From Vermamoeba vermiformis (taxonomy: Eukaryota): a stretch of 64,000 nt of DNA. The notes under the pieces were generated by a model. It searched no databases. It was not told the DNA's origin and was given only the letters and a program-made list of their open reading frames with translations. The translations under genes and the position numbers were made by a program. The stretch spans positions 1 through 64,000 of the forward strand of contig JBEWZL010000292.1 in NCBI GenBank assembly GCA_045837725.1. Reading direction: 5' to 3'. How positions within the stretch are numbered: position 1 is the first letter of the stretch; every line of letters starts with the position of its first letter. This document shows positions 1 through 64,000 of the stretch, piece by piece.

Positions 1-296
1 GTCAATTTGGTAGAAAGCGCGCTACCCCTTGAAGGAAAATTACTACACATGGATTTTTTACCATCTGTAACTTCAGCTCTATGGCATATTTTGATGTGCC
101 GTTTTTTTTGTTCAACTTGCACTTCCATGTACTATGGGTTTTCTGAATAAAAAAATGAAATATACCCAAATGCATTTTTACAATACCCTCTGATTACCCA
201 ATGAAATGGATTATGTGAAAATAGAGGAAAAAAGAGTCTATTTATAACCCGCGATATTTTTTTTTATCACCAACCAGAAAAATACCACAACTCAAT

Positions 297-1743
297 ATGG
301 CAGAAAAGAAAGGCAAAGTGTTGCTAGTTATTGATTACGCAACAAACTGGTACGGTAAGTATGCAAGATGTCAACGCTTCTGCGGTTAATTATTATTTGT
401 AGAGCGATTCAAGGGCTGCAAATTGGCTAATGGTGAACCAATTATTGTCGAGCAAACTCGCTGGAAATACATGAATTTAGAATCATGGTAAACAAAATTT
501 ACTTAAAATTCAAATTCCAATTCGATATTCGATAATCAAAAATAAATAGGCTCTAATATTTTAAAACCGCAGCTCACAAGAAGGCGTCGTTGTGTGGTGC
601 CAAAAGAACGAAGATCCGTTCCCCTTCTCCAGCCAGAAAAACGACCGTGCCGTTAAACCTGATTTTATTTTGATTAGAAATTTCCCTACCGCATTGAGAA
701 CCAATGATTTCAAGAGTCTTCTGCTTGGTAAGAGTTTCCGGTAACTACACCGGTTAAAACAAATTTACTGACAATAAATTAGGTCTCATGTTCGCTAATG
801 TGCCGGCGATTAATAGTCTGCACTCAATATTCATGTGCATGCATCGACCACTTGTGTACGCAGAGTTGAATAAGATCAAACTGGAAGTATACAAAGACAC
901 TAAGCCCGTGGTGGTTGACAAGCCCGTGGACGAACACAGCATCAAAAAACACAACGTGCAGCATGTTGGTCGCAAAGAAGTCACAGTGTTTGGTGGCGAA
1001 GAGACACCGGAACAAGAGCGCGAGAAGTTGAACAGATTCCCGCTGATCCCTATGCGCTATTATCCCAATCAGACTGACGACTTTATGCCTCCTGTCATGA
1101 AGAACGCGCTCGAATACCCTTCAGTGATCAAAGTTGGCACTGCTCACGTACGTTATAGCAATGTAATGTCCGGTCGAGTTGTTAATATTGCTATATAGGC
1201 TGGTTACGGCAAAATGTTCCTGAAGAACAAATCGGACTTTGATGACTTGAAGTCCGTAATCATGATGTCCAAGGATTACTACACGTACGTTAATCGAATA
1301 TGACATAAAAGAGCCTAGCCTAACTGTTCTCATTAGTGCCGAGCCATTAGTCAAATTCGAATACGAGTATCGCATTCAAAAGCTCGGTGACAAATACAGA
1401 ACTTTCCGTCGCACGTCAGACAACGCGTGGAAATCTAATTGGGGTGACTTGAAATTTGAAGAGTTTCCCATCAAAGACTACCAAAAGAAGTGGATTGACG
1501 AGTGTGCTAAGGTAATTGAACTACAGATGGTGAAAGGACTTGCTTTACTCACACGTGTTACATCAGATGTACGGCGGACTCGACATGTGTGCCATGGACG
1601 TACTGCGCACAGCTGACGGCGAGGACATCATTCTCGAGCTGAATGACACCGCGTGTGGTCTGCCATTTGAGTTTGAGCCACAAGACTCAGTCATCATTCG
1701 CGACATGGTGCTTGAGCGCATGAACAAGTTGTTTTGTCAATAA
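297..1743 (+). CDS. Synapsin-like ATP-grasp protein (spliced)
   Basis: ATG at 297 gives MAEKKGKVLLVIDYATNW; later exons read PDFILIRN, GLMFANVPAINSLHSIF, YPSVIKVGTAH, EYRIQK, WKSNWG and YGGLDMCAMDVL..ILELND, following the synapsin C-domain motif order. Confidence 0.85.
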
Positions 1744-1773
1744 ACACTCGGTATAATATTATATTATCTCCAA

Positions 1774-2498
1774 TCACTTGTCAACTACGATCTTCAGCAG
1801 CCCACGGTGTTGTTGACTGTCGCTGTCGATGGTATTCACTGCAGTCCACAGCTCACTAACAGTGTACCACGCCACAGGACACATCGGCCAAACATCTGCT
1901 ACGAGCACCAAGTCATGCTCAGCGTGATAGGCGACAATAGGGCTGTGATGGCCCACAGTGATTTTGTAGTTCGGTAATTGCGCGCCATCGAAGTTGAGCA
2001 CGAGGCCTGCATTCGGTGTTGTCAACGAGTCAATGATTAACTGACGCAATGAATCTTTTGTCATATTGGAGGCATGATGTCGTTCAGTAGTGATTGACTT
2101 GACAGGATAAGGCACAGTTAGGCGACAGACGATCGCATCTAGTTCGGCTAAAGTCAAGCCTTGGCGTTCTATTCTATTTTTTAATTCGACAATATCTTCC
2201 CCTTGTAGCATAGAAAATATTTTCTCCTCTGTTTTAATATTAGAACGCGAGCTGACATTTAATTTGATATTTTACCTTCAAATTCCTTCTTCGTTAAATC
2301 AGCATCGATTAAATAGGAAATCACACTCATTATACTAGCAATTCCACAATAAGTATTTCCTCGTTGCCTCTTTAAATATTTTTTCATTTTGTCGGACCAA
2401 CGGCCGTGTCCAACAGATTCGCTCTCTTTTAATAACTTTGCTCCGACAGGGCCAGCAACGGGCGTCGGAGTTGAAACAGATGGTGGACTGGTTTGCAT
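1774..2498 (-). CDS. Phytochelatin synthase-like papain-fold enzyme, catalytic domain only (1 intron)
   Basis: QRGNTYCGIAS (Gln, catalytic Cys), GHHSPIVAY (His) and LVADVW (Asp) match PCS motifs. Confidence 0.8.
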
Positions 2499-2659
2499 CG
2501 TGGTTGTGATCGGTTCTAAACTGGGACAATTAACAACCCGCTGCGGGCGACTTTTCTTTGTATTTCTCCGAATTTACGACAAGTACAGAAGAGCACGATG
2601 CCGTCAGAATGATTATTTTGCATTTTGGATTGTATAGGTAGCAGGAGTATTTAGTCACG

Positions 2660-4467
2660 ATGAATAGGTAAGAAAGTGCTGAAGTGACATACCTAACCGA
2701 AATTGAATTTATTGCTAGCAAAATTTTAAATTATACACTGCAGGCAAATTTAACCGCATTACCATTACACGTCTCTAAAAATGTTTCAATGATTTTAAAA
2801 ATTAATGTAATACTTGTAGCACAACGCCGATCGATTTTGAGAAGTTCGATCCGTCCTTCTCGGGAATCTGGAAACAGCTCGACATTTACTCGCCTACTGA
2901 TGGATACTTAAGTACACAAAGAAAGGGCATTTATTTGCGCGACGCTTTTGTGGAAAAGAAGGTACGTGGTGCTTAGTTTCAATCCCTCGCTAACTCGATC
3001 ACAGCTCGGCGTGCCAAACACAGCAAAAGAACAAGCCTCTAAGCTGATGAAGCTACTTAGATATGAAGTCGCTCGTTCAGAAGTGTATCGCTCACTATTG
3101 AAACAAATATTCAAGAACAATGCGGTCATCAACATCTTTCTCGGCAAAAACTCAGCGGCCTTTGTTGACAGCGCAGACCTGTGGACATTTGACTTTGACG
3201 ATCTGTTGAGTTTGCCCATAGACCCTGTAACAGTGCACATTCACGACCATCATCGCGAACATAACCCCAAGTTGTGTTCGGCGAGCACAGAGTTGAAATG
3301 CGGTGTCACGCAAGGCGAGCTATTGCTGCACATATTGGAAGAACGATATTACATGGGCCGTGCTGGCCACAAGTACACCGAGGCTCATTTGAAGTGCTTG
3401 AGTCCTGGCTCGTATCAGAATCAATACCGCAAAGAAATGGGTCTGCAATCGTATGTGGTCCACTTCTCTTTGTTACTCGCCGCTAACTCTATTGCAGCGA
3501 TTTGACACTGATGGCTATTCATGAAGACGGTGTTGAGCCATTGATCAACGACAAGTTCATTCCATTCGATAATTTCACCCACGCACAGCAAGGACGTAGT
3601 GACGAGTTCTACGACCAATTAGGCGCTGAAGTTATTCCCACTGACATCACTCTTGACAAGCTCAGTCCCAATTCTGACAAGCCAAAAGTCGCGCTGTTGT
3701 ACACCGCTCTCTCATCGATGCCCGTCGAAGTAGTGACACACGCAGAGAATGTCATGGAGATTGGTCAGAAGCATTATTCAACTGGTGATTTTGTCACACT
3801 GGACAGCCTTGGCATTGTCACACAATTGGGAAAGTTGGAGATTAGCAAAGCAGAATACCCACGTGACGAGCGTTTTGAGAACTTTGATCCGCGCAAGTTG
3901 GAGCTGACAATGCACGTGCTAGACATCAATTCATTTGCAGCCAAGTATATTAAGAACAAAATTGACATTCTGACACGCGAGATTGTCGTCAAGAAGAGAA
4001 TTCCGCCATTGGACTTCCCACCAATTCTGCTGCTCAAACACATGTACGAGCACGTGCACGGCAAAGAGACAGAAGCGTACGACAAGGCAGTGTTTGACTT
4101 CTTTGGGCCAATGGTCATTCACTACGCACGAAGACAGGCGTGGACGTTGTTGAACTCCAAGTTCAAAATCATCAAGCACGGCGGTGCCTTTGTCAAGTTG
4201 TGCGACTTGCCCTATTTGATTCAGAGCGCGCAAGACCAAATGACTCAGACCTGTGAGCGGGCAGGCATTGTTGTGCCGAGCGATTGGCGCACTAGTGTGC
4301 CGATTGTGCCGGAGATCGAAGAAGACATCAAACAGATCAAGATCCGACTAGTTCCGACTCTAACTAGCGCGTTTACCAAGTACGCATCATGTATCAAGTC
4401 TGAAGAGTCTTTATTCAAACTTGGCAATGAACAAGCAATCGTGGATGCGCTCGCAGAAGTGATTTGA
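2660..4467 (+). CDS. Hypothetical protein (spliced), possible metallopeptidase-like N-terminal region
   Basis: Exons join in frame across GT-AG introns (MNSTTPIDFEKFDPSF..., ORFs 2948-3505 and 3502-4467); family not recognised with confidence. Confidence 0.6.
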
Positions 4468-4843
4468 GAAAAATTTTGTTTTTGAAGTCCGTTTGTAAAT
4501 AATGTAAATACGAACAACAGTAATGGTACATATGTCATTGCGTGTCACGTCTGATGCCATGCTACTTCCCCTCCTTGACATGGTGAAAAGAAAAACAATA
4601 CTTTTGCAAATCCGTACTCCGAAAAAGTCAATGTGAGCGACGATTGTTAGGATTGCAATGGAAGTATTTTCTTTCGATGCAAGTACGCGTGATATGAGCC
4701 AATTTAGCGTTTTTATTGGTAGATCTTGCACAAAATTATTAAAAAATGTTTCTGCGACGTAAAATTCAACGAGAATTGAATACGGCGAATAGATATAAAA
4801 GAATATCGTACGTACAATTATTTATCAACACAATTACAAGTAA

Positions 4844-7740
4844 ATGCAACTAAACAAACTAGCAATATTAGTATTGCTATGCTTAGGCGTAGCTCTATGC
4901 AAGTCGACTTGCGAGAAAACAACAAGTATTCCCAAGCCACTGAAGGTAAATATTCACTTCCATATTCTCTTTCCTCATCTGAATTTTGGTTTTAGACCGG
5001 CGACTATGACTTTATCGTTGTTGGAGGTGGTACTGGTGGCGCCATTACTGCTGCTCGATTAAGTGAAAATGTATGTATTGTGATGCGAAGTTCTTCATCG
5101 TGATTCTAACTTGTTTTTTAGTTTGACGTTCTCCTGCTTGAATCCGGTCCCAAGTTCTACGATAACAACACGCAAAGTGCTTTGGTAAGCGACGCATCGC
5201 TTCGTTATTCGTACAGAATTTCCACTAATAGGCTCGTTTAGTGGTTGGCCAACTTGTTCTGGGGCAAAGATCTTGAGTCTGCTATTGGCAGCTTCAAACT
5301 CGGCAACAAAATCATCGGAAAGTAAGAAATTAGGATCAAGAGTACGTAACTTGGACTAATTTAATTTTAGGATCAACGAGTTCGGTACATTGATTGGCGA
5401 AGACGGCAAATCTTTGGGCATGCACATCCAAGAGGTAAGACTTGCAGCCACAATATTACCTGAATCTGTTTATTGATCTAATTAATAGACTCCCTTCCTC
5501 TGCTGGTACACTTGGATGACTGAAATGTCCCACTACTACCAAACCACTCCTCAGATCCACGGTCAAAAAAGGTACTTTCAGCGATTAATAATATCCTCAA
5601 GATTTATACTAATACACCATGAAGAGAAATCGTTTATCCTCGAGGTAATGTCATCGGAGGCTCATCTGCTACAAACACAATGGTCTACTTCCGCGGATCC
5701 AAGTTCGATTATGAACATTGGGAGAATGACCTTGGCTTGAAAGGTATATTGTGTAACATCTCGTATCATCACACGACCTAATCGCAATGTTTTAGGTTGG
5801 GGCGACACATCTGTCATGCCGTACTTCAAAAAATTCGAAAACAACATTGATCTTCCTAACAAGCCTGCCGTACACGGCTACAAGGGCCCTGTTCATGTCA
5901 CTATTTGTAAGTATACGCTTGGAGAATTTATCGGCGAAATCCTTCGTAATTTGCACGAAGTAACGCGAGTAAATTGCAATACTTGTAATTTCCTTAAATG
6001 GAAATCTCCTTACACAACACATTCTTACCTTTGCGTCTGTAGCCAAGAAGCACGCTCCTATTGAAGCTGGTGACGCCTGGACTCAAGCTGCTTTGAAGCT
6101 TGGCTGGCCCAAGATTGAAGACTCTAGCAACCCTGGTAAGCGAGACATTAAGTACTTGGCAATTTGACGAGCTTATTCTAATACATATTACACAGAAACC
6201 CAATATGGTGCTTCTGACTCGTGGCAATCATTCGTCGATGAGAACGGCAAGCGTAGCGACTCTTCAGCCTTTATCCGCGAAAAAGACCAACAAGGACGCG
6301 TGTGCTGGGACAAACCAAAAGAGCAATGCGATCCCAAAGCACGATTGCACATTTGGACCTACAAGTTTGTGACTAAGATTTTGATGGACGACAAAAAGCG
6401 TGCCTTTGGTGTTGAATACGTCAACTCTGACGAAGTGACTGCTTCTTCTCGGTAAAGTCATCAATCAGTCGTTGCGAGTTCATTACTGACATTTTTGACA
6501 GCTCTGAAAACGTCCACTACGATGCTGATTACGATGAGGGCGCTAAACACCACTACTCCTTCTCCAAGTGGAACAAGTTTGACATCCAACAGAAGATCAA
6601 GACCCTCGGTGCTCCTGTACACAAAGAACTCGCATTGGACTACGAAGATCTCGAAGGTCAGTACATCCCCAAGAAGAAAGACATTTCTCCCTTCATCAAG
6701 CGCGTCACTGCCAAGTACGAAGTCATTCTTTCCGCTGGTGCTGTCGGCACTGCTCAGATTTTGATGCTCAGCGGCATTGGACCTGCTGAACACTTGCGCG
6801 AGAAGAGTGTCCCTCTCGTCGCTGATTTGCCTGTCGGTCAACACATGCAAGACCATCAAGAGATTGAAATGCTCTACAAGTTCCCCAGAGAATACGATCC
6901 TGGTTTTGACTGGAAGACTGAGGCCTTGAAGGGATTCCCCAATGTCCGGGCTCACTTGCGCGGTGAACGTACCGTGCTCTCAACCAACGGTGTTATTGCC
7001 GGTGTTGAAGGGTCATCTCGCGGTCCTAAGGACGCTATTAAGAAGCCCACTTGGCACATGCATCACGTGATCATGGGTCCTTTGGAGAGCTTTGACGCAA
7101 ACTTGTGCATGGACGACGAGACTTGCACGCCTCCGTACAGATATCCTCGCAGCATGACTGAAATGTTCTCTTGGCGCGGTCTTCACGTCCACACGCACAT
7201 TTGTGAGTTGTCGGGCAATCACGCTATCGGCAAATTGGAACTGCGCAGCAACGATCCCATGGCCACACCGTTTTTGGACATGCGCTATGGTGCTTCGGAT
7301 GAGGACAACGCTGAACTTGTTGACTGTGCCAAGACTGTTCGTGAAATCATGAAGAACTCCGATCCCAAGTTTGTTGGTGAAGAATACGGTCGCTGCTCCA
7401 AGGCCATTACCGACGAACAACTCACTCAAGTACGTGCATGATATGATCTCTATATTGTTGCTGTAATTAACTTCTTCGCTAGTGCGTGCGAAACACTGTG
7501 TGGGGTCATCACATCTCGGGCACTGCTCCGATGGGCAACTGCACCACTCCTTACGCTGTCACTGACGAGCGCGGTCTAGTCTACAAGGTCAGCGGCATTA
7601 GAGTCTCTGACATCAGCTTGATTCCGACATTGCCTCACGGTAACCCTGCCGCTGTCGTCATGATGATGGCTGAGAAGGTGGCCGATATGATCAAGCAGGA
7701 CTACGGCATTCGTATCAACACCTTGAAGGACGAGTTGTAA
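4844..7740 (+). CDS. GMC (glucose-methanol-choline) oxidoreductase with signal peptide and C-terminal KDEL
   Basis: YDFIVVGGGTGG FAD motif, PRGNVIGGSSATN, VILSAGAVGTAQILMLSGIGP, WGHHISGTAPMG, HGNPAA, ends LKDEL*. Confidence 0.9.
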
Positions 7741-7821
7741 ATTCATTTTTGATATATCGCCTGATTGCTTCGCCAATAGGGGAATATATTAATACGAATC
7801 AATAAACTCTATTTAGTTTTG

Positions 7822-8512
7822 TTAATTGTTGTTGTTTACTTGTCGCGCACTGTTCGCACCCGTTGGCTCTGCATATTCTGTGTATTTTCTACGTCCGATT
7901 ATTAGAAATTATCAATCTTATTTGGAACTTACTTATCCGATCCTTTGACGCGATCAGCAGGGTATTTCGCTGCATTCATGCCAATCTTCCTCAGTGCCGC
8001 GGCTGGCAAATCGATGCCGCACTTGTTCGACAACATTATCAAATACAGCAATACATCACTTAACTCCTCGCTCAAGTGCGCTGTAAGTGTCAATCAGTCA
8101 TATTACACAATTGATCGACTTACTTTTTTCTTTTTCACTCCAGTCTATTTGAGAATTATTAGCTCAATACACTTGAGTTATTTTTGGATCTTACCATTTA
8201 ATCCCGGTTGCACTTCGCCCTTCCATTGAAAACACTCTGCAAGTTCGCCAACCTCCCCAACCTATTAAGGTTAGTAATAACAGGTATTGACGAATTATTT
8301 TGAATTAATTTTAAAATTTGTTTACAATTAGCGCGGGAAACAAGAGGATAATCAATTAAATATACCAATGCTAGGCATAAATTCCTAGGTGTATGATATT
8401 GATGCCAATCGCGTTCTGTTGCAAAGTTGGTAACCATTTTACGAAGATCTTCAAGCGTTGGTGATGCGCTGAAAGGTGTTTCGAATGGAGGTGCTTGCTC
8501 TTGCTGACTCAT
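7822..8512 (-). CDS. DCTPP1: dCTP pyrophosphatase 1 (MazG-like)
   Basis: FATERDWHQYHTPRNLCLAL / VGEVGELAECFQWKGEV / EELSDV motifs across exons. Confidence 0.85.
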
Positions 8513-8702
8513 GGTACACTGCACTGATTGTTTACAGAAAATAGTCAGTTCATCGATGTTACGAGCATGTGATTCTTGCACGTGCCAATTAAATTAAAAA
8601 AAAAGATTTTATTGTGTATTGTTTCATTTATATCAATGCACGAGCAAATCTAATTTCCTAGCGTTAAAGAGAATCCTGTTGTTGCAGTTCTTAGTGTGGG
8701 AG

Positions 8703-11698
8703 ATGGATCTAACCAAGCTTAGTCCTCCGGCTGACGTGATCCGCTTAGTATTGAAATATTTGGAGGCAGACGTACTCTCCTGCGGTAAATATTAGCAATT
8801 ATTCTATATTTAGGCTGATAATACAAAACGAAACTGACAAATCGAGCGATTCAATTTCAGATCTTCAAAATTGAAATTTACGCAATTTTATTTATTACAT
8901 GCATCATGCATTTACATTATTTAGTTAGCATAAATCTCTATTATATGCGGATCTAATAGTAAAAATTCTAATTTTTCATCTGTAGTTGCCCAAGTTTGCA
9001 AAAAATGGACCGTCTATTCAGACAACTACGAGCTATGGCAAGCACTGTGTGAGCGCGATGGATTTGTAGACCCGGATTTGCATCACTCCATCGTCAATGC
9101 GGATGCGATCGACTGGCGCCAACTGTACATCGAAAAATATCAGTATATAGCGCACGATACCGAAGAAGCTATGTACGAAATGTTTGAAGAGCTTCAAAAC
9201 AAATATATTTTAAGCGAATCTCAGAACGAGCAGCTAGTGTTGCAATTGAATCAGCTGATCGGCGAGTTGACGGCAGTAAAGAAAGGCTACAGACACTTAG
9301 AAAAGAAGATGGTGCACTACAATACCCTTCAGTCCAAATATATCATATTGAAAGAGCGATATAAAGCATTGGAAAAGCGATTGCAAGAAGTTGAAGTCGG
9401 AGCCTCAATCCGCTCGCAACAGATGAGCGAATTAAAAGAACAAATGAACCTGAAGGAGAGGAAATATAAGAAATTAAAAGAGAAGTATTTAGAGAAGCGA
9501 CAAGAGCTCAAAAACAACGGCTTATCAAATTCATCTTCAACGAACAAAATATCCAGATCTATTTTAGACTCGAGCTCTGCAGTCGACGAGTCTAAATATA
9601 GAACACGTGGTCGTACAGGAACAGTTGGTAAGTAATAAACTTCCTTATTTGGTAATATTGTTACCTAACAACACGACAGGTTCACCGCTCGACAGCTCCA
9701 CAGCCCCAATCACAATCGAGGCCAATGGTCGTGTCAAAACTGTCAAAGTGCGCATGCCTGAATCACCGACACAAGGGGCAATGTTTGAGTCCGCTGACAA
9801 CACTGAAGGCAGTGTAAGTGCGGGTAGTTCATTGTGTTAGTGTCGTACTGACAGGTGTCACAGCTCGCCGATCACGTGCTCGACAGCGAAGAGGAGTTGA
9901 TGGAACAGATCAGCGGCAACAACGAAGACGAGTCCATGTCACGCAGGTAAGTGTCGTGCGCGCATTCGTTTGACACCTGTCACTCACCGTGTCATCAGTC
10001 GCTCGTATTCAATGTCAGACGCACACAGGCCCGCAGTGCCACTGCCATTCATCACACAGAGCCACAACAACAACACTAACGCGAGTGCGTCAAATGACTA
10101 CTCGGCCTCGCCAGCTAAAAGCAAAACCAATCGCGCGCGCAACAGTTCGGTGAATTCCGACGGCAGTGACGACAAAAAAGGTGCCTCAGCCACTCCACTC
10201 GCAGGCAGCACATCGCGCATCACAGTCATGAAATCTCCGCGCGGCGAAACAAATGCAAAGATACCGACTGACATTGCGGTGATGTCACAAGTTCCGATGC
10301 CAACAGCACTGTGGCACGTGGACTTTGAAGAGCTGCATTTCAGTGAAAAGATTGGCATGGGTGCTGCAGCGACAGTGTACCGCGGCACTTATCGCGATCA
10401 AACAGTGGCCATCAAAATCTTGCGCACCGGCGAGTCATTGACCGAAGAGAAAGATCTCGACGACTTCAGAAAAGAATTGGAGATTTTAAAAACACTGCGC
10501 GCAGCAAATATCGTCACATTTATCGGTGCCACACTCGAGCCGAGACTGTGCATGGTGCTCGAATACTGCTCGCGCGGCAGCCTTCACAGCTTTTTGAAAG
10601 ATGTGTCGAAAGACTTGACGTGGGAGCTGTTCTTCAAGTGGGCCACGCAGTGCATCAAAGGCGTGCAAGTGTTGCATCAATTCGAGCCTCAGATTGTGCA
10701 CCGCGATTTGAAGTACGACAAGATTGTTAATGTCAGCATTGCTATCTGGTACTAATATGACTTGCGTTATTTTAGGACTCCGAACTTGTTGATTGACAAT
10801 GACATGAACCTCAAAGTGTGCGACTTTGGTCTGTCTCGCTTCATCACTGGCGACAAGAACAACAAGACTACACTCGCCAAGTTCCGCGGCACCTATTGTT
10901 ACATGGCCACGGAGATCTACGCCAAAGAACAGTATTCGCCCAAGTCTGGTACGGCAATTACACGTGCTTAAAGTTACGTTTTCTGACTGTCAATTTAGAT
11001 ATTTACAGCCTGGGTGTCATCCTGTGGGAAATGATCCACAAATGTCTGATAGGCAGCTATGAAAAGGTAATATATCAGACCATTATCATAATTGACTATA
11101 TTATATGACCTTTTTTGTTAATTTGACTTTAAAAGTATAAATTATTATTTTTTTTTTCGTACCTGATTTTTTTTATTATTTTTGATGAATATAATAGATG
11201 AGAGTATTAATTAGAGAAGAATACGGTAGAGATTTTTTTGACAACTTTGAATGGATGCGAAACTCCGATCCAATAACTATTAATATTTTTCCTCGATCAT
11301 CGATAAATCTCTCTTTATCTATAATAATTCTATCCATATTTCCTATAATCTTTCTTATCTCATACCTTCTTAGACAGATCCGAAAAAAATCTATTTTTAT
11401 CCTCCTAATTAACCGCTAATATGAAAAGCCCTATGCGGAGTACAAATTCATTCGCTACGACATTCAAATCCCCGTGCAAGCAGCGACCAAAAACTTGCGA
11501 CCAACAATTCCAATCACTTGTCCTGAGATGATCTCGCAGGTGATTCGCGCTTGTTGGGACTCAGATCCAATGCGCAGACCTTCGAGCGGTATTTTACTGC
11601 AACGATTCGAACAGATCAAGAAAGAATATGAAAATAATGCGAAGAACTGGGATAGACTGCGCGAATTTGCAAAGAAAAAATACTCAGAAAAACTGTAA
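8703..11698 (+). CDS. F-box + coiled-coil + TKL-family protein kinase
   Basis: N-terminal LSPPADVIRLVLKYL..VAQVCKKW..ELWQALC (F-box); kinase motifs IGMGAAATVY, VAIK, HRDLK, DFG, GTYCYMATE, WDSDPMRRPS. Confidence 0.85.
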
Positions 11699-11788
11699 TA
11701 TTACCTCGCCCTTATGTACATAATTGTATTATAGACATTATTTATAAACAAATTCTACAACTACAAGAATTACATAACATAGAAGGTC

Positions 11789-14700
11789 TTATTTGCCTCC
11801 GTTGAACTTTTGAAGCATTTCTTTGCGCTCAGTGATCTTTTTGATGGCCTCGTCCAGTACTGCAATGTCAGTGACATTGGTCAGGTCAAACACTAATGGC
11901 TCGCGGGTCAGTGACTGTAACTCTCGTTGTCGCAGCAACTCTTTTGACACTTCAGTTGACGCGCGTGGTGATTTTGCGTTGGGCTTTTGTTCGTCAACAG
12001 TCATTGAGCGTGACGACTTGCTGCCACTGTAACTCGGTTTGACTTGTTTGAATGTGAATTCGGTGTTGGCCCGTGAAGGGGCGTCTGATCGTGCTGATTT
12101 AGAGCCGCTGCTGCTGATAGCCAGTTTTGGATCGGACATGTACGAGCGTGACAAACTGTCACTCGATGAGGACTCGTCGTCCACTTTGACACTCAACGAG
12201 GACAGTCTGAGTTCGAGTTTGTCGAAGGAGAATTCAGTGGCTGGTGAGGGTTCAACAGTGTCAAGTGGCACGTAACCATTGGGCACGACATTGCTGCCTG
12301 AGTCAGCGAGCACGAATTGTCGTGAACCACGTGGACTAGGCAACACCGACTTGCGACTGCTGGAACGACTGATTGCACCGTCGCCTGTTGGACTCAGTGG
12401 CGGACTGCTGGACTTGCGCATGGTGAGGGCCTTTTCAATCAGGTCTTTAATCATGCCCAGTCGGGGCACTGACATCTTGTTTCTGAAGGCTGGTGTCTCG
12501 CGCAGTGCTGCTCGCTCAGAATTGATTACTGCAGATCTGTTAGTGGTGAAATAATTATTAAGGAAAATACACATACACTTTAGAAGCAACCAGCGCTTGA
12601 ATTCAGGAGTATTTCCAAACACAGCTGGAGCAGGCAGTGAAGGAGGGTGTGGTGGCACAGTCTGTTTGTGCACGCACTCCACTTTGTAGCGCACACCAGG
12701 ACCTGTGTGCTTCAGTTTTTGCACAACGACGAAATTGTCTGGAATAAGATGTTAATGTCACTGCGGTGCTCGTGCTAATTATTGAACGTACGATTGAATT
12801 GTGAGTTGAAAATTGACGGATCAAACTTCTGATCGCCCTCTTTGAATATCAACATGACGACGTCATTGCCCAAGTGGCGTTTGCGGTCAATCTAAGTTCA
12901 ATGTTAGAATAAGGCAGGTATTAATATAACCGCTGCATACTCGTTGCGGGTCTTCAGCACGAGCAGGAATGAGTGGTGCTGCGTGGAACATGACCTCAGT
13001 GTCTTCAATCTCTGCGTACACACCCTTGCAGTCTGCGTGCGATGTTAGCATCGGTCTAGTAGTTATGTATATAAGTTGTCCGTACCTCCTTCAGTAGGCA
13101 GACCAGCAATGTATTTGGTCCAGCTCTTAATTTCCACTGTCTGACCCAAAAAGTCCATAAACTCTTGCAGATCCGCGCTGATCACATCTAAACAGCCGAG
13201 ATGTTAGCCGCCGTTGTAATAAAAACAGGATAATATATGACGTACCATTGCTATAATAATCATTTTCTTCAATCTGTCCAGCCTTGACATAGAGCAGGCC
13301 GAATTTATACTTCTTGAAATAACTGTTGTTTTCGTACTCCAACAGCGCGTCATTCATGTCTACGTCCAACTGATGCAGATAGGGTTATTATAAGCGGCAC
13401 TATAAAACGATCAACAAGTACCTTTTTGACGCCGTTGAACTCTTTGCCGAGTACTTTGGTAGTGATGTACTTCAACAACTCTTTTTCGTTGTCAATGTAA
13501 TATGGCACGACAATAGGCACTGTGTCGCGCGTGTGAAAGACGAGTGCTTTGTGCTCACTGGTGGGCAGCTTGGTGATGGCGATTAAGAAGGCTGTCTTCT
13601 CTTCTTCTTCGCCCGCATAGCCGTACAATTGATACTCTAATGCCAACATAAGTCGCTGTCACAATGATTGTTGACACGTGTCACACATACCTCGTGCGGC
13701 CATGAATGAGCGGAACAACAACGGCTTCTCGATCAACTTCATGGACTCGCTGCTCAGGCCTTGCGCGTTGCTGGACAGCTCGTACACATAGCCCTTGTCC
13801 AAGGACTCAGCGGCAATGCTACTGTCACGTGCTGGTTTGCCGTAGTTGTTGCCGTGCAGTTTGCGCCACAAGCCGAGTTCAGAGTGCATGGACCACATCT
13901 CTTCGGCATTGTTCAGCGCGTACTTCTCCATGGCCAATACGACACTATTTACAATTTCAATGGACTGATATATCGATTACATGCGGCACTTCAACTTACT
14001 CTTCATAATTCGCGTAGTCACCAGCGTACTTGGATGCGTGTTGATAAATAAATCCATTCTTCTCGCTGTAAATAAATAGACCACCCAGTTGACTGTGTGA
14101 TTGATGATTAATATCAATATCTCACTAAATACAAGTGTTGTGAACTTACAGCAAGTCACCCTGCGTCTGTCCTTGTCTGTAGCCTTTTTTGATGGCATTA
14201 GCTGCTGCGGCCAAACTTCTCAAGCCCAAAGCAGACTTGAAATCTGATTACGAGCGGTAAGATTAATAATGTAGCACTAAACATATTGATGTTAATACCT
14301 CGTCGGAGGTTGAGCAATTTGTAAATCTTGCGCAGCTGATCCACGTAGAGTTTGCCGGGGAAATTGAATTCAGACTTGAAGTTCTTCGCCATTGCTGGAG
14401 TGCCATTGCCAATAGCCACAATACGCACGCCACTAATATCATAAACAGTTAGAATTTCCAAATTAAGCAATTGTCCAAACTAAGCAATTATCAAATTAAT
14501 CGAATTAAATCGCACTTACAGCTCTTCAAGACGATCTTTAAAAGCTGCCAATTCACCGCACGCTTGTCGACACAACATGCTGCAATAAGACCGTTAGTAA
14601 GTCGAATGCTCGTAGATACAATTGAAAGATGACTCTTACCAGCCAAAGTGTCGCAGGAACAACAACATGGTGACTTGACCCGCCACGACCTCTTTCAAGG

Positions 14701-15510
14701 CGACTTTGTTGCCCTCCATGTCCTCCACCACACTCTCCAACAGCTCTGCATCAAAGTCAGCAATTGTCGGAAATCATACTACGACACCCTCAACGTCAAT
14801 GCCCTTGACAAGTTGCAACGTCAGTACTTGATTTACCTTTATAAAAATCAGTATTATCGTCTTCTGCTTCCATCTCCTCATCTTCGGTCAGATCCGTAGC
14901 GGTTTCATTAATTTTAGTGAACTCGTTTTCAAAATCAGAAAGTCCGTGCTTGAGATCATCGCCTGTATTATTTTTTAAGTCTTCAACCAATTTTTTAGCA
15001 TTCTTAGCGAAGTTCTTTGTGCGGATTAACGCTTCGCTCCATTCCTTTTGTTCTTGTTCATCTTTTGCAATGAGCGATACCCTGTTAAAACGCGTTAATT
15101 AAATGCTAGTGATCGTTGCCTATGTATGTATATCCCGATTTAATATTGCGATCGGCCGGCGGAAGCGGCGGGAAGGTTTCGGTGGTTGATTAAAAAATTG
15201 CGGAAATGCTCAAATAAGCATTAAATACACTCTAAAATACTTACTTGTTGCCTTTCTTCGTTTTAATTAATAACTTGAATTTATCCTTTGAATTTCTGCT
15301 TGTGATCTCCGCCCCGTCCATGCTAACATTGCCTACAAGTTTACTCTTGCCAGGTCCGAGTTGTGGGTTGTCAGTATATATCAACACCTCCTCGCTAACC
15401 TCGTCTAATTCGAACCAACATCGTCGGTACTTGGAGAACTTAAAACGGCCTCGCTTGAGCAAATAGCCGTCCTTCTTTAAGCCGTCTTGTAGATTAGCGA
15501 CCTCTTGCAT
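11789..15510 (-). CDS. PH + AhpC/TSA-2 (PRXL2-like, CxxC) + RapGAP multidomain protein
   Basis: KDGYLLKRG..RRCWFEL..EWSEAL (PH); FLRHFGCMLCRQ..VAIGNGT..YVDQ..QLGG (PRXL2-like); YKFGLLYVKAGQ, EVMFH, RKRHLGNDVV (RapGAP); exons join in frame by manual splicing. Confidence 0.8.
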
Positions 15511-15816
15511 CTTTGTTGATTTACGTTGCTTACTATTCAAAATGAATTTCGCAATGTGGGTGAGTAAAAATAGAACACGTGCTTCGAATGGACTTTTAAG
15601 GAAATGACGGCGCGCGACTTTAATTGTCTGCACGAGACCCACGTCATGCATGATTGAATAATCGTTATGGAGAATAGCATCCTGGCAATTATTGAACTTC
15701 AAGACTCCTTGTTTTCGGAATCTGCCCGAAGTAGCTGTCAGATCCATCAAACAAAACGAGGCTGCGTCAAAAATTTTTGTTTAAGCTGGTCAATTAATTG
15801 AGCGCAATACACCTCA

Positions 15817-18064
15817 ATGAAAATTTATGAAATTGTAATTGCAATAATTTTTACTTGGGTTGCCTTGGGAAGTTGCGATCCAAACTATCAACTGACTTCA
15901 TCGCTTCCCAAATCCAGCACTCCACAAGCAGGTACACTTTACAAACATTATCTATTCGCACTTATGCACTTAAATTCAATCGCAACTTCGATCTACTCGA
16001 AAATATCTCCAGAAATAATCCTGACACTGAAAATAATTAATTTACTTTGACACAGCGTACCCTGACTGGGCTCATGACCATTGGGTGAGGATCATAATTA
16101 ATGGCGATGCTCTATTTTTTTTATTGACATGCCAATGATTTGTAGGTATGGCTCTCCAGCCCTGAAGCGAATCAAAACTCCATGCTGCAGCTGGTCAAGG
16201 ACTATCAACAGCACAATATTCCCGTAGGAGCGGTTGATCTTGATAGCATGTGGTCTACAGGTAACTTTGGGGACATCCGGAAGTTTCGCTCACCTCTTTA
16301 CAGGAGTCAACAACTTCAAGTGGAACACGAACAAGTATCCCAACTCTACGTGGATGATTGAACAATTTCACAGCATGGGCATTCGTGTCATACTTTGGGT
16401 CACGTCAATGATTGACAAGGACTCGGATAACTATCAGTACGCGTACGAACACCTTTATTTGCTGAACGATGGTACGACACTCGAATATGATACTATTATA
16501 CTGTATTTTAACGCATTTATTAGGCGAACTAATCAATTGGTGGCATGGTATTTATCCAGAGTTACATTTAATTCACAATGTACCTTTAATAACACATCAC
16601 TAGGAAAGGGTGCGCTATTCGACTACACCAATCCCAATGGTTTGAAATGGTGGCACTCGCAGCTTCAAGCAGTGCTCGATCAAGGCATTGATGGCTGGAA
16701 GTGCGACGGAACAGATCCGTTCATTTATGGCACGTGCTTGTTGCCGCATCAAACTGTTGCTAATGCATTCTTTAGAACTCATAGTGCCTATTGGATATGC
16801 GGGAATTGTAGACCCAAGAGACTACGCCAATCGATACTACAGGTGTGTATTTGGAACATTCCTCGAACTGTTGTTTGACACGTGTCACTTCAGAGATTTC
16901 TTGTACTACTCGCGCAAGACCAACCCTGATGCACTGATCATGTCACGCCCAGTGGATAGTTATGGTCCTATTTATTGGCAATTCTCACCGCGTGATGTTG
17001 TGTTGTCTGGCAAGTGACTCGTTACTAGCAGACTGTCCACTCCTAACCCATTGGTTCACAGGCTGGGTCGGAGATCAAGACCCCACTTTTGATGGCCTGC
17101 AACGAGCCCTCGAGAACTACTTCCACAGCGCATGGGACGGCTACGTCAACTTCGGCTCAGACATTGGTGGTTATCGCACTGGCAAAGGTGTGCTTGGCCG
17201 CACCAAAGAGCTGTTCATTCGCTGGGCTCAACTCGGTGCACTATCACCGCTGATGGAGAACGGTGGTAACAAAGAACATCGTCCTTGGATGTTCGATGAC
17301 GAGACACTGCAAATTTACCGCAACTTTGTCAACCTCCACATGTCACTCAAGCCGTACTTCTTGACTGTTGGCAGCAATGCACTCGCGAGCAACTACTCAG
17401 CCATTACACCCATGTCTAAGTACACCTTTGTAGTCACCAACTGGAACTATTTGCTTGGTCCTGATGTAAGTTCGGACGTATACTTTATACAAATATTCAT
17501 TGCAACTGCAGGTGTTCGTCGCACCTATTGTCAAAAACAGTACCGAGCGCTCAGTGGAATTCCCTACGGGCTCAGACTGGGCTGATTGGTGGAATTCATC
17601 GCTCATCTATCGCGGAGGATCCACGGCACAGCTGACAGTGCCGCTTGCTTCGTATCCTGTGTTCAAACGTGTTGGCTCGTTGATTCCAATGAACTTCCCT
17701 GACACTGGTCTCACTGTAGTCACTACACCGCACATGTACGTCAATATGCTCGATGACAATCAGACTTAACCTGTTCATTCTTAGCGGCATGAACGCTCAG
17801 ACTTCTATTCGCTTTTGGAACGCACCTTCACGCGATGTCGCAATGACTTGGGCCTCGGAGTCCTCGCTGCGCATTGCCACGAGTCCAGGCCACACGCACA
17901 TTGCAGTCTTGTTGCGCGGCGTGTACTGTCCTCGTCGCGTTGAGGCTCTTGAAGGTCGCGTCAAGTGGAACTGCCGCAACAACAATGAAGTACTCGTGCA
18001 AATGGACGAAAACGCCTCGTTGATTGAAGTAGGCGGCCTGTTGCAGAATACAGTTTACTTTTAA
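15817..18064 (+). CDS. Glycoside hydrolase family 31 with signal peptide
   Basis: AVDLDSMW, GIDGWKCDG (nucleophile Asp), WVGDQ (acid/base Asp), GSDIGGY, ELFIRWAQLGA, VAPI. Confidence 0.9.
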
Positions 18065-18186
18065 TTGGCAATAAAAACTAGAAAGCTCACGCACTACTGT
18101 TTTTCAGAATTCTCGACAAGCAAAAACTTAGGAATTTGTTCTTTACACAATTTTAATTATTACGAGCACAACAACAACAGCATACA

Positions 18187-19295
18187 ATGTACCCTTATCA
18201 GAGCCCGTCCTTCATTCCGACCGGAACCAATCCGTATAATACGCTTCCGCAACCCAACTATGGAAATCCAATGTATACAGGAGCTCCCATGGCTACTCAA
18301 ATGCCCACTGGAACTTTAGGTCCTCAATTCACACCTACTACTTGGGTAAGAGCGGATGCGGCGGGATCACGAAAAATTTAAATTTCACACGCATAATTTT
18401 ATTAAATAGGATTACTAATTTACTTTTTACATCTGCATTACTTTGTCAATAACCAATTAGAAATAACAATTTTTAAAATTGATCTTGCAAGCTTTCTTTC
18501 CCTAACACACAATTCTGCAGTACGCCCAATACTATCAACAACTCACGCCAGCAGAAATTGCTAATTTACGAGCGTGGTTCGATGCTATCGGTACGAGCAA
18601 TCTACCCAAGCTTACGTGGCAAGACTAACATTTAACGGGCAGACCGCGATCGATCAGGCACACTCGAAGTCGCTGAGTTGCAAAATGGTAAGAACCCTGG
18701 TTATGATACATGTAGCAGTCCTTATTAATATCTTTCCCCAGTGACATTCGACGGCAGACCTCTGGGCTTTGAAGCGGCGCTAAAGTTGGTGAAGGTGTTC
18801 GACAAGGATCGCAATGGCCGCGTCGACTTTTACGAATATGCCTCGATGCACAAGTTCATCACTCGTGTGCGGTGAGTGTTCGCGTGCCATATTGTATGCA
18901 ATAGAACATTAGCTGACTCACTCGTCACAGCCAAGCATTTCTGATCGCAGACTCAGATCGCAGTGGTCGCATTGAAGCGCGTGAGATCTACACTGCGCTG
19001 TTGACTGCAGGACTCAACTTCTTGACCGTCAACTCCATCTCTGAACTCATGCTCAAGTTCAACAAGACGGGCATGGGACTCTCTTGGGAAGAGTTCTTAA
19101 TGCTCGCCGCACATGTCGCGCACTGTCGCTCGATATTTGAGTGGTACGTAGTGTATCATATGTCAGATATATATGTGGCCTATGTATGGAGATTGAATAC
19201 TAAGTACTTATTACTATAGGAACGACAAGGACAATGACGGATGGATTACTATTAATCTCGATCAATTAATTCAGTTGTCATCTTACCTCAGCTAA
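18187..19295 (+). CDS. Penta-EF-hand protein (ALG-2/peflin-like)
   Basis: Pro/Tyr/Gly-rich N-terminus; EF loops [46 protein letters not shown]. Confidence 0.85.
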
Positions 19296-19577
19296 TAATG
19301 TACTAGCGAGTAATCAATATGACAATAGTGTTGTAAATATGAGCTGATTATAAACAAAACGGCCCAAAACTAATTCGGCCAATTATTAAATTTCATTACT
19401 GGGCTGTTTTCTCATGTTTATTAGTTTCTCATTTAATACCGCTTGAAAGTGCTCTGTTTAGATTAATTATACAGATTCGTAAGATAAGCTCGCTACTAAT
19501 TGTGCATATGTGAATTCACAACCCAAAAAATATGTTTCTTGTTTAGAAACAATGTTATTATCATTCAAACACTAGAC

Positions 19578-22271
19578 ATGTTGAGGGCTGCAATTAGCGC
19601 TTTGAAGCAAACAAGCAAAGCGCAGCTTGGATCGCGATCTGTGCTTGGATCGGTCTTCGCAACCAAGAAGAATGTGGCGAATACTACGATACTGTTTAAC
19701 CAAAAACCTCTTATAGATACATCATGCGCTTTTTATGCAGTCAAGAGAAGAAAGTTACGAACAAAAGTAACAAAAGAAAAAGAGTTAAAACAGGAAAAAG
19801 TCAAAGCTGCAGCACCAATACCGCAAAAAAATGAACCGAAAGTTAAAGATGCATCGTATTATTTTGAAAAAGCCAAGGATTTAGGTAAAAAAATTAGAAA
19901 AAATAGTTGGACTATTTTATTAAATAATTTGCTTTGGATCCAGAGAGCAAAGAAAAATACTCTGAAGCGTTGAAAGCCTATGAAAAAGCTGATAGCTTAG
20001 AGCCCGAAAACCCATTAATTCAATTCGGTCTCGGTTCAGTATATTTGCATATGAATCAAGTTGACAAAGCGATCGAGAAGTTGAAGCTCACGATCCGCCT
20101 CGCAGAAATGGCGAAGAGGCCTGATGAGCATCTATTACAAACAGTCTCTAGGGCTTATAACAACTTAGCCATTATCCGGTTCGAACAAGGCAAACTAGAG
20201 CTCGCCAAGAAAAATTTCAAAAAGGCAACTATCCACCAAACTATTTGGCAACAATTAAGCGTTATTCTAATACACCCTATAGGCCATCGTTGTAGACCAC
20301 AAAATACCCGATGTGTACGTCAATTTAGGAGTGATTTGCAACCGTCAGAAGAAATACTCAGAGTGAGTTGTGACGACTATTCAATCACCATTTATTAACA
20401 CGATGCAGAGCTCTGGAACACTTCAAACAAGGACTGAAAACATTTAAAATGCTCGATGACCAAGGTGAGATCGAAGAGGGCCCAGAAGAAGAGCGAGGTA
20501 CGTGACGGGTGTCATTCTTAGACTAGACGTATCAGTGCTGACACTACTGCAGAGAGAATATCGTATTTGTATCAGCAGATGGCTATTTCATATGGATCGC
20601 TCGGCAAGCACAACAAGGCCTACGCTGCGCTGAAGAAGGCGTATTTGCTCAACTCTGAGGACTTGACTGTCACGCGCATGTTGGCCAAGCTGAGTGAAGA
20701 GCGCGAGGAGTTTGTGGATGCAGTGCAGTACTACGAGCGCATATTAGAGTAAGTGACAGACACGTGATGCAGGTCAGTAATTGACACGTGTCATTGAATA
20801 GGCTGGAAGAAGGGGACAAAGAAGCACACGCTCAGCTCGGTACATTGTACTCGCGCGAGGATTTGCCGCAGATTTACAACGTGTACAAGGCTGTCGAGCA
20901 CTTAGAGACGGTACTACTGTCCTCTATATAACACACTGTTATCTGTTGTGCTAATTGGTCCGCAGGCTTTTGAATTGGACCCCACACGATACGACATTGC
21001 CATGGCCCTGGGAATTATTCACTTCAACAACACTGGTGACACCGAGAAGGTACCTAGTGAATTCATATACTTTCATATATCGGATTCTCATTCAACCTTT
21101 GCAGGCAGCAGCTTATTTGATGGAAGTGTTGAAAGAAGAAGGAAATGAAAATCCACAACGCCGCTACATTGCGCACCTTACTTTAGCGAACATTGCGCTA
21201 GTCACAAACTCTGAATTTAATGTGAGTGCAATGAAAGTGTCACTGTCTGTACTAACGCCGTGCAGTCACTATTGGTGCAAGCTGATAAAGCGCGCTACGC
21301 CGTGAAACACTTCATTAAAGCAGCCGAGATATCACCCAATCCAGCCCTGTACGAGAACATTGCTCAGTGTTACTTGAAGGCCGGTCAGGTACGCAACGTA
21401 TTTCGTAATGCGCATCAACAACTTACTGAACCATAACAGCTCGATGAAGCAACAAAAGCACTGGAGAAGTCCATTGAATTGAACAATCGACGCGCACAAC
21501 CAATCAGCTGGCTCGCCCTGCTCTATTTGAAGCAAGAACAATTCGATCGAGCACGAACACTTGCAGCTCAAGCACTGGAACTGAGTCAGTACAATCGACT
21601 GGCGAACTACGTGTAAGTTCTTAATACTACCACTAAGAGCCTTATTAACAGCTTCACAGCATGGGCAAAGTCGCATATGTTGCGAAAGATGTCAACACAG
21701 CCGTGACACACATGACCGCTGCACTGAGCGAGACTGAATCAGAGCAAGAACCCACCTACATTGACGTGTTGTAAGTGCGACGCAGTATGACCAGCACCAC
21801 TAATGAACAACGTTATCAGCCAAACTGATCCTGCTCTCGTGCGCGATGCCCTGCGCGTCCTCTCTGAGTCACTGCAAGCACGAGGGGACTATGAAGAGGC
21901 GCTCAATGTCACTACACAAGCGCTCGCGAACAATGGCGAGGACTTTGAACTCTCATTCCGCGCAGGCACCTTGTACAGCAGCAAGGGCGAGTTCCGTACG
22001 TAACATTCACATTCACTTGTGCGTTGCTAATTCCACTTTTGTCACAGAAAAAGCAGCAGTTATGTTCCGCCGTGCTTCTGTAGTCGATCCGAACTCGATT
22101 GAAGCACCACTCCGACTGGCCGAAACACTGATGAAGCTGGATGACTACGGCCAAGCACTCGTGTACATCAACAAAGCAATCAACAACGCCGAGAAATATC
22201 AGAACGCAACACTGCCGACATTGATTGCCATTCGTCAAGCTGTGTCAGTGCTTGCAGGTCACAATAAATAA
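19578..22271 (+). CDS. TPR-repeat protein, probable mitochondrial presequence
   Basis: MLRAAISALKQTSKAQLGSRS start; many TPR helices (GLGSVYLHMNQVDKAIEKL, AYNNLAIIRFEQGKLELA). Confidence 0.75.
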
Positions 22272-22384
22272 TCATTTTACTACAGTTTCGTTATTTACAA
22301 CAATAATACATGTGATTTGTATGTACAGTTATTCGCAGCTTACTCGACGAGGGCTATTAACGCTCTTATTAAGAATTCAATAAA

Positions 22385-24630
22385 TCACCGCTCATTGTCC
22401 TTGCCGCTGTTGGTGTTCGCGTCACTCAGCACCTCGTCCACCTTGCGCACCTTGCGCTGTGGCTCTTCGTCATGCGCATCACTCTCGCGCTTTCTCTTGC
22501 GCTCAGCATCAATTTCAATGACCTCGGAGGACTCTGACGGGCCCTTAGACTCGTTCACTACGCCTTCACTCGCTGGCTCCTTGCGCAGTCGTGCTTTGTG
22601 AATGAAGCTGTTGTGCCTGCTGACCACTGGCGAATGACTCGGTGTGTTGTGCTCCGTGTCAAGATCTTTGCAGCTCTTGTCTTTGACACGATAGAATTCA
22701 ACATCGGCCAGGGGTACTGGTGCCACGAGGGGCTGGTCAGATGTCAACACAATGACAGGTGTCACTTCTGGACCCTTTTGTGCGGCTGTGTTTTGTTCAT
22801 GAATGATGCTGATGACACAGTCAGTCACGTGAACACTCATTCAGGGCACGACTTACCTGCGCATCTTCTCTTTCAACAGATTCAACAGCTGCAAATTCGG
22901 GCCCTTGTCTTTGTGCAGCTCTTTCTGCGTCTCGTAATAGTCCAACAACTCGCCCCACGTGTTGATGTCGCTGTGCAGTTGCTTCAACAGCAGTTGTGCG
23001 GCACGTTGTTTGGCCTCTTTCTTCGTCTTGCCAGTGCCCTCAGCCTGCAGCTGATCGAGCGTGGCTGTCACTGAAAATCTATTTTTAGTCTCGCTGGTGC
23101 CGATCTCCTCCGAGTTGTAGTGCACGTAGCTGCCCTCGCGATTGCAGTACTCTTGCAGCACTTGCACGGGGGTCTTGGCGCTCGTGCCATCGAGGTTCAT
23201 AATCTTCTCGTCGTCAATGGGCAAGTGGCGTGTCTGCAGTGCCGTTAATAAGACGAGTGTCACGCATGTAGCGCAGTCCTCACCTCGTTGAGATCATCTT
23301 TGAGCGCGACTTCCAAATTGACATTTTTGAGCAGCAAGTCACGTGGGTACTGCACAGTGTTAGCGAATGACACTCACACGACACGCGTCATTACCTGACC
23401 GGGACAGAGGTGCTCCAAGGACTCGAGGGCAGCGAGTTGTTTGGAGGTCTTTTTGTTGCTGAAACTGCCGCGGCCAATCACCTCGTCGTCGAGCATCACT
23501 TCGGTCACAAAGGGCGCCTTGCTGTCCTCTGTGTGACACGTGTCAAAATCATGCACGCGCGAGCAGCAGACCTACCTTGAATCGTGACGCGGTAATTGGG
23601 CGTCTTTTTGATGATGTTGAGGCAGTACTCTTGCAGGAAGGAGATCGGTGTCTTGCCCACGCCCGACAAGTCCTCCGCACTCCGCTTCTTCACGCCGCGC
23701 TTCGTGCCTGTCACTCGCTGGTCAGGGACTGTGTTTGACACGTGTCACAGTTACTGTCACTCACCGTACTCTGCAGTCGTCTTTCGCTTGCGTCGCTTCT
23801 CCTTGGACACAATCAGACTCACCAGCTCCAATGCGCGGGCTTTGATGGCGTGTCCAGACTCCGCCACATCCCCCTCACCCTCTGCGCGCTCACTCTCAGG
23901 CAGTGCCTCGTGTTCCGTGTCCTCTGCGGGCTCAATGTCGCCGTCACCTTCAATCAGCTCACCTTCTTCGAGCTCTTCACCGCCCTGATCCAGCGTGGTG
24001 CCTGCAGGAGTGATGAGTGCGTGCAGTGTGCGTCATATGCGCGACATTACCTTCGTCCAAGTCATCGACTGACTCCAGCACCGCGCTCTGTTCTTCAGCT
24101 GCGGGTTCCAGACCAGATCCGCTGTGGAGTGCGTGGCTGGGCAGTTCTTCCTCGAGCGATGCTTCGTCGCGAGTAGTCTTCGCAGGGTCATCGATAGCAT
24201 TGTCCTCTAGCACGATAGCGAATGAGGACAATAAGGGCGCGTGTTCCTAATCATGAATCGGTCAGAAATTGTGACTGCGGATCGAACGTCAACGCAAAAT
24301 TAAAATTAAAAATAAATTATTATTTGTCACTGCATATAATAAATTTCGTATACATGATGCGGTAGCACCACATTAAAATTGATGATTGAATTATTCAAGC
24401 GCATCTAACTCCTGACTTGCCTCCACTTTGAACTTGCGGACATAAGGACGAGTCCAGCAGACAGTGCCGCTCTCAGTGTGGTAGTAGAATGGTAGACCAT
24501 TGTTGTGGCGCATCTCTGTCCACCCTGCAGGCAAGGCCTCTCTGCGCGGACGAGATCTTCGTTTCTTCTCTTTTCTGCTCGGAGCATCTGCGCTGATGAC
24601 AGCAGCACTAGTTGCAGAAGGCTCGCTCAT
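22385..24630 (-). CDS. DGCR8: DGCR8/Pasha-like protein (WW domain + two dsRBDs + conserved C-terminal helix)
   Basis: LPAGWTEMRHNNGLPFYYHTESGTVCWTRPY; GKTPISFLQEY..GRGSFSNKKTSKQLAA; KTPVQVLQEY..AKQRAAQLLLKQLHSDINTWGELLDYY; collinear with the animal DGCR8 sequence as I recall it. Confidence 0.8.
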
Positions 24631-24832
24631 AATACTACGACCTCTCTCACCACATTATAGCTCGGTCGTTGATTAATTTCGCCGCGCTAAGGTATTTTGT
24701 TGTTAAAATCGAGCAGGGATCCGATCGAGAATCATCACGTGCGCAGTGCTGCCATGCGATTAGTAACATCAACAATCACACAACACCACTACCACTAGTA
24801 CACCGTGCACTCACAGCGTGCAATGACTGCTC

Positions 24833-26899
24833 ATGCAAAATAGGACGGTTGCAACGACGTGGATCAAGCCCACGCAGCACGGGCAACCTCCAAAACCACG
24901 GTGCTCGCATGCTAGCACAGTAGTAGACAACAAACTATATATCAATGGTGGCTGGGGTGGTGGCGACAGATTCTTCAACGATATTCATATTTTTCAAGTT
25001 GGTAAGTCTTCATTCCTGCCCTCGCGTTAATTTCAATTTAATTCTGCTACATTATGCTTGAAAATACATACAATAATTATTAATATGCTTATGTGTGCTT
25101 TATTTGACCGATAAATTACGCCAAAACTCGTAACTAAAAATAACTCGATCCCAATACTGCTTCACACGGTCCTAAAATACACTCCCCATATATATGATGC
25201 ATATCACGACTACACGCGGCACTATTGTTGTTGGTAGCAGATCTAATGATATGCTGCAGACACAGGGGTGTGGAGTCAGCCCATCACCACGGGCACATCC
25301 AAAGCACGCGCAGGTCACTCGCTCGTGCCCATCGGCAACAAACTATATGCATTCGGAGGCTCGGACGGCAAGCACTTCTGCAATGACTTGCAAGTGCTGG
25401 ATCTAGGTGCGTGACACTTGTTCGAGTAACACAGCACTAACAGCGCGCAGAGACCATGGCCTGGAGCACACCACTCACCACTGGACCCGTGCCTGACCCG
25501 CGCTCGCGACACACCTGCACCGCACTGCACACGCGACTCGTGTTCATTGGGGGCGGCGATCAGTCGCGGCTGTTCAACGACGTGCACCTCTACGACAGCG
25601 AGACGCGCGAGTGGTCCCTGGTGCGCACCAAGGGCAAGGCACCGAGTGGGCGCTGGGGTCACTCCACCACCCTCGTCGACGCGAACAAGTTGTTTGTGTT
25701 CGGCGGACACGATGGCAAAGTGCGCTTGAACGACGTGTTCATCTTGCATCTCGGTGCGTATCTCCGCCCTGCCAAATATAGCAACTAACAGCACGTGACA
25801 GACACGATGACGTGGAGTCAGCCCGGCAAGAAGAAGAAGCGGCGCAACAGTTTGGGCAGCAGCGGCACTGTGACCTCGCCCGTGGAGGACACGACACATG
25901 TCAAACAGCCACCGCCACCACGGTACGTAGCACGTGATCACGTGACACACACACGTGTACTGACCACTAGTGCAGCGCGGGCCACACGATGAACATGATT
26001 GGTCGCAAGCTGATCATCTACGGCGGCGGTGATGGCAAGTCGCTGAATGACATGCACTACCTCAATGTGGACACCTTTCAGTGGTTTGAAATGGAGAGTG
26101 GCAATGTGCCAGAGCGATGTGCGCACACTGCTGACAACGCGGCCAACAACAGACTCGTCGTGTTTGGGGGCTCGAACGGCATCAAGACCTTCAACGACAT
26201 TTACGTGGTAACGATTGGTGCGTGACTGCTGGCACTGCTGGCACGTGACTGACTTCCTAATTAGGCAAACACAAACTGCGGAAAAATGGACGAAGAGCGT
26301 CACTGACCAAATCCGATCAGCCACTGAATCTCTCGGGCGAGATGAACAACACCAATGAAGTGACACCTGTCACTGAGCCACCTCCACCGCCCCCGCGTCC
26401 CTTGCCCCTCACGCTGGACTCCCCCGACAGCGAACAGAGTCACAAGCACACGGTGAGCTCACAGCGCGAGAAAGAGCTGTACGAGTGGCTGAGTGCGCAG
26501 GGACTGATCAAGTACTTCACACTCTTCTTCCGCGAAGAGCTCTGGCTCGATGTCGTGCCGCTGTTGACAGATGACATGTTGACGCAGCTCGGTGTCACTG
26601 ACTTCCGCGACCGACTGACACTGTTGCGACACATTGACACACTGCGACAAGTGTCAAACTCTAACTCGCACGAGAGTCGTGTTGACAGCTCAGTCTTGGA
26701 TGACATGTTGACACGTGTTGAACAACTGACACAAATGATGACCGATCACGTGACACTGTTGAAGACTGTCCCTTATCACGTGACACCTGTCAACAACAAT
26801 CACGTGGCTACTGTGAATGGACACACCAATCACGTGCCTGAAAAAGCGCATCGCGTCAACAGCTTTGATCAGTGGCCCACGTACACACCAAAGAGTTGA
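24833..26899 (+). CDS. Kelch-repeat protein with C-terminal SAM domain
   Basis: Repeated R..H..(F/Y)GG..ND kelch units; ELYEWLSAQGLIKYFTLFFREEL..LTDDMLTQLGV..DRLTLL (SAM). Confidence 0.85.
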
Positions 26900-26978
26900 C
26901 ACGTGTCAAACTGCTACTTGTACATAGACCCGTGTAAATATATCTGTAAATAGCGTACTTCCAGTCTTTTAGTTCTAT

Positions 26979-28401
26979 TCACAATTTCTTCGCGCGCTTT
27001 TTCTTCTCGGTCTTCTTTTTGACAGGTTTCTTGTTGACACGTGTCACCGATGATGCACTACGTTTGACACGCTCAAAGTCCTCGGAGGTGAGCTGAGCAC
27101 GCGATGCCACGCTGAGATCAGGCGCGAGATTGAGCTGTGCGAGTGTGTGCTCCATGTGCGCGGGCAGTGCGGCAGTGAAGTGCAGCATGGCACCTGTGAC
27201 TGGGTGTGTGAAGCACAACTCGCGTGCGTGCAGGTGTAGCTTTGACACGAGACTGTGTTCTTTCATGACACGTGTCACTGGTGCTGGCAGTCGGTCAGGG
27301 CTGTATCGTGCATCGCCAAATATGGCACAGTGGAGCACTGCAGCACAGTGCACGCGCAGTTGATGTGTGCGACCAGTGAACGGCCGCAGTGCCACGAGTG
27401 ACATGTGTCGCGCAGTGGTCAGCACGTCGTACTGTGTAGTGGCTTGTTTGACACCTGTCACTTGCGAGTCTGCGGGCACGACTCGGTCACTCAGTCGCAG
27501 CAAAGGTTTGTCAATGACACCTGTCATCTGCCTGTCAGTCAGTTAGCGCCGTTCTGCACCGAGAGCAGTGACGTACTTGGGCTGACCAATCAGCACGGCC
27601 CAGTACAGCCGCATCAGTTTGTGTTCAGACCACGTCGCGGCGAGTTGTTGGGCCACGCGACGACTGCGCGCCAACACCAGCACACCACTCGCGTGTTGAT
27701 CCTAAGCACCGCATCAGTACATGTTCATATAGCACATGCACACCTACCAATCGATGCACCAGGCGCGGAGTTGTTCCGTCGAATGCGAGTGCGGACAAAT
27801 AGCTCGCGAGGGAGTGCGTCAATTTGCTGCCGCCCTGCACAGAGAGACCCGGGGGCTTGTTGAGCACTATGATGTGTTCGTCGCGATACAGCACCCAGTC
27901 TCGTACGCGCGACACGACTGCGGCACTGAGCTCTGTCTCGCGCTGTGATTGGTCAGTACAAGCGAGGTCGGATCTGACTTACCGTGGGCTTAGCGACCTC
28001 GCTCTGTTGGAAATATGAAGGGAAGTGAATATATTGACCCTCATGTACGCGATTAGAGGACTCAATTCGATGTTTGACGCGGATCTTCGTCGTGTCAGAA
28101 ACAAAAATCTGTTACAAAATTCAACAATTTAGTCATACGATTCTCTGCATTGTATAATATCAACAGTGCATGTAGCTATTAATCTAAGAATTCTTGAAAT
28201 TGTTCCAGGCGCTACTCGAGCTCTTACCTTGCGCTTACGCAGCAGTTTCTGCACGAGTGAGTGCGGTACACGCGGGAAATGCAGTGCCAGCCAGCGATCA
28301 ATGCGCATGCCACTCTCATCACCTGCCACTCGAACACTGCTCGACTTGGCGGGGGCTTGCACCGTCAACCCGCGTACGAAGATACGTGTAAGCGAGGTCA
28401 T
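26979..28401 (-). CDS. RluA/C/D-family pseudouridine synthase with S4 domain
   Basis: GMRIDRWL (S4), LNKPPGLSVQGG, LVHRLD (catalytic Asp at exon join), TGRTHQLRVH, LHLHA. Confidence 0.9.
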
Positions 28402-28552
28402 ATTACACTACGCGCATCAATGATATCAACAGCAGTGGTACTGGCGCTAATAGTAGTGTGGAAAGATGAATGAATTTTATTTACAGCTGCAAGACTTTGT
28501 ACAACTGTTATTAATGAACATAAATAATAAGACGAGGGACCAGCGAACTCAC

Positions 28553-29455
28553 TTATTGTTGAGGAGTGTACACTGGTTGAATAGGGCGACCATATTGATC
28601 GACATAGTACACTGGAGCTTGGAATTGAGTGGCGTAGATCTGATCCATTTGAGGAGCAGGCATGTACGAGGGCATCACGTAGACAGGGGCTTGGGGAGTG
28701 GGGGTTTGAACAGGCTCGGGCACAGGAGCAACAGGGATCACAACTGCACTGCTAGAGGCCTCGCTCTCTGACTCCTCATCGGCACTCATTTCGAGTTGAT
28801 CTTGCTCTGAGAGGAAATTAGAACTGATGAATACAACCGTGCGATTATAATCATACCTAAGTAAGGTAATTCGTCCAATTGGCTAACCATCTTATTGGCA
28901 AGAACAATTGAGCGGATTTGGAGCCACCACAAGCAGATTTGATAAAGAGTTGAAGCAGCAACGAGGGTGATGAAAGCAGCAGATGAAATGTGAGTCTGGT
29001 TCAACAAGCTGTTGTATTGAGAGACAAATTGCTCGTGGTGAGCCATCGAGTAGCCAAAGAGACCGATGACGGCGGTGAGGAGCGCGACAACTGAAATGGC
29101 GACTAGAATTGATTGGACGATAGCGTAGAACTTCAAATGAGCTCTCTTTCTCTTGGCTGCACCGACAAAGCCCATAAAGAGCAAGCAAGTGTACAACAAA
29201 GAACCAATAAAGCCAAATCCGCCGAAGAGGACTTGCAAGAATGTAATAAACTAATAGAGTATTAGTTATTAAAATGTTATTAATTATAATATTATATAAC
29301 GATAAGGCGAATTGTAAATTCTCGTATCAATTACTATTACAATTTATGTCAAATCAAGAACTCACCATCAGCGTAATCAAAATCTTTTGAAGATCAACAC
29401 CGGTATAACCGGCCGCGTCTATGCGTTGACGTTGAAAGAATGCAGCACGTTCCAT
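28553..29455 (-). CDS. Hypothetical multi-pass (about 4 TM) membrane protein with Pro/Gln/Tyr-rich tail
   Basis: Hydrophobic segments in ORF 28786-29238; spliced N- and C-terminal exons. Confidence 0.6.
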
Positions 29456-29611
29456 GGTCTGAAGGAGCTGTGGTGTTGTTGGGTCTGTTTTACTTTTAAA
29501 ATTGAACTCGCACGCTCCGGCACTATTTGTTCAGCACGAGCACGTGACTACTATACATCACTCCGCTGCAATCCGCGAATATAACGGCACTATTGCGGAG
29601 GAGGACTGGTC

Positions 29612-30450
29612 ATGGAGGAGAGAGAGGTACCGAGCTTGAAGCACTGCTGCTTCGCTGCATTGTTGCGCGGATATGCAGCTGATTTCTCCGATATTTCAAC
29701 GGCTCAGTTTCCCCTCGCCCCTATACTCAGCAATATTATGAATGAGGACTTGCAGCAGTCGTTCTTTCAGTATTGTGTTGCGCAGCGGAGAATGAACGAC
29801 ACCTTGTTTCAGATCTTCGAGGAGAAGTGTCCGAATATTAAATATCAAACACAATTCATTCTCAAGTCATGCGACATCACGGATATAACACTGCACACTA
29901 TTCAAAATAATTTTTCAAATTTAAAAATATTGGATGTCTCTGGATGTGATGGCCTCACTCCAACAGGCTTCAACTGCTTGCCAGGTATCTTATAAAGCTT
30001 AAAATTGGATCGCTAATACCATATTTCCAATCAGCTCTTACCTCACTGACCGAACTGGATCTATCGAATACCGACATTACAGATGAGTCGTTGCGTGCCT
30101 TGTCAGGTCTGTTCATGTATTAAATATAAATATATTTATGTATGTCTAACGTACATGCAGTACTCACGTCACTGCACTCCCTCAATGTGCTGCACTGTCC
30201 TCAGATCAGCTACGCGGGAGTAGTGCCCCTGTTACTGGGTACGAGAATGCAAGCAGTAGATTGTCAGTGTACTAATATATATGTATATATGTATCTAGCA
30301 CTGAACGATGTCACTGACTTCAAGTGCGAGAGTGACAAACTCAGACCACAGCTGTACCGCGATGAAGAGCGCTATTACAAAGCAGATCCAGACGACGAGA
30401 GCGATGAGGACGAGGAGGAGGATGATGAAGAGGACGATGAGTTCATATAG
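29612..30450 (+). CDS. Leucine-rich-repeat (Cys-containing type) protein with acidic tail
   Basis: VPSLKHCC start; LKILDVSGCDGLT, LTELDLSNTDITDESL, LHSLNVLHCPQIS. Confidence 0.7.
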
Positions 30451-30881
30451 AGGGAGGTCATATAGAGCGAGGGCGCATTGTAACAATCAGCTTCGATGTC
30501 ACTCGTACAGTGCCTACTGATGCAGTGTGCTCGCAACAGACGCAGAGCTCAATGTGCCGTCAAATACGAGCTAGTCATGTGATGATGTAGCACTGCACAG
30601 TGTACGAATAAGAACTAGTCAGTGATGATATGTTGTTGTAGTGTACAAATAAGTGAGCCTAACAAGGTGCAACTAATAAATGTGAAGGTGCAGTAAGTTT
30701 TACCACTACATGCGCAGTACATACGTCCTAACGCGCACTACTGGAGTGCTCCAGTCCCTCGCCGTTCACTGAATGAATCACCGCACTGAACTGCACTGAT
30801 GACGTCATCGAATCTTGGTCATTTTATTTGTTACTGCGAGTTAACGAGCACTCATCACAGCGCACATATTTACAATATACC

Positions 30882-31367
30882 ATGGCCGTATTGTGGAAGT
30901 TAGTCACCCTCTACGGAGCAGCAGTGCATCTGTTCTACGTGTACATTATCTTCTTCCACAACAGCACGCGACATCTGGATCACAACACGGTGCCTTATCC
31001 ACTCGACTTCAAAGAGGATGAGTGGTTGTTAATGAACGATGTCCTGCGCATGACTGGTGCCACATATTTTGCGGTGGCGGTGCTGAATCTGATCTTGTTC
31101 TACTGCCACATTCCAGTGCCTCTAAAAATTGCCTTTGCACTCTACAATATTGTCAACTATGGTGCGAATTTTATGGTGTTTTTTGACCACTACATGAGCA
31201 GAATGACACGCTGGCGATACATCCGCACGCCAGCCATTCTGAATGCAGTGGGCGTGTTCTTAAATGTCCTGTCGCTATTAATAGCCGTGCTCGTCAACAC
31301 TTCCCTGCGCGCAGATGTGGAAGTCAGCGAGACTAAGAAGGACGAGCAGACGAAGAAAGAACAATAG
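30882..31367 (+). CDS. Hypothetical 4-TM membrane protein
   Basis: Single-exon ORF with four hydrophobic stretches. Confidence 0.6.
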   Translation: MAVLWKLVTLYGAAVHLFYVYIIFFHNSTRHLDHNTVPYPLDFKEDEWLLMNDVLRMTGATYFAVAVLNLILFYCHIPVPLKIAFALYNIVNYGANFMVFFDHYMSRMTRWRYIRTPAILNAVGVFLNVLSLLIAVLVNTSLRADVEVSETKKDEQTKKEQ

Positions 31368-31759
31368 AACTTGTAGCAATAAACGTGTATTATTACGAGC
31401 TGTAGTGTTACATTATATTGTAGTATATGGCCGCATTGTGCCTATTAACGCGATTACCACGTGAGAGCATTACTCTTGCTCAGAGGCTTGTAACGACCGA
31501 ATGTCATTTTTAACTGCAACAGCTACACAGCCGCAACAACTCGTGCTCAAATAGTAGTACGATATATATTGTAGTTGTATCATTAAGCGATACATATTGT
31601 GCAGCTGTGGTGATGGAAGCTGTAAGTTGAACTCCAAACAAATTGCAAAAAATATCCCAATAATTATTAATTATTCAAAGGCCATATATTTAATTCTTGC
31701 TATCAATTATTAATAGTAAAAATAAGGAGCAATCAGAGAAATATACAGGAACGGATCAT

Positions 31760-32808
31760 ATGGATCTGCAGCCAACCAACACAGAACAAACCAATGAAAG
31801 CACGAGTCAGACCACTAAGGTACTAACCGCAGAAGAGTTGGAGGCTAAGCGACTGAAGAAAGAAGAAAAGAAGCGGATCAAAGAGGAACAACGCCGCGAC
31901 CACTGGAAGAAGAAGCGCAAAGACGAGAAGGCACGTCGCAAAGAGAACAGAAAGCGCAAGATTGAAGAGCTGAAGGAACAGGGCCTTGATCCCACCACAC
32001 ATCTCAAGAAACGGCGCAAAAAGGACACGATTGAATTCGATCCACAACGAGTGGCGATAGATCTGGACTTTGAGGCGCAAATGAGCGACAAAGACATTCG
32101 CAAGCTCGCCAATCAACTGCGCAACGGCTACGGCAGCAACATGCGCATGGAGAGGCCACTCACACTCTACTTCACTTCCTTCAAAGGTATGGCGGTGTCT
32201 TCAAAGGCACGTGTCACGCTGACCACTCGTGTCAACTAACATTTCCTAATTAGGCAAAGTGGCCGCACAAGTCGCCAACAACGAGGGCTGGGAGCACTGG
32301 TCAGTGCAGCGACGCGAAGAGCCCTGGTGGGAGGTGTTTGAGCTGTCGAGTGTGGTGTATCTGTCGAGCGAGGGCGAGAGTGAGTTGGAGACGCTAGATC
32401 CGAGCAAGGTGTACATCATTGGTGGCCTGGTCGATCACAATCAGCACAAGGGTCTCACGCACCGATTGGCCACGCAGCGCGGTGTGGTCACGCAACGACT
32501 GCCCATCGACAAGTACTTGACTCTCGACTCGCGCAAGGTGCTCACTGTCAATCAAGGTAAGTCACAGTTTGACACGTGTCATTTGCTGACGTAGAGCAGT
32601 GTTTGACATCTTGGCGGGATTTCAACGGACCAAGGACTGGGCCCAGGCACTCGAAGAAATCATTCCCAAGCGCAAAGGTGTGCATAAGAAGGAAGAGGAC
32701 CAGAGTGCGAGTGATGAGGGCGAGGACAAGTCACGTGATCAGAATTCAGTGAACCAAACTGATTCAGTGAACGAGAACAACACGAGCAATAACACGAACA
32801 CCATGTAA
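31760..32808 (+). CDS. TRM10: tRNA (guanine-N1)-methyltransferase Trm10/TRMT10A
   Basis: VAIDLDFE..MSDKDIRKLANQL..YGSN, VYLSSE, KVYIIGGLVDHN, RLPI..KVLTVNQV..IIPKRK. Confidence 0.92.
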
Positions 32809-33107
32809 TTATGTGCATAGCGAGTAAATACAATCTATCTATGTCCTGACCACTGATTACTACTCCCTATTAATAACCGGCACATCAATATTTTATCCGG
32901 CTGCAAGTCGGTCTCGATGCAAAGCGTAATTTTCAGCTCGGAATTTCCTTGCCAGGCGAACAAAAAATCTAGTTTCGAACAGACACACTCGTGTTGTAGT
33001 GCTCACAACGAACAATACGCATATAGTGAGCTATTTAGGTGCAGAGCTCTTTGATAGCGCAGACAAAACGAGTTTAAACAGCAGAAACTAAAGATCGATT
33101 AATTACC

Positions 33108-34911
33108 ATGGCCAAGTTAGAAGATAGAAGCTGGGAGCAAGTCCAAATTAAGGTATATTAATATTGCATTCAATACACATATAAAGTGTATTATTCGATT
33201 TTTAACCGATTTATTTAAATTTTTTCAATATTTATAAATAGAAAAACTGGGTTATGCTGCTTCACGAGCCAATAATTACATGTTAATAAAGCATCACTAT
33301 CATTAACAATTACGCCAGGCATTTACTCATTGGGTGAACGGCGTGTTGGAAAAAAGAAGATTACACATTGAAAAGCTCGATCAAGATTTTCGCGATGGGC
33401 AGCTGCTCGTTGCATTCGTCGAGGAGTTGGTCGGTGCACCACTCAAAGAGAAATATCGCAAGAACCCGACCTCGCGTGTACACATGATCGAGAACTGTCA
33501 CTTGGCGATCATGTTCTTGAAGAAAGACCACAGCATTAAGAACCTGTCTATCAGCGCTGAAGATATCGCTGACGGCAATATGAAAATGTTATTAGGCTTC
33601 TTGTGGCAGCTCTTCCGCGTATTCCGCATCTCAAAGGCGGTTGCTGGCGCTGAGAGTAAGTGGAGTTATTTCGCTACAATAAGGCTAGTATTTAATATGA
33701 ATGTTGCAAATAGACAAGTCTTACGAAGAGGGTCTATTGATGTGGGTGCGTCAGACCTTGGCGAACTATTCAGATCTCAACATTCGCGACTTTTCTAGCA
33801 GGTGAGTAATGCTTAATACTCATTGAGAATATACGCGCATATTACTGACCTATCGCACAGCTTTGCAGACGGTAAAGCATTCTTAGCGCTGATCCACGAG
33901 TTCGACAAGAGCTTGGTGGAGTACAGCCAGTACAACAAAGAGGAGCGCGAAGTGAATGTAGAGGCAGCATTCAAACTCGCTGAAGACAAGCTGCACATCC
34001 CTCGCTTGTTGGAGGTGAAGCAAGTCGCTTCTGAGAAGGCTGATGAGCGCAGCGTGCAGCTCTACGTCTCCATGTTCTTGAACGCATTCCAGATCCAGGC
34101 CGAGAAGAGCAAGTTGTTGGCAGACAAGGGCGCTATTGGCTCCGCACTCAAGGACATGGAAGCCAAGCTGGCCATGGAAGAGAGCGAGAAGGAAGAGATC
34201 AAGCGACAGCGCGCTGACCTCGATCACCGCGTGCACGACTTGGAGACACAACTGCGCGAGGAGAAGAAGCAGCACGAAGAGACGAACAAGCGCAACAAAT
34301 TGGAGCTGGACGAACTGCGCGCGCAAGTGAACAGCTTGAAGGAGAACGAGACCTATTTGAACGAGAAGGTGAATGTGTTGAAGCAGATGTTGGACAAGGA
34401 GACCGAAGAGAAGACGGAGATTGAGGCACTCAAAGAGAGCATGGAGCGTGAACTCGCCAAGCTGCGCGCTGAAAAAGAACAGTGGGCCAAGGAGCGCGAG
34501 GGACTGCAAGACGAGCGCGATGCCTTCGAACAGGACTTGAAGGACATGCGCGATCAACTCGAGCTGTTGAAGCGCACCAAAGAGAAGTTGGAGACCAAGA
34601 CGAAGAGTCGCGTGGACTTGGAGGGCCGCGGACTGGACACACTGCGCAAGAACTTGTTGGAGCACTTGAAGGACATGAACACGTGGAAGGGCTATTTGGA
34701 GCAAGATCGCGAATACGACTCGGAGAAGGTGCAAGCCAAGGCCGAGAAAGAAATCATCACGCTGGCCTTTGAAGATCAGCTCGAGTTCTTGAGTGGCGCA
34801 CTCGCCGATGAGAACAAGCGACTGCACGCCCTGTTGGAGGACCACGAGGCTGAAGAGGCTGAGAAGAAGAAGCAGTTGGCGCAAGAAGCCAAGGCCAACA
34901 ACACTGCTTAA
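33108..34911 (+). CDS. Cortexillin (tandem CH actin-binding domain + long coiled coil)
   Basis: WEQVQIK/AFTHWVNGVL, ISAEDIADGN, DGKAFLALIH, DERSVQLYVS, coiled coil, C-terminal LRKNLLEHLKDMNTW. Confidence 0.8.
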
Positions 34912-35081
34912 CGAGCACGTGATTTGTACACATTTGTTATTTGTTAAATTATTTAATCTTTGTTTTATTTTGGCTGACCTGTGTGGTTGATCATCCCTAT
35001 CAATACTCCACTGTACACTACATTGCACGAGTGAGTTCTGCTCCCCCGTGCTCGATAACTGCATTATATACAAAGCTGCCT

Positions 35082-36215
35082 TCACTCATCGGCATTGCCT
35101 CCCGAGCCCTCCAACAGACTAGCCAGCAGATCTTTGGGATATTCCGCACCACGCACGCGCAGAGTGAAGCAAACATTCTCAACTTTGAGCAGACTGGTCT
35201 TCATCACTTCAATCTTGTCGTCCATGTCCTTGCCACCCTGACCGAGCGATGCGAACACTGGCGCGCAGGTGAGTGATTGACACGTGTCAAACAGCGACTC
35301 TTACCGTTGTACACTTGTTGCAGGAATTGATACACTTCAAAACAGACTTCTTGCTCGCCACTCGCCACTGAATTCACGCAATACTGTGTGACAGGTGTCA
35401 GAATTAATGCAAACATTGTGACAGCTGTCAAATACGCACCCGCATCAATTCGCCCGTCAAATCAGCAATGCCCAAGAGATAGTCGCGCAGTGAAAAAAAG
35501 AAATTGACACCTGTCTGATCCTGCAAATGACACGTGTCAGTTCCTCCGACAGCACGTGACAGCCCTTACCTTAATAGGCAACAGATCGAGCACATCTTGC
35601 AGCAGTTGTTGCGGTGTGATGAGCTGCCGCGTGAGCAGATAGTGCAAGAAGGAGGCAGCTTCAATGTACTCCTGCAGGCCAGGACTGAAGGCGCGCTGAT
35701 AGCGGTAGTACGGCTCGCTGCCCAGCTCTTCGATCACGCGCACAATGTTCTCGCGCACACTCTTCAGCGACTCACTCGCTTGTTGCTGGATCTCCTCTTC
35801 CGACTGACTGCTGATGCGGTGCAACAAGAAGATGAGTCGTTTGCTGCCAATCGTAATGTCGCGCGATAGCTTCACTAGTCTCTCCAAGCGATCATTCTGT
35901 GCACGGTCAGATGTAGGTCTTAATTTAGATCGCACGCCAAATTAATGATTCAATACAGTCCCTTACCACTGCGTCGTATTGTTGCGAATATAGTCTGAAT
36001 TTCTTGACTATCTCGCTCTCGTTCTCTTTGACGGGCGTGTTCTTGCGTGTATTTCGCACAAAGTCTCCGCGATTTTTGCGCTTATTATTCGCAGTGCTAT
36101 TGTCTAGTTTGGGTGAAGTGTCGCCTATTTCTGTTGAGTGATGAATATTTAAAATTAATTAAGGTCATTTACACAGATCTTTCAACTTCCCAAAGTCTTT
36201 ACCTTCGTTGTCCAT
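35082..36215 (-). CDS. TSNAX: Translin-associated factor X (TRAX)
   Basis: ERLVKLSRDITIGSKRLIFLLHR, FSPGLQEYIEA, DYLLGIADLTGELMR, KVENVCFTLRVRGAE. Confidence 0.9.
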
Positions 36216-36367
36216 AACGCTATATGTTTGTAAAATAGTTCGTAGAATAGTTCGTCTAAGTGTTACACGTGCTTAGTCTCGTGTTCAACAAACAACTGCG
36301 TGCGAATAAATTATTAGTTAGTATTTTTTGTCCGATCTGAACAACAGAGCTTTTGGTGTCCATAAAA

Positions 36368-37422
36368 ATGTTGCGGAGATTAGGACTGGCTTTAAAGAGC
36401 ACATATGATCAATATAAGCCGCGTTATTCGTTGGGAGAAAGTAAGCGGATCGTGCCTCGATTGCGTAATAATGATGTAACGCAATTATTTTCTTAGTATT
36501 TCAGGCCAAACACATCTTCAAAGAGGAGCCCAAAGTGCCCAAAATGTTGTTCAGCTTTAATACGCCACACGACATCAGCAAGTGGCAAGTGCTGTGCGAT
36601 CGCGATGTCGGAGGTACGTGCGAGTGAGTTGCATGCAAGTGCACGTTGTAAATGTATTCACAGGCTTCTCAAATGCGACATTCACGCTCAAGAATGGCGT
36701 TGGTAAGTCAGATCTGGATCGCAGTTCTGAACTCACTTGACACGTGCTAGGTGTATTTGAAGGCACATTAGACACACGTACCAATCCTCAACTCGAGAAT
36801 ATGCGCAAGAGTGGCTATGCGGCCATCAAATCACCCGAATTTGAACCACTGCTGAATCTGGGTGGCTACACAGGTCTCGAGCTGCGCGTGCGTACTGATG
36901 AGCGCATCTACGTCGCACAACTGAAGAACGCGCGGCTGAGTGAAGACGATTTGTTTCAGACCGTGCTGCCCGTGCAGAGCAACAAGGCTGAGTTCCCACT
37001 GACTGCAGCACGCGTGAGTGAGGCCATTCAATACGAGCACGAGGACTACAAGAACGAGCTCAAGAACCGCGCCAAACAACTGCGCGGCGAGACTGTCACG
37101 CCCAGCACGGAGAGCACTGTCTCGAGTCCTGCAAGTAGCGGACAGTTGAGCGAGTGGTCAGATCTACGTCCCATTCGACAGCTTTGTGCTCACGTGGCGC
37201 GGGTACATTGAAATGACACAGCTGGTGGCACGTGTCACCCAACAGAGCTCACGGCGCGGTGAGACAGCAGTAGACCCTGAACGCATTGCGTCACTGGGCC
37301 TGTTGATGGCTGAACGACGCAGTGGTCCGTTCCGCGTGGAGATTGAGTGGATCCGCGCAGTGACTGAGCGCATGGTGACACCGACCACCGCACCGAGCAC
37401 TGGACGATACACCGCTGAATAG
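36368..37422 (+). CDS. NDUFAF1: Complex I assembly factor CIA30/NDUFAF1
   Basis: KWQVLCDRDVGGFS, GVFEGTL, SGYAAIKS, LELRVRTDER, GPFRVEIEWIRA. Confidence 0.85.
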
Positions 37423-37492
37423 GACTTGTAATATATATAGAGAGGCAGACAGTTAAATAGTATATAAATAATTTATTCACAAAAAACACCCC

Positions 37493-38003
37493 TTAGACGA
37501 CATAAGGGTTCTTACGCTTCTCTTGGAAGTACAACTGCACGTAGCGGATGGTGCACAGGAAGAAACAGCCGCCGTAGAATGCTGCCGTGTAGTAGCACGT
37601 TGCCGCGTAGGTGCGTGCTTCGTCTGGCGTCATGTCGCCTGCTCCGAGACGTGAATATTGACCGGGGTAGAATATGAGTGCCAATATAATCTGTGGACAT
37701 TAAATCAATATTAAGTGCTGTTGATCATCGCTGGTGCGTTACGAGGTGCTAGATCTGACAAATATCGTAATAACCGTTGCAAGTTAAATTATTTGAAGCC
37801 TAAAAATCGTCAACAACATATAAATACTCACCAACATAAATACTGAGCAGCATGAGAAGGACAAATAGCAAAGAGAGCCTATGACAATTCCGAATCAATA
37901 ATTTGTATTTTATGATTATTATTAGTTAATTCCTTGCGCTGTTTAAGAATAAATATAAATGATAAATTTACTTACAACCAGGACCGATAGGATTAGACAC
38001 CAT
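37493..38003 (-). CDS. Small 2-TM protein resembling RNASEK / V-ATPase subunit f
   Basis: MVSNPIGPGC..VFML..LALIF..AATCYYTAAFY pattern resembles the RNASEK family; 3 exons. Confidence 0.55.
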
Positions 38004-38288
38004 TTTGTATTTTAATTATATTTGTAGATTTGGATCGGATTTAACACAACGCACTACGGAACAGTAAAGCACTTTTGTTAATTAAATGTCCGCTGTGTTA
38101 GTGTCGGCAATATAGAGAACATACAGCTCTGTGTTCGCTGGACTTTTCGTGTGCGAGTTCCTTGGCGTTATTTATACTGCCTCCCTAAAATCAAAGGGAG
38201 GAAATCGGTGAAATTTCAGTGAGACCAGCCAGTACGCAGAAGTAGTGTTGCATATGATACAAGGGTTTATTTACAAGTGATAACTGCA

Positions 38289-39308
38289 TTAGTCTTGAAT
38301 CCAGTGCAAGAACAGTAATCCGAACGAGAGCAGCAGCAAGAACAGCAGCACGAAGATCCTGAAGTCCACACCGCGTTGACTGGCTTTGACCAGCTCTTTG
38401 TTGCCACGTGCCACACTCTTGCGCGCATCAATCGCGTGCTTGGTGATCTGGTGGATGTTGTCTTTCTGCTTCATCAAGTTCTCTGACAGGATCTGATGTG
38501 CTTGCGAGATGGCCACCACTTGCGTCTCGACCTCGCGCACCTGATCGACCATGTCATCGAGCTCTTTCTGCAGCACGACATTCTCTTTCAACAACTCGCG
38601 CGTCAGATCCTCACTCAGCTCCAGCTCGGCCACATTCAGCGACTCGCCTTGTATGGCGGGGATGTTCATCGTCTTGGGCTCGCTGCGTACTATTAATATA
38701 GACCCTACAGCTGTGGCTAGCGACTTACGGCGTGAGAGCAGCTTGTGCCATCTGCTGTTCAAATCTGAGAATTCTTTGCTTGGTGAGTCGTTCTGACACG
38801 TGCTCCAAGTAGTCAGCGAGGTGATACAATATGCCCTGATTGTGCGCAATCACATTGGGATTGCTATGCGCCTCTGTCTGCACTGCCAGCGAAGAGCAGT
38901 TAATACTCAGCAATGTTACTGCGGCAGATCCAGATCTCACCTAATATCTTGCGTATTTGATTGAGTCGCTGATTAGTCTCGCTGATATACAGCTGTGCCT
39001 CACGGTCAATCTCATCGCGGTCTCGTTCAGTGAGTTCATTGCCCTTGCTGAGACTGTGGCCAATATTCAAGTATTTATGACGATTATCTTCTAGAAATTT
39101 TTCAAATGTCTTGATGCTCTCATACTAGCGGTGTGGTAGTTAATATACATGCACATTAATTAAAAATAAATTATTTGCGCACCACTTCGTAGCAAGACTT
39201 TTGAAATTGCGTCGCGGGGTTGCTTGGCTTCAAGATCTGCTTCTTGCTCTGTTTCAGCTGACTGTGTTGCTGCAGACACTCGCGCCACACCGTGTTGGTT
39301 AGGTCCAT
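38289..39308 (-). CDS. STX18: Syntaxin 18 / Ufe1-like Qa-SNARE
   Basis: MDLT start, LTERDRDEID, SNARE helix ending GNKELVKA, C-terminal TM LLFLHW. Confidence 0.8.
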
Positions 39309-39387
39309 ATGTATTCAGTGCCTAGTGTGGTCTTGTCAACAAAATTACTAATATTTTAGTCCAGATCTTGACAACGTCAGCAAGAAC

Positions 39388-40986
39388 ATGCAGCGAGGAT
39401 GATTAAATGCATATTCTACAGTGAATTCGACAATATCGTCGGTCCTAAGATCGTACATCAAGTGCCTGAGAAGTAAGCACCGTCTGTTGCTCAGATCCAC
39501 CGCTAATCATTATCGCCAGTTTTATGAGCAATGATCTGTTCGATAAAATATCAGAATATATTATTACTAAGCCCACACTATGCGGTCGCACTGTCGGAGT
39601 GTAAGTACAACGTTGTAATAATAATAAAAAATATTATAATTATTTAATAAGGCTCAATAGCGAGCAATAACAGCGATCAGTCCGTATTCATTGATTGCGA
39701 TATTAATGTGCCTATTAGACGCAGTGGCAAGTACTGGATCATGGGGCGGCCAGTCTGTCTCTCGCACGCCAAGTACACGCGCAATGCACTGCTGTTCAAT
39801 CTCGGCGTGGTGATTGAACTCGATGGCGGAGTGCCACCTGCCACCGCACTGCAACTGTTGTTCCGCCCCAACACTGCGCGCGAGACACGACATACTCTGC
39901 TGCTCGACTCGCTCGAAGAGGTGTTGACCAAATTAGGAAATTATCTGTCCACACTCGAGGTAGAGTTCATGTTGTGACACGTGTCAAACAGAGGTGACTA
40001 ATGCACGACAGATTGAAAAAGAATTCCTGTCACGTGGTCGCGAGAACAAGACCAAATTAGGCTATCAAAGTGCGCAGCCCCCACGTGCGCGTGAACTCAC
40101 CTTCGACCACTTGCCGCACGTGATGCAGCAGCTGATCGGAGATCTCAATGCACGTGCGGAGTGTGCCGTGTCACTCACTGACTCGCACTTGATGCACGTC
40201 AAACTGCTCGCCAAGTGGCTCGATCCCCCCGAAGTGCTCGACTATCACGTGCCAGTGCCTGTCACGGACCTGTCACTCGCGGTCACGCACGAGTGGGATC
40301 TCTCCGTGCAGCGCATTATTCCGCTGGTGGATGGCGTGCACTACGTGAAGAAGATCGCGCTGCTGGCGGACATGGACATTGAACTCGTGAAGCGTGCCGT
40401 GCAGCACTTGGTGTACTACGACTGCTGTCGCTTGGTGCACGATGTCATGCAGAGCAGCAACCGCTACACCGCCACGGCACAGCTCACGCGACTCATGCAC
40501 CACCCCGCACTGCAGCGCCACTGTCTCCGCGCCGTCAGACTGCACCACGCACCGCGCACTGCTGTCCCGCCCCTCGCTGCTGTCACGCGCCTCTACGCGG
40601 CACTGCGACCGCACCAGCCCCTGATTGCCACCCTGCGCGAACTCGAAGGACAGCCCTGGCTCGCCAACTTTGATCTGCGCGGCTTCATCAACTTTGGACT
40701 CGTGCACGGGCTGATTCGTCGCGTGCACAAATATCCGCTGTCGATTGACATCAACTACTGGAACCGATTCAGAAGCGAGAGCGGCGAGCTGTGGGACACG
40801 AGTGACAGTTCAGTGAACAGCGGCGAGCACGTGACACCTGCCGATCTGCGCTTCAATCCGAGCACCGTGCTGCCCCTGGTGCAGCAGATGACTGACGGCA
40901 AGCACTCGTTCGATGAAATTTCGTGTGCCCTGGGATTGCCTTATTCGGTCATCGATCAGTTCTTTGACAAGAGCATCTATCGCTAG
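39388..40986 (+). CDS. NPRL2: GATOR1 subunit NPRL2/Npr2
   Basis: IFYSEFDNIVGPKIVHQVPE, KYTRNALLFNL, WDLSVQRIIPLVDGV, FGLVHGLIRRVHKYP, DGKHSFDEISC. Confidence 0.92.
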
Positions 40987-41045
40987 TGACACGTGTCATG
41001 CAGTCACCCCTGTAAATAAATCACCTTTAAATAGCGCGTGCCAGT

Positions 41046-42231
41046 TTATTGTTCGAGTTTGTGAAATAAAATATCTCCGGCCCAGCTCGTCGATGCGAAT
41101 TCCAGTTCGCGTTCTCCGTGCCAGCACACTGCGCGCACGAATCGCGTGTGTTGTGAGGTGTACCTGGCACGTGATCAGCATTCATGAACGAGTACTCAAC
41201 ACGTGCACTTACTTGAACTGCGGTGACTGCCAGTCAATGACAGCTGCCGTGTGGTCGTCGCTGCCCACTGCGAGCCAGTCACGTGATTTGTGAAATTTCA
41301 CTGTTTTCACTGGTGCATCAAACACGGTCTAAAAATAGAACAGTCAGTTCAGTCAGCGCACCAATCGCGGCACGTACACGCTTGTCCACGGGCTGGTTCA
41401 GCTGTCGCAGGTCATACAGTGCCACCGAGTCGTCTTCCAGTCCTGCACCGCGGTCAGTTGTCTAAATATGGCTACAATGCGTCACGTGACTCACCCAGGG
41501 CAACTAAATGGTCGCGTCGATCAACAGCGTATACCTCAAAAGGAAATACGAGTGTTTGCACAGGTTTGTGCTCCAGTCACGTGCCACAGCTTGAGAGTGC
41601 CACCACGTGCGTGATTGACCAAATCTTGACCGACACTCACGAGCTCATCGTTCAGCACGTGCAGACCGTGCACGCGACCCTGGTGCAGACTCCACTCTGA
41701 CACGCGCTCACCGATCAGTGGCACGTGACTCGTGACGTCACTGTTCGTCAGATCCTCTGCGCCTTTCATGAACGGATTCACGTGCCAGGTGACGGCACGC
41801 CCTGATTGAGTGCCCGCAGTGACGCGGAGCAGTGTCTCGCTTTGACTTTTGTTGACCAGTGCTGTCACTGCGTCACGTGGTGGTGCGGGCAAGAGACAGA
41901 TGTCACTCGATGCTGTCACGTGCTCGTCTTCGAATTCTTCCGACGTCACGTGCTGACCCCACATCGACTCTGCGTGGTGCTCGCCACGACCGAATTGCCT
42001 TTTTAGGAAATAGACACAGCCGTTCATGCCACCGCAGAGCATGCCGATCGATTTAGCGTCGTGTTTGACAGCAGTGACAGCATTGACTCCCGCGGTGAGA
42101 AATCTATTTTTAGCGCAGATCTGTGTTGGGGTGTGGAGGGAGATCTGGCCGGTCCACAACTCACCGCTGAGTGCTGCACTGCCCACCACCCACTCGTCTG
42201 CATCTAGATAATCGACTGCTTGGACTTGCAT
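41046..42231 (-). CDS. WD40 protein, MEP50/WDR77-like (start uncertain)
   Basis: GSAALSGELWTGQI near the N-terminus and HTRFVRAVCW..STSW at the C-terminus resemble MEP50. Confidence 0.6.
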
Positions 42232-42542
42232 TGGTCTGGTACGACGTCAGTGAATAATAATAGTGCGGCAATTAATTTAATTATAATTAATTCGCTGCGA
42301 TAATTATTAAATTAACGGCGTGAATATTGGTAGCATCGATTATATATCGCGATCTGCTTGATCTGACAGCCAAGTACTTACTAATTACGATCAAATTGAA
42401 CGGGTGTTATATTGCAATGAGCCCTATTAATTCAAGCTCTATGATCGTGTCGCTGGTGTTGCTCAGATCGCACGTGAAATAAACAAATTAATTCTCACTG
42501 CCACTCGCAACAACACACCTCATCATTAGTAACTGCAACATT

Positions 42543-43763
42543 ATGAGCAACGGTTGGCACGTAGAGCGATTGAGCGAGCGCGTGTGGAAAGCAGTGGAAT
42601 CAGATCCGTACGGTCAATATCCCTTCGTGTACTTTGTGCTTGGCTGGGACAAGATTGTAGTGATCGACACTGGTACTGGTGTGCATGACACACACGCACT
42701 GATGCTCTCAATCCCTGAGCTCAAGCAAGCAAATCTGCCTTTCTTGGTAGTGCTCACTCACATCCACTTTGATCACGTTGGTGGCGTCAAACATTTCAAG
42801 AATAAGCCTGGTAAAAATATAGCAGCCCTAATATCATTGCACATCAAATCAATTTCAATTTCAATTTTGAAGTTCAAATCTGCACCTGTTACAAAGACTC
42901 ATCTCTCGCACCAGGCAGTCTCGGCGTGTATATGAGTGGTGCTGACAAGACCTTCAGCGGCAACATTGAGATCAACAGCTTAGCGCTCGCACACAATGGC
43001 GCTAAGATTGAGCCCTTCACGGTCGATCGCTGGCTGAGTGATGGTGACGTCATAGCACTCGATCACGTGACTGACCACGTGACTGACCACGTGCTCAATG
43101 TGCTTGCCATCCCTGGTCACACGCCTGACTCGATTGCCCTCTATTTTGCAGCTGACAAGCGCATGTTCATTGGTGACATCTTGTGTAGGTCTCAGAGTGG
43201 TTATTTCCTAATTAGGCAATGACTGATCACGTGCTGTAGATCCCTTCACTGCGATACACTTGGACTGCATTGGCAGCAATGTCAACAGCTACGTGCAGTC
43301 CATTGACAAGTTGATCAGCTTCACGCGTGACAGGTGTCAAACATCGACCTCCACCACCAGCGCTGCACCAATCACCAACACCGCCAACACTGCAAAGATC
43401 GATCAGTTCATCTCGCTCGTAGGTCTCTCTCGTCCCGCGCCGTTCAATGTCGCAGCACTGCTGGCCCTGGTCGATGACTCGGTCGAGAATGCTGTCGCGC
43501 TCTACTTTGACGCCGGTGGTGACGTCACTGGTCTCGTCGGAGCTGCGCCGAGTGACGTGCCAGCCACGAGCAGTGACGTCATGCTGTCGTGCGGTCACGT
43601 GGAGGCTAATTTGAGCGTGCAATCTTTGCACCAATTGAAGACAGCGCTCGAATTAATCCGCGCTGGCGTGGTGCCACCAAGTCACGTGGACGGCGAATAT
43701 GGCGAGTATACCGTGGAGAACTTCACCATCATGCTGCCCATGAAACACGCGCACCAGCACTAA
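42543..43763 (+). CDS. Metallo-beta-lactamase-fold hydrolase with inserted UBA-like segment
   Basis: IDTG, THIHFDHVGG, PGHTPDS, FIGD, CGH; KIDQFISLVG..ALLALVDDSVENAVALYFD is UBA-like. Confidence 0.8.
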
Positions 43764-43853
43764 ATTTGGAAATCTGCAAATATTGTTGTTATTATTTTAA
43801 CTGTACAAAAAAGGGACCCTCGTCCATTATTTCCTAAATAAGGCAATTGTCCA

Positions 43854-46389
<2,536 letters not shown>

Positions 46390-46570
46390 TTTGACACTCT
46401 TAGCGCTGTGTGTGTTGTTGTTGTGGTCAAAAACGAAAATAAAATTTAAAAAATTAGCTCAAAAAAAGGCGGGCAATTGAAATTCCAAGTTAAATCGTCA
46501 CTGAAAGGGCTCAAATTGCAAATAAATGATTTATTAGCTTATTAGCTTAAGCTTCTTTATTCTATTTACA

Positions 46571-48459
46571 TTAAAATACAAGTCCTGATCTTAAATAGTC
46601 AATGAATTTAACAATGTCGTCCTTGTGGATCTGCACTGTCTGTGTATTGAAGCTGTGATAAGTAGCACGTGATCGCGTACGTTTCAAAGCTTTGTCAAAG
46701 TACGATGAAAAATTGCTGTTGCAATGGAAGGTTAGCAAGTCTACACAACGACAGTTGCGATACGTACTTGGGCACATTAGGCTGCGCAGAGTGTTGTCCA
46801 TTGAGTCCCACAATTAAATACCCCTCGTGTTGTCTGTCGTGCTCGTTCAGTGCGCCCACGAGCAGCGGCTTCACTTTCTTGGACTTGCCCATTTCCTGTG
46901 CAGCCACGTCAATACACGCTCAGTTCCATTCACCGTAGTGTACATACGATCAGTGTGTCCAACAAGAAGTGCGCCAGTTTAGAGAGGGCGAGTGGATGCA
47001 CAAAGTACTTGAGCTCGGGACTCTCGCTCAACAAGCAGTACCTGAACGGCCCTGACTGCACAATGTCTTTCTTCTCGATGATGGTGGTCACTTGTCGCAC
47101 GATGGCCTGTTGCAGCTGAATGGCTTGTTGAATGCCTTGCTGCAGCAGCTTGATGTTTTTGCTGTCAAACGGTCAGTACGTGTGACATTTGACACTGACA
47201 CGTGTCATTCACTCACCTCGATAGCGCGTCATAGGCCACCCAAAAATTGCGTTTCAACTGCTCGTGATAATGCGAGGCAGCAGCCGCCAAGTCCGCATCG
47301 TTGTTGACATCTTGATGCACGGGCAGATCCAACAGCGCGGTCACTGCCCACACCGTGTCCGCTGCCGAGACTACCATATCGCAGTGCTGCTTCTTGATGA
47401 AGGACGGATAGGTGAGCTGATCGAGATGAAAGTCCTTGCCGTGCTCAGTGAGCTTGTCGTGCAGCTGATCTTTGAATGTCTTATTCATCGTCAAATAGGA
47501 CATGCGACACTGTTCGAGCGGCACTCCCATCTTGGCCAGCAACATCTCCAAGCGACGGCGACCATTCGACTGCCACACACCGAGTCGCACCGCCACGTAC
47601 TTGCTGTGGTACATGCTGTCGTAGAGGTTCCAGTGACGGTACAAGAAGAACTTGTACTCTTCTGAGACCAAGATCCGGTGTTGATCCGCGAGCTGTTCAG
47701 TAGCCGCTTCATCGTCTTGAATATTGCGATTGAGTACTTCAGTCTTGAAGTGCACCACGTCATTGATGTAGCGCTCTTCGTCAATCTTCTGATGCAAGAA
47801 CTGATCTGTCAGACCCACCAGCGCGTACCACAGCAGTTCATTGTTGGCTTTGTTGAGCTGCGAGGCCAGTGCATATGTTAAGCCCGCGACTGTAGAGCCA
47901 TAGTATGCAGCATTGGTATTCATCAACTCCTCGCTGACGTCTTCGCTCTCTTCGTACACAACACCGTCGTCAAACAACAAGATCTGCTGCTTGTTGGCAA
48001 CATTTTCTGGGTGATAAGGACGATGACTATCGATGACATATAATGTTACTTTAGGCAACTTCTCCAGCTCGAATAGCTCGTCGAGATTGATGCCGCCGCC
48101 ACAATTCAGCATGACGATCGCGCGGAGCTAAACTGAGTTAGTTGCAATCAATTAACGCTTAAACACGTACCATGCTATTGTTTTTAATTAATTCTTGATA
48201 ACCACGTTCTAAATCTTCAAGACCATTAACACAAACAACGTTGTAGGAGATGAAGTCAGATTGAAACAACGACTGAACATATTAGTTAATTTCATATGAT
48301 ACTATTATATATATGGGTGATTATTACCGTTAAAATTTTACAAGCACAGACTGCATCACAATCGTAATCAACAAATACAACAACTGAAGATCCGAATTTT
48401 GCAACATCTTCTTTTACGAGCTGGTAGGCTCTGTTGTATTGTTCAATGGGTACTTTCAT
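46571..48459 (-). CDS. CDC45: Cell division control protein 45
   Basis: DCDAVCACKIL, NCGG, IDSHRP, LYRHWNLYDSM, LLAKMGVPL, NFWVAYDALS. Confidence 0.95.
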
Positions 48460-48627
48460 TATTAGTTGTGTTAATATAGGGAACTCTAACAACACAAAAA
48501 TTTTAAAAATTAACAACGGTCCGAGCGCGGGAACAGTTTGGTCAAACTTTGGTCAACGAGGGAAATTTCGAACCAACATAAAATCTTTTGGTATCTCAGT
48601 GATTGTGAACAGAACGAGGATTCGACC

Positions 48628-50080
48628 ATGGCTGATATTGAGGTAGAAAATAATATTGCGAATGGCAACGGTGAGGACCATGGTGTGTTGCACAAGAAGT
48701 CAATCCCAACGGAAATCTTGAAAAAGGAGTTTATGGACACGCCAGTTGAAAGTGATTCGTCTGAGGATGAAGCCACACCAGAAAGGAAGTTCGACGATGA
48801 TTTAACTCCTGCTGTAAGTGATTAACTATCATTACAAAAAACCGATAATTTAAATTTTAATTGTGCCTTTTATATACAGAGCTTGCCGAAAAAGAGAACG
48901 TTTGATACGTCTTTGGACGACGATGATAATGTTAAATATACTGCCAATGGAAATTCGAGTGATAGAGAGCTCAAAAAATTAAAGCGTGTGATCGAAGAGT
49001 TGGAAGACGAGCTAGCGGATGTAGAGGATGAAAAGAAAGATTTGAGACGAAAATTGACCACAGTGAGTGCCATACTCGCAGTTATAATAACATTGCAATT
49101 TTAACTTTTAAAAATGTTTCACAGACCGAAGAACAACTGTCACGTGCCGAGCTGTCACTCACCGAGCGCGAGGACGAATGCGCGGCACTCAAGCGCGACA
49201 TTGATCGGTGGCGCGCACGTGTCGATGAGGAGAGCAAGCGCCGCACTGCCCTCGAGGGTCAAATGAAGAGCCGCGAAGAGAAGTGGGCTGCAGTGGAGAG
49301 CAACGCATCCGAAGTGACGTATTTGGAAGGCAAGCTCGTGGAGGCACGTGTCGAGATCAAGAAGCTGAGCGATGAACTCGCCAAGGCCCGTGAAGAGCGC
49401 GACAAGATGGCGGAGAGTGTCAAAGAGGCCGGACACAGCAGCACCGAGTCGAGTCGCAAGCTGCAGCGCGAGATTGAGGCCCTGAAGCTGCGCCACGAGA
49501 CTGACCTCACGCTGCTGCGTCAAGAACTCGACGAGCAACACGACCTCGCGCAGAAGAGCATCGATCAGCTGCGCAACAAGTTCAAGGCTCAACTCGCTGC
49601 TGCCACCGCACAGAGCGAGGAGTCACGTGGCGATGAAGCGGAATTTCGTCGCGTGAAGCGCAAATTGGACCGCACCGTTCATGAACTGACGGAGAAATTG
49701 GAGACTGAACGATTGGAGCGCAGCAAAGATCTGCGCAACATTGAGAGCTTGACGCGCTTGAACAAGACCCTGCGCGAGAAGCTGGACAAGGTACGTAGTG
49801 ACTGGCGCATAGTTGAGGGATCGTGTACTGATGGTGGCACTAGCTGACACTCGACAAAGACAATCTCGACGAGGCCAAGTTCTCGTTGGAGAGTGAAGTG
49901 AAAGATCTGCGCACCAAGCTCGAGATTGCAGAGAAGCAGCGCCAACACTTCCAAGAGCAAGCACAAGCACTGCGCTACGAGTCGAGTGATCACGTGTCGT
50001 CGCGTCTCTCATCGAAGAGTGTACGAGCTGAAGAGCCCCACGTTGAGAGTGGTGCAGTTACAACTGTAGATGAGCAGTAA
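48628..50080 (+). CDS. Long coiled-coil (myosin-tail-like) protein
   Basis: Heptad-rich spliced exons (ORFs 48883, 49263, 49886). Confidence 0.65.
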
Positions 50081-50551
50081 TCATTGTTTTATTAGAATTA
50101 TTTAATTAAAGATTAATACCGCATTTTTGCTCGTACTCTTTCGATCCATCTTCTGCTCAGTTGCACTTGCCCTCAATTGGCCACATCTCGTAGCTTGACT
50201 GCAAAATGTTTAGGGCCTGTTGTGAAATCATTTATCCAGTCTGGCTCTGCTGGCCACTTGGAATGTTGCAGGGTCCCAATGTGGTTGCATTTTGGAAGTA
50301 TCCAGAAGTTTTTACCTCATGGAACATGCATTGTCCAGGCTGGACATCTCACCCTGGCCAATTGGCCATCCTCCAATGGCTTTAACATTTTGCATGTATT
50401 AGAATGGAATATTGTGAATGAGATGTTTCTCTAACGAAGTGCTCATATTGATTCTTTCTATTGAACTCTCGCATATCATAATCCGCTGTCATCAAAATCT
50501 TTGTTAAATGCAATTTTATTGAAAAAGTAAAAAGACTCCATTAACATTTCA

Positions 50552-51448
50552 CTAAAAATATTGGTTTGGTAAACTAGTGCCAGAGGTGTGTGCTAGTGCG
50601 CTTATCAGTAGTTGCTCATTTTGTAGCTCATGCAATCGTTCTTCATAGATTTGTCGCTCAATCCTGTCTCTCTCCTGATTTGAACGCAGCTCAATCCTGT
50701 CTCTCTCTTGATTTGAACGCAGCTCGCTTTTGATTAGGTCATAGCGTAGTGCTTGTAACTCCTGTTTGTTGATTCTTAAGCGCAATGCTAGCGGTATATC
50801 TGCAGGGCATTGGTAAAGCTGCGACTCCAGTTGGGGTTCAGTAACTTCATGCCTCGCAGTGCTTGCAGAAGTTGTGATCTGGGTGCAATTGGATGACTTT
50901 GGTTTGGGCTGGAGAAGGGGTGGTTGTGCTTCTTCACAGATTGTCTTTGTTCTCTTGTTGGACTTTAATGTGGTTATGGCCTTCCTAACTCTCTTCTCTT
51001 TTGGGTGTGCCTTGCTGCACTCATCAAAGGGCAAGGGTTTGTTCACTTGTCTCTTTTCTCTAGTATATACTGTTGTTGGGGCTTTGATAACCTTTGGTGG
51101 CACTTTCTGGGCTCCAATCCACTCCCCAAGACACTTTGTAATTGAAGTCTCATCAGCTGGCTCTGCCTGCAATACATTGCACCACTCTAGGGATAAGAGC
51201 TTGGGCTTGGTGTCGTACTGTCCATCAGCAACTGCAAGGACCTTGGTGTGTTGGGTTTTATCCTTTGCCAGTGACAGCACCCTGTACATTCTCCTGCGAA
51301 ATGAGATCAAGTCTCCAATCTGAAGCTTGACTGCACCCCCAGGTGACACCAGTTGAGGATATAGTTCGTAGTGTCCAGCTTGCTGAGGCACACCTACTGC
51401 ACTGCATTCAGAAAGGGTGACTGACTCCTGGTCAAGCTGTGCCAACTC
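50552..51448 (-). CDS. Orphan cargo protein: possible BAH/SH3-like N-terminal domain, low-complexity linker, coiled-coil tail (5' exons unresolved)
   Basis: 297-aa open exon preceded by a GT-AG intron (~51449-51492); YELYPQLVSPGGAVKLQIGDLISFRRRMYRVLSL. Confidence 0.55.
   Translation of the reverse strand, partial: ELAQLDQESVTLSECSAVGVPQQAGHYELYPQLVSPGGAVKLQIGDLISFRRRMYRVLSLAKDKTQHTKVLAVADGQYDTKPKLLSLEWCNVLQAEPADETSITKCLGEWIGAQKVPPKVIKAPTTVYTREKRQVNKPLPFDECSKAHPKEKRVRKAITTLKSNKRTKTICEEAQPPLLQPKPKSSNCTQITTSASTARHEVTEPQLESQLYQCPADIPLALRLRINKQELQALRYDLIKSELRSNQERDRIELRSNQERDRIERQIYEERLHELQNEQLLISALAHTSGTSLPNQYF
50656..50725. repeat. 33-bp tandem duplication encoding ELRSNQERDRI twice
   Basis: gctcaatcctgtctctctc(c/t)tgatttgaacgca x2, one mismatch. 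Confidence 0.95.
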
Positions 51449-51777
51449 CTAAATATGCCGTGAGAATGAAATCAAGCCTAGAAGATATATACCTGGTATT
51501 GCTGTGTCGGTGGGGCCGTCGGATTTGCGTTTAAGTTTGAAGTCTGAAAAATTTTTTTAAGTGTGGTGCAAAAATTTCAATTCGAGTTTGATTATAGGGG
51601 TAGGTATTGGATCTGAAAGCGGAATCGACAAATTTGTTGTCGTAGGAAAGATAAAGGGGCTGCAAATCTGAAAAAGCTAAAAATAGCACACCTAGCAAGC
51701 CGCAAGTGCACGAACAAGAAAATTTGCCAAGTCGAACGGACAGTTAATTTCAATTTTCTCATCTTAAACAACACAAG

Positions 51778-52765
51778 ATGGAGAAATATATTGACGGGCC
51801 AGTTGTGCGCAATGGAATCAATTATTATACGTTAAAATTCAGTCCTCCTCCTGTCTCTCGTTTCGATCCACCCAACACCAAGTAAAAATTTTAAAAAAAA
51901 AAAGATAATGTTTGATATAAAGGAAAAAATTAAAAGCAGCAAACAACAATGCAAACCGACCATTCCCGGTGAAGAATCATTTCATATTGGCTTTTGGCGT
52001 AGATACGCACTAATGATTCTGCTGTCGCGAGACTCTCGTGCTGGTGCTAGTGCGTTTTGTGAGTTGCCTGGCGTGGTGGAGTTTTTCAACGAGATTGACC
52101 GGCTGTTCGAGTTCCTTGACAAGGACCTCTACGAGGAATATTGCAGCGTCACACCCGATGAACAGCGTGTTTGCGGCAAATCGTTCTTGATGACCGTACT
52201 CAACCGTGGCGGATCCGATCCGCACATTGATAGTGAAGATCGCGTTGGTGGTTGTTGTTGCATTGTGCCTATTGGCACAGACTGGACCGGTGGCGAGTTG
52301 GCATTTCGAGACCTCCACGTTGCCGTTGACTGCACTCCAGGCGATGTTGTGTTTTTCAGATCCGCCGAGCTGTACCACGAGAATTTGGACTACTACGGTG
52401 ATCGCCGCTCAATTGTGTTGACCTCCGATCAGAACAGTTTCAGTGCATCGGGTCAAATGCTGGATCCTGACATGATTGAAGAGGCTAGGCGATACAACGA
52501 GCAGCACAACGTCAAAACAAAAGATAAGATCGAATGGTGCTTGCGTCCATTACTCGATTGGTTTAGCACTCCAGAGGAATTGCGTGCGTACATCAGAGAG
52601 CGTGCCAAACAAAGAATTCAGCAGCGCATTGCTTTTAAGCAGAACAAGCACCTCATTGACGCGACCAAAATTGCGTGGGACAGCCGCCAATTTAAAACAA
52701 AGGATCGCTCACCAAGCACCACGAAATTAAATCGTCGTCACCGAAATGCTCCAAAACGAAAATAA
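51778..52765 (+). CDS. TET/JBP-family 2OG-Fe(II) dioxygenase (1 intron)
   Basis: HIGFWRRY; N..PHIDSED (HxD), CCIVPIG.DWTGGEL.F, PGDVVFFRSAELYHEN (distal His), RRSIVL (2OG-binding Arg); basic C-terminal tail. Confidence 0.8.
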
Positions 52766-52790
52766 ACTTACAGTTATTGGGCTTTCATTC

Positions 52791-53423
52791 TCAACTTGGT
52801 TTGTTTTTGTTGTCACATCCGCAATCTGTATTTGGCACGTCAATTGGCACGTGCGTTCTTTTCACAATTAAGCATGAATTTACCTCATTGTCGATTGGTT
52901 TTGCGCTACTTGAAATCTGATTTCCCACAGTTGTTTGTAGATCTAAGTCACTTCGTGTGCTGACGGTACCAACCTGATACATGCGTCACTTTCGAAGTAC
53001 AGCTCATTCTAAATTTAGATTTTTCAACCAAAAATAGAGCTCTCGATTAACAAAGAAAGCTCTGTATTATCGACTACTAACTCACTTGTGTGACGGCATT
53101 AGTTTGATCATTTAATGTAGTGCTTGGGCTTTCATGTTCCGTGGAGAACTGAGTTGGCCCCGACTCCTGTTCGAGGTTACATCTCTTTTTTACATTTGTC
53201 CGAAAAAACTGGATCTCACCGGTTCGTCACTCTCGTTATTGGCATTATGGAGTATGTCTCTTCTTTGTGCTCTGCTAAGTAGTGGCCCTTGCAATTCAGG
53301 TTCATCATCGTCAGTCTGAAACAACCAACCGTGTTTTTAGTCTTATTGTCAGCGACTTTAATTATTAACGAGTATTACTTGAAGTAGAAGCACATCACTA
53401 TCACCAGATTCTTGTATTGACAT
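52791..53423 (-). CDS. Possible small spliced acidic/low-complexity orphan gene (3' end uncertain)
   Basis: ATG at 53423 gives MSIQESGDSDVLLLQ|TDDDEPEL..ESDEP|ESGPTQF.. joined by phase-compatible GT-AG introns. Confidence 0.35.
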
Positions 53424-53457
53424 TGTTCGTGGTTTACTGAATGATTACTCAATCAAA

Positions 53458-55710
53458 ATGGACACGAACCTGATAAAAGGTAGCTTCGTCATTTTTCAGG
53501 CACCAGTCTTAACATAATTATTTAGCTCGCAACCTAATTAAGCAGTGCCATCCCAGAAATGAATCCAGCCACTTCGAAGCAGGAAAACGAGTTGACACAC
53601 CCAAAAGGCTTACGATAGACGGTGATCAAGCTTTAAAACTCAGTATTGATAAAAACCACATACCTTTGTAAGTCCTTGATTTACGTGTAATTTATTCTTT
53701 ATTGTAACTTTTTTGTTAGAAATACTCGCAAGCAAGATCGACTTTGTAACTCGTTGCATTTGAGCGAGATTCTCTACGCACATTGTTGTCCTCAACAGTG
53801 CATTGCAAAGCACTTGAAAGAAACTCCTACTGCCATCCAAGAGCACTTAAAGCTGTGGTCTGGACTGCCGCAAGACTTGCTCTCTGAAGAACTCGCTAAA
53901 GTGCTAGACTCCTGTCAGGTAAGCCAGTTCTATGCATAACTACAACTTAAACTGAATTGTGCTACCAGGTGGAGCATGCAACTGAAAAAAGCGTCAAAAT
54001 ACAAGGAAATTATTATAATTTGAAGTGGCACGGAGTATCCTTATGTCGAACTGCCTTTCAATTGCTTTATGGGGTTTCCAGAAGAAAGCTAATCTCAGCT
54101 TGTGGTGGCTCATACTTACAACCGCATGGCAACACATTGATCTACCACGAAAACAGCTTGACCTTGGATATTTTGAACTTTCTTGATGATTTGAAAGCAC
54201 GCTGTGGTAATCAATGTGATTCGGACCCAACAAAAGATTATTTGAATGGCTTTTACGAGAAGAAACAAGTGTGGAAGCACTACATTGATTCACGATCCGG
54301 TAACGAAGATGTGGCAAGTGACTCTCACTTCTATGCAGTATGGAGCCATCACCGCCCGAACTTGGTAGTTGAAAATGATGCTATGAAGTGTGCGACATGT
54401 ACAAAACTTGATATCTTGATGAAGTCAGCGTAAGTGCACTTGGTAAATAAGAAAAAACTAAGTCTGTGCAGGTCTGAAGAAGAAATTGTTTCACTCAAAG
54501 CTGACAAATTGAGGCACAAGCAAGTGAAGAAAGTGCACTTAGACAGAATGCATTCTTTAATGGCACGGGCCAAGAGAGGGCAGTTTTTACTTCTCATTGG
54601 GGATCACATGCGAAGCAAAGGCATACCCAAGTTGAAACGCAACAATATGAATATTTTAATGAGTGAACTTATCAACATTCACTTCTCTGGTTGGTTCAAC
54701 CCGTATTCCGGAAAGTCCAAGTACTACCTCTTCCCTGAGCATTGGTCAGAGAGTGCCAACTCAATCATATCTTGCCTACATGCATTGCTGAAGGAACTGA
54801 ACTCACCACAGAGAAAGTTGGTCCTGGTTTTCGACAACCACAGCACACAGCACAACAATGCTCTGCTTGCTTATTGCGACTGGCTTGTACGGTAAGTAAC
54901 TAGACCCTAATTGACTAATACTAATAGCCGTTTAGCTTCAACGGCACGTTTGATGAGATAGAGATCTTGTTTTTAATTGCAGGGCACACCAAGAACAAGC
55001 AAGATCAAATGAACTCCTATGTCGCCGGCGAATACATGAAGCGACAATTCTTCAGCATTTCAGACCTTTGCACACTGGGCAATGACAAGCGGGAGTTTCA
55101 AGAACAACAACATATCTTGCAGTGGGTTAAAAAGTTCGCTCCTCTTATCAACGAGTACCCCAATGTGTCAAAAGCTCATCTCTTCTTATTCACAAGAGAA
55201 GGATTGACCACCAAAGAGTTTGTTGATGACTTAGAATGGAACAGCTGGAATTACCAAGATCCTATGTCACACCATCACATGCTACTCTCCAAACCGGTTG
55301 GAGTGCTCGAACCAATGCAGCCATACAAGTTGTCAGACAAGAAAAAACATGATGCCAAAGCATCTCTTGCCTATATCCCTATTGAGCACCGAGACTACAT
55401 TTCCAAGTTGCTGGTGAACGATTTTGGGTACCAAATTCAAGCAGTCGATGCTTTTGGTGAATTGGGTATGGCTACAAGACCAATTGCTCCACCAATGCCA
55501 AGATCAATCGTGTTCCGTGAGAAAAGAAAGAGAGGACAGCAACAGCCAAGTAAAGCTCAGCATCCCAATGCAACTGCACTGTATTCTGAAGACACGCTAG
55601 AACCTGGTGAACTGGATGACATCTTACAATCTGCTCCTCCTGGTGAGTACTATGACAGTGCTGAGGAGCAATGCCAGGCAAAGAAAAAGCATAAATCTAC
55701 TCAGAACTAA
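53458..55710 (+). CDS. Sola-superfamily (Sola2/DUF7869-like) DDD transposase, 6 exons, reading frame intact
   Basis: LCRTAFQLLYGVSRRKL..PHGN, KKQVWKHY..FYAVW..CATC; putative catalytic LIGDHM, VFDNHSTQHNN, FLIAGHTKNKQD; five GT-AG introns join in frame. Confidence 0.75.
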
Positions 55711-55914
55711 TTCATTTTTACATCACACTAAAGTTTTTACTTTTTCAATAAAAATGCATTGTTACTTGAGATATTTGGAGCTTGATTTCAAGGACCTTTC
55801 CTCTGCTCAATCCCTAGCGCTTGGCCAGCAAGGAAACCATCAAACTTATCCAAAATATTGGTATCCACAACAATTAGGCGCTATAGCATTTTATTCCATG
55901 AGAACCTAGTGACA

Positions 55915-57031
55915 GCGGACACCCTGTCCAGGTCTTAGGAGTCACTGCATCTGCTGTAGAACTTTGTTCTATATGCTGCAAAACATTTAAACTTTGGAAA
56001 TACATTGAACTATCCTATAGGCGGACGTTCTGTCCGTGGACATTGCGCCCGTCCGGGGTTGCTGCGTCCGCTGATGTTGGTAATTGACCAACTATACCAA
56101 ACTCGGCCGTTAGCATCAGTGGGCCCAAGAAACACTACTATTGCGTCAGGAGGCTTTGGGCTAAACGCCAGAGGCTGAAAATGGCAATGTTCTGCAAAGA
56201 ACTTAGGTACTAGAACTTTGTTCTATTGGCTGCAATACCATTGAAACTTTGGAAACTCCTAGACCTATCACTATCTAACAAAAAAATATAAGTGATCATC
56301 AAAGATATTGTAGTGGCAGCAAATTGTAAATTTTCAACATTAAGTTATGAACCCCTCCATCGGCACATACTGTGCACAACATAACTAGACGTATTTTATG
56401 CACCACTGAACTTTAGCTACAATTCATTGTCACCTAACTGTCCAAAAAATGTTGCATCATCCATACTTTTTTTATGTTGTAACGTTGTCCAGATGGATAA
56501 TGTAGCCAGGCTGGACTATCAATCTGTCTGGCTACATCATCCACACTGGATTGGCCATCTTCCTTTGGCCAGAACACATTGTCACAATGATTTCTTTTTG
56601 CATCATCCATACTTTTTTTATGTTGTAACTTTGTCCAGTGGTTGCAAACCGTTTTATAAATGATATGCTTAATCATATGATACACAGCATATAGAAGTCT
56701 TATTAAAATCTCATAATGACGTATGGTCAGCAGACGCGCGGTTGGTGGCACATCCAATTTTTGTCAGACAGGACGTCCGCCACTGAGATACTAACATCTA
56801 TTTACTTGTTTACCATGGTGCTAGCTGAAGTTAAGGTGGTATTGCAGCATAAAGAACAAAGCTCGGTGCTTAGGTTCATTGTTAAATATTAAGATTGTCA
56901 GCCTCCAGTACTCAGCCATATGCTTAATCATGTTATGGCATGTAGAAACTTATTAAACTTTACAGATATGATGTTAGGTCACAAACATGTGGTTGTGGAG
57001 GACACCAATTTTTGGACAGGACCACCACTGA
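55915..57031. repeat. Block of degenerate direct and inverted repeats
   Basis: A: 55957-56014 and 56211-56269, inverted copy 56828-56878; B: 56452-56492 and 56598-56638; C: 56663-56786 and 56918-57031; D: 56020-56034 inverted to 56767-56781 (14/15 match). Confidence 0.85.
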
Positions 57032-57178
57032 AAAGCAAACCCTAACCAAAACAGAAATCACACAGCCCTTTCTACCTGCAGCATCATTGATATTCAGCAG
57101 CAATCTAGGCTTGATTCACAAAGTGCGGTCACTCCCGCTGGTACACACTATTCAACACGTTACAGCTGAACCCCAAGT

Positions 57179-58069
57179 TTATTGTTGCTGCGCATCACCC
57201 AAGAGAGGCTCTTGTCCCTGCGACTTGTCCTTCTTCTTGTTCTTCATGTGCTTGGCGACGTACCTGAAGCCCAAGCCAGTCACGACAATCCATGCCAACA
57301 CTGCGCCAACCTGCAGCACAATGGTGATCAAGAAGGGCACGTTGTCGCAGTGTATCTTGTCCTTCTCGCCTGCGTTGTACACGGGCACCAGTCCCTCGCT
57401 GCAGAAGGTCCACGCGGATTTGAGACTGATGCTGTCCGTTACAATGGTGTAGCCAAAGCCTGCCATCTGTGCAATGCCGAGCAGCAACATCTAAGTGGTG
57501 TCAGTGAGTGCAACAATTACCTTATTTGGCAGTTACCAGTATGGTGAGCCAGCGGCGGTGTCGAATTATTCCGCCGACGAAGAAGAGCACTGCGACTGCA
57601 ATGCCTACCGCTGCCACTAAGATGCGCACTGCGGTATGTTTCGCAGTCCACGCACACTGCAAGTAGTTCGGATCGTTGTCTGATCACGTGTCAACTGAGA
57701 GGCACTACCAAATTAGGAAATGATCGCTACTTTACCATAAAAGTACCGCACTGGACGAGCGCTGTCAATCCACGGTGCTTGATCGCAGCCTACGGGCAAC
57801 TAGGCAATATAATAATGCAATTAGTACTAGTGTTTGTGGGTGAACGGAGCGGATTAGAAATTAATTTGGCGTGCTTACGTTATTTTTGTCTGTGTGCTCT
57901 TGATTCGAGAGCTGCGTAAAGCTGATGATAATCACACCCAAGTCTACGGCCTAGTTGTTATACATTACATTAACACCTGCAACGCGGTTGAACAAGATCT
58001 GCTTACTGCGACAATAATAGCCAGCACTATTAAGGCAATCTTAAATACGATTCTCTTTGCCTTGCCCAT
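57179..58069 (-). CDS. Hypothetical 4-TM membrane protein with Cys-containing loops
   Basis: Spliced hydrophobic exons; ends QEPLLGDAQQQ (dileucine-like motif). Confidence 0.6.
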
Positions 58070-58255
58070 ATTCTATTGTATTACCACAGCGACGAATGAT
58101 TGATGGAGTTGTGGTTGGTGGATCAAGCTCGTAAACAAGAATGAACAGAAAACCTTTAATTGGGCAATGCCTGCTATTATACACCGCTATTTACAACTGC
58201 TTCATCACATCGTCGCGACACTGTACCTAGTCGAGCGCTTAATGCTGCAGAAATG

Positions 58256-58775
58256 TCACTTTTTGATCGCGATCGAATCTAGCCACTGCGACAACTCCGC
58301 ATCGTGTGACTCGAGGGGCGCTGTGAAGGCATTAATATCCATGCATATATAACAGCATTGTCCTACCTGTGATCAGTGGAGAGGTGCGCGGCTGTTCAAC
58401 TTCCAGCAAGAACTGATCGAGATCTGTCGCTCGGTCTTCTTGCAGTGCAGGCTCACTAGCACTCGAAATAATATGCACAGTATCGAACTCGTCAGGCGTG
58501 TGTTGTGAGAGCTGCAATAATCGCTCGACATTGCTCGTGCTCGCAGTTGATGGTGCAGTGGAGTGCTGCGTTGATTGGATCTCCTCTTGAGAATTTTCTT
58601 CGCTGCTGGAGCTGCTGTCATTATGCTCACTATCATTGGTATCACCTCCACTCGTATTGTTATTACTGCCTTCAACAGCAGCGCGCGATGGTCGAGGGTG
58701 GATGCGCTTCTTCTTCTGGAACTGTTTGGGCTTGTACATTTGTTTGCGCAATCGTTGCTCACCTCTGTCTGCCAT
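58256..58775 (-). CDS. Small low-complexity protein ending DAELSQWLDSI (weakly Aven-like)
   Basis: ORF 58332-58775 plus a spliced last exon. Confidence 0.45.
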
Positions 58776-58967
58776 CGCTAGTGTAGTATTTGTATAGTTA
58801 TATTGACGACCGTTGTGGTACTCGGCACTACTGCTGATAGTAAATAGACTGGATCAGCAACGCAACAGAGTTGTTTTTCAAAGTTTTTTACTTAATTAAT
58901 GACACACATGCGCGAGAGGGCGCTAATGACCCTGTCGCACCACACCTAGCGCTGCATCGCTGCAGTT

Positions 58968-60054
58968 CTAGTTCTTGGACGCGAGATGCACACCGATCTG
59001 CTTCTGCATCTCCTTGCGCTGCTTGAGCACACTGGTGCCAGTCAATTGGCGCAGATCATTCACAATGTCCTTAGTCTTGCCAAAGTAGATGGTCTCCAAG
59101 GTCGTGCGCAGCTTAATCTCCATGTCCTCGACGAGTCTGCCAATGTTCATGAGGGCAGTGTTGTTGCTGTCAATAGCGAGGTCCTTCTCCTCCTGACGCG
59201 TGAGAGAGCCAGCGAGTGACACACGGCCCGTCTGCTCGGTCTCGGTCTCGATCGACAGCATCACGGTGGAGGTGAGCTTGTAGTGGTTCTGACTCGCCTT
59301 CTTCGTGTCCACTTCCACCACGTGAATCGAGTCCCAAGTGCCCTTCATGGGCTGACCCTTCTTCGACTGGTCTTGCGTCTTCTTGATCAAGATGCACGCG
59401 GCGAATCCGTTGTCGAGATCCCACATGTACACAGAGCTGACACCACCTTCAAAGTACCTGGCGAGGCAATCATTAGCACCCGTATCGTAAATTTAACTAG
59501 AGTGCGAATAATAGGGCATTATACTGCGAGATTGGGGCAAAAGAACGAGTTTGAAAATCTGAATCTTGGGCTCTACTTACAAATCACGATAAACATCAAA
59601 TGCATCATTAGCTTGCAATTCCAACTGTCTCAACTTAGCGCTGGGCACTGCACCATCGGAAAGTGGAGGGTCGTATTTGTTGGACCAAGGAGAGCTGAAT
59701 TAAAAATTAGGAGGAAAATTAATAAAGTCATTAAATATCAAGTATAAATATCAAATATGCAACAGTTACGGCCAAATCACACATAACTACTGAGAAGTAA
59801 ATTTAACAACAATTTAATATTGAAATTAATGCTGATATTTACCGGTAAGAATCACCGTCGCGGTTGTAATCGCAGAGAAGATAATCTCGCTTGCTTTCTC
59901 GGTCGTGAGCAACTTTCAAGGGCTGATCGACAGCTGACAACAAATCCTCAATTAAATTGGGGACCAAATCTACAAGGCCAGCCAGATTGTCCTCGATTTG
60001 AGAGGGAGGCATTCTTCTCATCAAATCCAAAGCGTATTCTAAATCATCAGCCAT
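58968..60054 (-). CDS. CAPZB: F-actin capping protein beta subunit
   Basis: [61 protein letters not shown]. Confidence 0.97.
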
Positions 60055-60305
60055 GGTTGTGAATTATCAATAACAGTCCCAAGCTTTGGTGCAGTTAAAT
60101 AGGTGAAGTTGAATAGAAAAGATTTTTGTTCCCCTTGCCCGCTGAAATTTGTTGCGCAACAAAAATTGGCCCGCAGAAAATAGCTGTGAATTCTGTACCT
60201 GCCGCGCACTCATCATTTGTAACGCTGTTTGTAAATTGAACGACACATTAATTTGTAGTCGTATGTAATATATACCTGTTAAATACTTGTACAGTCCGAT
60301 TATTC

Positions 60306-63300
60306 ATGTTCTTTCGAGATTCAACGCGGAAACAAGGCAGTTTGCCGTTCGGTGCTAAAAAAGAATCCGCTGCCGATATCAGTACGTACTGCAATTAGTT
60401 GCATCGATGCAACTAATGGGGATCTTATTACTTTTTACGTCGCAAAATTTTTCTTTATTTTAAAATAATAGCAATTAATTCCTGTTAATATAGTTGCTAA
60501 GAGCAAAAGAGAGCGCGAAGAACGAGCAAAGAAAAAAAAAGAAGAAGAGTCCGCGCTTAAAATTCAAGTAAGTCCTAGATCCAGATCCGAACACCACCTC
60601 ACCACTGTCACGCAGGCTGCATGTCGCAGTTATGTAGCGCGCAAGAGACAGCAAGCAGAGTGGCTGCAGCACTACGAAGCAGACCAGCAGTCCCTCGACA
60701 TTGTAGCGCGGATGCGCTTGTTTCTAGCCCTGCGCAGCCCAGCCCGCCAGTCACTGCTCGCAACGTGTGTCGCGACCTTGCAGCAGCAGTGGAGTGCCTA
60801 TCAGACTGCACTGCACGACTCACCTGCCACGCGCGTGTATCAAGCACGACACCTGTCAAAAGTGATACTCGACGCACTCAAGTCACGTGACTCACTGCCC
60901 AATCACGTGATCGGTCAGTTGATAGCCCTGGTAGATCAATTGGTGCGACAGGAACAGGAGCGAGTGGCGCGGTGGTTGATCGATCGCGCTGAATTATTCC
61001 GCACCATTCATGAATTGTGCGATCGATACAGCGATCACGTGACAGCTCTGATCGATCTCGCAGCGCACAGCTACTTGGTCAGTGCCAGTGACGTGGCAGT
61101 GAGTGCGCAACTGTGGTGGCACTTGCTCAGCTCCGAGCACGTGAATGACACGCACGTGACACATCTCACCGCCGCTGTCACTCACGCCCTCAGCGTACTC
61201 ACACGTGATCAGTCACGTGGTGTAGATTTCGTGACATTATTCCGCACTCACAAGCTCGATTTGGACACACGCGGACTAAGGAATGCGGCGCGCAACGGAG
61301 CAATTATTTTACGAGCCCTGGTCGAGGACACCGAACACGAGTCACGTGATCAGTTCGCGCACTGGATGGCCGTTATCGAGCAATGTGCCGCACACGCCCA
61401 GCACCACGCAGCAGTGGCACAGCGCGCAACACTAGTGCGTGCCGTCGACGAGGAGGACGATGCAATGGAGATTGAATTCACTGAACCACAAGTGCCACCA
61501 CGTGACTACCTGACTGAACAGACTGCAGCACAGATCTGCACTGCGCTGCTGACGGAGCGCGCACGTGATCATTGCACCGTGCTGGCCGTGCTCGCTCGTA
61601 CGGTGAGTGCAGCGACACTGGACTGGCACTTTGCCACACTGAGCAGATTGGTGGCACATCTGTTGACACACGGCACAGCACACGACACGCGACGAGTGTG
61701 CGCGGAGATCTCCGAGGCCTACACGAGACAGTGGCCCGCGCTGCGTCAGAGCGATGAATTTCGCCGTCTGTTGCGCGACTTGACCGGCCAGGCCGTGGAA
61801 CACACTGCCACGAGCACGAGTGTCAGCACGGAGCTCTTGCTGCACACGTGGCTCACACTCACTGTCACGCACGCACTGCTCGCACGTGTCGATCGATCGG
61901 GTCTGAGTGTAGATATTCCGCACCCACTGCTGACCATCACACGCGAGCTTTGCGCCAGTTTTCAGGTAAAGACGAGTTATTCCGCGAGTGCCACGACTGA
62001 CACGTGACAGGACAAGCTAGTGCGCCTGTACTGGCGCGAAGACAGTGCGGAGAGTGCGGCCTTTGTGCTGCTGCGGCGCGGTGTGACACAATTGCTGAGT
62101 CTGGCGCACGAGTTGAGGTGAGTGCCACTACTGAAGTCTAAATATAGCGCAGTGACTAACCGCCGTGTCCCGCAGTGCCGTGCACGCAGGAGTGTGGCCC
62201 AAGCACAGTGCGCTGAGTGCTGCACAGGTGCAAGTGCTGCTCGAGGCCTATCCCAGCAGCTTCAAGCGCGTCATGCGTCACGCACCCTTCTTGCTCGACA
62301 CCAAAGAGAAGGTCGTGCTGTTGCAGCAGTGGATCCGTGCCGACAAGGAGGTGTATCAGCCAGTGGAGCAGGGTCAGATCTCGCACATTCAAATACGTCG
62401 CACGCACCTGTTGCAAGATGTCTACCTCAAACTCGCACCGCCTGGCACCTCGTTGAAGCGCACGGTGAAGATCGAGTTCATCAATCAAGCGGGACTGCAA
62501 GAGGCTGGCATTGACGGCGGAGGATTGTTCCGCGAGCTCGTCAACGAGTACGGTGATTGACACGTGTCACGCGTTCATGAATCAAACTAACCCACGTGTG
62601 GTGCAGGGTGATCAAGACCGCATTCTCGCCGCAGTACGGACTGTTCAAAGCCACGGAACAACAGCAGCTCTATCCCAATCCTGCCTCCGCGCTCTTGGTC
62701 GGTACGTTGCAGCACTCTGTTTGACACCTGTCACTCGCTCACCGTCGCGACAGAGAATGACACGGACAAGTTCCGCTTCTTGGGTCGATTGCTCGGCAAA
62801 TGCATTTACGAGCTGTGTCTCGTGGACTTGCCGTTCACTGAATTCTTTTTGGCGCAGTTGTTGGATCGACCTGTGGCGAGTAAGTATACCTCGCGTATAC
62901 CGTTCAGTGAACTGACACTCCCCTGCAGTGCATCAGCTGAAGAGTCTCGATGCCGCGCTGTACAAAGGACTGCTCTCGCTGCGCAGCTACACGGGTGACT
63001 TCGAGGACTTGGAGCTGACCTTCAGCGTGCACGAGGACGCGCGTGACATTGAGACCGCTGCTGTCAATTTGCCACGCCCCCTGACTGCTGGCAGAGTCGT
63101 GGAACTCATCGACCAGGGCAACAACGTCAAAGTGACACGTGACAATGTCGAAGAGTACATCGCCCTCGTTGCCAAATATAGAATGCAGACGCAAATCTCC
63201 GCGCAATCTCGCGCGTTCAAAGAAGGGCTGTGCGAGGTGATCGATCGCGAGTGGCTGGCACTGCTCGGCTGGACGGAGAGTGAATTCGCGCTGCTGATCA

Positions 63301-63718
63301 ACGGCGAACAGCTCGTGCACGGACTCGACATTGCCGCGATGCAAGAGCACGTGGTCTATGCGGGGGGCTATCACGCGCATCATCCGGTGGTGCTGCTGTT
63401 CTGGGAAGTGCTCTCGGAATTCACTCCGGTACGACACTGCACGACACCGCGCACCTTGTACTAACCACTCGTGCACACAGGAACAACAGTCGATGCTGCT
63501 CAAGTATGCCACATCCAGTCCGCGACCGCCGCTGCTCGGATTCGGCGCGCTGACAGCCAAAGTTCTGCATTAAATTGAGCTCGCAAGATGAGAGCTACTT
63601 GCCGAGTGCAAATACGTGCATGAATCTGCTCAAATTGCCGGCCTATCACTCCAAGCAGCTGATGCGCGACAAGTTGTTGTACGCCATCAACAGCAACAGC
63701 GGATTTGACCTCAGTTAA
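60306..63718 (+). CDS. HECT E3 ubiquitin ligase, UBE3B/UBE3C-like (N-terminal IQ motif)
   Basis: SALKIQAACRSY, EAGIDGGGLFRE, LGRLLGKCIYE, TSSPRPPLLGF, LPSANTCMNLLKLP, SGFDLS*. Confidence 0.92.
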
Positions 63719-63773
63719 CGAATAAACACCGTGTGCAATATCTATTTATAGCACTACTATGTACAAATACAGA

Positions 63774-64000
63774 TTACCACGCTTCCATGCCGTCCTCTGG
63801 CGGGGGAGGTGGCGGAGGCAAGCTGCCGACATCCTCGACCTGCTCTGGATCCGCGTAGTACTCGGACTCAGGCTCGTAGTCTGGCACAGGGGGTGGAGGG
63901 GGTGCACTCATAGGGGGTGGAGGAGGCTCGCTCATGGGTGGGGGCGGGGGGGGGGGGGGGGCGGTGGTGGTGGCAGATCGGAGGGTGGTGGTGGCACGTA
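63774..64000 (-). CDS. C-terminal fragment of a poly-proline protein (runs off the window)
   Basis: G-rich plus strand translates on the minus strand to PPPP tracts ending PPPPEDGMEAW*. Confidence 0.55.
   Translation of the reverse strand, partial: RATTTLRSATTTAPPPPPPPPMSEPPPPPMSAPPPPPVPDYEPESEYYADPEQVEDVGSLPPPPPPPEDGMEAW

Follow-up and report, generated by a model that had tools for sequence, protein, structure and literature searches.

The window, which here denotes the whole 64-kb stretch of DNA that was analysed, contained a set of host genes as well as a Tet/JBP transposon stretch. The 12-bp palindrome TGACACGTGTCA was present in 15 exact copies, located at all 15 start positions listed in the first-pass annotation and nowhere else in the window. 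The roughly 11 one-mismatch copies claimed there were also recovered: we counted 11 copies with CC or GG at the centre, TGACACCTGTCA (n=6) and TGACAGGTGTCA (n=5), which included all 8 of the listed positions. One further variant with a GC centre, TGACAGCTGTCA, was found in a single copy at 35419. The family, TGACA-SS-TGTCA, comprised 27 sites, 15 with a CG centre, 11 with a CC or GG centre and 1 with a GC centre, at a density of about one site per 2 kb of genic DNA. The sites were as follows.

9849-9860: TGACAGGTGTCA, predicted plus-strand intron 9814-9863, 3 nt from its 3' end, with CTGAC spaced as a branch point would be
9971-9982: TGACACCTGTCA, predicted plus-strand intron 9947-9998, 24 nt past the donor; separate CTCAC branch site downstream
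13672-13683: TGACACGTGTCA, predicted minus-strand intron 13637-13690, 7 nt past the donor
16876-16887: TGACACGTGTCA, intron of the GH31 gene (plus strand); donor 16843, acceptor uncertain (16893 or 16952)
20782-20793: TGACACGTGTCA, predicted plus-strand TPR-gene intron 20749-20801, 8 nt from its 3' end
22753-22764: TGACAGGTGTCA, coding ORF 22388-22840 (minus strand), encodes VTPV; contiguous RNA contig over the site
23534-23545: TGACACGTGTCA, predicted minus-strand intron 23529-23575, 5 nt from its 3' end, with TTGAC spaced as a branch point would be
23736-23747: TGACACGTGTCA, predicted minus-strand intron (23708 or 23729)-23764
26361-26372: TGACACCTGTCA, coding ORF 26261-26899 (plus strand, Kelch/SAM gene), encodes VTPV
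26781-26792: TGACACCTGTCA, same Kelch/SAM ORF, encodes VTPV
26897-26908: TGACACGTGTCA, TGA of the copy is the stop codon of ORF 26261-26899
27035-27046: TGACACGTGTCA, coding ORF 26982-27542 (minus strand, pseudouridine synthase), encodes VTRV
27266-27277: TGACACGTGTCA, same pseudouridine synthase ORF, encodes VTRV; within contiguous RNA contig 27053-27530
27449-27460: TGACACCTGTCA (as read on the plus strand), same ORF, encodes VTGV; gapless against solved RluA-family homologs
27515-27526: TGACACCTGTCA (as read on the plus strand), same ORF, encodes MTGV
32570-32581: TGACACGTGTCA, predicted plus-strand intron 32557-32599 of the tRNA m1G methyltransferase gene, 13 nt past the donor
35278-35289: TGACACGTGTCA, minus-strand translin intron 35258-35304, with spliced contigs from runs X1 and X2 as confirmation
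35389-35400: TGACAGGTGTCA (as read on the plus strand; sense CC), RNA-confirmed minus-strand intron 35384-35439, 5 nt from its 3' end, with CTGAC spaced as a branch site would be
35419-35430: TGACAGCTGTCA, the sole GC-centred copy, same RNA-confirmed intron, 9 nt past the donor
35528-35539: TGACACGTGTCA, RNA-confirmed minus-strand intron at about 35520-35569, 7 nt from its 3' end, with CTGAC spaced as a branch site would be
39975-39986: TGACACGTGTCA, putative 32-nt plus-strand intron 39960-39991 between two NPR2-homologous exons
40987-40998: TGACACGTGTCA, begins immediately downstream of the TAG stop codon of the NPR2 ORF
43328-43339: TGACAGGTGTCA, coding ORF 43227-43760 (plus strand); the sole exon copy in another frame (RDRCQ)
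44294-44305: TGACAGGTGTCA (as read on the plus strand; sense CC), predicted minus-strand MCM-gene intron 44289-44345, 5 nt from its 3' end
47196-47207: TGACACGTGTCA, predicted minus-strand CDC45 intron 47162-47216, 9 nt past the donor
62558-62569: TGACACGTGTCA, predicted plus-strand intron 62548-62606 of the HECT ligase gene, 10 nt past the donor
62722-62733: TGACACCTGTCA, predicted plus-strand intron 62702-62753, the next intron of the HECT ligase gene

The enrichment is real and not compositional. No exact copy of the palindrome was obtained in any of 100 dinucleotide-preserving shuffles, and Markov models for which the motif-bearing 44.7 kb served as the training sequence gave mean numbers of family sites of 0.035 (order 1), 0.045 (order 3), 0.66 (order 5) and 2.5 (order 6, with a maximum of 7), compared with the 27 observed. 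Models trained on introns gave 0 to 2.2 sites, compared with 17 observed in introns. The values for orders 1 to 6 are far below 27, and a low-order Markov model therefore does not explain the counts. The CACGTG hexamer is itself common, with 113 copies that are mostly predicted by its pentamers (order-4 expectation 86), but we give practically no credence to the idea that the 27 sites are a product of biased codon and oligonucleotide use in genic DNA, an explanation refuted within the 64-kb window by these models. No comparable case was found in the literature searched.

The unit is the entire palindrome. Among the 38 TCA half-sites that adjoin CACGTG, 30 fall in 15 symmetric pairs, and isolated half-sites were not enriched in the window: subtracting the palindromic copies from the totals of 70 TGACAC and 46 GTGTCA leaves about 49 and 26, compared with order-3 expectations of 39 and 34. 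Perfect sites numbered 27, compared with 6 that were one letter off and 24 that were two off. All 27 centres were S-S, never A or T. Inspection of the flanks placed the end of the symmetry at 12 bp, and no longer repeat was found around the 12 letters. When read on the sense strand, the asymmetric variants were CC in 7 cases and GG in 4, with no strand bias.

CACGTG is the E-box or G-box site of bHLH and bZIP factors, and is known in plants from the ABRE/G-box context. The E-box core proposed previously was present in 15 of the 27 sites, and CACGTG was enriched in the same genes; the remaining 12, however, contained CACCTG, CAGGTG or CAGCTG with the outer TGA and TCA retained, so the E-box is not the invariant part. 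Unlike E-boxes and G-boxes, the sites are intragenic rather than upstream, and it is the flanks that are invariant. The constant part is TGACA..TGTCA, of the TALE-homeodomain half-site type. Modification of a central CpG was ruled out as the core function, since 12 of the 27 sites lack CACGTG and its CG centre.

According to a rough gene model of our own, all 27 sites were located inside the bodies of host genes; short introns held 17 of them (2.0/kb) and coding exons 8 (0.23/kb), and the remaining 2 lay at stop codons. These class sizes rest on a crude model, which placed 8 of 13 RNA-supported joints within 3 nt, had the right donor but the wrong acceptor in 3 and missed 2; spliced RNA contigs confirmed 3 motif introns, which hold 4 of the 17 intronic sites. 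The introns contained 17 sites in 8,427 nt, compared with 2 in 10,650 nt of intergenic and UTR sequence of equal GC content (0.19/kb), a roughly 10-fold difference (p = 7e-5). The earlier statement that most copies lie in short introns or 3' gene halves agrees with these counts, as 21 of the 27 sites are located past the gene midpoint in our model, and so do the two copies noted at stop codons, at 26897 and at 40987, the latter following ORF 39964-40986. The transposon island was likewise empty as described, with no site from 47208 to 62557, nor was any found at positions 1 to 9848. Promoters and the Tet/JBP transposon stretch of the window contained no family site.

The sites were biased toward the 3' part of genes and toward convergent gene ends, and were locally clustered, with 7 in 1.2 kb around the convergent ends 26899|26979 and 4 in 260 nt at 35278-35539. 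The word was carried by 16 of the 125 host introns, and these had a GC content of 0.49 even without the word, compared with 0.41 for the other introns (p = 0.0009). The motif-bearing genes represent a GC-richer subset of the host genes and were more modestly expressed in the sole stretch with RNA data. It was also noted that the CACGTG core itself was enriched in the same regions as the palindrome.

Seven of the 8 exon copies were read in the one frame that avoids cysteine and stop codons, giving V-T-(R/P/G)-V in tolerant coding positions, and 4 of the 8 were located inside contiguous RNA contigs. In the pseudouridine synthase, the VTGV copy at 27449 was gapless in 2 of the 4 listed homolog alignments (5uba_A and 6yxx_EC), and the VTRV copy at 27266 was gapless in 1 of the 4 (11wx_A), the other 3 being gapped around the copy. 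The gapless alignments and the predominance of one frame indicate that the exon copies arose in place and not by insertion.

The suggestion that the word is a splicing element stood in part. It might act in RNA as an extended branch site, as a splicing enhancer for ultra-short introns, or by pairing between mutually complementary copies that brings splice sites together or loops out a short exon. In addition to the intron enrichment, YTGAC was located 12 to 17 nt from the 3' splice site at 7 to 9 of the 17 intronic sites, CTNAY branch sites having a range of 10 to 18 nt, and at least 6 of these introns had no other branch-like word in that range. Furthermore, both members of five adjacent-intron pairs, separated by exons of 79 to 153 nt, carried the word, compared with an estimated 1.6 pairs by chance, and the sole intron with two copies folded with z = -1.95. 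However, 15 of the 16 motif introns folded no better than shuffles (mean z about -0.05 over all 16), and the RNA hairpin reading fails on this result. Reverse-complement symmetry would be meaningless to a protein reading single-stranded RNA, 8 of the intronic copies adjoin the donor in introns that have a distinct branch site farther downstream, and the exon copies, the stop-codon copies and the many introns that lack the word also speak against an RNA element. The RNA readings are weak, with folding at the level of shuffles and no strand bias among the asymmetric variants; we consider a role in RNA doubtful, though worth keeping in view.

The local clustering, the higher GC content of motif introns and the co-enrichment of the core would also be expected if biased repair, short-patch gene conversion or copying wrote the word into transcribed, GC-richer DNA with no benefit. 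We regard such a neutral process as unlikely: one-off copies are nearly absent (6 compared with 27 perfect sites), as are transition-type decay products at the central CpG, and the exon copies required amino acid changes in one frame. For HIP1, an explanation of this kind was tested and rejected in favor of selection, according to passages in PMC5861425.

A mobile-element origin, in which a tiny inverted-repeat transposon or introner created the introns and the word is its core or a footprint, is very improbable. The word is intron-rich, its positions within introns look mirrored, with donor and acceptor distances of about (30-40, 3-8) or (7-10, 34-37), and the same 12-mer is present in metagenome repeat arrays (e.g. 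JAAUXT contigs), which, read by eye, look like transposon subterminal repeats. Against this, the word is perfectly kept while similarity ends with the 12 letters and the flanks are unrelated and free of target-site duplications; nor do the exon copies show any length change relative to homologs. Introners and hairpin-forming repeated introns have been described in Amoebophrya, Micromonas and Aureococcus, and passages in PMC7789003 report whole-intron similarity with direct and inverted terminal repeats. The amoeba introns resemble them, as far as those passages go, in carrying a palindromic sequence in many short protist introns, but share only the 12 letters, whereas introners have terminal inverted repeats and direct repeats at their borders; the amoeba introns have canonical GT..AG splice sites and unremarkable folds, and exons carry the word as well.

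Given the enrichment, symmetry, placement and lack of an RNA-structure signal, all observed directly, we tentatively favor, at less than an even chance, a maintained intragenic word in duplex DNA that is read by a dimeric protein. The protein binding proposed earlier is consistent with the dyad symmetry, the co-occurring halves and the absence of strand bias, which fit dimeric recognition of duplex DNA, although binding itself is deduced from these features. TGACA-SS-TGTCA would then be a maintained, highly iterated palindromic word of an amoebozoan-like genome, and its reader a two-fold symmetric, sequence-specific protein with half-sites that match those of TALE-class homeodomain dimers. Some of the host genes would need the word within their transcribed body, and it may sit wherever the gene interior tolerates twelve fixed letters: in introns of about 50 nt, where YTGAC may also serve as the branch site, at permissive coding positions or at a stop codon. 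Its task might be transcription-coupled in the gene body, for example in elongation or splicing kinetics, in the handling of 3' ends or convergent genes, or as a chromatin mark separating host genes from transposons. We infer that selection, not a neutral generating process, keeps the word. A plain DNA-binding model does not predict the 10-fold intron excess over intergenic and UTR sequence or the absence from promoters, and TGAC at branch-site distance fits an RNA role.

By analogy, the closest counterpart of the duplex-DNA word seems to be the cyanobacterial highly iterated palindrome HIP1 (GCGATCGC), which passages in PMC5861425 and PMC4390886 describe as 15- to 300-fold over-represented, located within and between genes, shaping coding sequence and having no agreed function. 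It is argued there that selection keeps HIP1 and that it is not a peptide, RNA or promoter motif, and it has been tied to orphan methyltransferases that recognize its core. Both are short, perfect and strongly over-represented palindromes as far as these accounts go. HIP1, however, is an 8-bp word of bacteria, whereas the amoeba word is a eukaryotic one of 12 bp. The S-S centre of the latter varies, so that a CpG is not obligatory, and its sites are about 10-fold concentrated in spliceosomal introns and missing from the transposon stretch.

Two of the three centre types match published TALE sites exactly: TGACAGCTGTCA binds two TGIF1 homeodomains on opposite faces, in a structure with two monomers (passages in PMC6158717), and TGACAGGTGTCA is the MEIS3 consensus (passages in PMC5449588). 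The half-sites TGACA and TGTCA and the two-base S-S centre are shared with these dimer sites; the CG-centred form, the commonest here, was not found as a TALE site in the portions of the TALE-site literature searched. As presented in those passages, the TGIF1 and MEIS3 sites are regulatory sites of animal transcription factors, whereas the amoeba word is mostly CG-centred, occurs about once per 2 kb of genic DNA and has no site in promoters or intergenic DNA.

Germline genes of C. elegans carry periodic A/T clusters, intronic non-coding DNA that licenses expression against silencing. Like these clusters, the amoeba word is a DNA feature found mainly in the introns of host genes and lacking from transposons. 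The clusters act at the chromatin level, for which the amoeba word is only a candidate, and they represent a periodic composition signal, whereas the amoeba feature is a fixed word.

Within the window, the word is established as a strictly defined 12-bp dyad that occurs far above chance and is restricted to host gene bodies. We recovered 15 exact copies of TGACACGTGTCA, each starting where the first-pass annotation had placed it, and the exact word was found in none of 100 dinucleotide-preserving shuffles of the window. All TGACA-NN-TGTCA sites in the window, here referred to as the TGACASSTGTCA family, amounted to 27, with the two-base centre being CG in 15 sites, CC or GG in 11 (6 + 5) and GC in 1, while an A or a T was present in the centre of 0 of the 27. 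The analytic Markov expectation for the exact word in the whole window ranged from 0.004 (order 0) to 0.34 (order 5). In 200 simulation runs with Markov models trained on the 44.7 kb that contained every site, the expected number of family members was 0.035, 0.045, 0.66, and 2.5 at orders 1, 3, 5, and 6 (maximum 7) versus 27 observed, and the expected number of exact copies was 0.41 at order 5 and 1.36 at order 6 versus 15 observed. Models trained on introns only gave 0 to 2.2 sites, compared with the 17 seen in introns. The simulated counts are far below the observed ones, and the over-representation (27 versus 0.035 to 2.5) is therefore not explained by a low-order Markov model of genic sequence, which was the alternative named in the first-pass annotation. 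A compositional origin of the counts was thus excluded, since models of orders 1 to 6 fall far short of 27. As is typical of HIP-type words, a perfect short palindrome is here many-fold more frequent in the 44.7 kb than its Markov expectation, and no other 12-letter palindrome reached 3 or more copies in the window. Among the 4-letter palindromes at positions 9800-48600, CCGG was under-represented (23 versus 47 expected) and GATC and GTAC were about 1.5-fold over-represented.

The two halves of the palindrome are mutually dependent. The triplet TCA flanks the 113 CACGTG sites 38 times, and 30 of these 38 occurrences make up 15 symmetric pairs; once the palindromes had been subtracted, about 49 TGACAC and 26 GTGTCA were left, which by our arithmetic is near the order-3 expectations of 39 and 34. 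Over the ten outer letters, 27 sites were perfect, 6 had one change and 24 had two, and the frequent variants were C/G swaps confined to the two central letters. The E-box core CACGTG, to which the first-pass annotation had pointed, is present in only 15 of the 27 sites and hence not invariant. The central CpG is lacking in 12 of the 27; the observed/expected ratio of CpG was 1.04 to 1.08 in the host parts and 0.80 at 48600-58100. We consider it very unlikely that the word is a relic of a mobile element: the dyad symmetry stops at 12 bp, the flanking sequences are unrelated, the CpG-to-TpG changes that a decaying repeat would accumulate were absent from every copy, and the repeat finder identified no family extending past the word except at chance-level identity. 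An introner or miniature inverted-repeat element was also rejected, as no similarity beyond the word and no flanking direct repeats were visible. The introners of Amoebophrya, in the excerpted account of PMC7789003, have terminal inverted repeats of 8 to 20 nt and direct repeats at their borders, whereas the word in the window has neither.

The whole analysis covers one 64-kb window and uses our own gene model, in which introns were called by a simple dynamic-programming model based on codon bias and splice sites. This model replaced an earlier finder based on regular expressions and ORF bridging, which had returned 692 candidates, most of them false. With three additions made by hand and four corrections, the output consisted of 138 introns, 125 of which were located outside the transposon stretch that holds the Tet/JBP and DUF7869 ORFs; these 125 totalled 8,427 nt and had a median length of 53 nt. 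When compared with 13 joints in RNA, the model agreed within 3 nt for 8, and for 3 more the donor was the same but the acceptor differed. We saw 15 of the 68 RNA joints, and 13 intron assignments depend on the gene model; the acceptor was ambiguous for the motif introns at 16876 and 23736. Three motif introns, which hold four sites, were confirmed by spliced contigs from two public RNA runs:

35258-35304, RNA-confirmed intron with the word
35384-35439, RNA-confirmed intron with the word
about 35520-35569, RNA-confirmed intron with the word

The introns in the window are very short (75 nt or less in 116 of the 138), with GTRAGT or GTACGT donors, a CTNAY branch word 10 to 18 nt from the acceptor and no visible pyrimidine tract. 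Since the donor consensus GTNAGT reads as ACTNAC, the branch consensus, on the opposite strand, many introns look intron-like on both strands.

The window is eukaryotic and contains genes for a GH31 hydrolase, MCM, CDC45, NPR2, translin, a pseudouridine synthase, a tRNA m1G methyltransferase, a HECT ligase and a kinase. Because the CDC45 exon had a best database identity of 39%, with top matches to a metagenome protein, Physarum, Stygamoeba, and Dictyostelium, the source appears to be amoebozoan-like, and the longer proteins searched included none from a close relative. The word is established as concentrated in introns and tolerated in exons in one frame. According to the gene model, 17 sites were located in 16 host introns (2.02 per kb) and 8 in coding exons (0.23 per kb), while the remaining 10,650 nt of intergenic and UTR sequence contained 2 sites (0.19 per kb), both abutting a stop codon, as had been proposed for two of the copies. 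No site was found in the 9.5 kb surrounding the ORFs for Tet/JBP and DUF7869, in agreement with the earlier remark that the transposon island lacked the word. The mean GC content was equal in introns (0.40) and in the intergenic class (0.41), and the site density was about 10-fold higher in the introns (binomial p = 7e-5). Fourteen of the 27 host gene models carried the word. That most copies lie in short introns or 3' gene halves was also borne out, with 17 sites being intronic in the gene model, 21 of the 27 being located past the gene midpoint and the first quarter being free of them (per-gene Wilcoxon p = 0.02, n = 14). By our reading of the gene order, 15 sites were no more than about 600 nt from the ends of convergent genes, including clusters of 7 sites around 26899|26979 and 4 sites next to 34911|35082.

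Motif introns had a GC content of 0.49 after removal of the word, compared with 0.41 in other introns (p = 0.0009), and AT-rich introns without the word were found in the genes at 1-9,800, in the strongly expressed gene at 28.5-29.5 kb and in a calponin-homology gene. The CACGTG core followed the same pattern as the word, with 4.15 per kb in introns, 1.75 in exons and 0.85 in intergenic DNA; it reached 7 to 11 per kb in some weakly codon-biased ORFs and was absent from the MCM and CDC45 exons. Individual features of the window in this context were:

26261-26896, plus strand, CACGTG-dense ORF (7.9 per kb), core in two or all three reading frames
28500-29500, minus strand, gene with very strong expression (contig depth about 400-500, neighbours 5-20), lacking a Pfam match and containing an AT-rich intron of 115 nt
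41539-42246, minus strand, CACGTG-dense ORF (11.3 per kb), core in two or all three reading frames, weak codon bias
48600-58100, transposon-like, with ORFs that have weak matches to the Tet/JBP oxygenase domain (51836-52765) and to DUF7869 (54434-55710)
60472-62004, plus strand, CACGTG-dense ORF (7.8 per kb), core in two or all three reading frames, weak codon bias

Seven of the 8 exon copies encode the peptide [V/M]-T-[R/P/G]-V. In the pseudouridine synthase, the copy encoding VTGV (27449) was gap-free in 2 of 4 alignments to solved homologues, and the copy encoding VTRV (27266) was gap-free in 1 of 4, the other three opening gaps there. We rejected an origin of the exon copies as twelve-base insertions, since a clean four-residue insertion was not apparent in the pseudouridine synthase alignments, and the copies in this gene would therefore have arisen by substitution. 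Contiguous RNA contigs covered the exon copies at 22753, 27266, 27449, and 27515. The RNA contigs from other strains covered exon copies only, and among the 40 of 248 differences seen in them, the variant at 22753 was altered in run X2, whereas the copies at 27266, 27449, and 27515 were untouched.

An RNA-level role of the word in introns, of the kind envisaged when it was suggested to be a splicing element, is rather unlikely in our judgment. Branch sites (CTGAC, CTAAC, CTAAT, and similar) were found in 92 introns, and in nearly all of these the A of the branch site was 10 to 18 nt from the 3' splice site. Seven to nine of the 17 intronic copies end 3 to 8 nt from the intron end, which places their own YTGAC 12 to 17 nt from the splice site and fits a YTNAY branch point with its A 10 to 18 nt upstream; for at least six of them no other branch candidate was seen. 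Two of these cases are in RNA-confirmed introns, and the word is therefore at least compatible with branch-site use. The other eight intronic copies are located 7 to 24 nt past the donor, each with a separate downstream branch site, and 10 palindrome sites are outside introns altogether. The word is established as having neither a special RNA fold nor a strand bias, the asymmetric variants on the sense strand being CC in 7 cases and GG in 4. There were five pairs of neighbouring introns that both carried the word versus about 1.6 expected by our estimate, and pairing between copies in RNA is therefore a possibility. An RNA hairpin was rejected, since the 16 motif introns folded at z-scores of -1.95 to +1.45 (mean about -0.05) relative to shuffles, the two-copy intron being the sole outlier. 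Also rejected was a function in providing stop codons upon intron retention; the TGA of the word was in frame at 7 of the 16 scored intron sites versus one third expected, which is not significant. Rfam gave 0 matches in the window.

Because of the dyad symmetry, the co-dependent halves and the permissive two-base centre, we tentatively prefer the reading that a putative dimeric protein would bind the word, which has half-sites of the TALE-homeodomain type, on duplex DNA. Inverted TGACA half-sites around a two-base centre were present in 27 of the 27 sites. As described in the excerpted text of PMC6158717, TGACAGCTGTCA is the canonical TGIF1 site and two homeodomains sit on opposite faces of the palindrome, and TGACAGGTGTCA is the MEIS3 consensus in one table of PMC5449588. 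The placement differed from that of a TALE regulon, with 0 sites in promoters or 5' intergenic DNA of the window, and the genes carrying the word had no common functional theme. The preference for gene interiors and introns is the main fact that the dimeric-protein reading leaves unpredicted, and it could be explained if the function of the protein were linked to transcription as it runs through the gene.

Bacteria contain fixed DNA words repeated thousands of times, such as HIP1, uptake sequences and Chi. We found no report in the literature of a fixed iterated DNA word inside eukaryotic genes. The exact 12-mer was found in only two papers, both unrelated and from virology, the 10-letter core was found in 23 papers with plant-promoter, primer or bacterial contexts and none on amoebae, as judged by titles, and nothing relevant was found on such a motif in amoebae or in protist introns. 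According to PMC5861425, the over-representation of HIP1 in cyanobacteria is 15- to 300-fold, the word is conserved both inside ORFs and between them, and a role as a motif of peptides, RNA or expression does not account for it. A eukaryotic counterpart of HIP, that is, a genome-wide 12-bp word inside host genes, chiefly introns, that would be read by a TALE-type dimer and serve as a mark of self or of gene bodies that transposons lack, coupling DNA recognition to decisions on transcription, splicing or silencing, is a speculative and quite improbable extension. If the word is genome-wide and selected, it would offer a simple experimental handle, with one oligonucleotide for a pull-down and one small edit per intron, by which one could ask how the cell marks and handles its own gene bodies, why introns persist and how host genes differ from transposons. 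We regard a neutral sequence-writing process as unlikely; if the word were such a by-product, it would point to an unusually precise process of this kind in a eukaryote.

A metagenome scan for two family members 10 to 40 nt apart identified at least 117 loci, compared with about one by our rough estimate of chance, and an equivalent scan of viral contigs identified 9. Most of the metagenome loci were unrelated, consisting of tandem arrays, AT-rich arrays and repeated ATTGACACGTGTCAAT units in what by eye resembled the ends of transposons. Only 2 loci, L052 and L095, resembled the usage in the window: the former has a 63-nt GT..AG intron with TGACAGGTGTCA followed by TGACACGTGTCA 3 nt before the AG, and the latter has three mixed copies, two of which are directly after GTGCGT. 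None of the metagenome loci, including these two, had BLAST similarity to the window. The loci L024, L044, L051, L058, L070, L094, L109, L113, and L116 share a repeated element in which ATTGACACGTGTCAAT-like units form arrays with a spacing of about 44 nt, and these arrays resemble those of binding sites in the subterminal regions of DNA transposons. If they are transposon binding sites, proteins that read the exact CG-centred 12-mer exist in other organisms.

The convergent gene pairs at 26899-26979 and 40986-41046 have stop codons merely about 60 to 80 nt apart, and their 3' ends must therefore overlap or abut. A TGTAAATA-like word was seen within 14 to 28 nt beyond both of the palindrome copies at stop codons. 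At 26216-26263, raw RNA reads from X21 and X23, two more distant runs, jump over 48 nt with ends reported as non-canonical, which reads as an ordinary GTGCGT...TTAG intron shifted through alignment ambiguity. Contigs from the RNA runs X1 and X2 that pass through a copy of the word lose their match 2 to 7 nt past it, in the sense direction of the gene, at 27446, 32588, and 39991, and run on for at least 62 to 255 letters found nowhere in the window. Six distinct loose ends of contigs were present in 20 kb, and these divergences represent 3 of them; the contigs may come from other motif-bearing loci and have been placed here through a short seed in common, or they may be chimeras or reflect genuine alternative junctions.

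What the first reader, a model, noticed from the sequence alone, without database searches (positions are those of the whole stretch)
50100..57050. Candidate new system: Sola-like DNA transposon carrying a TET/JBP dioxygenase
Seen: an intact spliced DDD transposase (53458-55710) lies ~0.7 kb from a TET/JBP-type 2OG-Fe(II) oxygenase (51778-52765), with orphan genes and a repeat block, between two ordinary host genes. Established: TET/JBP genes travel with KDZ (Kyakuja/Dileera/Zisupton) and Plavaka transposases in fungi. The motifs here (CRTAF..HGN, CxxC, DN..NN, FL.GHTK..D) are Sola-type instead, and I do not know of a described Sola+TET element in amoebae. Inference: the element encodes its own 5mC, 6mA or T oxidase to reverse silencing or mark its own DNA.
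Basis: partly seen in the sequence, partly recalled or inferred. Interest (0 to 1): 0.92.

Follow-up and report, generated by a model that had tools for sequence, protein, structure and literature searches.

The report
DNA transposon carrying a TET-like dioxygenase
A 5.25-kb cut-and-paste DNA transposon in an unidentified protist carries, besides its transposase, a TET/JBP-type DNA-base oxidase gene and a third conserved gene, which extends a trick known from fungal and green-algal transposons to a further transposase family.

Summary
The core observation holds, but the boundaries and gene models need correcting. The element is 50507-55760 (5254 bp). It has 27-nt terminal inverted repeats (26/27 matching) flanked by a 4-bp duplication, GTTA. 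The repeat block at 55950-57050 lies outside it and is an unrelated high-copy repeat.

The element holds three genes:
- **ORF-L:** a conserved orphan (44% homolog).
- **TET/JBP-like 2OG-Fe(II) dioxygenase:** Pfam Tet_JBP is weak but the top hit in 9 of 9 sequences scanned. HxD..H..R is invariant.
- **Transposase:** six exons, 672 aa, Pfam DUF7869, with D319/D396/D438 on an RNase H-like fold.

Decisive evidence is an independent metagenome contig, L001. It carries TET (48% aa identity) followed by the transposase (66%) on the same strand, with shared intron positions. Synonymous sites are saturated and pN is 0.10-0.34.

Caveats:
- The element is about single-copy.
- No RNA reads were seen (the only RNA run is a divergent strain).
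- The window's TET 5' region is a private 74-nt variant of a 267-nt stretch.
- The "Sola" label fits (DDD, 4-bp TSD) but could not be tested by sequence.

TET-carrying transposons are already known in fungi and Chlamydomonas, so this is a new variant of a known kind.

The parts
50503..50506 (.). Left copy of the 4-bp target-site duplication (GTTA)
   Evidence: Read directly from the sequence. It is identical to 55761-55764 and abuts the inverted repeat.
50507..50533 (+). Left terminal inverted repeat, 27 nt. Its complement holds an AATAAA just past the ORF-L stop.
   Evidence: the repeat finder I2, 96% complementary. The pattern occurs at only these 2 sites in 64 kb, and 0 of 100 shuffles reached 2.
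50552..51448 (-). ORF-L, the conserved third gene of unknown function. The stop-to-stop frame is 298 aa with stop TAG at 50552-50554. A 44-nt GT..AG intron directly upstream suggests a further 5' exon that I did not resolve.
   Evidence: Homologs are P0030 (99%) and P0031 (44% over 285 aa, E 3e-71 pairwise, on a 5513-nt contig). No Pfam or PDB match.
51778..51882 (+). TET gene, conserved first-exon remnant. It begins with ATG at 51778.
   Evidence: 15/23 identical to the first TET exon of L001, E 6e-9. The L001 exon/intron structure was read. In the window it is not spliceable in frame.
51876..51949 (+). A-rich 74-nt segment private to the window assembly. Read contigs have 267 nt here.
   Evidence: read laying joint 51875->51950 with 267 letters between (X1 contig of 5173 nt, depth 332). 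The X7 contig match starts at 51950. The roughly 193-nt shortfall equals the end of exon 1, the intron and the start of exon 2 as seen in L001.
51908..52765 (+). TET/JBP-like 2OG-Fe(II) dioxygenase, main ORF of 285 aa with stop TAA. It includes H106-x-D108, H157 and R166.
   Evidence: Pfam Tet_JBP E 1.8e-4. 11 homologs at 46-97% identity. Invariant residues in A1. ESM Atlas: 23 of 30 hits in Tet_JBP sets.
53458..55710 (+). Transposase gene of 672 aa. Exons: 53458-53479, 53526-53667, 53720-53918, 53969-54429, 54472-54891, 54936-55710. Catalytic D319, D396 and D438.
   Evidence: Pfam DUF7869 on exon 5 (E 4.6e-5) and exon 6 (E 1.6e-8, 34.8 bits against cut-off 26). Introns 3 and 4 sit at the same in-frame positions in L001, and removal of intron 5 is confirmed by the uninterrupted L001/P0029 sequence. 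RNase H-like fold of homolog P0029.
55734..55760 (-). Right terminal inverted repeat, 27 nt. It contains AATAAA 24 nt past the transposase stop.
55761..55764 (.). Right copy of the 4-bp target-site duplication (GTTA)

Best explanation
Window 50507-55760 is one insertion of a cut-and-paste DNA transposon whose family carries three genes.

Shown:
- 27-nt TIRs with a 4-bp duplication.
- An open 672-aa transposase of the DUF7869 family with a D-77-D-42-D triad on an RNase H-like core.
- A TET/JBP-like dioxygenase with the complete iron and 2-oxoglutarate-binding residues.
- A conserved orphan gene, ORF-L.
- Conservation of the TET-then-transposase arrangement in a second, much diverged lineage, with both genes under purifying selection.

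Inferred:
- The transposase binds the TIRs, excises the element and reinserts it with a 4-bp staggered cut.
- The two terminal genes read outward and use the AATAAA inside each TIR as their poly(A) signal.
- The dioxygenase oxidises a modified base, most likely 5-methylcytosine, on the element's own DNA or nearby. That would counter methylation-based silencing, as proposed for TET-carrying transposons of fungi and Chlamydomonas.
- ORF-L may be a DNA- or chromatin-binding helper.

This copy is about single-copy in its genome. In the window assembly its TET gene is damaged at the 5' end.
For: Ends:
- The inverted repeat is 26/27 and flanked by GTTA on both sides.
- The pattern occurs at only 2 sites in the window, and 0 of 100 shuffles reached that.
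- Element genes have 43-48% G+C against 54% in the flanking host exons.

Transposase:
- DUF7869 covers profile positions 7-177 of 192 across exons 5 and 6.
- 16 relatives were found among 1.84 billion representatives, and 9 of the 10 scanned carry DUF7869.
- In the AF2 model of P0029 (core pLDDT 75-95, pTM 0.69), D5 lies on strand 1, D82 at the end of strand 4 and D124 at the start of the next helix.
- All 50 listed structural neighbours have an RNase H-like fold. The 23 best are all integrases or transposases. The best is Z 7.8, rmsd 2.7 over 123 residues.

TET:
- Tet_JBP is the top Pfam hit in 9 of 9 sequences scanned (window plus 8 homologs), and 1 of 9 is above the curated cut-off.
- H106, D108, H157 and R166 are invariant in 11 sequences.
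- ESM Atlas scores 0.95, with 23 of 30 hits in Tet_JBP sets.

Linkage:
- Of 3 metagenome loci with a TET relative, L001 has TET at 571-1410 and the transposase at 2451-3683, where it runs off the contig end. They are on the same strand and in the same order.
- Between the window and L001, pN/pS is 0.34/0.80 for TET and 0.10-0.24/0.76-0.91 for transposase exons 3-5.

Other copies:
- Extra diverged, frameshifted contigs match 55452-55700 at depths 445-740.
- Several homolog clusters hold multiple member sequences (P0003 15, P0008 16, P0028 18) or occur on several contigs (P0007 on 6, P0028 on 4).
Against: - Only one insertion defines the ends. One 4-bp match has about a 1 in 256 chance at a fixed boundary.
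- No empty site and no second full copy were seen. Depth in X1 is 332 against 397 for the host flank.
- The other 2 of the 3 TET loci (L002 and L003, the same sequence) have no DUF7869 gene within 14.8 kb.
- No RNA read lay on the element (one bin of 20 shows 0.22, the rest 0). However, that run is only 90-95% like the window in host exons and may lack the element.
- The window's TET scores below Pfam's cut-off (21.2 against 34.9 bits).
- The best PDB sequence match, Naegleria Tet, is not significant (E 0.93).
- The TET fold prediction failed (pLDDT 41).
- The window's TET lacks about 193 nt of its 5' part.
- Nothing here shows that the host methylates DNA.
Confidence: 0.75

Rival explanations
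1. The transposon and TET are real, but TET does not counter silencing. It may make a hypermodified base (thymine hydroxylation as in JBP, or a glyceryl adduct as in Chlamydomonas CMD1) that marks the element. It could also act on RNA or protein, or serve the transposition reaction itself.
For: The TET/JBP family includes thymine hydroxylases and CMD1-type enzymes (Kojima 2025 introduction; Chlamydomonas v6 preprint passages). The family here is distant from all solved TETs (E 0.93). Its invariant GCCC motif has no known role that I could find.
Against: No positive evidence for another substrate. The published proposal for transposon-borne TETs is 5mC removal.
Confidence: 0.2
2. It is a dead or domesticated relic. 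The element no longer moves, and its genes are decaying or have been taken over by the host.
For: Depth is about single-copy. No RNA reads were seen. The TET 5' region in the window is disrupted. The only other matching pieces in X1 are diverged and frameshifted.
Against: The transposase frame is open over 672 codons with canonical splice sites. The TIRs are 26/27 identical and the TSD is intact. Read contigs of the same organism carry the longer TET version (P0001). The RNA run is from a divergent strain.
Confidence: 0.3
3. TET and ORF-L are host genes next to a transposase gene by chance. The 27-nt inverted repeat would then be only a pair of similar 3' ends (poly(A) regions) of two outward-facing genes.
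For: Both repeat arms contain AATAAA and lie about 20 nt past a stop codon. There is only one copy, so copy boundaries could not be compared.
Against: The TET-transposase order and strand are conserved in L001 at saturated synonymous divergence. There is a 4-bp direct repeat exactly at the repeat ends. Composition is lower in G+C than the host exons. The TET and ORF-L homologs come from short, multi-copy contigs of 3-5.5 kb.
Confidence: 0.05

Closest known systems
TET+ DNA transposons of fungi (Kyakuja, Dileera, Zisupton, Plavaka, hAT7, IS3EU, PHISTA/Harbinger, EnSpm, ESTA, Helitron; Kojima 2025, PMC12730594; Iyer et al. 2014 as cited there)
   Same: A DNA transposon with TIRs and TSD encodes a TET/JBP dioxygenase beside its transposase. 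Some, such as PHISTA, also encode a third protein. The proposed role is escape from methylation silencing (abstract and sections 1 and 3.1 read).
   Different: The transposase family here is DUF7869. It gives no KDZ Pfam hit and has no C(2)C/H(3-4)H motif between the second and third acidic residues. The TSD is 4 bp, against 8, 7, 6, 3 or 2 bp for the lineages described in the section I read. The words Sola and amoeb- occur 0 times in that paper. Its supplementary tables could not be seen.
Chlamydomonas DNA-1_cRei (carries CMD1) and the Helitron2 families with TET/JBP genes (Chlamydomonas v6 preprint, 10.1101/2022.06.16.496473, passages read)
   Same: TET/JBP genes inside DNA transposons outside fungi. 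They are multi-gene elements with TIRs and TSDs.
   Different: DNA-1_cRei is 18.4 kb, has 67-bp TIRs and 8-bp TSDs, and has no recognisable transposase. The element here is 5.25 kb, has 27-bp TIRs and a 4-bp TSD, and has a clear DDD transposase.
Sola superfamily (Sola1-3; Bao et al. 2009, known to me only through citing papers) including the Sola2-Fanzor1 elements of dictyostelid amoebae (Bao & Jurka 2013, PMC3627910)
   Same: DDD transposase, 4-bp TSD, size within 2-9 kb and TIR within 11-1124 bp (PMC10741241 passage). Sola2 elements of Amoebozoa are known to carry passenger genes.
   Different: Sequence relationship to Sola1, Sola2 or Sola3 was not tested. The target GTTA is neither the AWWT of Sola1 nor the ATAT/AAAT/ATTT reported for dictyostelid Sola2. 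The passenger is TET, not Fanzor.
Pfam DUF7869 (PF25273) proteins
   Same: The catalytic core matches. Exon 6 alone is above the curated cut-off. The nearest ESM Atlas clusters are DUF7869 clusters, commonest in Mollusca, Cnidaria and Oomycota (25 of 30 hits).
   Different: The family is annotated only as a domain of unknown function, and no held paper mentions it (0 papers). Here it sits in a complete TIR/TSD element and folds as a DDD RNase H-like core.

Membership tests
TET/JBP dioxygenases (Pfam PF12851) | HxD...H iron triad and a distal Arg for 2-oxoglutarate | tested here: met
   H106, D108, H157 and R166 are invariant in 11 aligned sequences.
TET/JBP dioxygenases (Pfam PF12851) | Profile match at or above the curated cut-off | tested here: inconclusive
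   The window ORF scores 21.2 bits against a cut-off of 34.9. Tet_JBP is the top hit in 9 of 9 sequences scanned, but only P0003 (35.4 bits) passes. ESM Atlas: 23 of 30 hits in Tet_JBP sets, score 0.95.
TET/JBP dioxygenases (Pfam PF12851) | Double-stranded beta-helix fold like the solved TETs | tested here: inconclusive
   The AF2 model has mean pLDDT 41 and is unusable. The best PDB sequence hit is Naegleria Tet 5cg8 at E 0.93.
TET/JBP dioxygenases (Pfam PF12851) | Oxidation of 5mC or T in DNA | not testable with these tools
   Needs an enzyme assay.
DUF7869 (PF25273) | Profile match above the cut-off | tested here: met
   Exon 6: 34.8 bits against a cut-off of 26, profile positions 89-177. 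Exon 5: 23.5 bits, profile positions 7-85.
Sola superfamily | DDD catalytic triad | tested here: met
   D319, D396 and D438 are conserved in homologs. In the model of P0029 they sit at the canonical RNase H positions. Catalysis itself is inferred.
Sola superfamily | 4-bp target-site duplication and TIRs | tested here: met
   GTTA on both sides of 27-nt TIRs, from a single insertion only.
Sola superfamily | Significant sequence or profile similarity to Sola1, Sola2 or Sola3 transposases | not testable with these tools
No Repbase or Yuan-Wessler sequences are held. Neither Bao et al. 2009 nor the id I recalled for Yuan & Wessler 2011 could be fetched.
Sola1 group | AWWT target preference | tested here: not met
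   The TSD is GTTA. AWWT comes from the PMC3845634 passage. n = 1 insertion.
KDZ (Kyakuja/Dileera/Zisupton) and CMC-type (Plavaka, EnSpm, ESTA) TET carriers | [quoted passage not shown] | tested here: not met
   Pfam at E<=1 gave only DUF7869 and DDE_3 on the catalytic exons, and one chance-level hit (FANCI_HD1, E 0.14) on exon 3. The 41 residues between D396 and D438 hold no such motifs. The ends are AATGCA..TGCATT. Criteria are from Kojima 2025.
TET+ transposon (TET encoded inside the mobile unit) | TET lies between the termini, and the linkage recurs in independent copies or lineages | tested here: met
   TET lies inside the TIR/TSD pair. L001 has the same order and strand. This holds for 1 of 3 loci with a TET relative. 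The other 2 hold a TET pseudogene among Harbinger and Tc1-like remains.

The most novel reading that the evidence does not exclude
This is the first complete TET-carrying transposon of the DUF7869 (probably Sola-type) DDD family, in a protist that is neither a fungus nor a green alga. The element would be potentially active, with a conserved three-gene design in which ORF-L directs the dioxygenase to the element's own DNA. That would show that capture of a DNA demethylase is a general, repeatedly evolved counter-defence of eukaryotic DNA transposons. It would also give DUF7869 a function.
Probability: 0.4. Interest if true: 0.65.

Novelty: new variant of a known kind. Interest (0 to 1): 0.55.

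Why it matters
Transposons that carry their own DNA demethylase are a counter-defence described so far for fungi (11 transposon lineages) and Chlamydomonas. A further, unrelated transposase family doing the same in another eukaryote supports the idea that TET capture is a recurrent solution wherever 5mC silences mobile DNA.

The finding also gives three practical things:
- The Pfam family DUF7869 gets a concrete identity as the catalytic core of a TIR/TSD transposon.
- It offers a compact 5.25-kb element for testing whether a transposon-borne TET acts in cis.
- It flags a small TET subfamily (invariant GCCC motif) and an orphan partner protein for biochemical study.

Tried and rejected
- No whole genome is held for the window, so copy number, other TSDs and empty sites could not be searched directly.
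The contigs behind P0001-P0011, P0028 and P0031 therefore could not be fetched.

**Scans that found nothing**
- Viral contigs with TET and with the transposase.
- Genome contigs with the transposase and with TET.
- Alignment A3 was too diverse to scan with.
- Rfam and tRNA scans of 49500-58000 found nothing.
- The bacterial promoter/terminator scan was at shuffle level and is irrelevant to a eukaryote.
- ORF-L has no Pfam or PDB sequence match.
- The TIR motif is not in L001, which is an incomplete contig.

**Structure**
- The TET structure prediction failed (pLDDT 41).
- Foldseek on the transposase model gave no match at E<=0.001. VIA-align gave only middling Z (at most 7.8), though all 50 listed neighbours have an RNase H-like fold and the 23 best are integrases or transposases.

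**Read data**
- The X4 loose end behind 50128 does not match anywhere in the window with up to 3 mismatches, so it is not an empty site of this island.
- X1 joints 50533->51660, 51043->55369 and 51686->51987 have only 22-32 letters on one side. They may be deletion derivatives or chance matches, and I draw nothing from them.

**Papers**
- Bao et al. 2009 and the id I recalled for Yuan & Wessler 2011 are not held.
- 'DUF7869' gave 0 papers.
- JBP + transposase + dioxygenase + Sola gave 2 papers, both incidental judging by their titles and abstracts.
- The phrase 'tet jbp' does not match 'TET/JBP', so say nothing on that term.

**Gene model**
The only GT..AG pairs I tried give a stop or a frameshift.


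Full report
**What is there**

The window is eukaryotic. Exons are G+C-rich, introns are 35-55 nt, and the host genes include CDC45, MCM, NPR2, capping protein beta, a TKL-like kinase and a RapGAP.

Between two host genes lies a stretch of lower G+C. The repeat finder found a 27-nt inverted repeat, 26/27 complementary, at 50507-50533 and 55734-55760. The pattern occurs nowhere else in the 64 kb, and 0 of 100 shuffles reached two matches. Directly outside both arms stands GTTA. I read this as terminal inverted repeats plus a 4-bp target-site duplication of a 5254-bp element.

Element genes have 43-48% G+C, against 54% for the flanking host exons.

Its summed contig depth in run X1 reaches 7655 and 56959, against 397 for the host flank. 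It is an unrelated high-copy repeat.

**The transposase**

My gene model has six exons (53458-53479, 53526-53667, 53720-53918, 53969-54429, 54472-54891, 54936-55710). All introns are GT..AG, and the frame is open over 672 codons.

- Pfam matches DUF7869 on exon 5 (E 4.6e-5, profile 7-85) and exon 6 (E 1.6e-8, 34.8 bits against cut-off 26, profile 89-177). There is a weak DDE_3 hit (E 0.036).
- At E<=1 the only other hit is one chance-level match (FANCI_HD1, E 0.14, on exon 3), so there is no KDZ profile.
- An exhaustive HMMER search with exon 6 found only 16 proteins at E<=0.001 among 1.84 billion representatives. Of the 10 I scanned, 9 carry DUF7869.
- P0020 is a full-length (676 aa) relative. 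It has the same upstream Cys-containing motifs and the same three acidic positions.

An AlphaFold model of the catalytic core of P0029 was used for the fold. P0029 is 88% identical to exon 5 and 56% to exon 6. The model has pLDDT 75-95 over residues 27-280 and pTM 0.69. It places D5 on strand 1, D82 at the end of strand 4 and D124 at the start of the following helix. These correspond to D319, D396 and D438 of the window protein.

Foldseek found nothing at E<=0.001. VIA-align against 48161 chains listed 50 neighbours, all with an RNase H-like fold. The 23 best are all integrases or transposases: retroviral integrases, IstA, Mos1, Metnase, TnsB. Lower rows add Sleeping Beauty, MuA, Tn5 and Hermes, alongside Prp8 RNase H-like domains and Argonaute/PIWI proteins. 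The best is Z 7.8, rmsd 2.7 over 123 residues. Z is middling, so this shows the fold class only. The protein is a DDD transposase.

**The dioxygenase**

The ORF at 51908-52765 (285 aa) hits Pfam Tet_JBP at E 1.8e-4, below the curated cut-off.

- A word-indexed search found 11 relatives at 46-97% identity.
- Tet_JBP is the top hit in the 8 relatives I scanned, and one passes the cut-off.
- In the alignment, H106, D108, H157 and R166 are invariant, as is a GCCC motif.
- In the ESM Atlas, 23 of 30 nearest clusters are Tet_JBP sets, score 0.95.
- Against PDB sequences the best match is Naegleria Tet, but at E 0.93. The fold prediction failed at pLDDT 41.

I file it as a divergent TET/JBP-type enzyme. 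The substrate is unknown.

**A flaw in this copy of TET**

The ATG at 51778 opens a short exon that is conserved in L001 (15/23, E 6e-9). In L001 that exon continues, is followed by a 53-nt intron, and joins the main ORF. In the window the corresponding roughly 193 nt are missing, and exon 1 cannot be joined in frame.

Read contigs of the same organism (X1, a 5173-nt contig at depth 332) carry 267 nt in place of the window's 74 nt at 51876-51949. An aquifer-metagenome contig (X7) also stops matching exactly at 51950. P0001 (97% identical, with a different N-terminus that fits the family consensus) probably comes from that longer version. Whether the window's version is a real allele or an assembly artefact is open.

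**The third gene**

The minus-strand frame at 50552-51448 has a 99% twin (P0030) and a 44% homolog (P0031, E 3e-71 pairwise, on a 5513-nt contig). It has no Pfam or PDB match.

It ends about 20 nt before the left TIR, as the transposase gene does before the right TIR. Each TIR offers an AATAAA in the sense of its neighbouring gene.

**Is TET cargo of the element?**

The decisive test was a scan of metagenome contigs with the TET alignment, which returned 3 loci.

- **L001** (3685 nt) encodes a TET relative (48% identity, 571-1410). About 1 kb downstream on the same strand it encodes a transposase relative: 66% identity over residues 56-428, running off the contig end.
  - L001 is interrupted in frame at the same two places as the window's introns 3 and 4.
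  - It has no interruption where I removed intron 5.
  - Nucleotide similarity is confined to the coding parts, at about 67%.
- **Selection between the window and L001.** Synonymous differences are saturated (pS 0.76-0.91). Non-synonymous ones are much lower: TET 0.34, and transposase exons 3, 4 and 5 at 0.24, 0.22 and 0.10. The two genes have stayed linked and under selection for a long time.
- **L002 and L003** are the same sequence. They hold a TET pseudogene with a stop inside the GCCC motif. A Harbinger-type DDE_Tnp_4 frame lies upstream and a Tc1-like DDE_3 fragment lies downstream. There is no DUF7869. This neither supports nor contradicts the linkage. It does recall the fungal finding that TET genes move between transposon superfamilies.

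**Copy number and activity**

- In X1 the element has depth 332, against 397 for the flank, so it is about single-copy.
- Extra diverged and frameshifted contigs match only 55452-55700, at depths 445-740. These are probably remains of other copies.
- Water and aquifer metagenomes (X4, X7) hold pieces of both flanks and of the element, with 0-8 differences per piece listed inside the element.
- The only RNA run laid (X21) resembles the window by just 90-95% in host exons. It covers both host genes but has no reads on 50106-57125, apart from 0.22 in one bin. That shows neither silence nor absence.

**Comparison with what is known**

- Kojima 2025 (PMC12730594; abstract and sections 1 and 3.1 read; supplements not visible) describes TET-carrying transposons of 11 lineages in three fungal groups. 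Sola and amoebae are not mentioned.
- In Chlamydomonas, CMD1 lies in the 18.4-kb DNA-1_cRei, and other TET genes lie in Helitron2 families (passages read). TET capture by transposons is therefore known in fungi and a green alga.
- The Sola superfamily is defined by a DDD transposase and 4-bp TSDs, with sizes of 2-9 kb and TIRs of 11-1124 bp (passage). Sola2 elements of dictyostelids carry Fanzor1 as a passenger.
- The present element fits that definition. I could not compare it with any Sola sequence. GTTA differs from the AWWT of Sola1.
- No held paper mentions DUF7869. The one search combining JBP, transposase, dioxygenase and Sola gave 2 papers, both incidental judging by their titles and abstracts.

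**Verdict**

This is a real, well-delimited TET-carrying DNA transposon of the DUF7869 DDD family. It is probably Sola-type, and it has a conserved third gene. It is a new variant of a known kind. The anti-silencing role is an inference by analogy, and mobility rests on one insertion plus conserved linkage.

Noticed in passing
window 55950-57050: High-copy repeat block with its own inverted termini (arms at 55959-55984, 56213-49 and 56828-64) and internal direct repeats. Summed contig depth in X1 reaches 56959 against 397 for the host flank, with many variants and rearranged joints. No Rfam or tRNA match. It is probably a MITE-like family unrelated to the TET element.
   Followed up: partly
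L002 3008-5364 (and the same sequence in L003): A TET pseudogene (stop inside the invariant GCCC motif) lies directly downstream of a PIF/Harbinger DDE_Tnp_4 frame. It is followed in the same frame by the C-terminal half of a Tc1/mariner-type DDE_3 domain. This may be a second, Harbinger-borne TET element or a nest of insertions.
   Followed up: partly
window 50106-50456: Slightly raised depth (487 against 397) and a contig break at 50365/50432 in X1. There is also a 32-nt stretch 75% like part of the high-copy repeat (D4). A repeat fragment may sit between the host gene's 3' end and the left TIR.
   Followed up: no
window 50656-50721: A perfect-frame tandem duplication of 33 nt (97% identical) lies inside ORF-L. 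It repeats 11 residues of its C-terminal coiled-coil-like part, and the repeat is absent from homolog P0031.
   Followed up: no
window 48702-50105 and 57126-58178: RNA reads filed under the same species label differ from the window at many third-codon-like positions. 168 of 226 laid reads are only 90-95% alike. The label therefore covers clearly diverged strains or species.
   Followed up: no
P0019 and P0024 (DUF7869 relatives): P0019 has a weak chromodomain hit at its C-terminus (E 0.0079). P0024 ends in a sequence that looks similar by eye; this was not tested. Some DUF7869 transposases may carry chromatin-reading domains.
   Followed up: no

Follow-up and report, generated by a model that had tools for sequence, protein, structure and literature searches.

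A TET/JBP-family dioxygenase gene as passenger of a 5,254-bp DNA transposon with a DUF7869-type transposase

The DNA analysed here (64,000 nucleotides, hereafter the window) contains an element of 5,254 bp that holds a TET/JBP dioxygenase gene, a gene for a DDE-type transposase and a third open reading frame, ORF3 (Table 1). An earlier, sequence-only reading had described the first of these genes as a compact TET/JBP-like enzyme with a complete Fe(II)/2-oxoglutarate (2OG) site. All motifs named in that reading were found in the translation of the 285-aa ORF: the HxD pair in PHID (H106 and D108, nt 52223-52231), the GGELAF and PGDVVFF strands (residues 128-133 and 144-150), the distal His of LYHEN (H157, codon at nt 52376-52378), the Arg of RRSIVL (R166, followed by S168, nt 52403-52411) and a basic C-terminal tail, which ends in ...KLNRRHRNAPKRK.

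Table 1. Features of the TET-carrying element and its flanks (positions in the window).
Feature	Position	Strand	Remarks
Target-site duplication (TSD), left, GTTA	50503-50506		4 bp; identical to 55761-55764
Element	50507-55760		5,254 bp
Terminal inverted repeat (TIR), left, AATGCAATTTTATTGAAAAAGTAAAAA	50507-50533	+	27 nt; 96% complementary pair
ORF3	50552-51445	-	297 aa; divergent from TET gene; no known family
TET gene, upstream exon	51778-51881	+	peptide MEKYIDGPVVRNGINYYTLKFSPPPVSRFDPPNT; GT donor at 51882
A-rich stretch	51876-51949	+	74 nt; relatives encode beta-hairpin and helix start at this place
TET/JBP dioxygenase, main ORF	51908-52765	+	285 aa
Catalytic double-stranded beta-helix core			residues ~20-180 of the 285-aa ORF, followed by helical C-terminal part and basic tail
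Fe(II) ligands H106-I-D108 and Asp D111 at HxD+3 (H106-I-D108-S-E-D111)	52223-52240	+
G115-C116-C117-C118 motif	52250-52261	+	invariant among close family
Distal His H157 (LYHEN) and 2OG-binding R166-R-S168	52376-52411	+	invariant in 81 sequences
DDE-type transposase gene	53694-55710	+	at least four exons, at least 626 codons
Transposase exons	53694-53918, 53969-54429, 54472-54891, 54936-55710	+	GT..AG introns of 50, 42 and 44 nt
TIR, right	55734-55760	-	27 nt; 1 mismatch to left arm
TSD, right, GTTA	55761-55764		4 bp; direct read

The gene had previously been placed at 51778-52765. Positions 51778-51907 are out of frame with the 285-aa ORF, and a direct read from 51778 is full of stops. A start at 51778 was nevertheless defensible, because the peptide of the upstream exon is conserved in L001, a metagenome contig from another species: VRNGINYYTLKFSPPPVSRF is kept at positions 314-373 of that contig (70%, tblastx), where a longer first exon begins with it. 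In the window, this exon lies in another frame, and its connection to the main ORF requires a GT..AG intron of 55-58 nt.

At E <= 1e-3, 11 homologues of the 285-aa protein were found among 496 candidates, the best with E values from 1e-186 to 1e-44. An exhaustive search returned 368 matches at E <= 1e-3, of which 54 reached 1e-10 or better and 11 reached 1e-30 or better; an artificial repeat construct (P0024) was excluded from these matches. No relatives occurred in the prokaryote genome contigs or in the viral contigs searched. In an alignment of 81 sequences, H106, D108, H157, R166 and S168 were the sole invariant columns, and D111 was kept in at least 90% of the relatives. In the profile alignment, H106, D108, H157 and R166 corresponded to H229, D231, H279 and R289 of NgTET1 from Naegleria gruberi, and D111 to its D234. 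PGDVVFF, which had been called typical of Naegleria and fungal TET-like proteins, was aligned with PGDVLFF of NgTET1. The profile of the 81 relatives matched NgTET1 with an E value of 9.5e-17, CcTet from Coprinopsis cinerea with 5e-12 and human TET2 with 1.2e-3, and the best non-TET chain was a prolyl hydroxylase (E 0.12). The homologue counts, E values and invariant columns place the motif set far beyond chance.

Pfam Tet_JBP (PF12851), the family that also includes the kinetoplastid thymine hydroxylases JBP1 and JBP2, was matched by 73 of the 81 relatives at E <= 1e-3. The 285-aa protein alone scored below the gathering score (21.4 versus 34.9 bits, E 1.6e-4), which is a curation threshold and not a biological feature; the protein is a member of a divergent subfamily. 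It gave no other Pfam match at E <= 1 and, unlike JBP1 and JBP2, showed no detectable J-binding or SWI2/SNF2 domain. A phmmer search of the PDB with this single protein gave nothing relevant.

Structure prediction with AlphaFold2 was based on the 81 relatives, a run on the 11 close relatives (pLDDT 41) having been discarded. The resulting model had a mean pLDDT of 79.6, with blocks of residues 21-170 at or above 84. Among the Foldseek matches listed, ranks 1-20 were occupied exclusively by chains of NgTET1 (PDB 4LT5, 5CG8, 5CG9), CcTet (7VPN, 7W5P, 8JKK) and CMD1 from Chlamydomonas (7CY4-7CY8; E 4.5e-6), at E values from 4e-8 to 1e-5, and the first non-TET chain followed at rank 22 (E 1.3e-4). 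Alignment with VIA-align gave Z 17.6 for NgTET1 (rmsd 2.2 A over 173 residues, 19% identity), 15.5-15.9 for CcTet and 13.1 for TET2, and Z values of at most 11.6 for AlkB, ALKBH5, PHD2 and FTO. NgTET1 was thus the best match by profile as well as by fold, with CcTet second by both; the model superposes most closely on the two enzymes that the sequence-only reading had named for comparison, ahead of the prolyl hydroxylases, AlkB proteins and small-molecule oxygenases that would have spoken against it. CMD1 and TET2 share the fold but are far larger and carry extra domains. CMD1 furthermore uses vitamin C in place of 2OG, whereas the protein in the window retains the 2OG-binding R166. By sequence and predicted fold, the ORF at 51908-52765 encodes a genuine TET/JBP-family Fe(II)/2OG dioxygenase with an intact Fe/2OG site, as had been claimed.

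The transposase gene was identified by two parts of the Pfam domain DUF7869, which is split by the last intron: profile positions 7-85 matched within 54434-54895 (23.5 bits) and positions 97-177 within 54967-55710 (26.5 bits, cutoff 26). The only other Pfam match was a marginal one to DDE_3 (E 0.036). No start codon was found in the gene model, the PDB contained no match, and a search for longer relatives gave none; in the literature searched, DUF7869 was not mentioned. The transposase exons shared 63-84% amino-acid identity with L001. ORF3 consists of a conserved N-terminal domain of ~100 aa and a coiled-coil-like C-terminal part, without a match in Pfam or the PDB. Two homologues were found, one with 99% identity and one, P0158, with 44% identity on a contig of 5,513 nt. 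On the ORF3 strand, the left TIR contains an AATAAA signal.

Linkage of a TET gene with transposase sequences was observed in all three loci fetched, which represent two independent loci. In L001, the TET-then-transposase order and the transposase family are the same as in the window, with ~67% nucleotide identity in both genes. The other two contigs, L002 and L003, sample a single locus twice, in which a TET-like gene lies between DDE_Tnp_4 and DDE_3 pieces.

The arms of the inverted repeat match at 26 of 27 positions. The repeat sequence had exactly two matches in the 64-kb window and none in each of 100 shuffled sequences. The flanking duplication matches at a length of 4 only, and by our own estimate a match of at least 4 bases has a chance of ~0.5%. 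The window holds one full copy of the element. In DNA run X1, read depth over the element (~332) was no higher than over its flanks (~397), and recent mobility was thus not indicated. The same run yielded the right end of the element in two short, diverged copies (records 3 and 4), together with two possible internal-deletion joints whose shorter sides comprise no more than 27 and 32 letters. Two further contigs are of about the size of the element, one of 5,243 nt with a 97%-identical TET protein (P0001) and the 5,513-nt contig with P0158. The inverted-repeat pattern was absent from L001-L003, of which L001 stops short of both ends of its element.

These observations were also considered in the light of a TET gene of the host, ordinary or domesticated, with a transposase as a mere neighbour, the inverted repeat then being shared 3'-UTR sequence instead of transposon ends. 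Both arms indeed carry AATAAA and sit just past stop codons, the depth of the element in run X1 is that of a single copy, and the CpG content and codon usage of the TET ORF are host-like, unlike those of its neighbours. However, the nearly perfect inverted repeats exactly bracket the three genes and are themselves flanked by identical 4-bp sequences, the pairing with a transposase recurs in L001, and the second TET-like locus is embedded among other transposase pieces. Moreover, the family has few members and a patchy occurrence (11 close matches among 5.8 billion clusters, some clusters being present on several contigs), and the two near-element-sized contigs do not fit a host gene either. 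An explanation as a host gene was therefore judged very improbable. The TET gene is a passenger of a cut-and-paste DNA transposon with TIRs, a TSD and a transposase, and mobility of this element is inferred. In recognizing the enzyme, the sequence-only reading had missed its carriage by a transposon.

Relative to its relatives and to NgTET1, the TET copy in the window lacks ~48 N-terminal residues, which form a beta-hairpin and begin a helix. Residue 1 of the model, and hence the beginning of the ORF, is equivalent to NgTET1 residue 121, and in NgTET1 residues ~95-131 make up this hairpin and helix at the N-terminus of the core; the hairpin is absent from the ORF in the window and present in L001. 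Only 27 residues precede the GxW motif in the window, versus at least 60 in 51 of the 81 relatives. Between PPKVS and CKP, L001 has 233 nt and the window 91 nt. A contig from the DNA run (X1 record 2, 5,173 nt) reproduced 50432-51875 and 51950-55411 with 0 differences and had 267 nt where the window has the 74 nt of 51876-51949. The missing hairpin is a defect of the copy in the window and not of the family. The compactness noted earlier is in part a product of this defect.

Because these ~48 residues are missing, the activity of the copy in the window is itself uncertain. It may be a decaying relic: the family would then still be a transposon-borne TET, from whose representative in the window a deletion of ~190 nt has removed hairpin and helix, leaving no active enzyme. 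Such a relic would account for the many stops in the exon-1 frame of the A-rich 74 nt, for the spacing of PPKVS and CKP, which are 12 residues apart when the window is read in its best spliced form and 60 apart in L001, and for the longer X1 contig, which is identical elsewhere over 4.9 kb; the lost hairpin, moreover, belongs to the conserved core that aligns with NgTET1 and is found in 51 of the 81 relatives. On the other hand, the 285-aa frame is wholly open with all invariant residues intact, the frames of transposase and ORF3 are likewise unbroken, 51881 could still be spliced in frame to 51937 or 51940, and the CpG content of the TET ORF is host-like, unlike that of a broken TET copy in L002. 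In addition, the difference between 74 and 267 nt may be an artefact of the assembly or stem from a second allele. Decay of this copy was considered unlikely on balance, while being the strongest of the competing explanations.

The substrate had been regarded as unreadable from sequence, and a new base-modifying activity had been suggested. As described in two studies (PMC11040006, PMC7854593), D234 of NgTET1, at HxD+3, forms a hydrogen bond with 5mC at N4 and clashes with 6mA, and the corresponding residue is Asn1387 in TET2 and Asp350 in CMD1. One of these (PMC11040006) adds that Gly331 at HxD+3 of CcTet, together with Asp337 further on, permits 6mA demethylation and that an N1387G mutant of TET2 acquires 6mA activity. 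The protein in the window has D111 and C117 at the positions of Gly331 and Asp337, the first of these representing the conventional TET arrangement; by our own reading of the profile alignments, C117 aligns with S238 of NgTET1 and D337 of CcTet. The substrate is thus partly readable, and D111 would favour 5mC over 6mA. A new base-modifying activity appears less likely than ordinary 5mC oxidation, since D111 sits where NgTET1, TET2 and CMD1 have the side chain that contacts 5mC at N4 and keeps 6mA out.

Opposite this Asp, the pocket may be different. Residues F295, H297 and N147 of NgTET1 provide base stacking and contacts to N3 and O2 (PMC7854593). In the profile alignment, in which a shift by one residue is possible, they are aligned with T172, D174 and R32, residues unlike them, and the base pocket would thus differ from that of NgTET1 on its far side. 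The close family has invariant motifs of its own, GCCC and D174-x-N176-x-F178. These replacements and motifs could point to a substrate other than 5mC, such as N6-methyladenine in duplex DNA, thymine (as for JBP, giving 5hmU) or RNA. CcTet demonstrates that fungal relatives can accept 6mA (PMC11040006), and Kojima (2025; PMC12730594) leaves further activities possible for divergent transposon TETs. These points are opposed by D111, with its conservation among the relatives, at a position where the side chain blocks 6mA and where CcTet has Gly; by the lack of a J-binding or other extra domain in the 285-aa protein; and by a depletion in the element that is specific to CpG (GpC being normal, at ~1.2) and that points to cytosine methylation as the mark. 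A different substrate was accordingly rated improbable. From D111 and the CpG pattern, we infer 5mC as the probable substrate; ordinary 5mC oxidation is the most likely activity of the enzyme, and the hope of new base chemistry is weak.

The CpG pattern differed between the genes of the element. Observed/expected ratios were 0.52 for the transposase, 0.28 for ORF3 and 0.60 for a neighbouring repeat, versus 1.20 for the TET ORF and 1.05-1.10 for host DNA. Values as low were reached in 0 of 2000 shuffles for the transposase and for ORF3 and in 2 of 2000 for the repeat. L001 showed the same contrast (transposase 0.53, TET 1.08), and in the broken TET copy of L002 the ratio was 0.45. Synonymous sites followed suit: the share of CGN among Arg codons was 0.81/0.90 for TET and 0.93 for the host, versus 0.54/0.57 for the transposase and 0.33 for ORF3. 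As indirect evidence, the depletion of transposase and ORF3 suggests that the element may be methylated at CpG sites. Two RNA runs with the same species label had reads on the neighbouring host gene (49000-50067) only, none with at least 99% identity, and effectively none on 50068-57000; as their strain differs by 5-10%, these runs are uninformative on expression. For the host, the Atlas call on a CDC45 fragment was Eukaryota, with no finer rank.

Taken as a whole, the evidence makes it reasonably probable that this is a genuine TET/JBP dioxygenase, carried as passenger by the 5,254-bp transposon, whose family most likely oxidises 5mC and thereby counters silencing of the element. A member of the family would oxidise 5mC in DNA to 5hmC, possibly further, and this oxidation would remove or rewrite the CpG methylation by which the element is silenced, a role already proposed for fungal TET transposons. 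Because the TET gene is a transposon passenger of a kind known in fungi, its role is presumably anti-silencing of the element rather than that of a host epigenetic enzyme. A more far-reaching joint interpretation is distinctly tentative and probably incorrect in at least some part: a transposon of an unclassified transposase lineage (DUF7869 type, 4-bp TSD), in a host perhaps beyond the three fungal groups, whose enzyme works in vivo and locally, leaving a footprint of cis-preferential self-demethylation. In vivo, local action would be suggested because the TET gene and its promoter stayed a CpG-rich island in two species, because between one half and three quarters of the CpGs have disappeared from the transposase and ORF3 at a distance of a few hundred bases, and because the broken TET copy in L002 lost CpGs as well.

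NgTET1 shares with the protein in the window the HxD..H..R residues, the Asp at HxD+3, PGDV(V/L)FF and a small single-domain size. The family in the window differs in its GCCC motif and in a conserved helical, basic C-terminal extension, and we know of no transposon that carries NgTET1. Iyer et al. reportedly described transposon-encoded TET/JBP dioxygenases of fungi in 2014. In fungal TET-carrying DNA transposons, a TET/JBP gene lies within a TIR- and TSD-bounded element beside a DDD/E transposase; escape from methylation-based silencing has been proposed as its role, 11 carrier transposase lineages and elements from three fungal groups are reported, and CcTet is likely of transposon (Kyakuja) origin (Kojima, 2025; PMC12730594). 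The element in the window resembles these transposons in its TIRs, TSD and adjoining DDE transposase and in the absence of a glycosyltransferase or other modifying gene. By description, it differs in its DUF7869/marginal DDE_3 transposase, which these matches place in no named superfamily, in its 4-bp TSD and in the presence of ORF3. A literature search for JBP/TET in connection with oomycetes, in the form of a phrase search that undercounts the spelling 'TET/JBP', returned nothing beyond two unrelated hits.

The pairing of TET and transposase genes is already known in fungi, and the element in the window adds a further member, which is compact, has three genes and carries a different transposase. 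Among candidates for a mobile element able to erase the DNA-methylation silencing of its host, transposon-borne TETs are the clearest, and their activity has never yet been tied to their own DNA. The element further provides a contrast within itself, seen in two species, between a CpG-rich TET gene and its CpG-poor neighbours. Should the host lie outside the fungi, TET-carrying transposons would have a wider known range.

Translation of the 285-aa TET ORF contained PHID (H106, D108), GGELAF, PGDVVFF, LYHEN (H157) and RRSIVL (R166, S168) motifs and a basic tail, confirming each element named in the sequence-only reading (HID, GGEL.F, PGDVVFF, LYHEN, RRSIVL and the tail). Sparse long ORFs and short GT..AG introns across the window were eukaryotic in style, and searches of the window for tRNA and Rfam families gave no matches. 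Taken alone, the protein matched Pfam Tet_JBP weakly (E 1.6e-4, 21.4 bits; cutoff 34.9). An exhaustive search returned 368 relatives at E <= 1e-3, of which 54 had E <= 1e-10 and 11 had E <= 1e-30, and the close family was small (11 matches among 496 candidates). The protein was aligned with 80 of the 150 relatives listed (81 sequences), comprising the close family and proteins of 180-440 aa with an HxD...H...RxS pattern; fragments were excluded, and P0024, an artificial construct, was left out. Only H106, D108, H157, R166 and S168 were invariant, and 73 of the 81 sequences matched Tet_JBP at E <= 1e-3. Against solved chains, the 81-sequence profile matched NgTET1 of Naegleria gruberi (9.5e-17), CcTet of Coprinopsis cinerea (5e-12) and TET2 (1.2e-3); the best non-TET chain had an E of 0.12.

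The AlphaFold2 model derived from this alignment had a mean pLDDT of 79.6, exceeding 90 in the core; an earlier run on 11 sequences (pLDDT 41) was set aside. Its top Foldseek matches were NgTET1, CcTet and the Chlamydomonas TET CMD1 (4e-8 to 1e-5), with a non-TET chain first appearing at rank 22. VIA-align Z scores were 17.6 for NgTET1, 15.5-15.9 for CcTet and 12.7-13.1 for TET2, versus 11.6 or below for AlkB, ALKBH5, PHD2 and FTO. The best seven matches in a viral library were two JBP1/TET oxygenases, one protein annotated as an SNF2 DNA repair protein and four without a name. In these rankings TET structures, rather than a prolyl hydroxylase, AlkB or a small-molecule oxygenase, came first, so that the predicted structure supports the proposed TET-like enzyme.

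The N-terminus of the window copy appeared incomplete. Residue 1 of the model is equivalent to NgTET1 residue 121, and 27 residues precede the GxW motif, versus at least 60 in 51 of 81 relatives. The sequence-only reading had placed the start at 51778; a short exon with a conserved peptide does lie there, but in another frame, and uninterrupted reading is stop-rich. Because a relative conserves this peptide, the exon probably belongs to the TET gene. In L001, a metagenome contig encoding a TET 48% identical to that of the window, exon 1 reads MSAAHMFEGPPVVRGGIKYYTLNVAPPKVS...GNFVVLSPEGRW and is followed by a 53-nt intron (GTAAGT..CAG) and an exon opening LIWNLSGRISPQLNTNLYDSVRIIEETCKP. By the family profile, its hairpin-plus-helix stretch VVLSPEGRW|LIWNL...L..S...IEE aligns with NgTET1 ~95-131. 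The PPPVS-to-CKP spacing is 91 nt, A-rich, in the window versus 233 nt in L001. A 5,173-nt contig from DNA run X1 is identical to the window over 50432-51875 and 51950-55411 and carries 267 letters in place of 74. P0001, a 97% identical relative, has a normal helix end, KLIEATCKP, versus KSSKQQCKP in the window. Together these comparisons leave three readings of the window copy: an allele with a deletion, another haplotype or an assembly error. Splicing in frame from 51881 to 51937 is possible, but the product would still lack ~48 residues.

According to passages of two published papers (PMC11040006; PMC7854593), the residue at HxD+3 (Asp234 in NgTET1, Asn1387 in TET2, Asp350 in CMD1) makes a hydrogen bond to 5mC at N4 and clashes with the 6mA methyl group; Gly331 at this position lets CcTet accept 6mA, and TET2 N1387G gains 6mA activity. 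In the profile alignment, H-I-D-S-E-D of the window protein aligned without gaps with NgTET1 H229-K-D231-N-L-D234, and D111, at HxD+3, was kept in at least 90% of the 81 sequences. This conserved residue would favour 5mC over 6mA, which qualifies the earlier view that the substrate cannot be read from sequence. C117, within the invariant GCCC motif of the close family, aligned with NgTET1 S238 and CcTet D337, so that CcTet has Gly331 and D337 where the window protein has D111 and C117. On the opposite side of the pocket, T172, D174 and R32 aligned with NgTET1 F295, H297 and N147, by profile alignment rather than residue-level superposition. With these replacements, base recognition is probably not simply NgTET1-like.

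The TET gene is carried in a transposon with terminal inverted repeats, a 4-bp duplication (GTTA just outside each arm) and a transposase gene. The inverted repeat occurred exactly twice in the 64-kb window and in none of 100 shuffles, and the 5,254 bp from arm to arm contained three genes.

Features of the TET-carrying element
Feature	Position	Strand	Description
Left terminal inverted repeat	50507-50533		27 nt; 26/27 match to right arm
ORF3	50552-51445	-	Inside element
TET ORF	51908-52765	+	285-aa open frame by translation
Transposase exons	53694-53918, 53969-54429, 54472-54891, 54936-55710	+	Introns 50, 42, 44 nt, canonical
Right terminal inverted repeat	55734-55760		27 nt; 26/27 match to left arm

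Two transposase introns are positioned as in L001; a start codon was looked for in this gene and none was found. The protein matched Pfam DUF7869 in two intron-split parts (positions 7-85, 23.5 bits, and 97-177, 26.5 bits; cutoff 26) and, marginally, DDE_3. ORF3 had one 99% and one 44% identical relative, to which conservation was strong in both its N- and C-terminal parts, and it matched no known family. A 33-nt tandem duplication within it (50656-50721) doubles the peptide RSNQERDRIEL, a doubling shared by the 99% but not the 44% identical relative. In X1 the element was at single-copy depth, with two short diverged right-end copies elsewhere. X1 joints 50533->51660 and 51043->55369, whose shorter sides span only 27 and 32 letters, might represent internal-deletion derivatives.

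Just right of the element, 55942-56900 is a very high-copy repeat: summed X1 contig depth was 36,899-49,146 over two bins at 55942-56475, falling to 1,797 and then 591 in the following two bins, versus ~330-400 in the flanks. Repeats within it, both direct and inverted (pairs I1 and I3; families D1 and D3), together with numerous rearranged joints, make it look like a cluster of MITE-like elements. To the left, a coiled-coil host gene (49000-50080) was expressed and spliced (joints 49059/49125 and 49790/49845) in two RNA runs with the same species label, whose strain is well diverged from the window, every read differing by 1-10%. Further upstream, 44169-48112 (minus strand) holds ordinary host replication genes, including a CDC45 fragment (PF02724 on 29 of 30 Atlas hits) and two ORFs at 44169-45963 that by eye look like MCM.

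A single metagenome scan yielded three loci with TET-like genes, L001, L002 and L003, the last two being one locus from two samples. In L001, a transposase of the same family follows the TET gene by 1.3 kb; exons are 63-84% identical to the window's in protein, and the TET and transposase genes ~67% in DNA. The frame-broken TET-like gene of L002 (4387-5364; L003 3320-4297) is 54% identical to the window's. Its 3' ORF continues directly into a Tc1/IS630-type DDE_3 domain (E 4.5e-12), and a Harbinger-type DDE_Tnp_4 piece lies ~400 nt upstream. All three fetched loci, amounting to two independent ones, thus tie TET to transposases. Parts of the window stretch were also present in water and aquifer metagenome runs, the one hint at the habitat of the host.

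Basidiomycete TET/JBP genes reportedly adjoin KDZ and Plavaka transposases, as Iyer et al. are said to have described in 2014. The main text of Kojima 2025 (PMC12730594) describes complete TET-carrying elements in 11 DNA-transposon lineages from rusts, mushrooms and Pezizomycetes, and proposes, without experimental proof, that they counter methylation silencing. Judged from sequence, the window element is a transposon of this kind; relative to that main-text description, it differs in its DUF7869-type transposase, 4-bp duplication and extra ORF3.

CpG observed/expected ratios, compared with 2000 shuffles per region
Region	CpG obs/exp	Shuffles as low
Host DNA in window	1.05-1.10	Not depleted
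Element minus TET ORF	0.59	0/2000
Transposase	0.52	0/2000
ORF3	0.28	0/2000
Neighbouring high-copy repeat	0.60	2/2000
TET ORF	1.20	Not depleted
TET 5' intergenic region	1.10	Not depleted
L001 TET ORF	1.08	Not depleted
L001 transposase	0.53	0/2000
L001 spacer	0.55	0/2000
L002 broken TET copy	0.45	0/2000

GpC ratios were 1.15-1.29 over window regions and 0.62-0.95 in some L001 and L002 pieces. The CGN share of Arg codons was 0.81 (window) and 0.90 (L001) in TET and 0.93 in eight host ORFs, versus 0.54 and 0.57 in the transposases and 0.33 in ORF3. Codon-junction CpG was likewise 1.09 and 1.12 in TET and 1.06 in host genes, versus 0.54 and 0.60 in the transposases and 0.24 in ORF3. The contrast between TET and the other two genes thus extends to synonymous sites. 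The sparing of the TET gene could reflect local self-demethylation, codon-usage selection or a different origin of the gene. Overall, the pattern resembles a loss of CpG through methylation that has affected repeats and the other genes of the element but not the TET gene, and points indirectly to 5mC as the relevant mark on the element.
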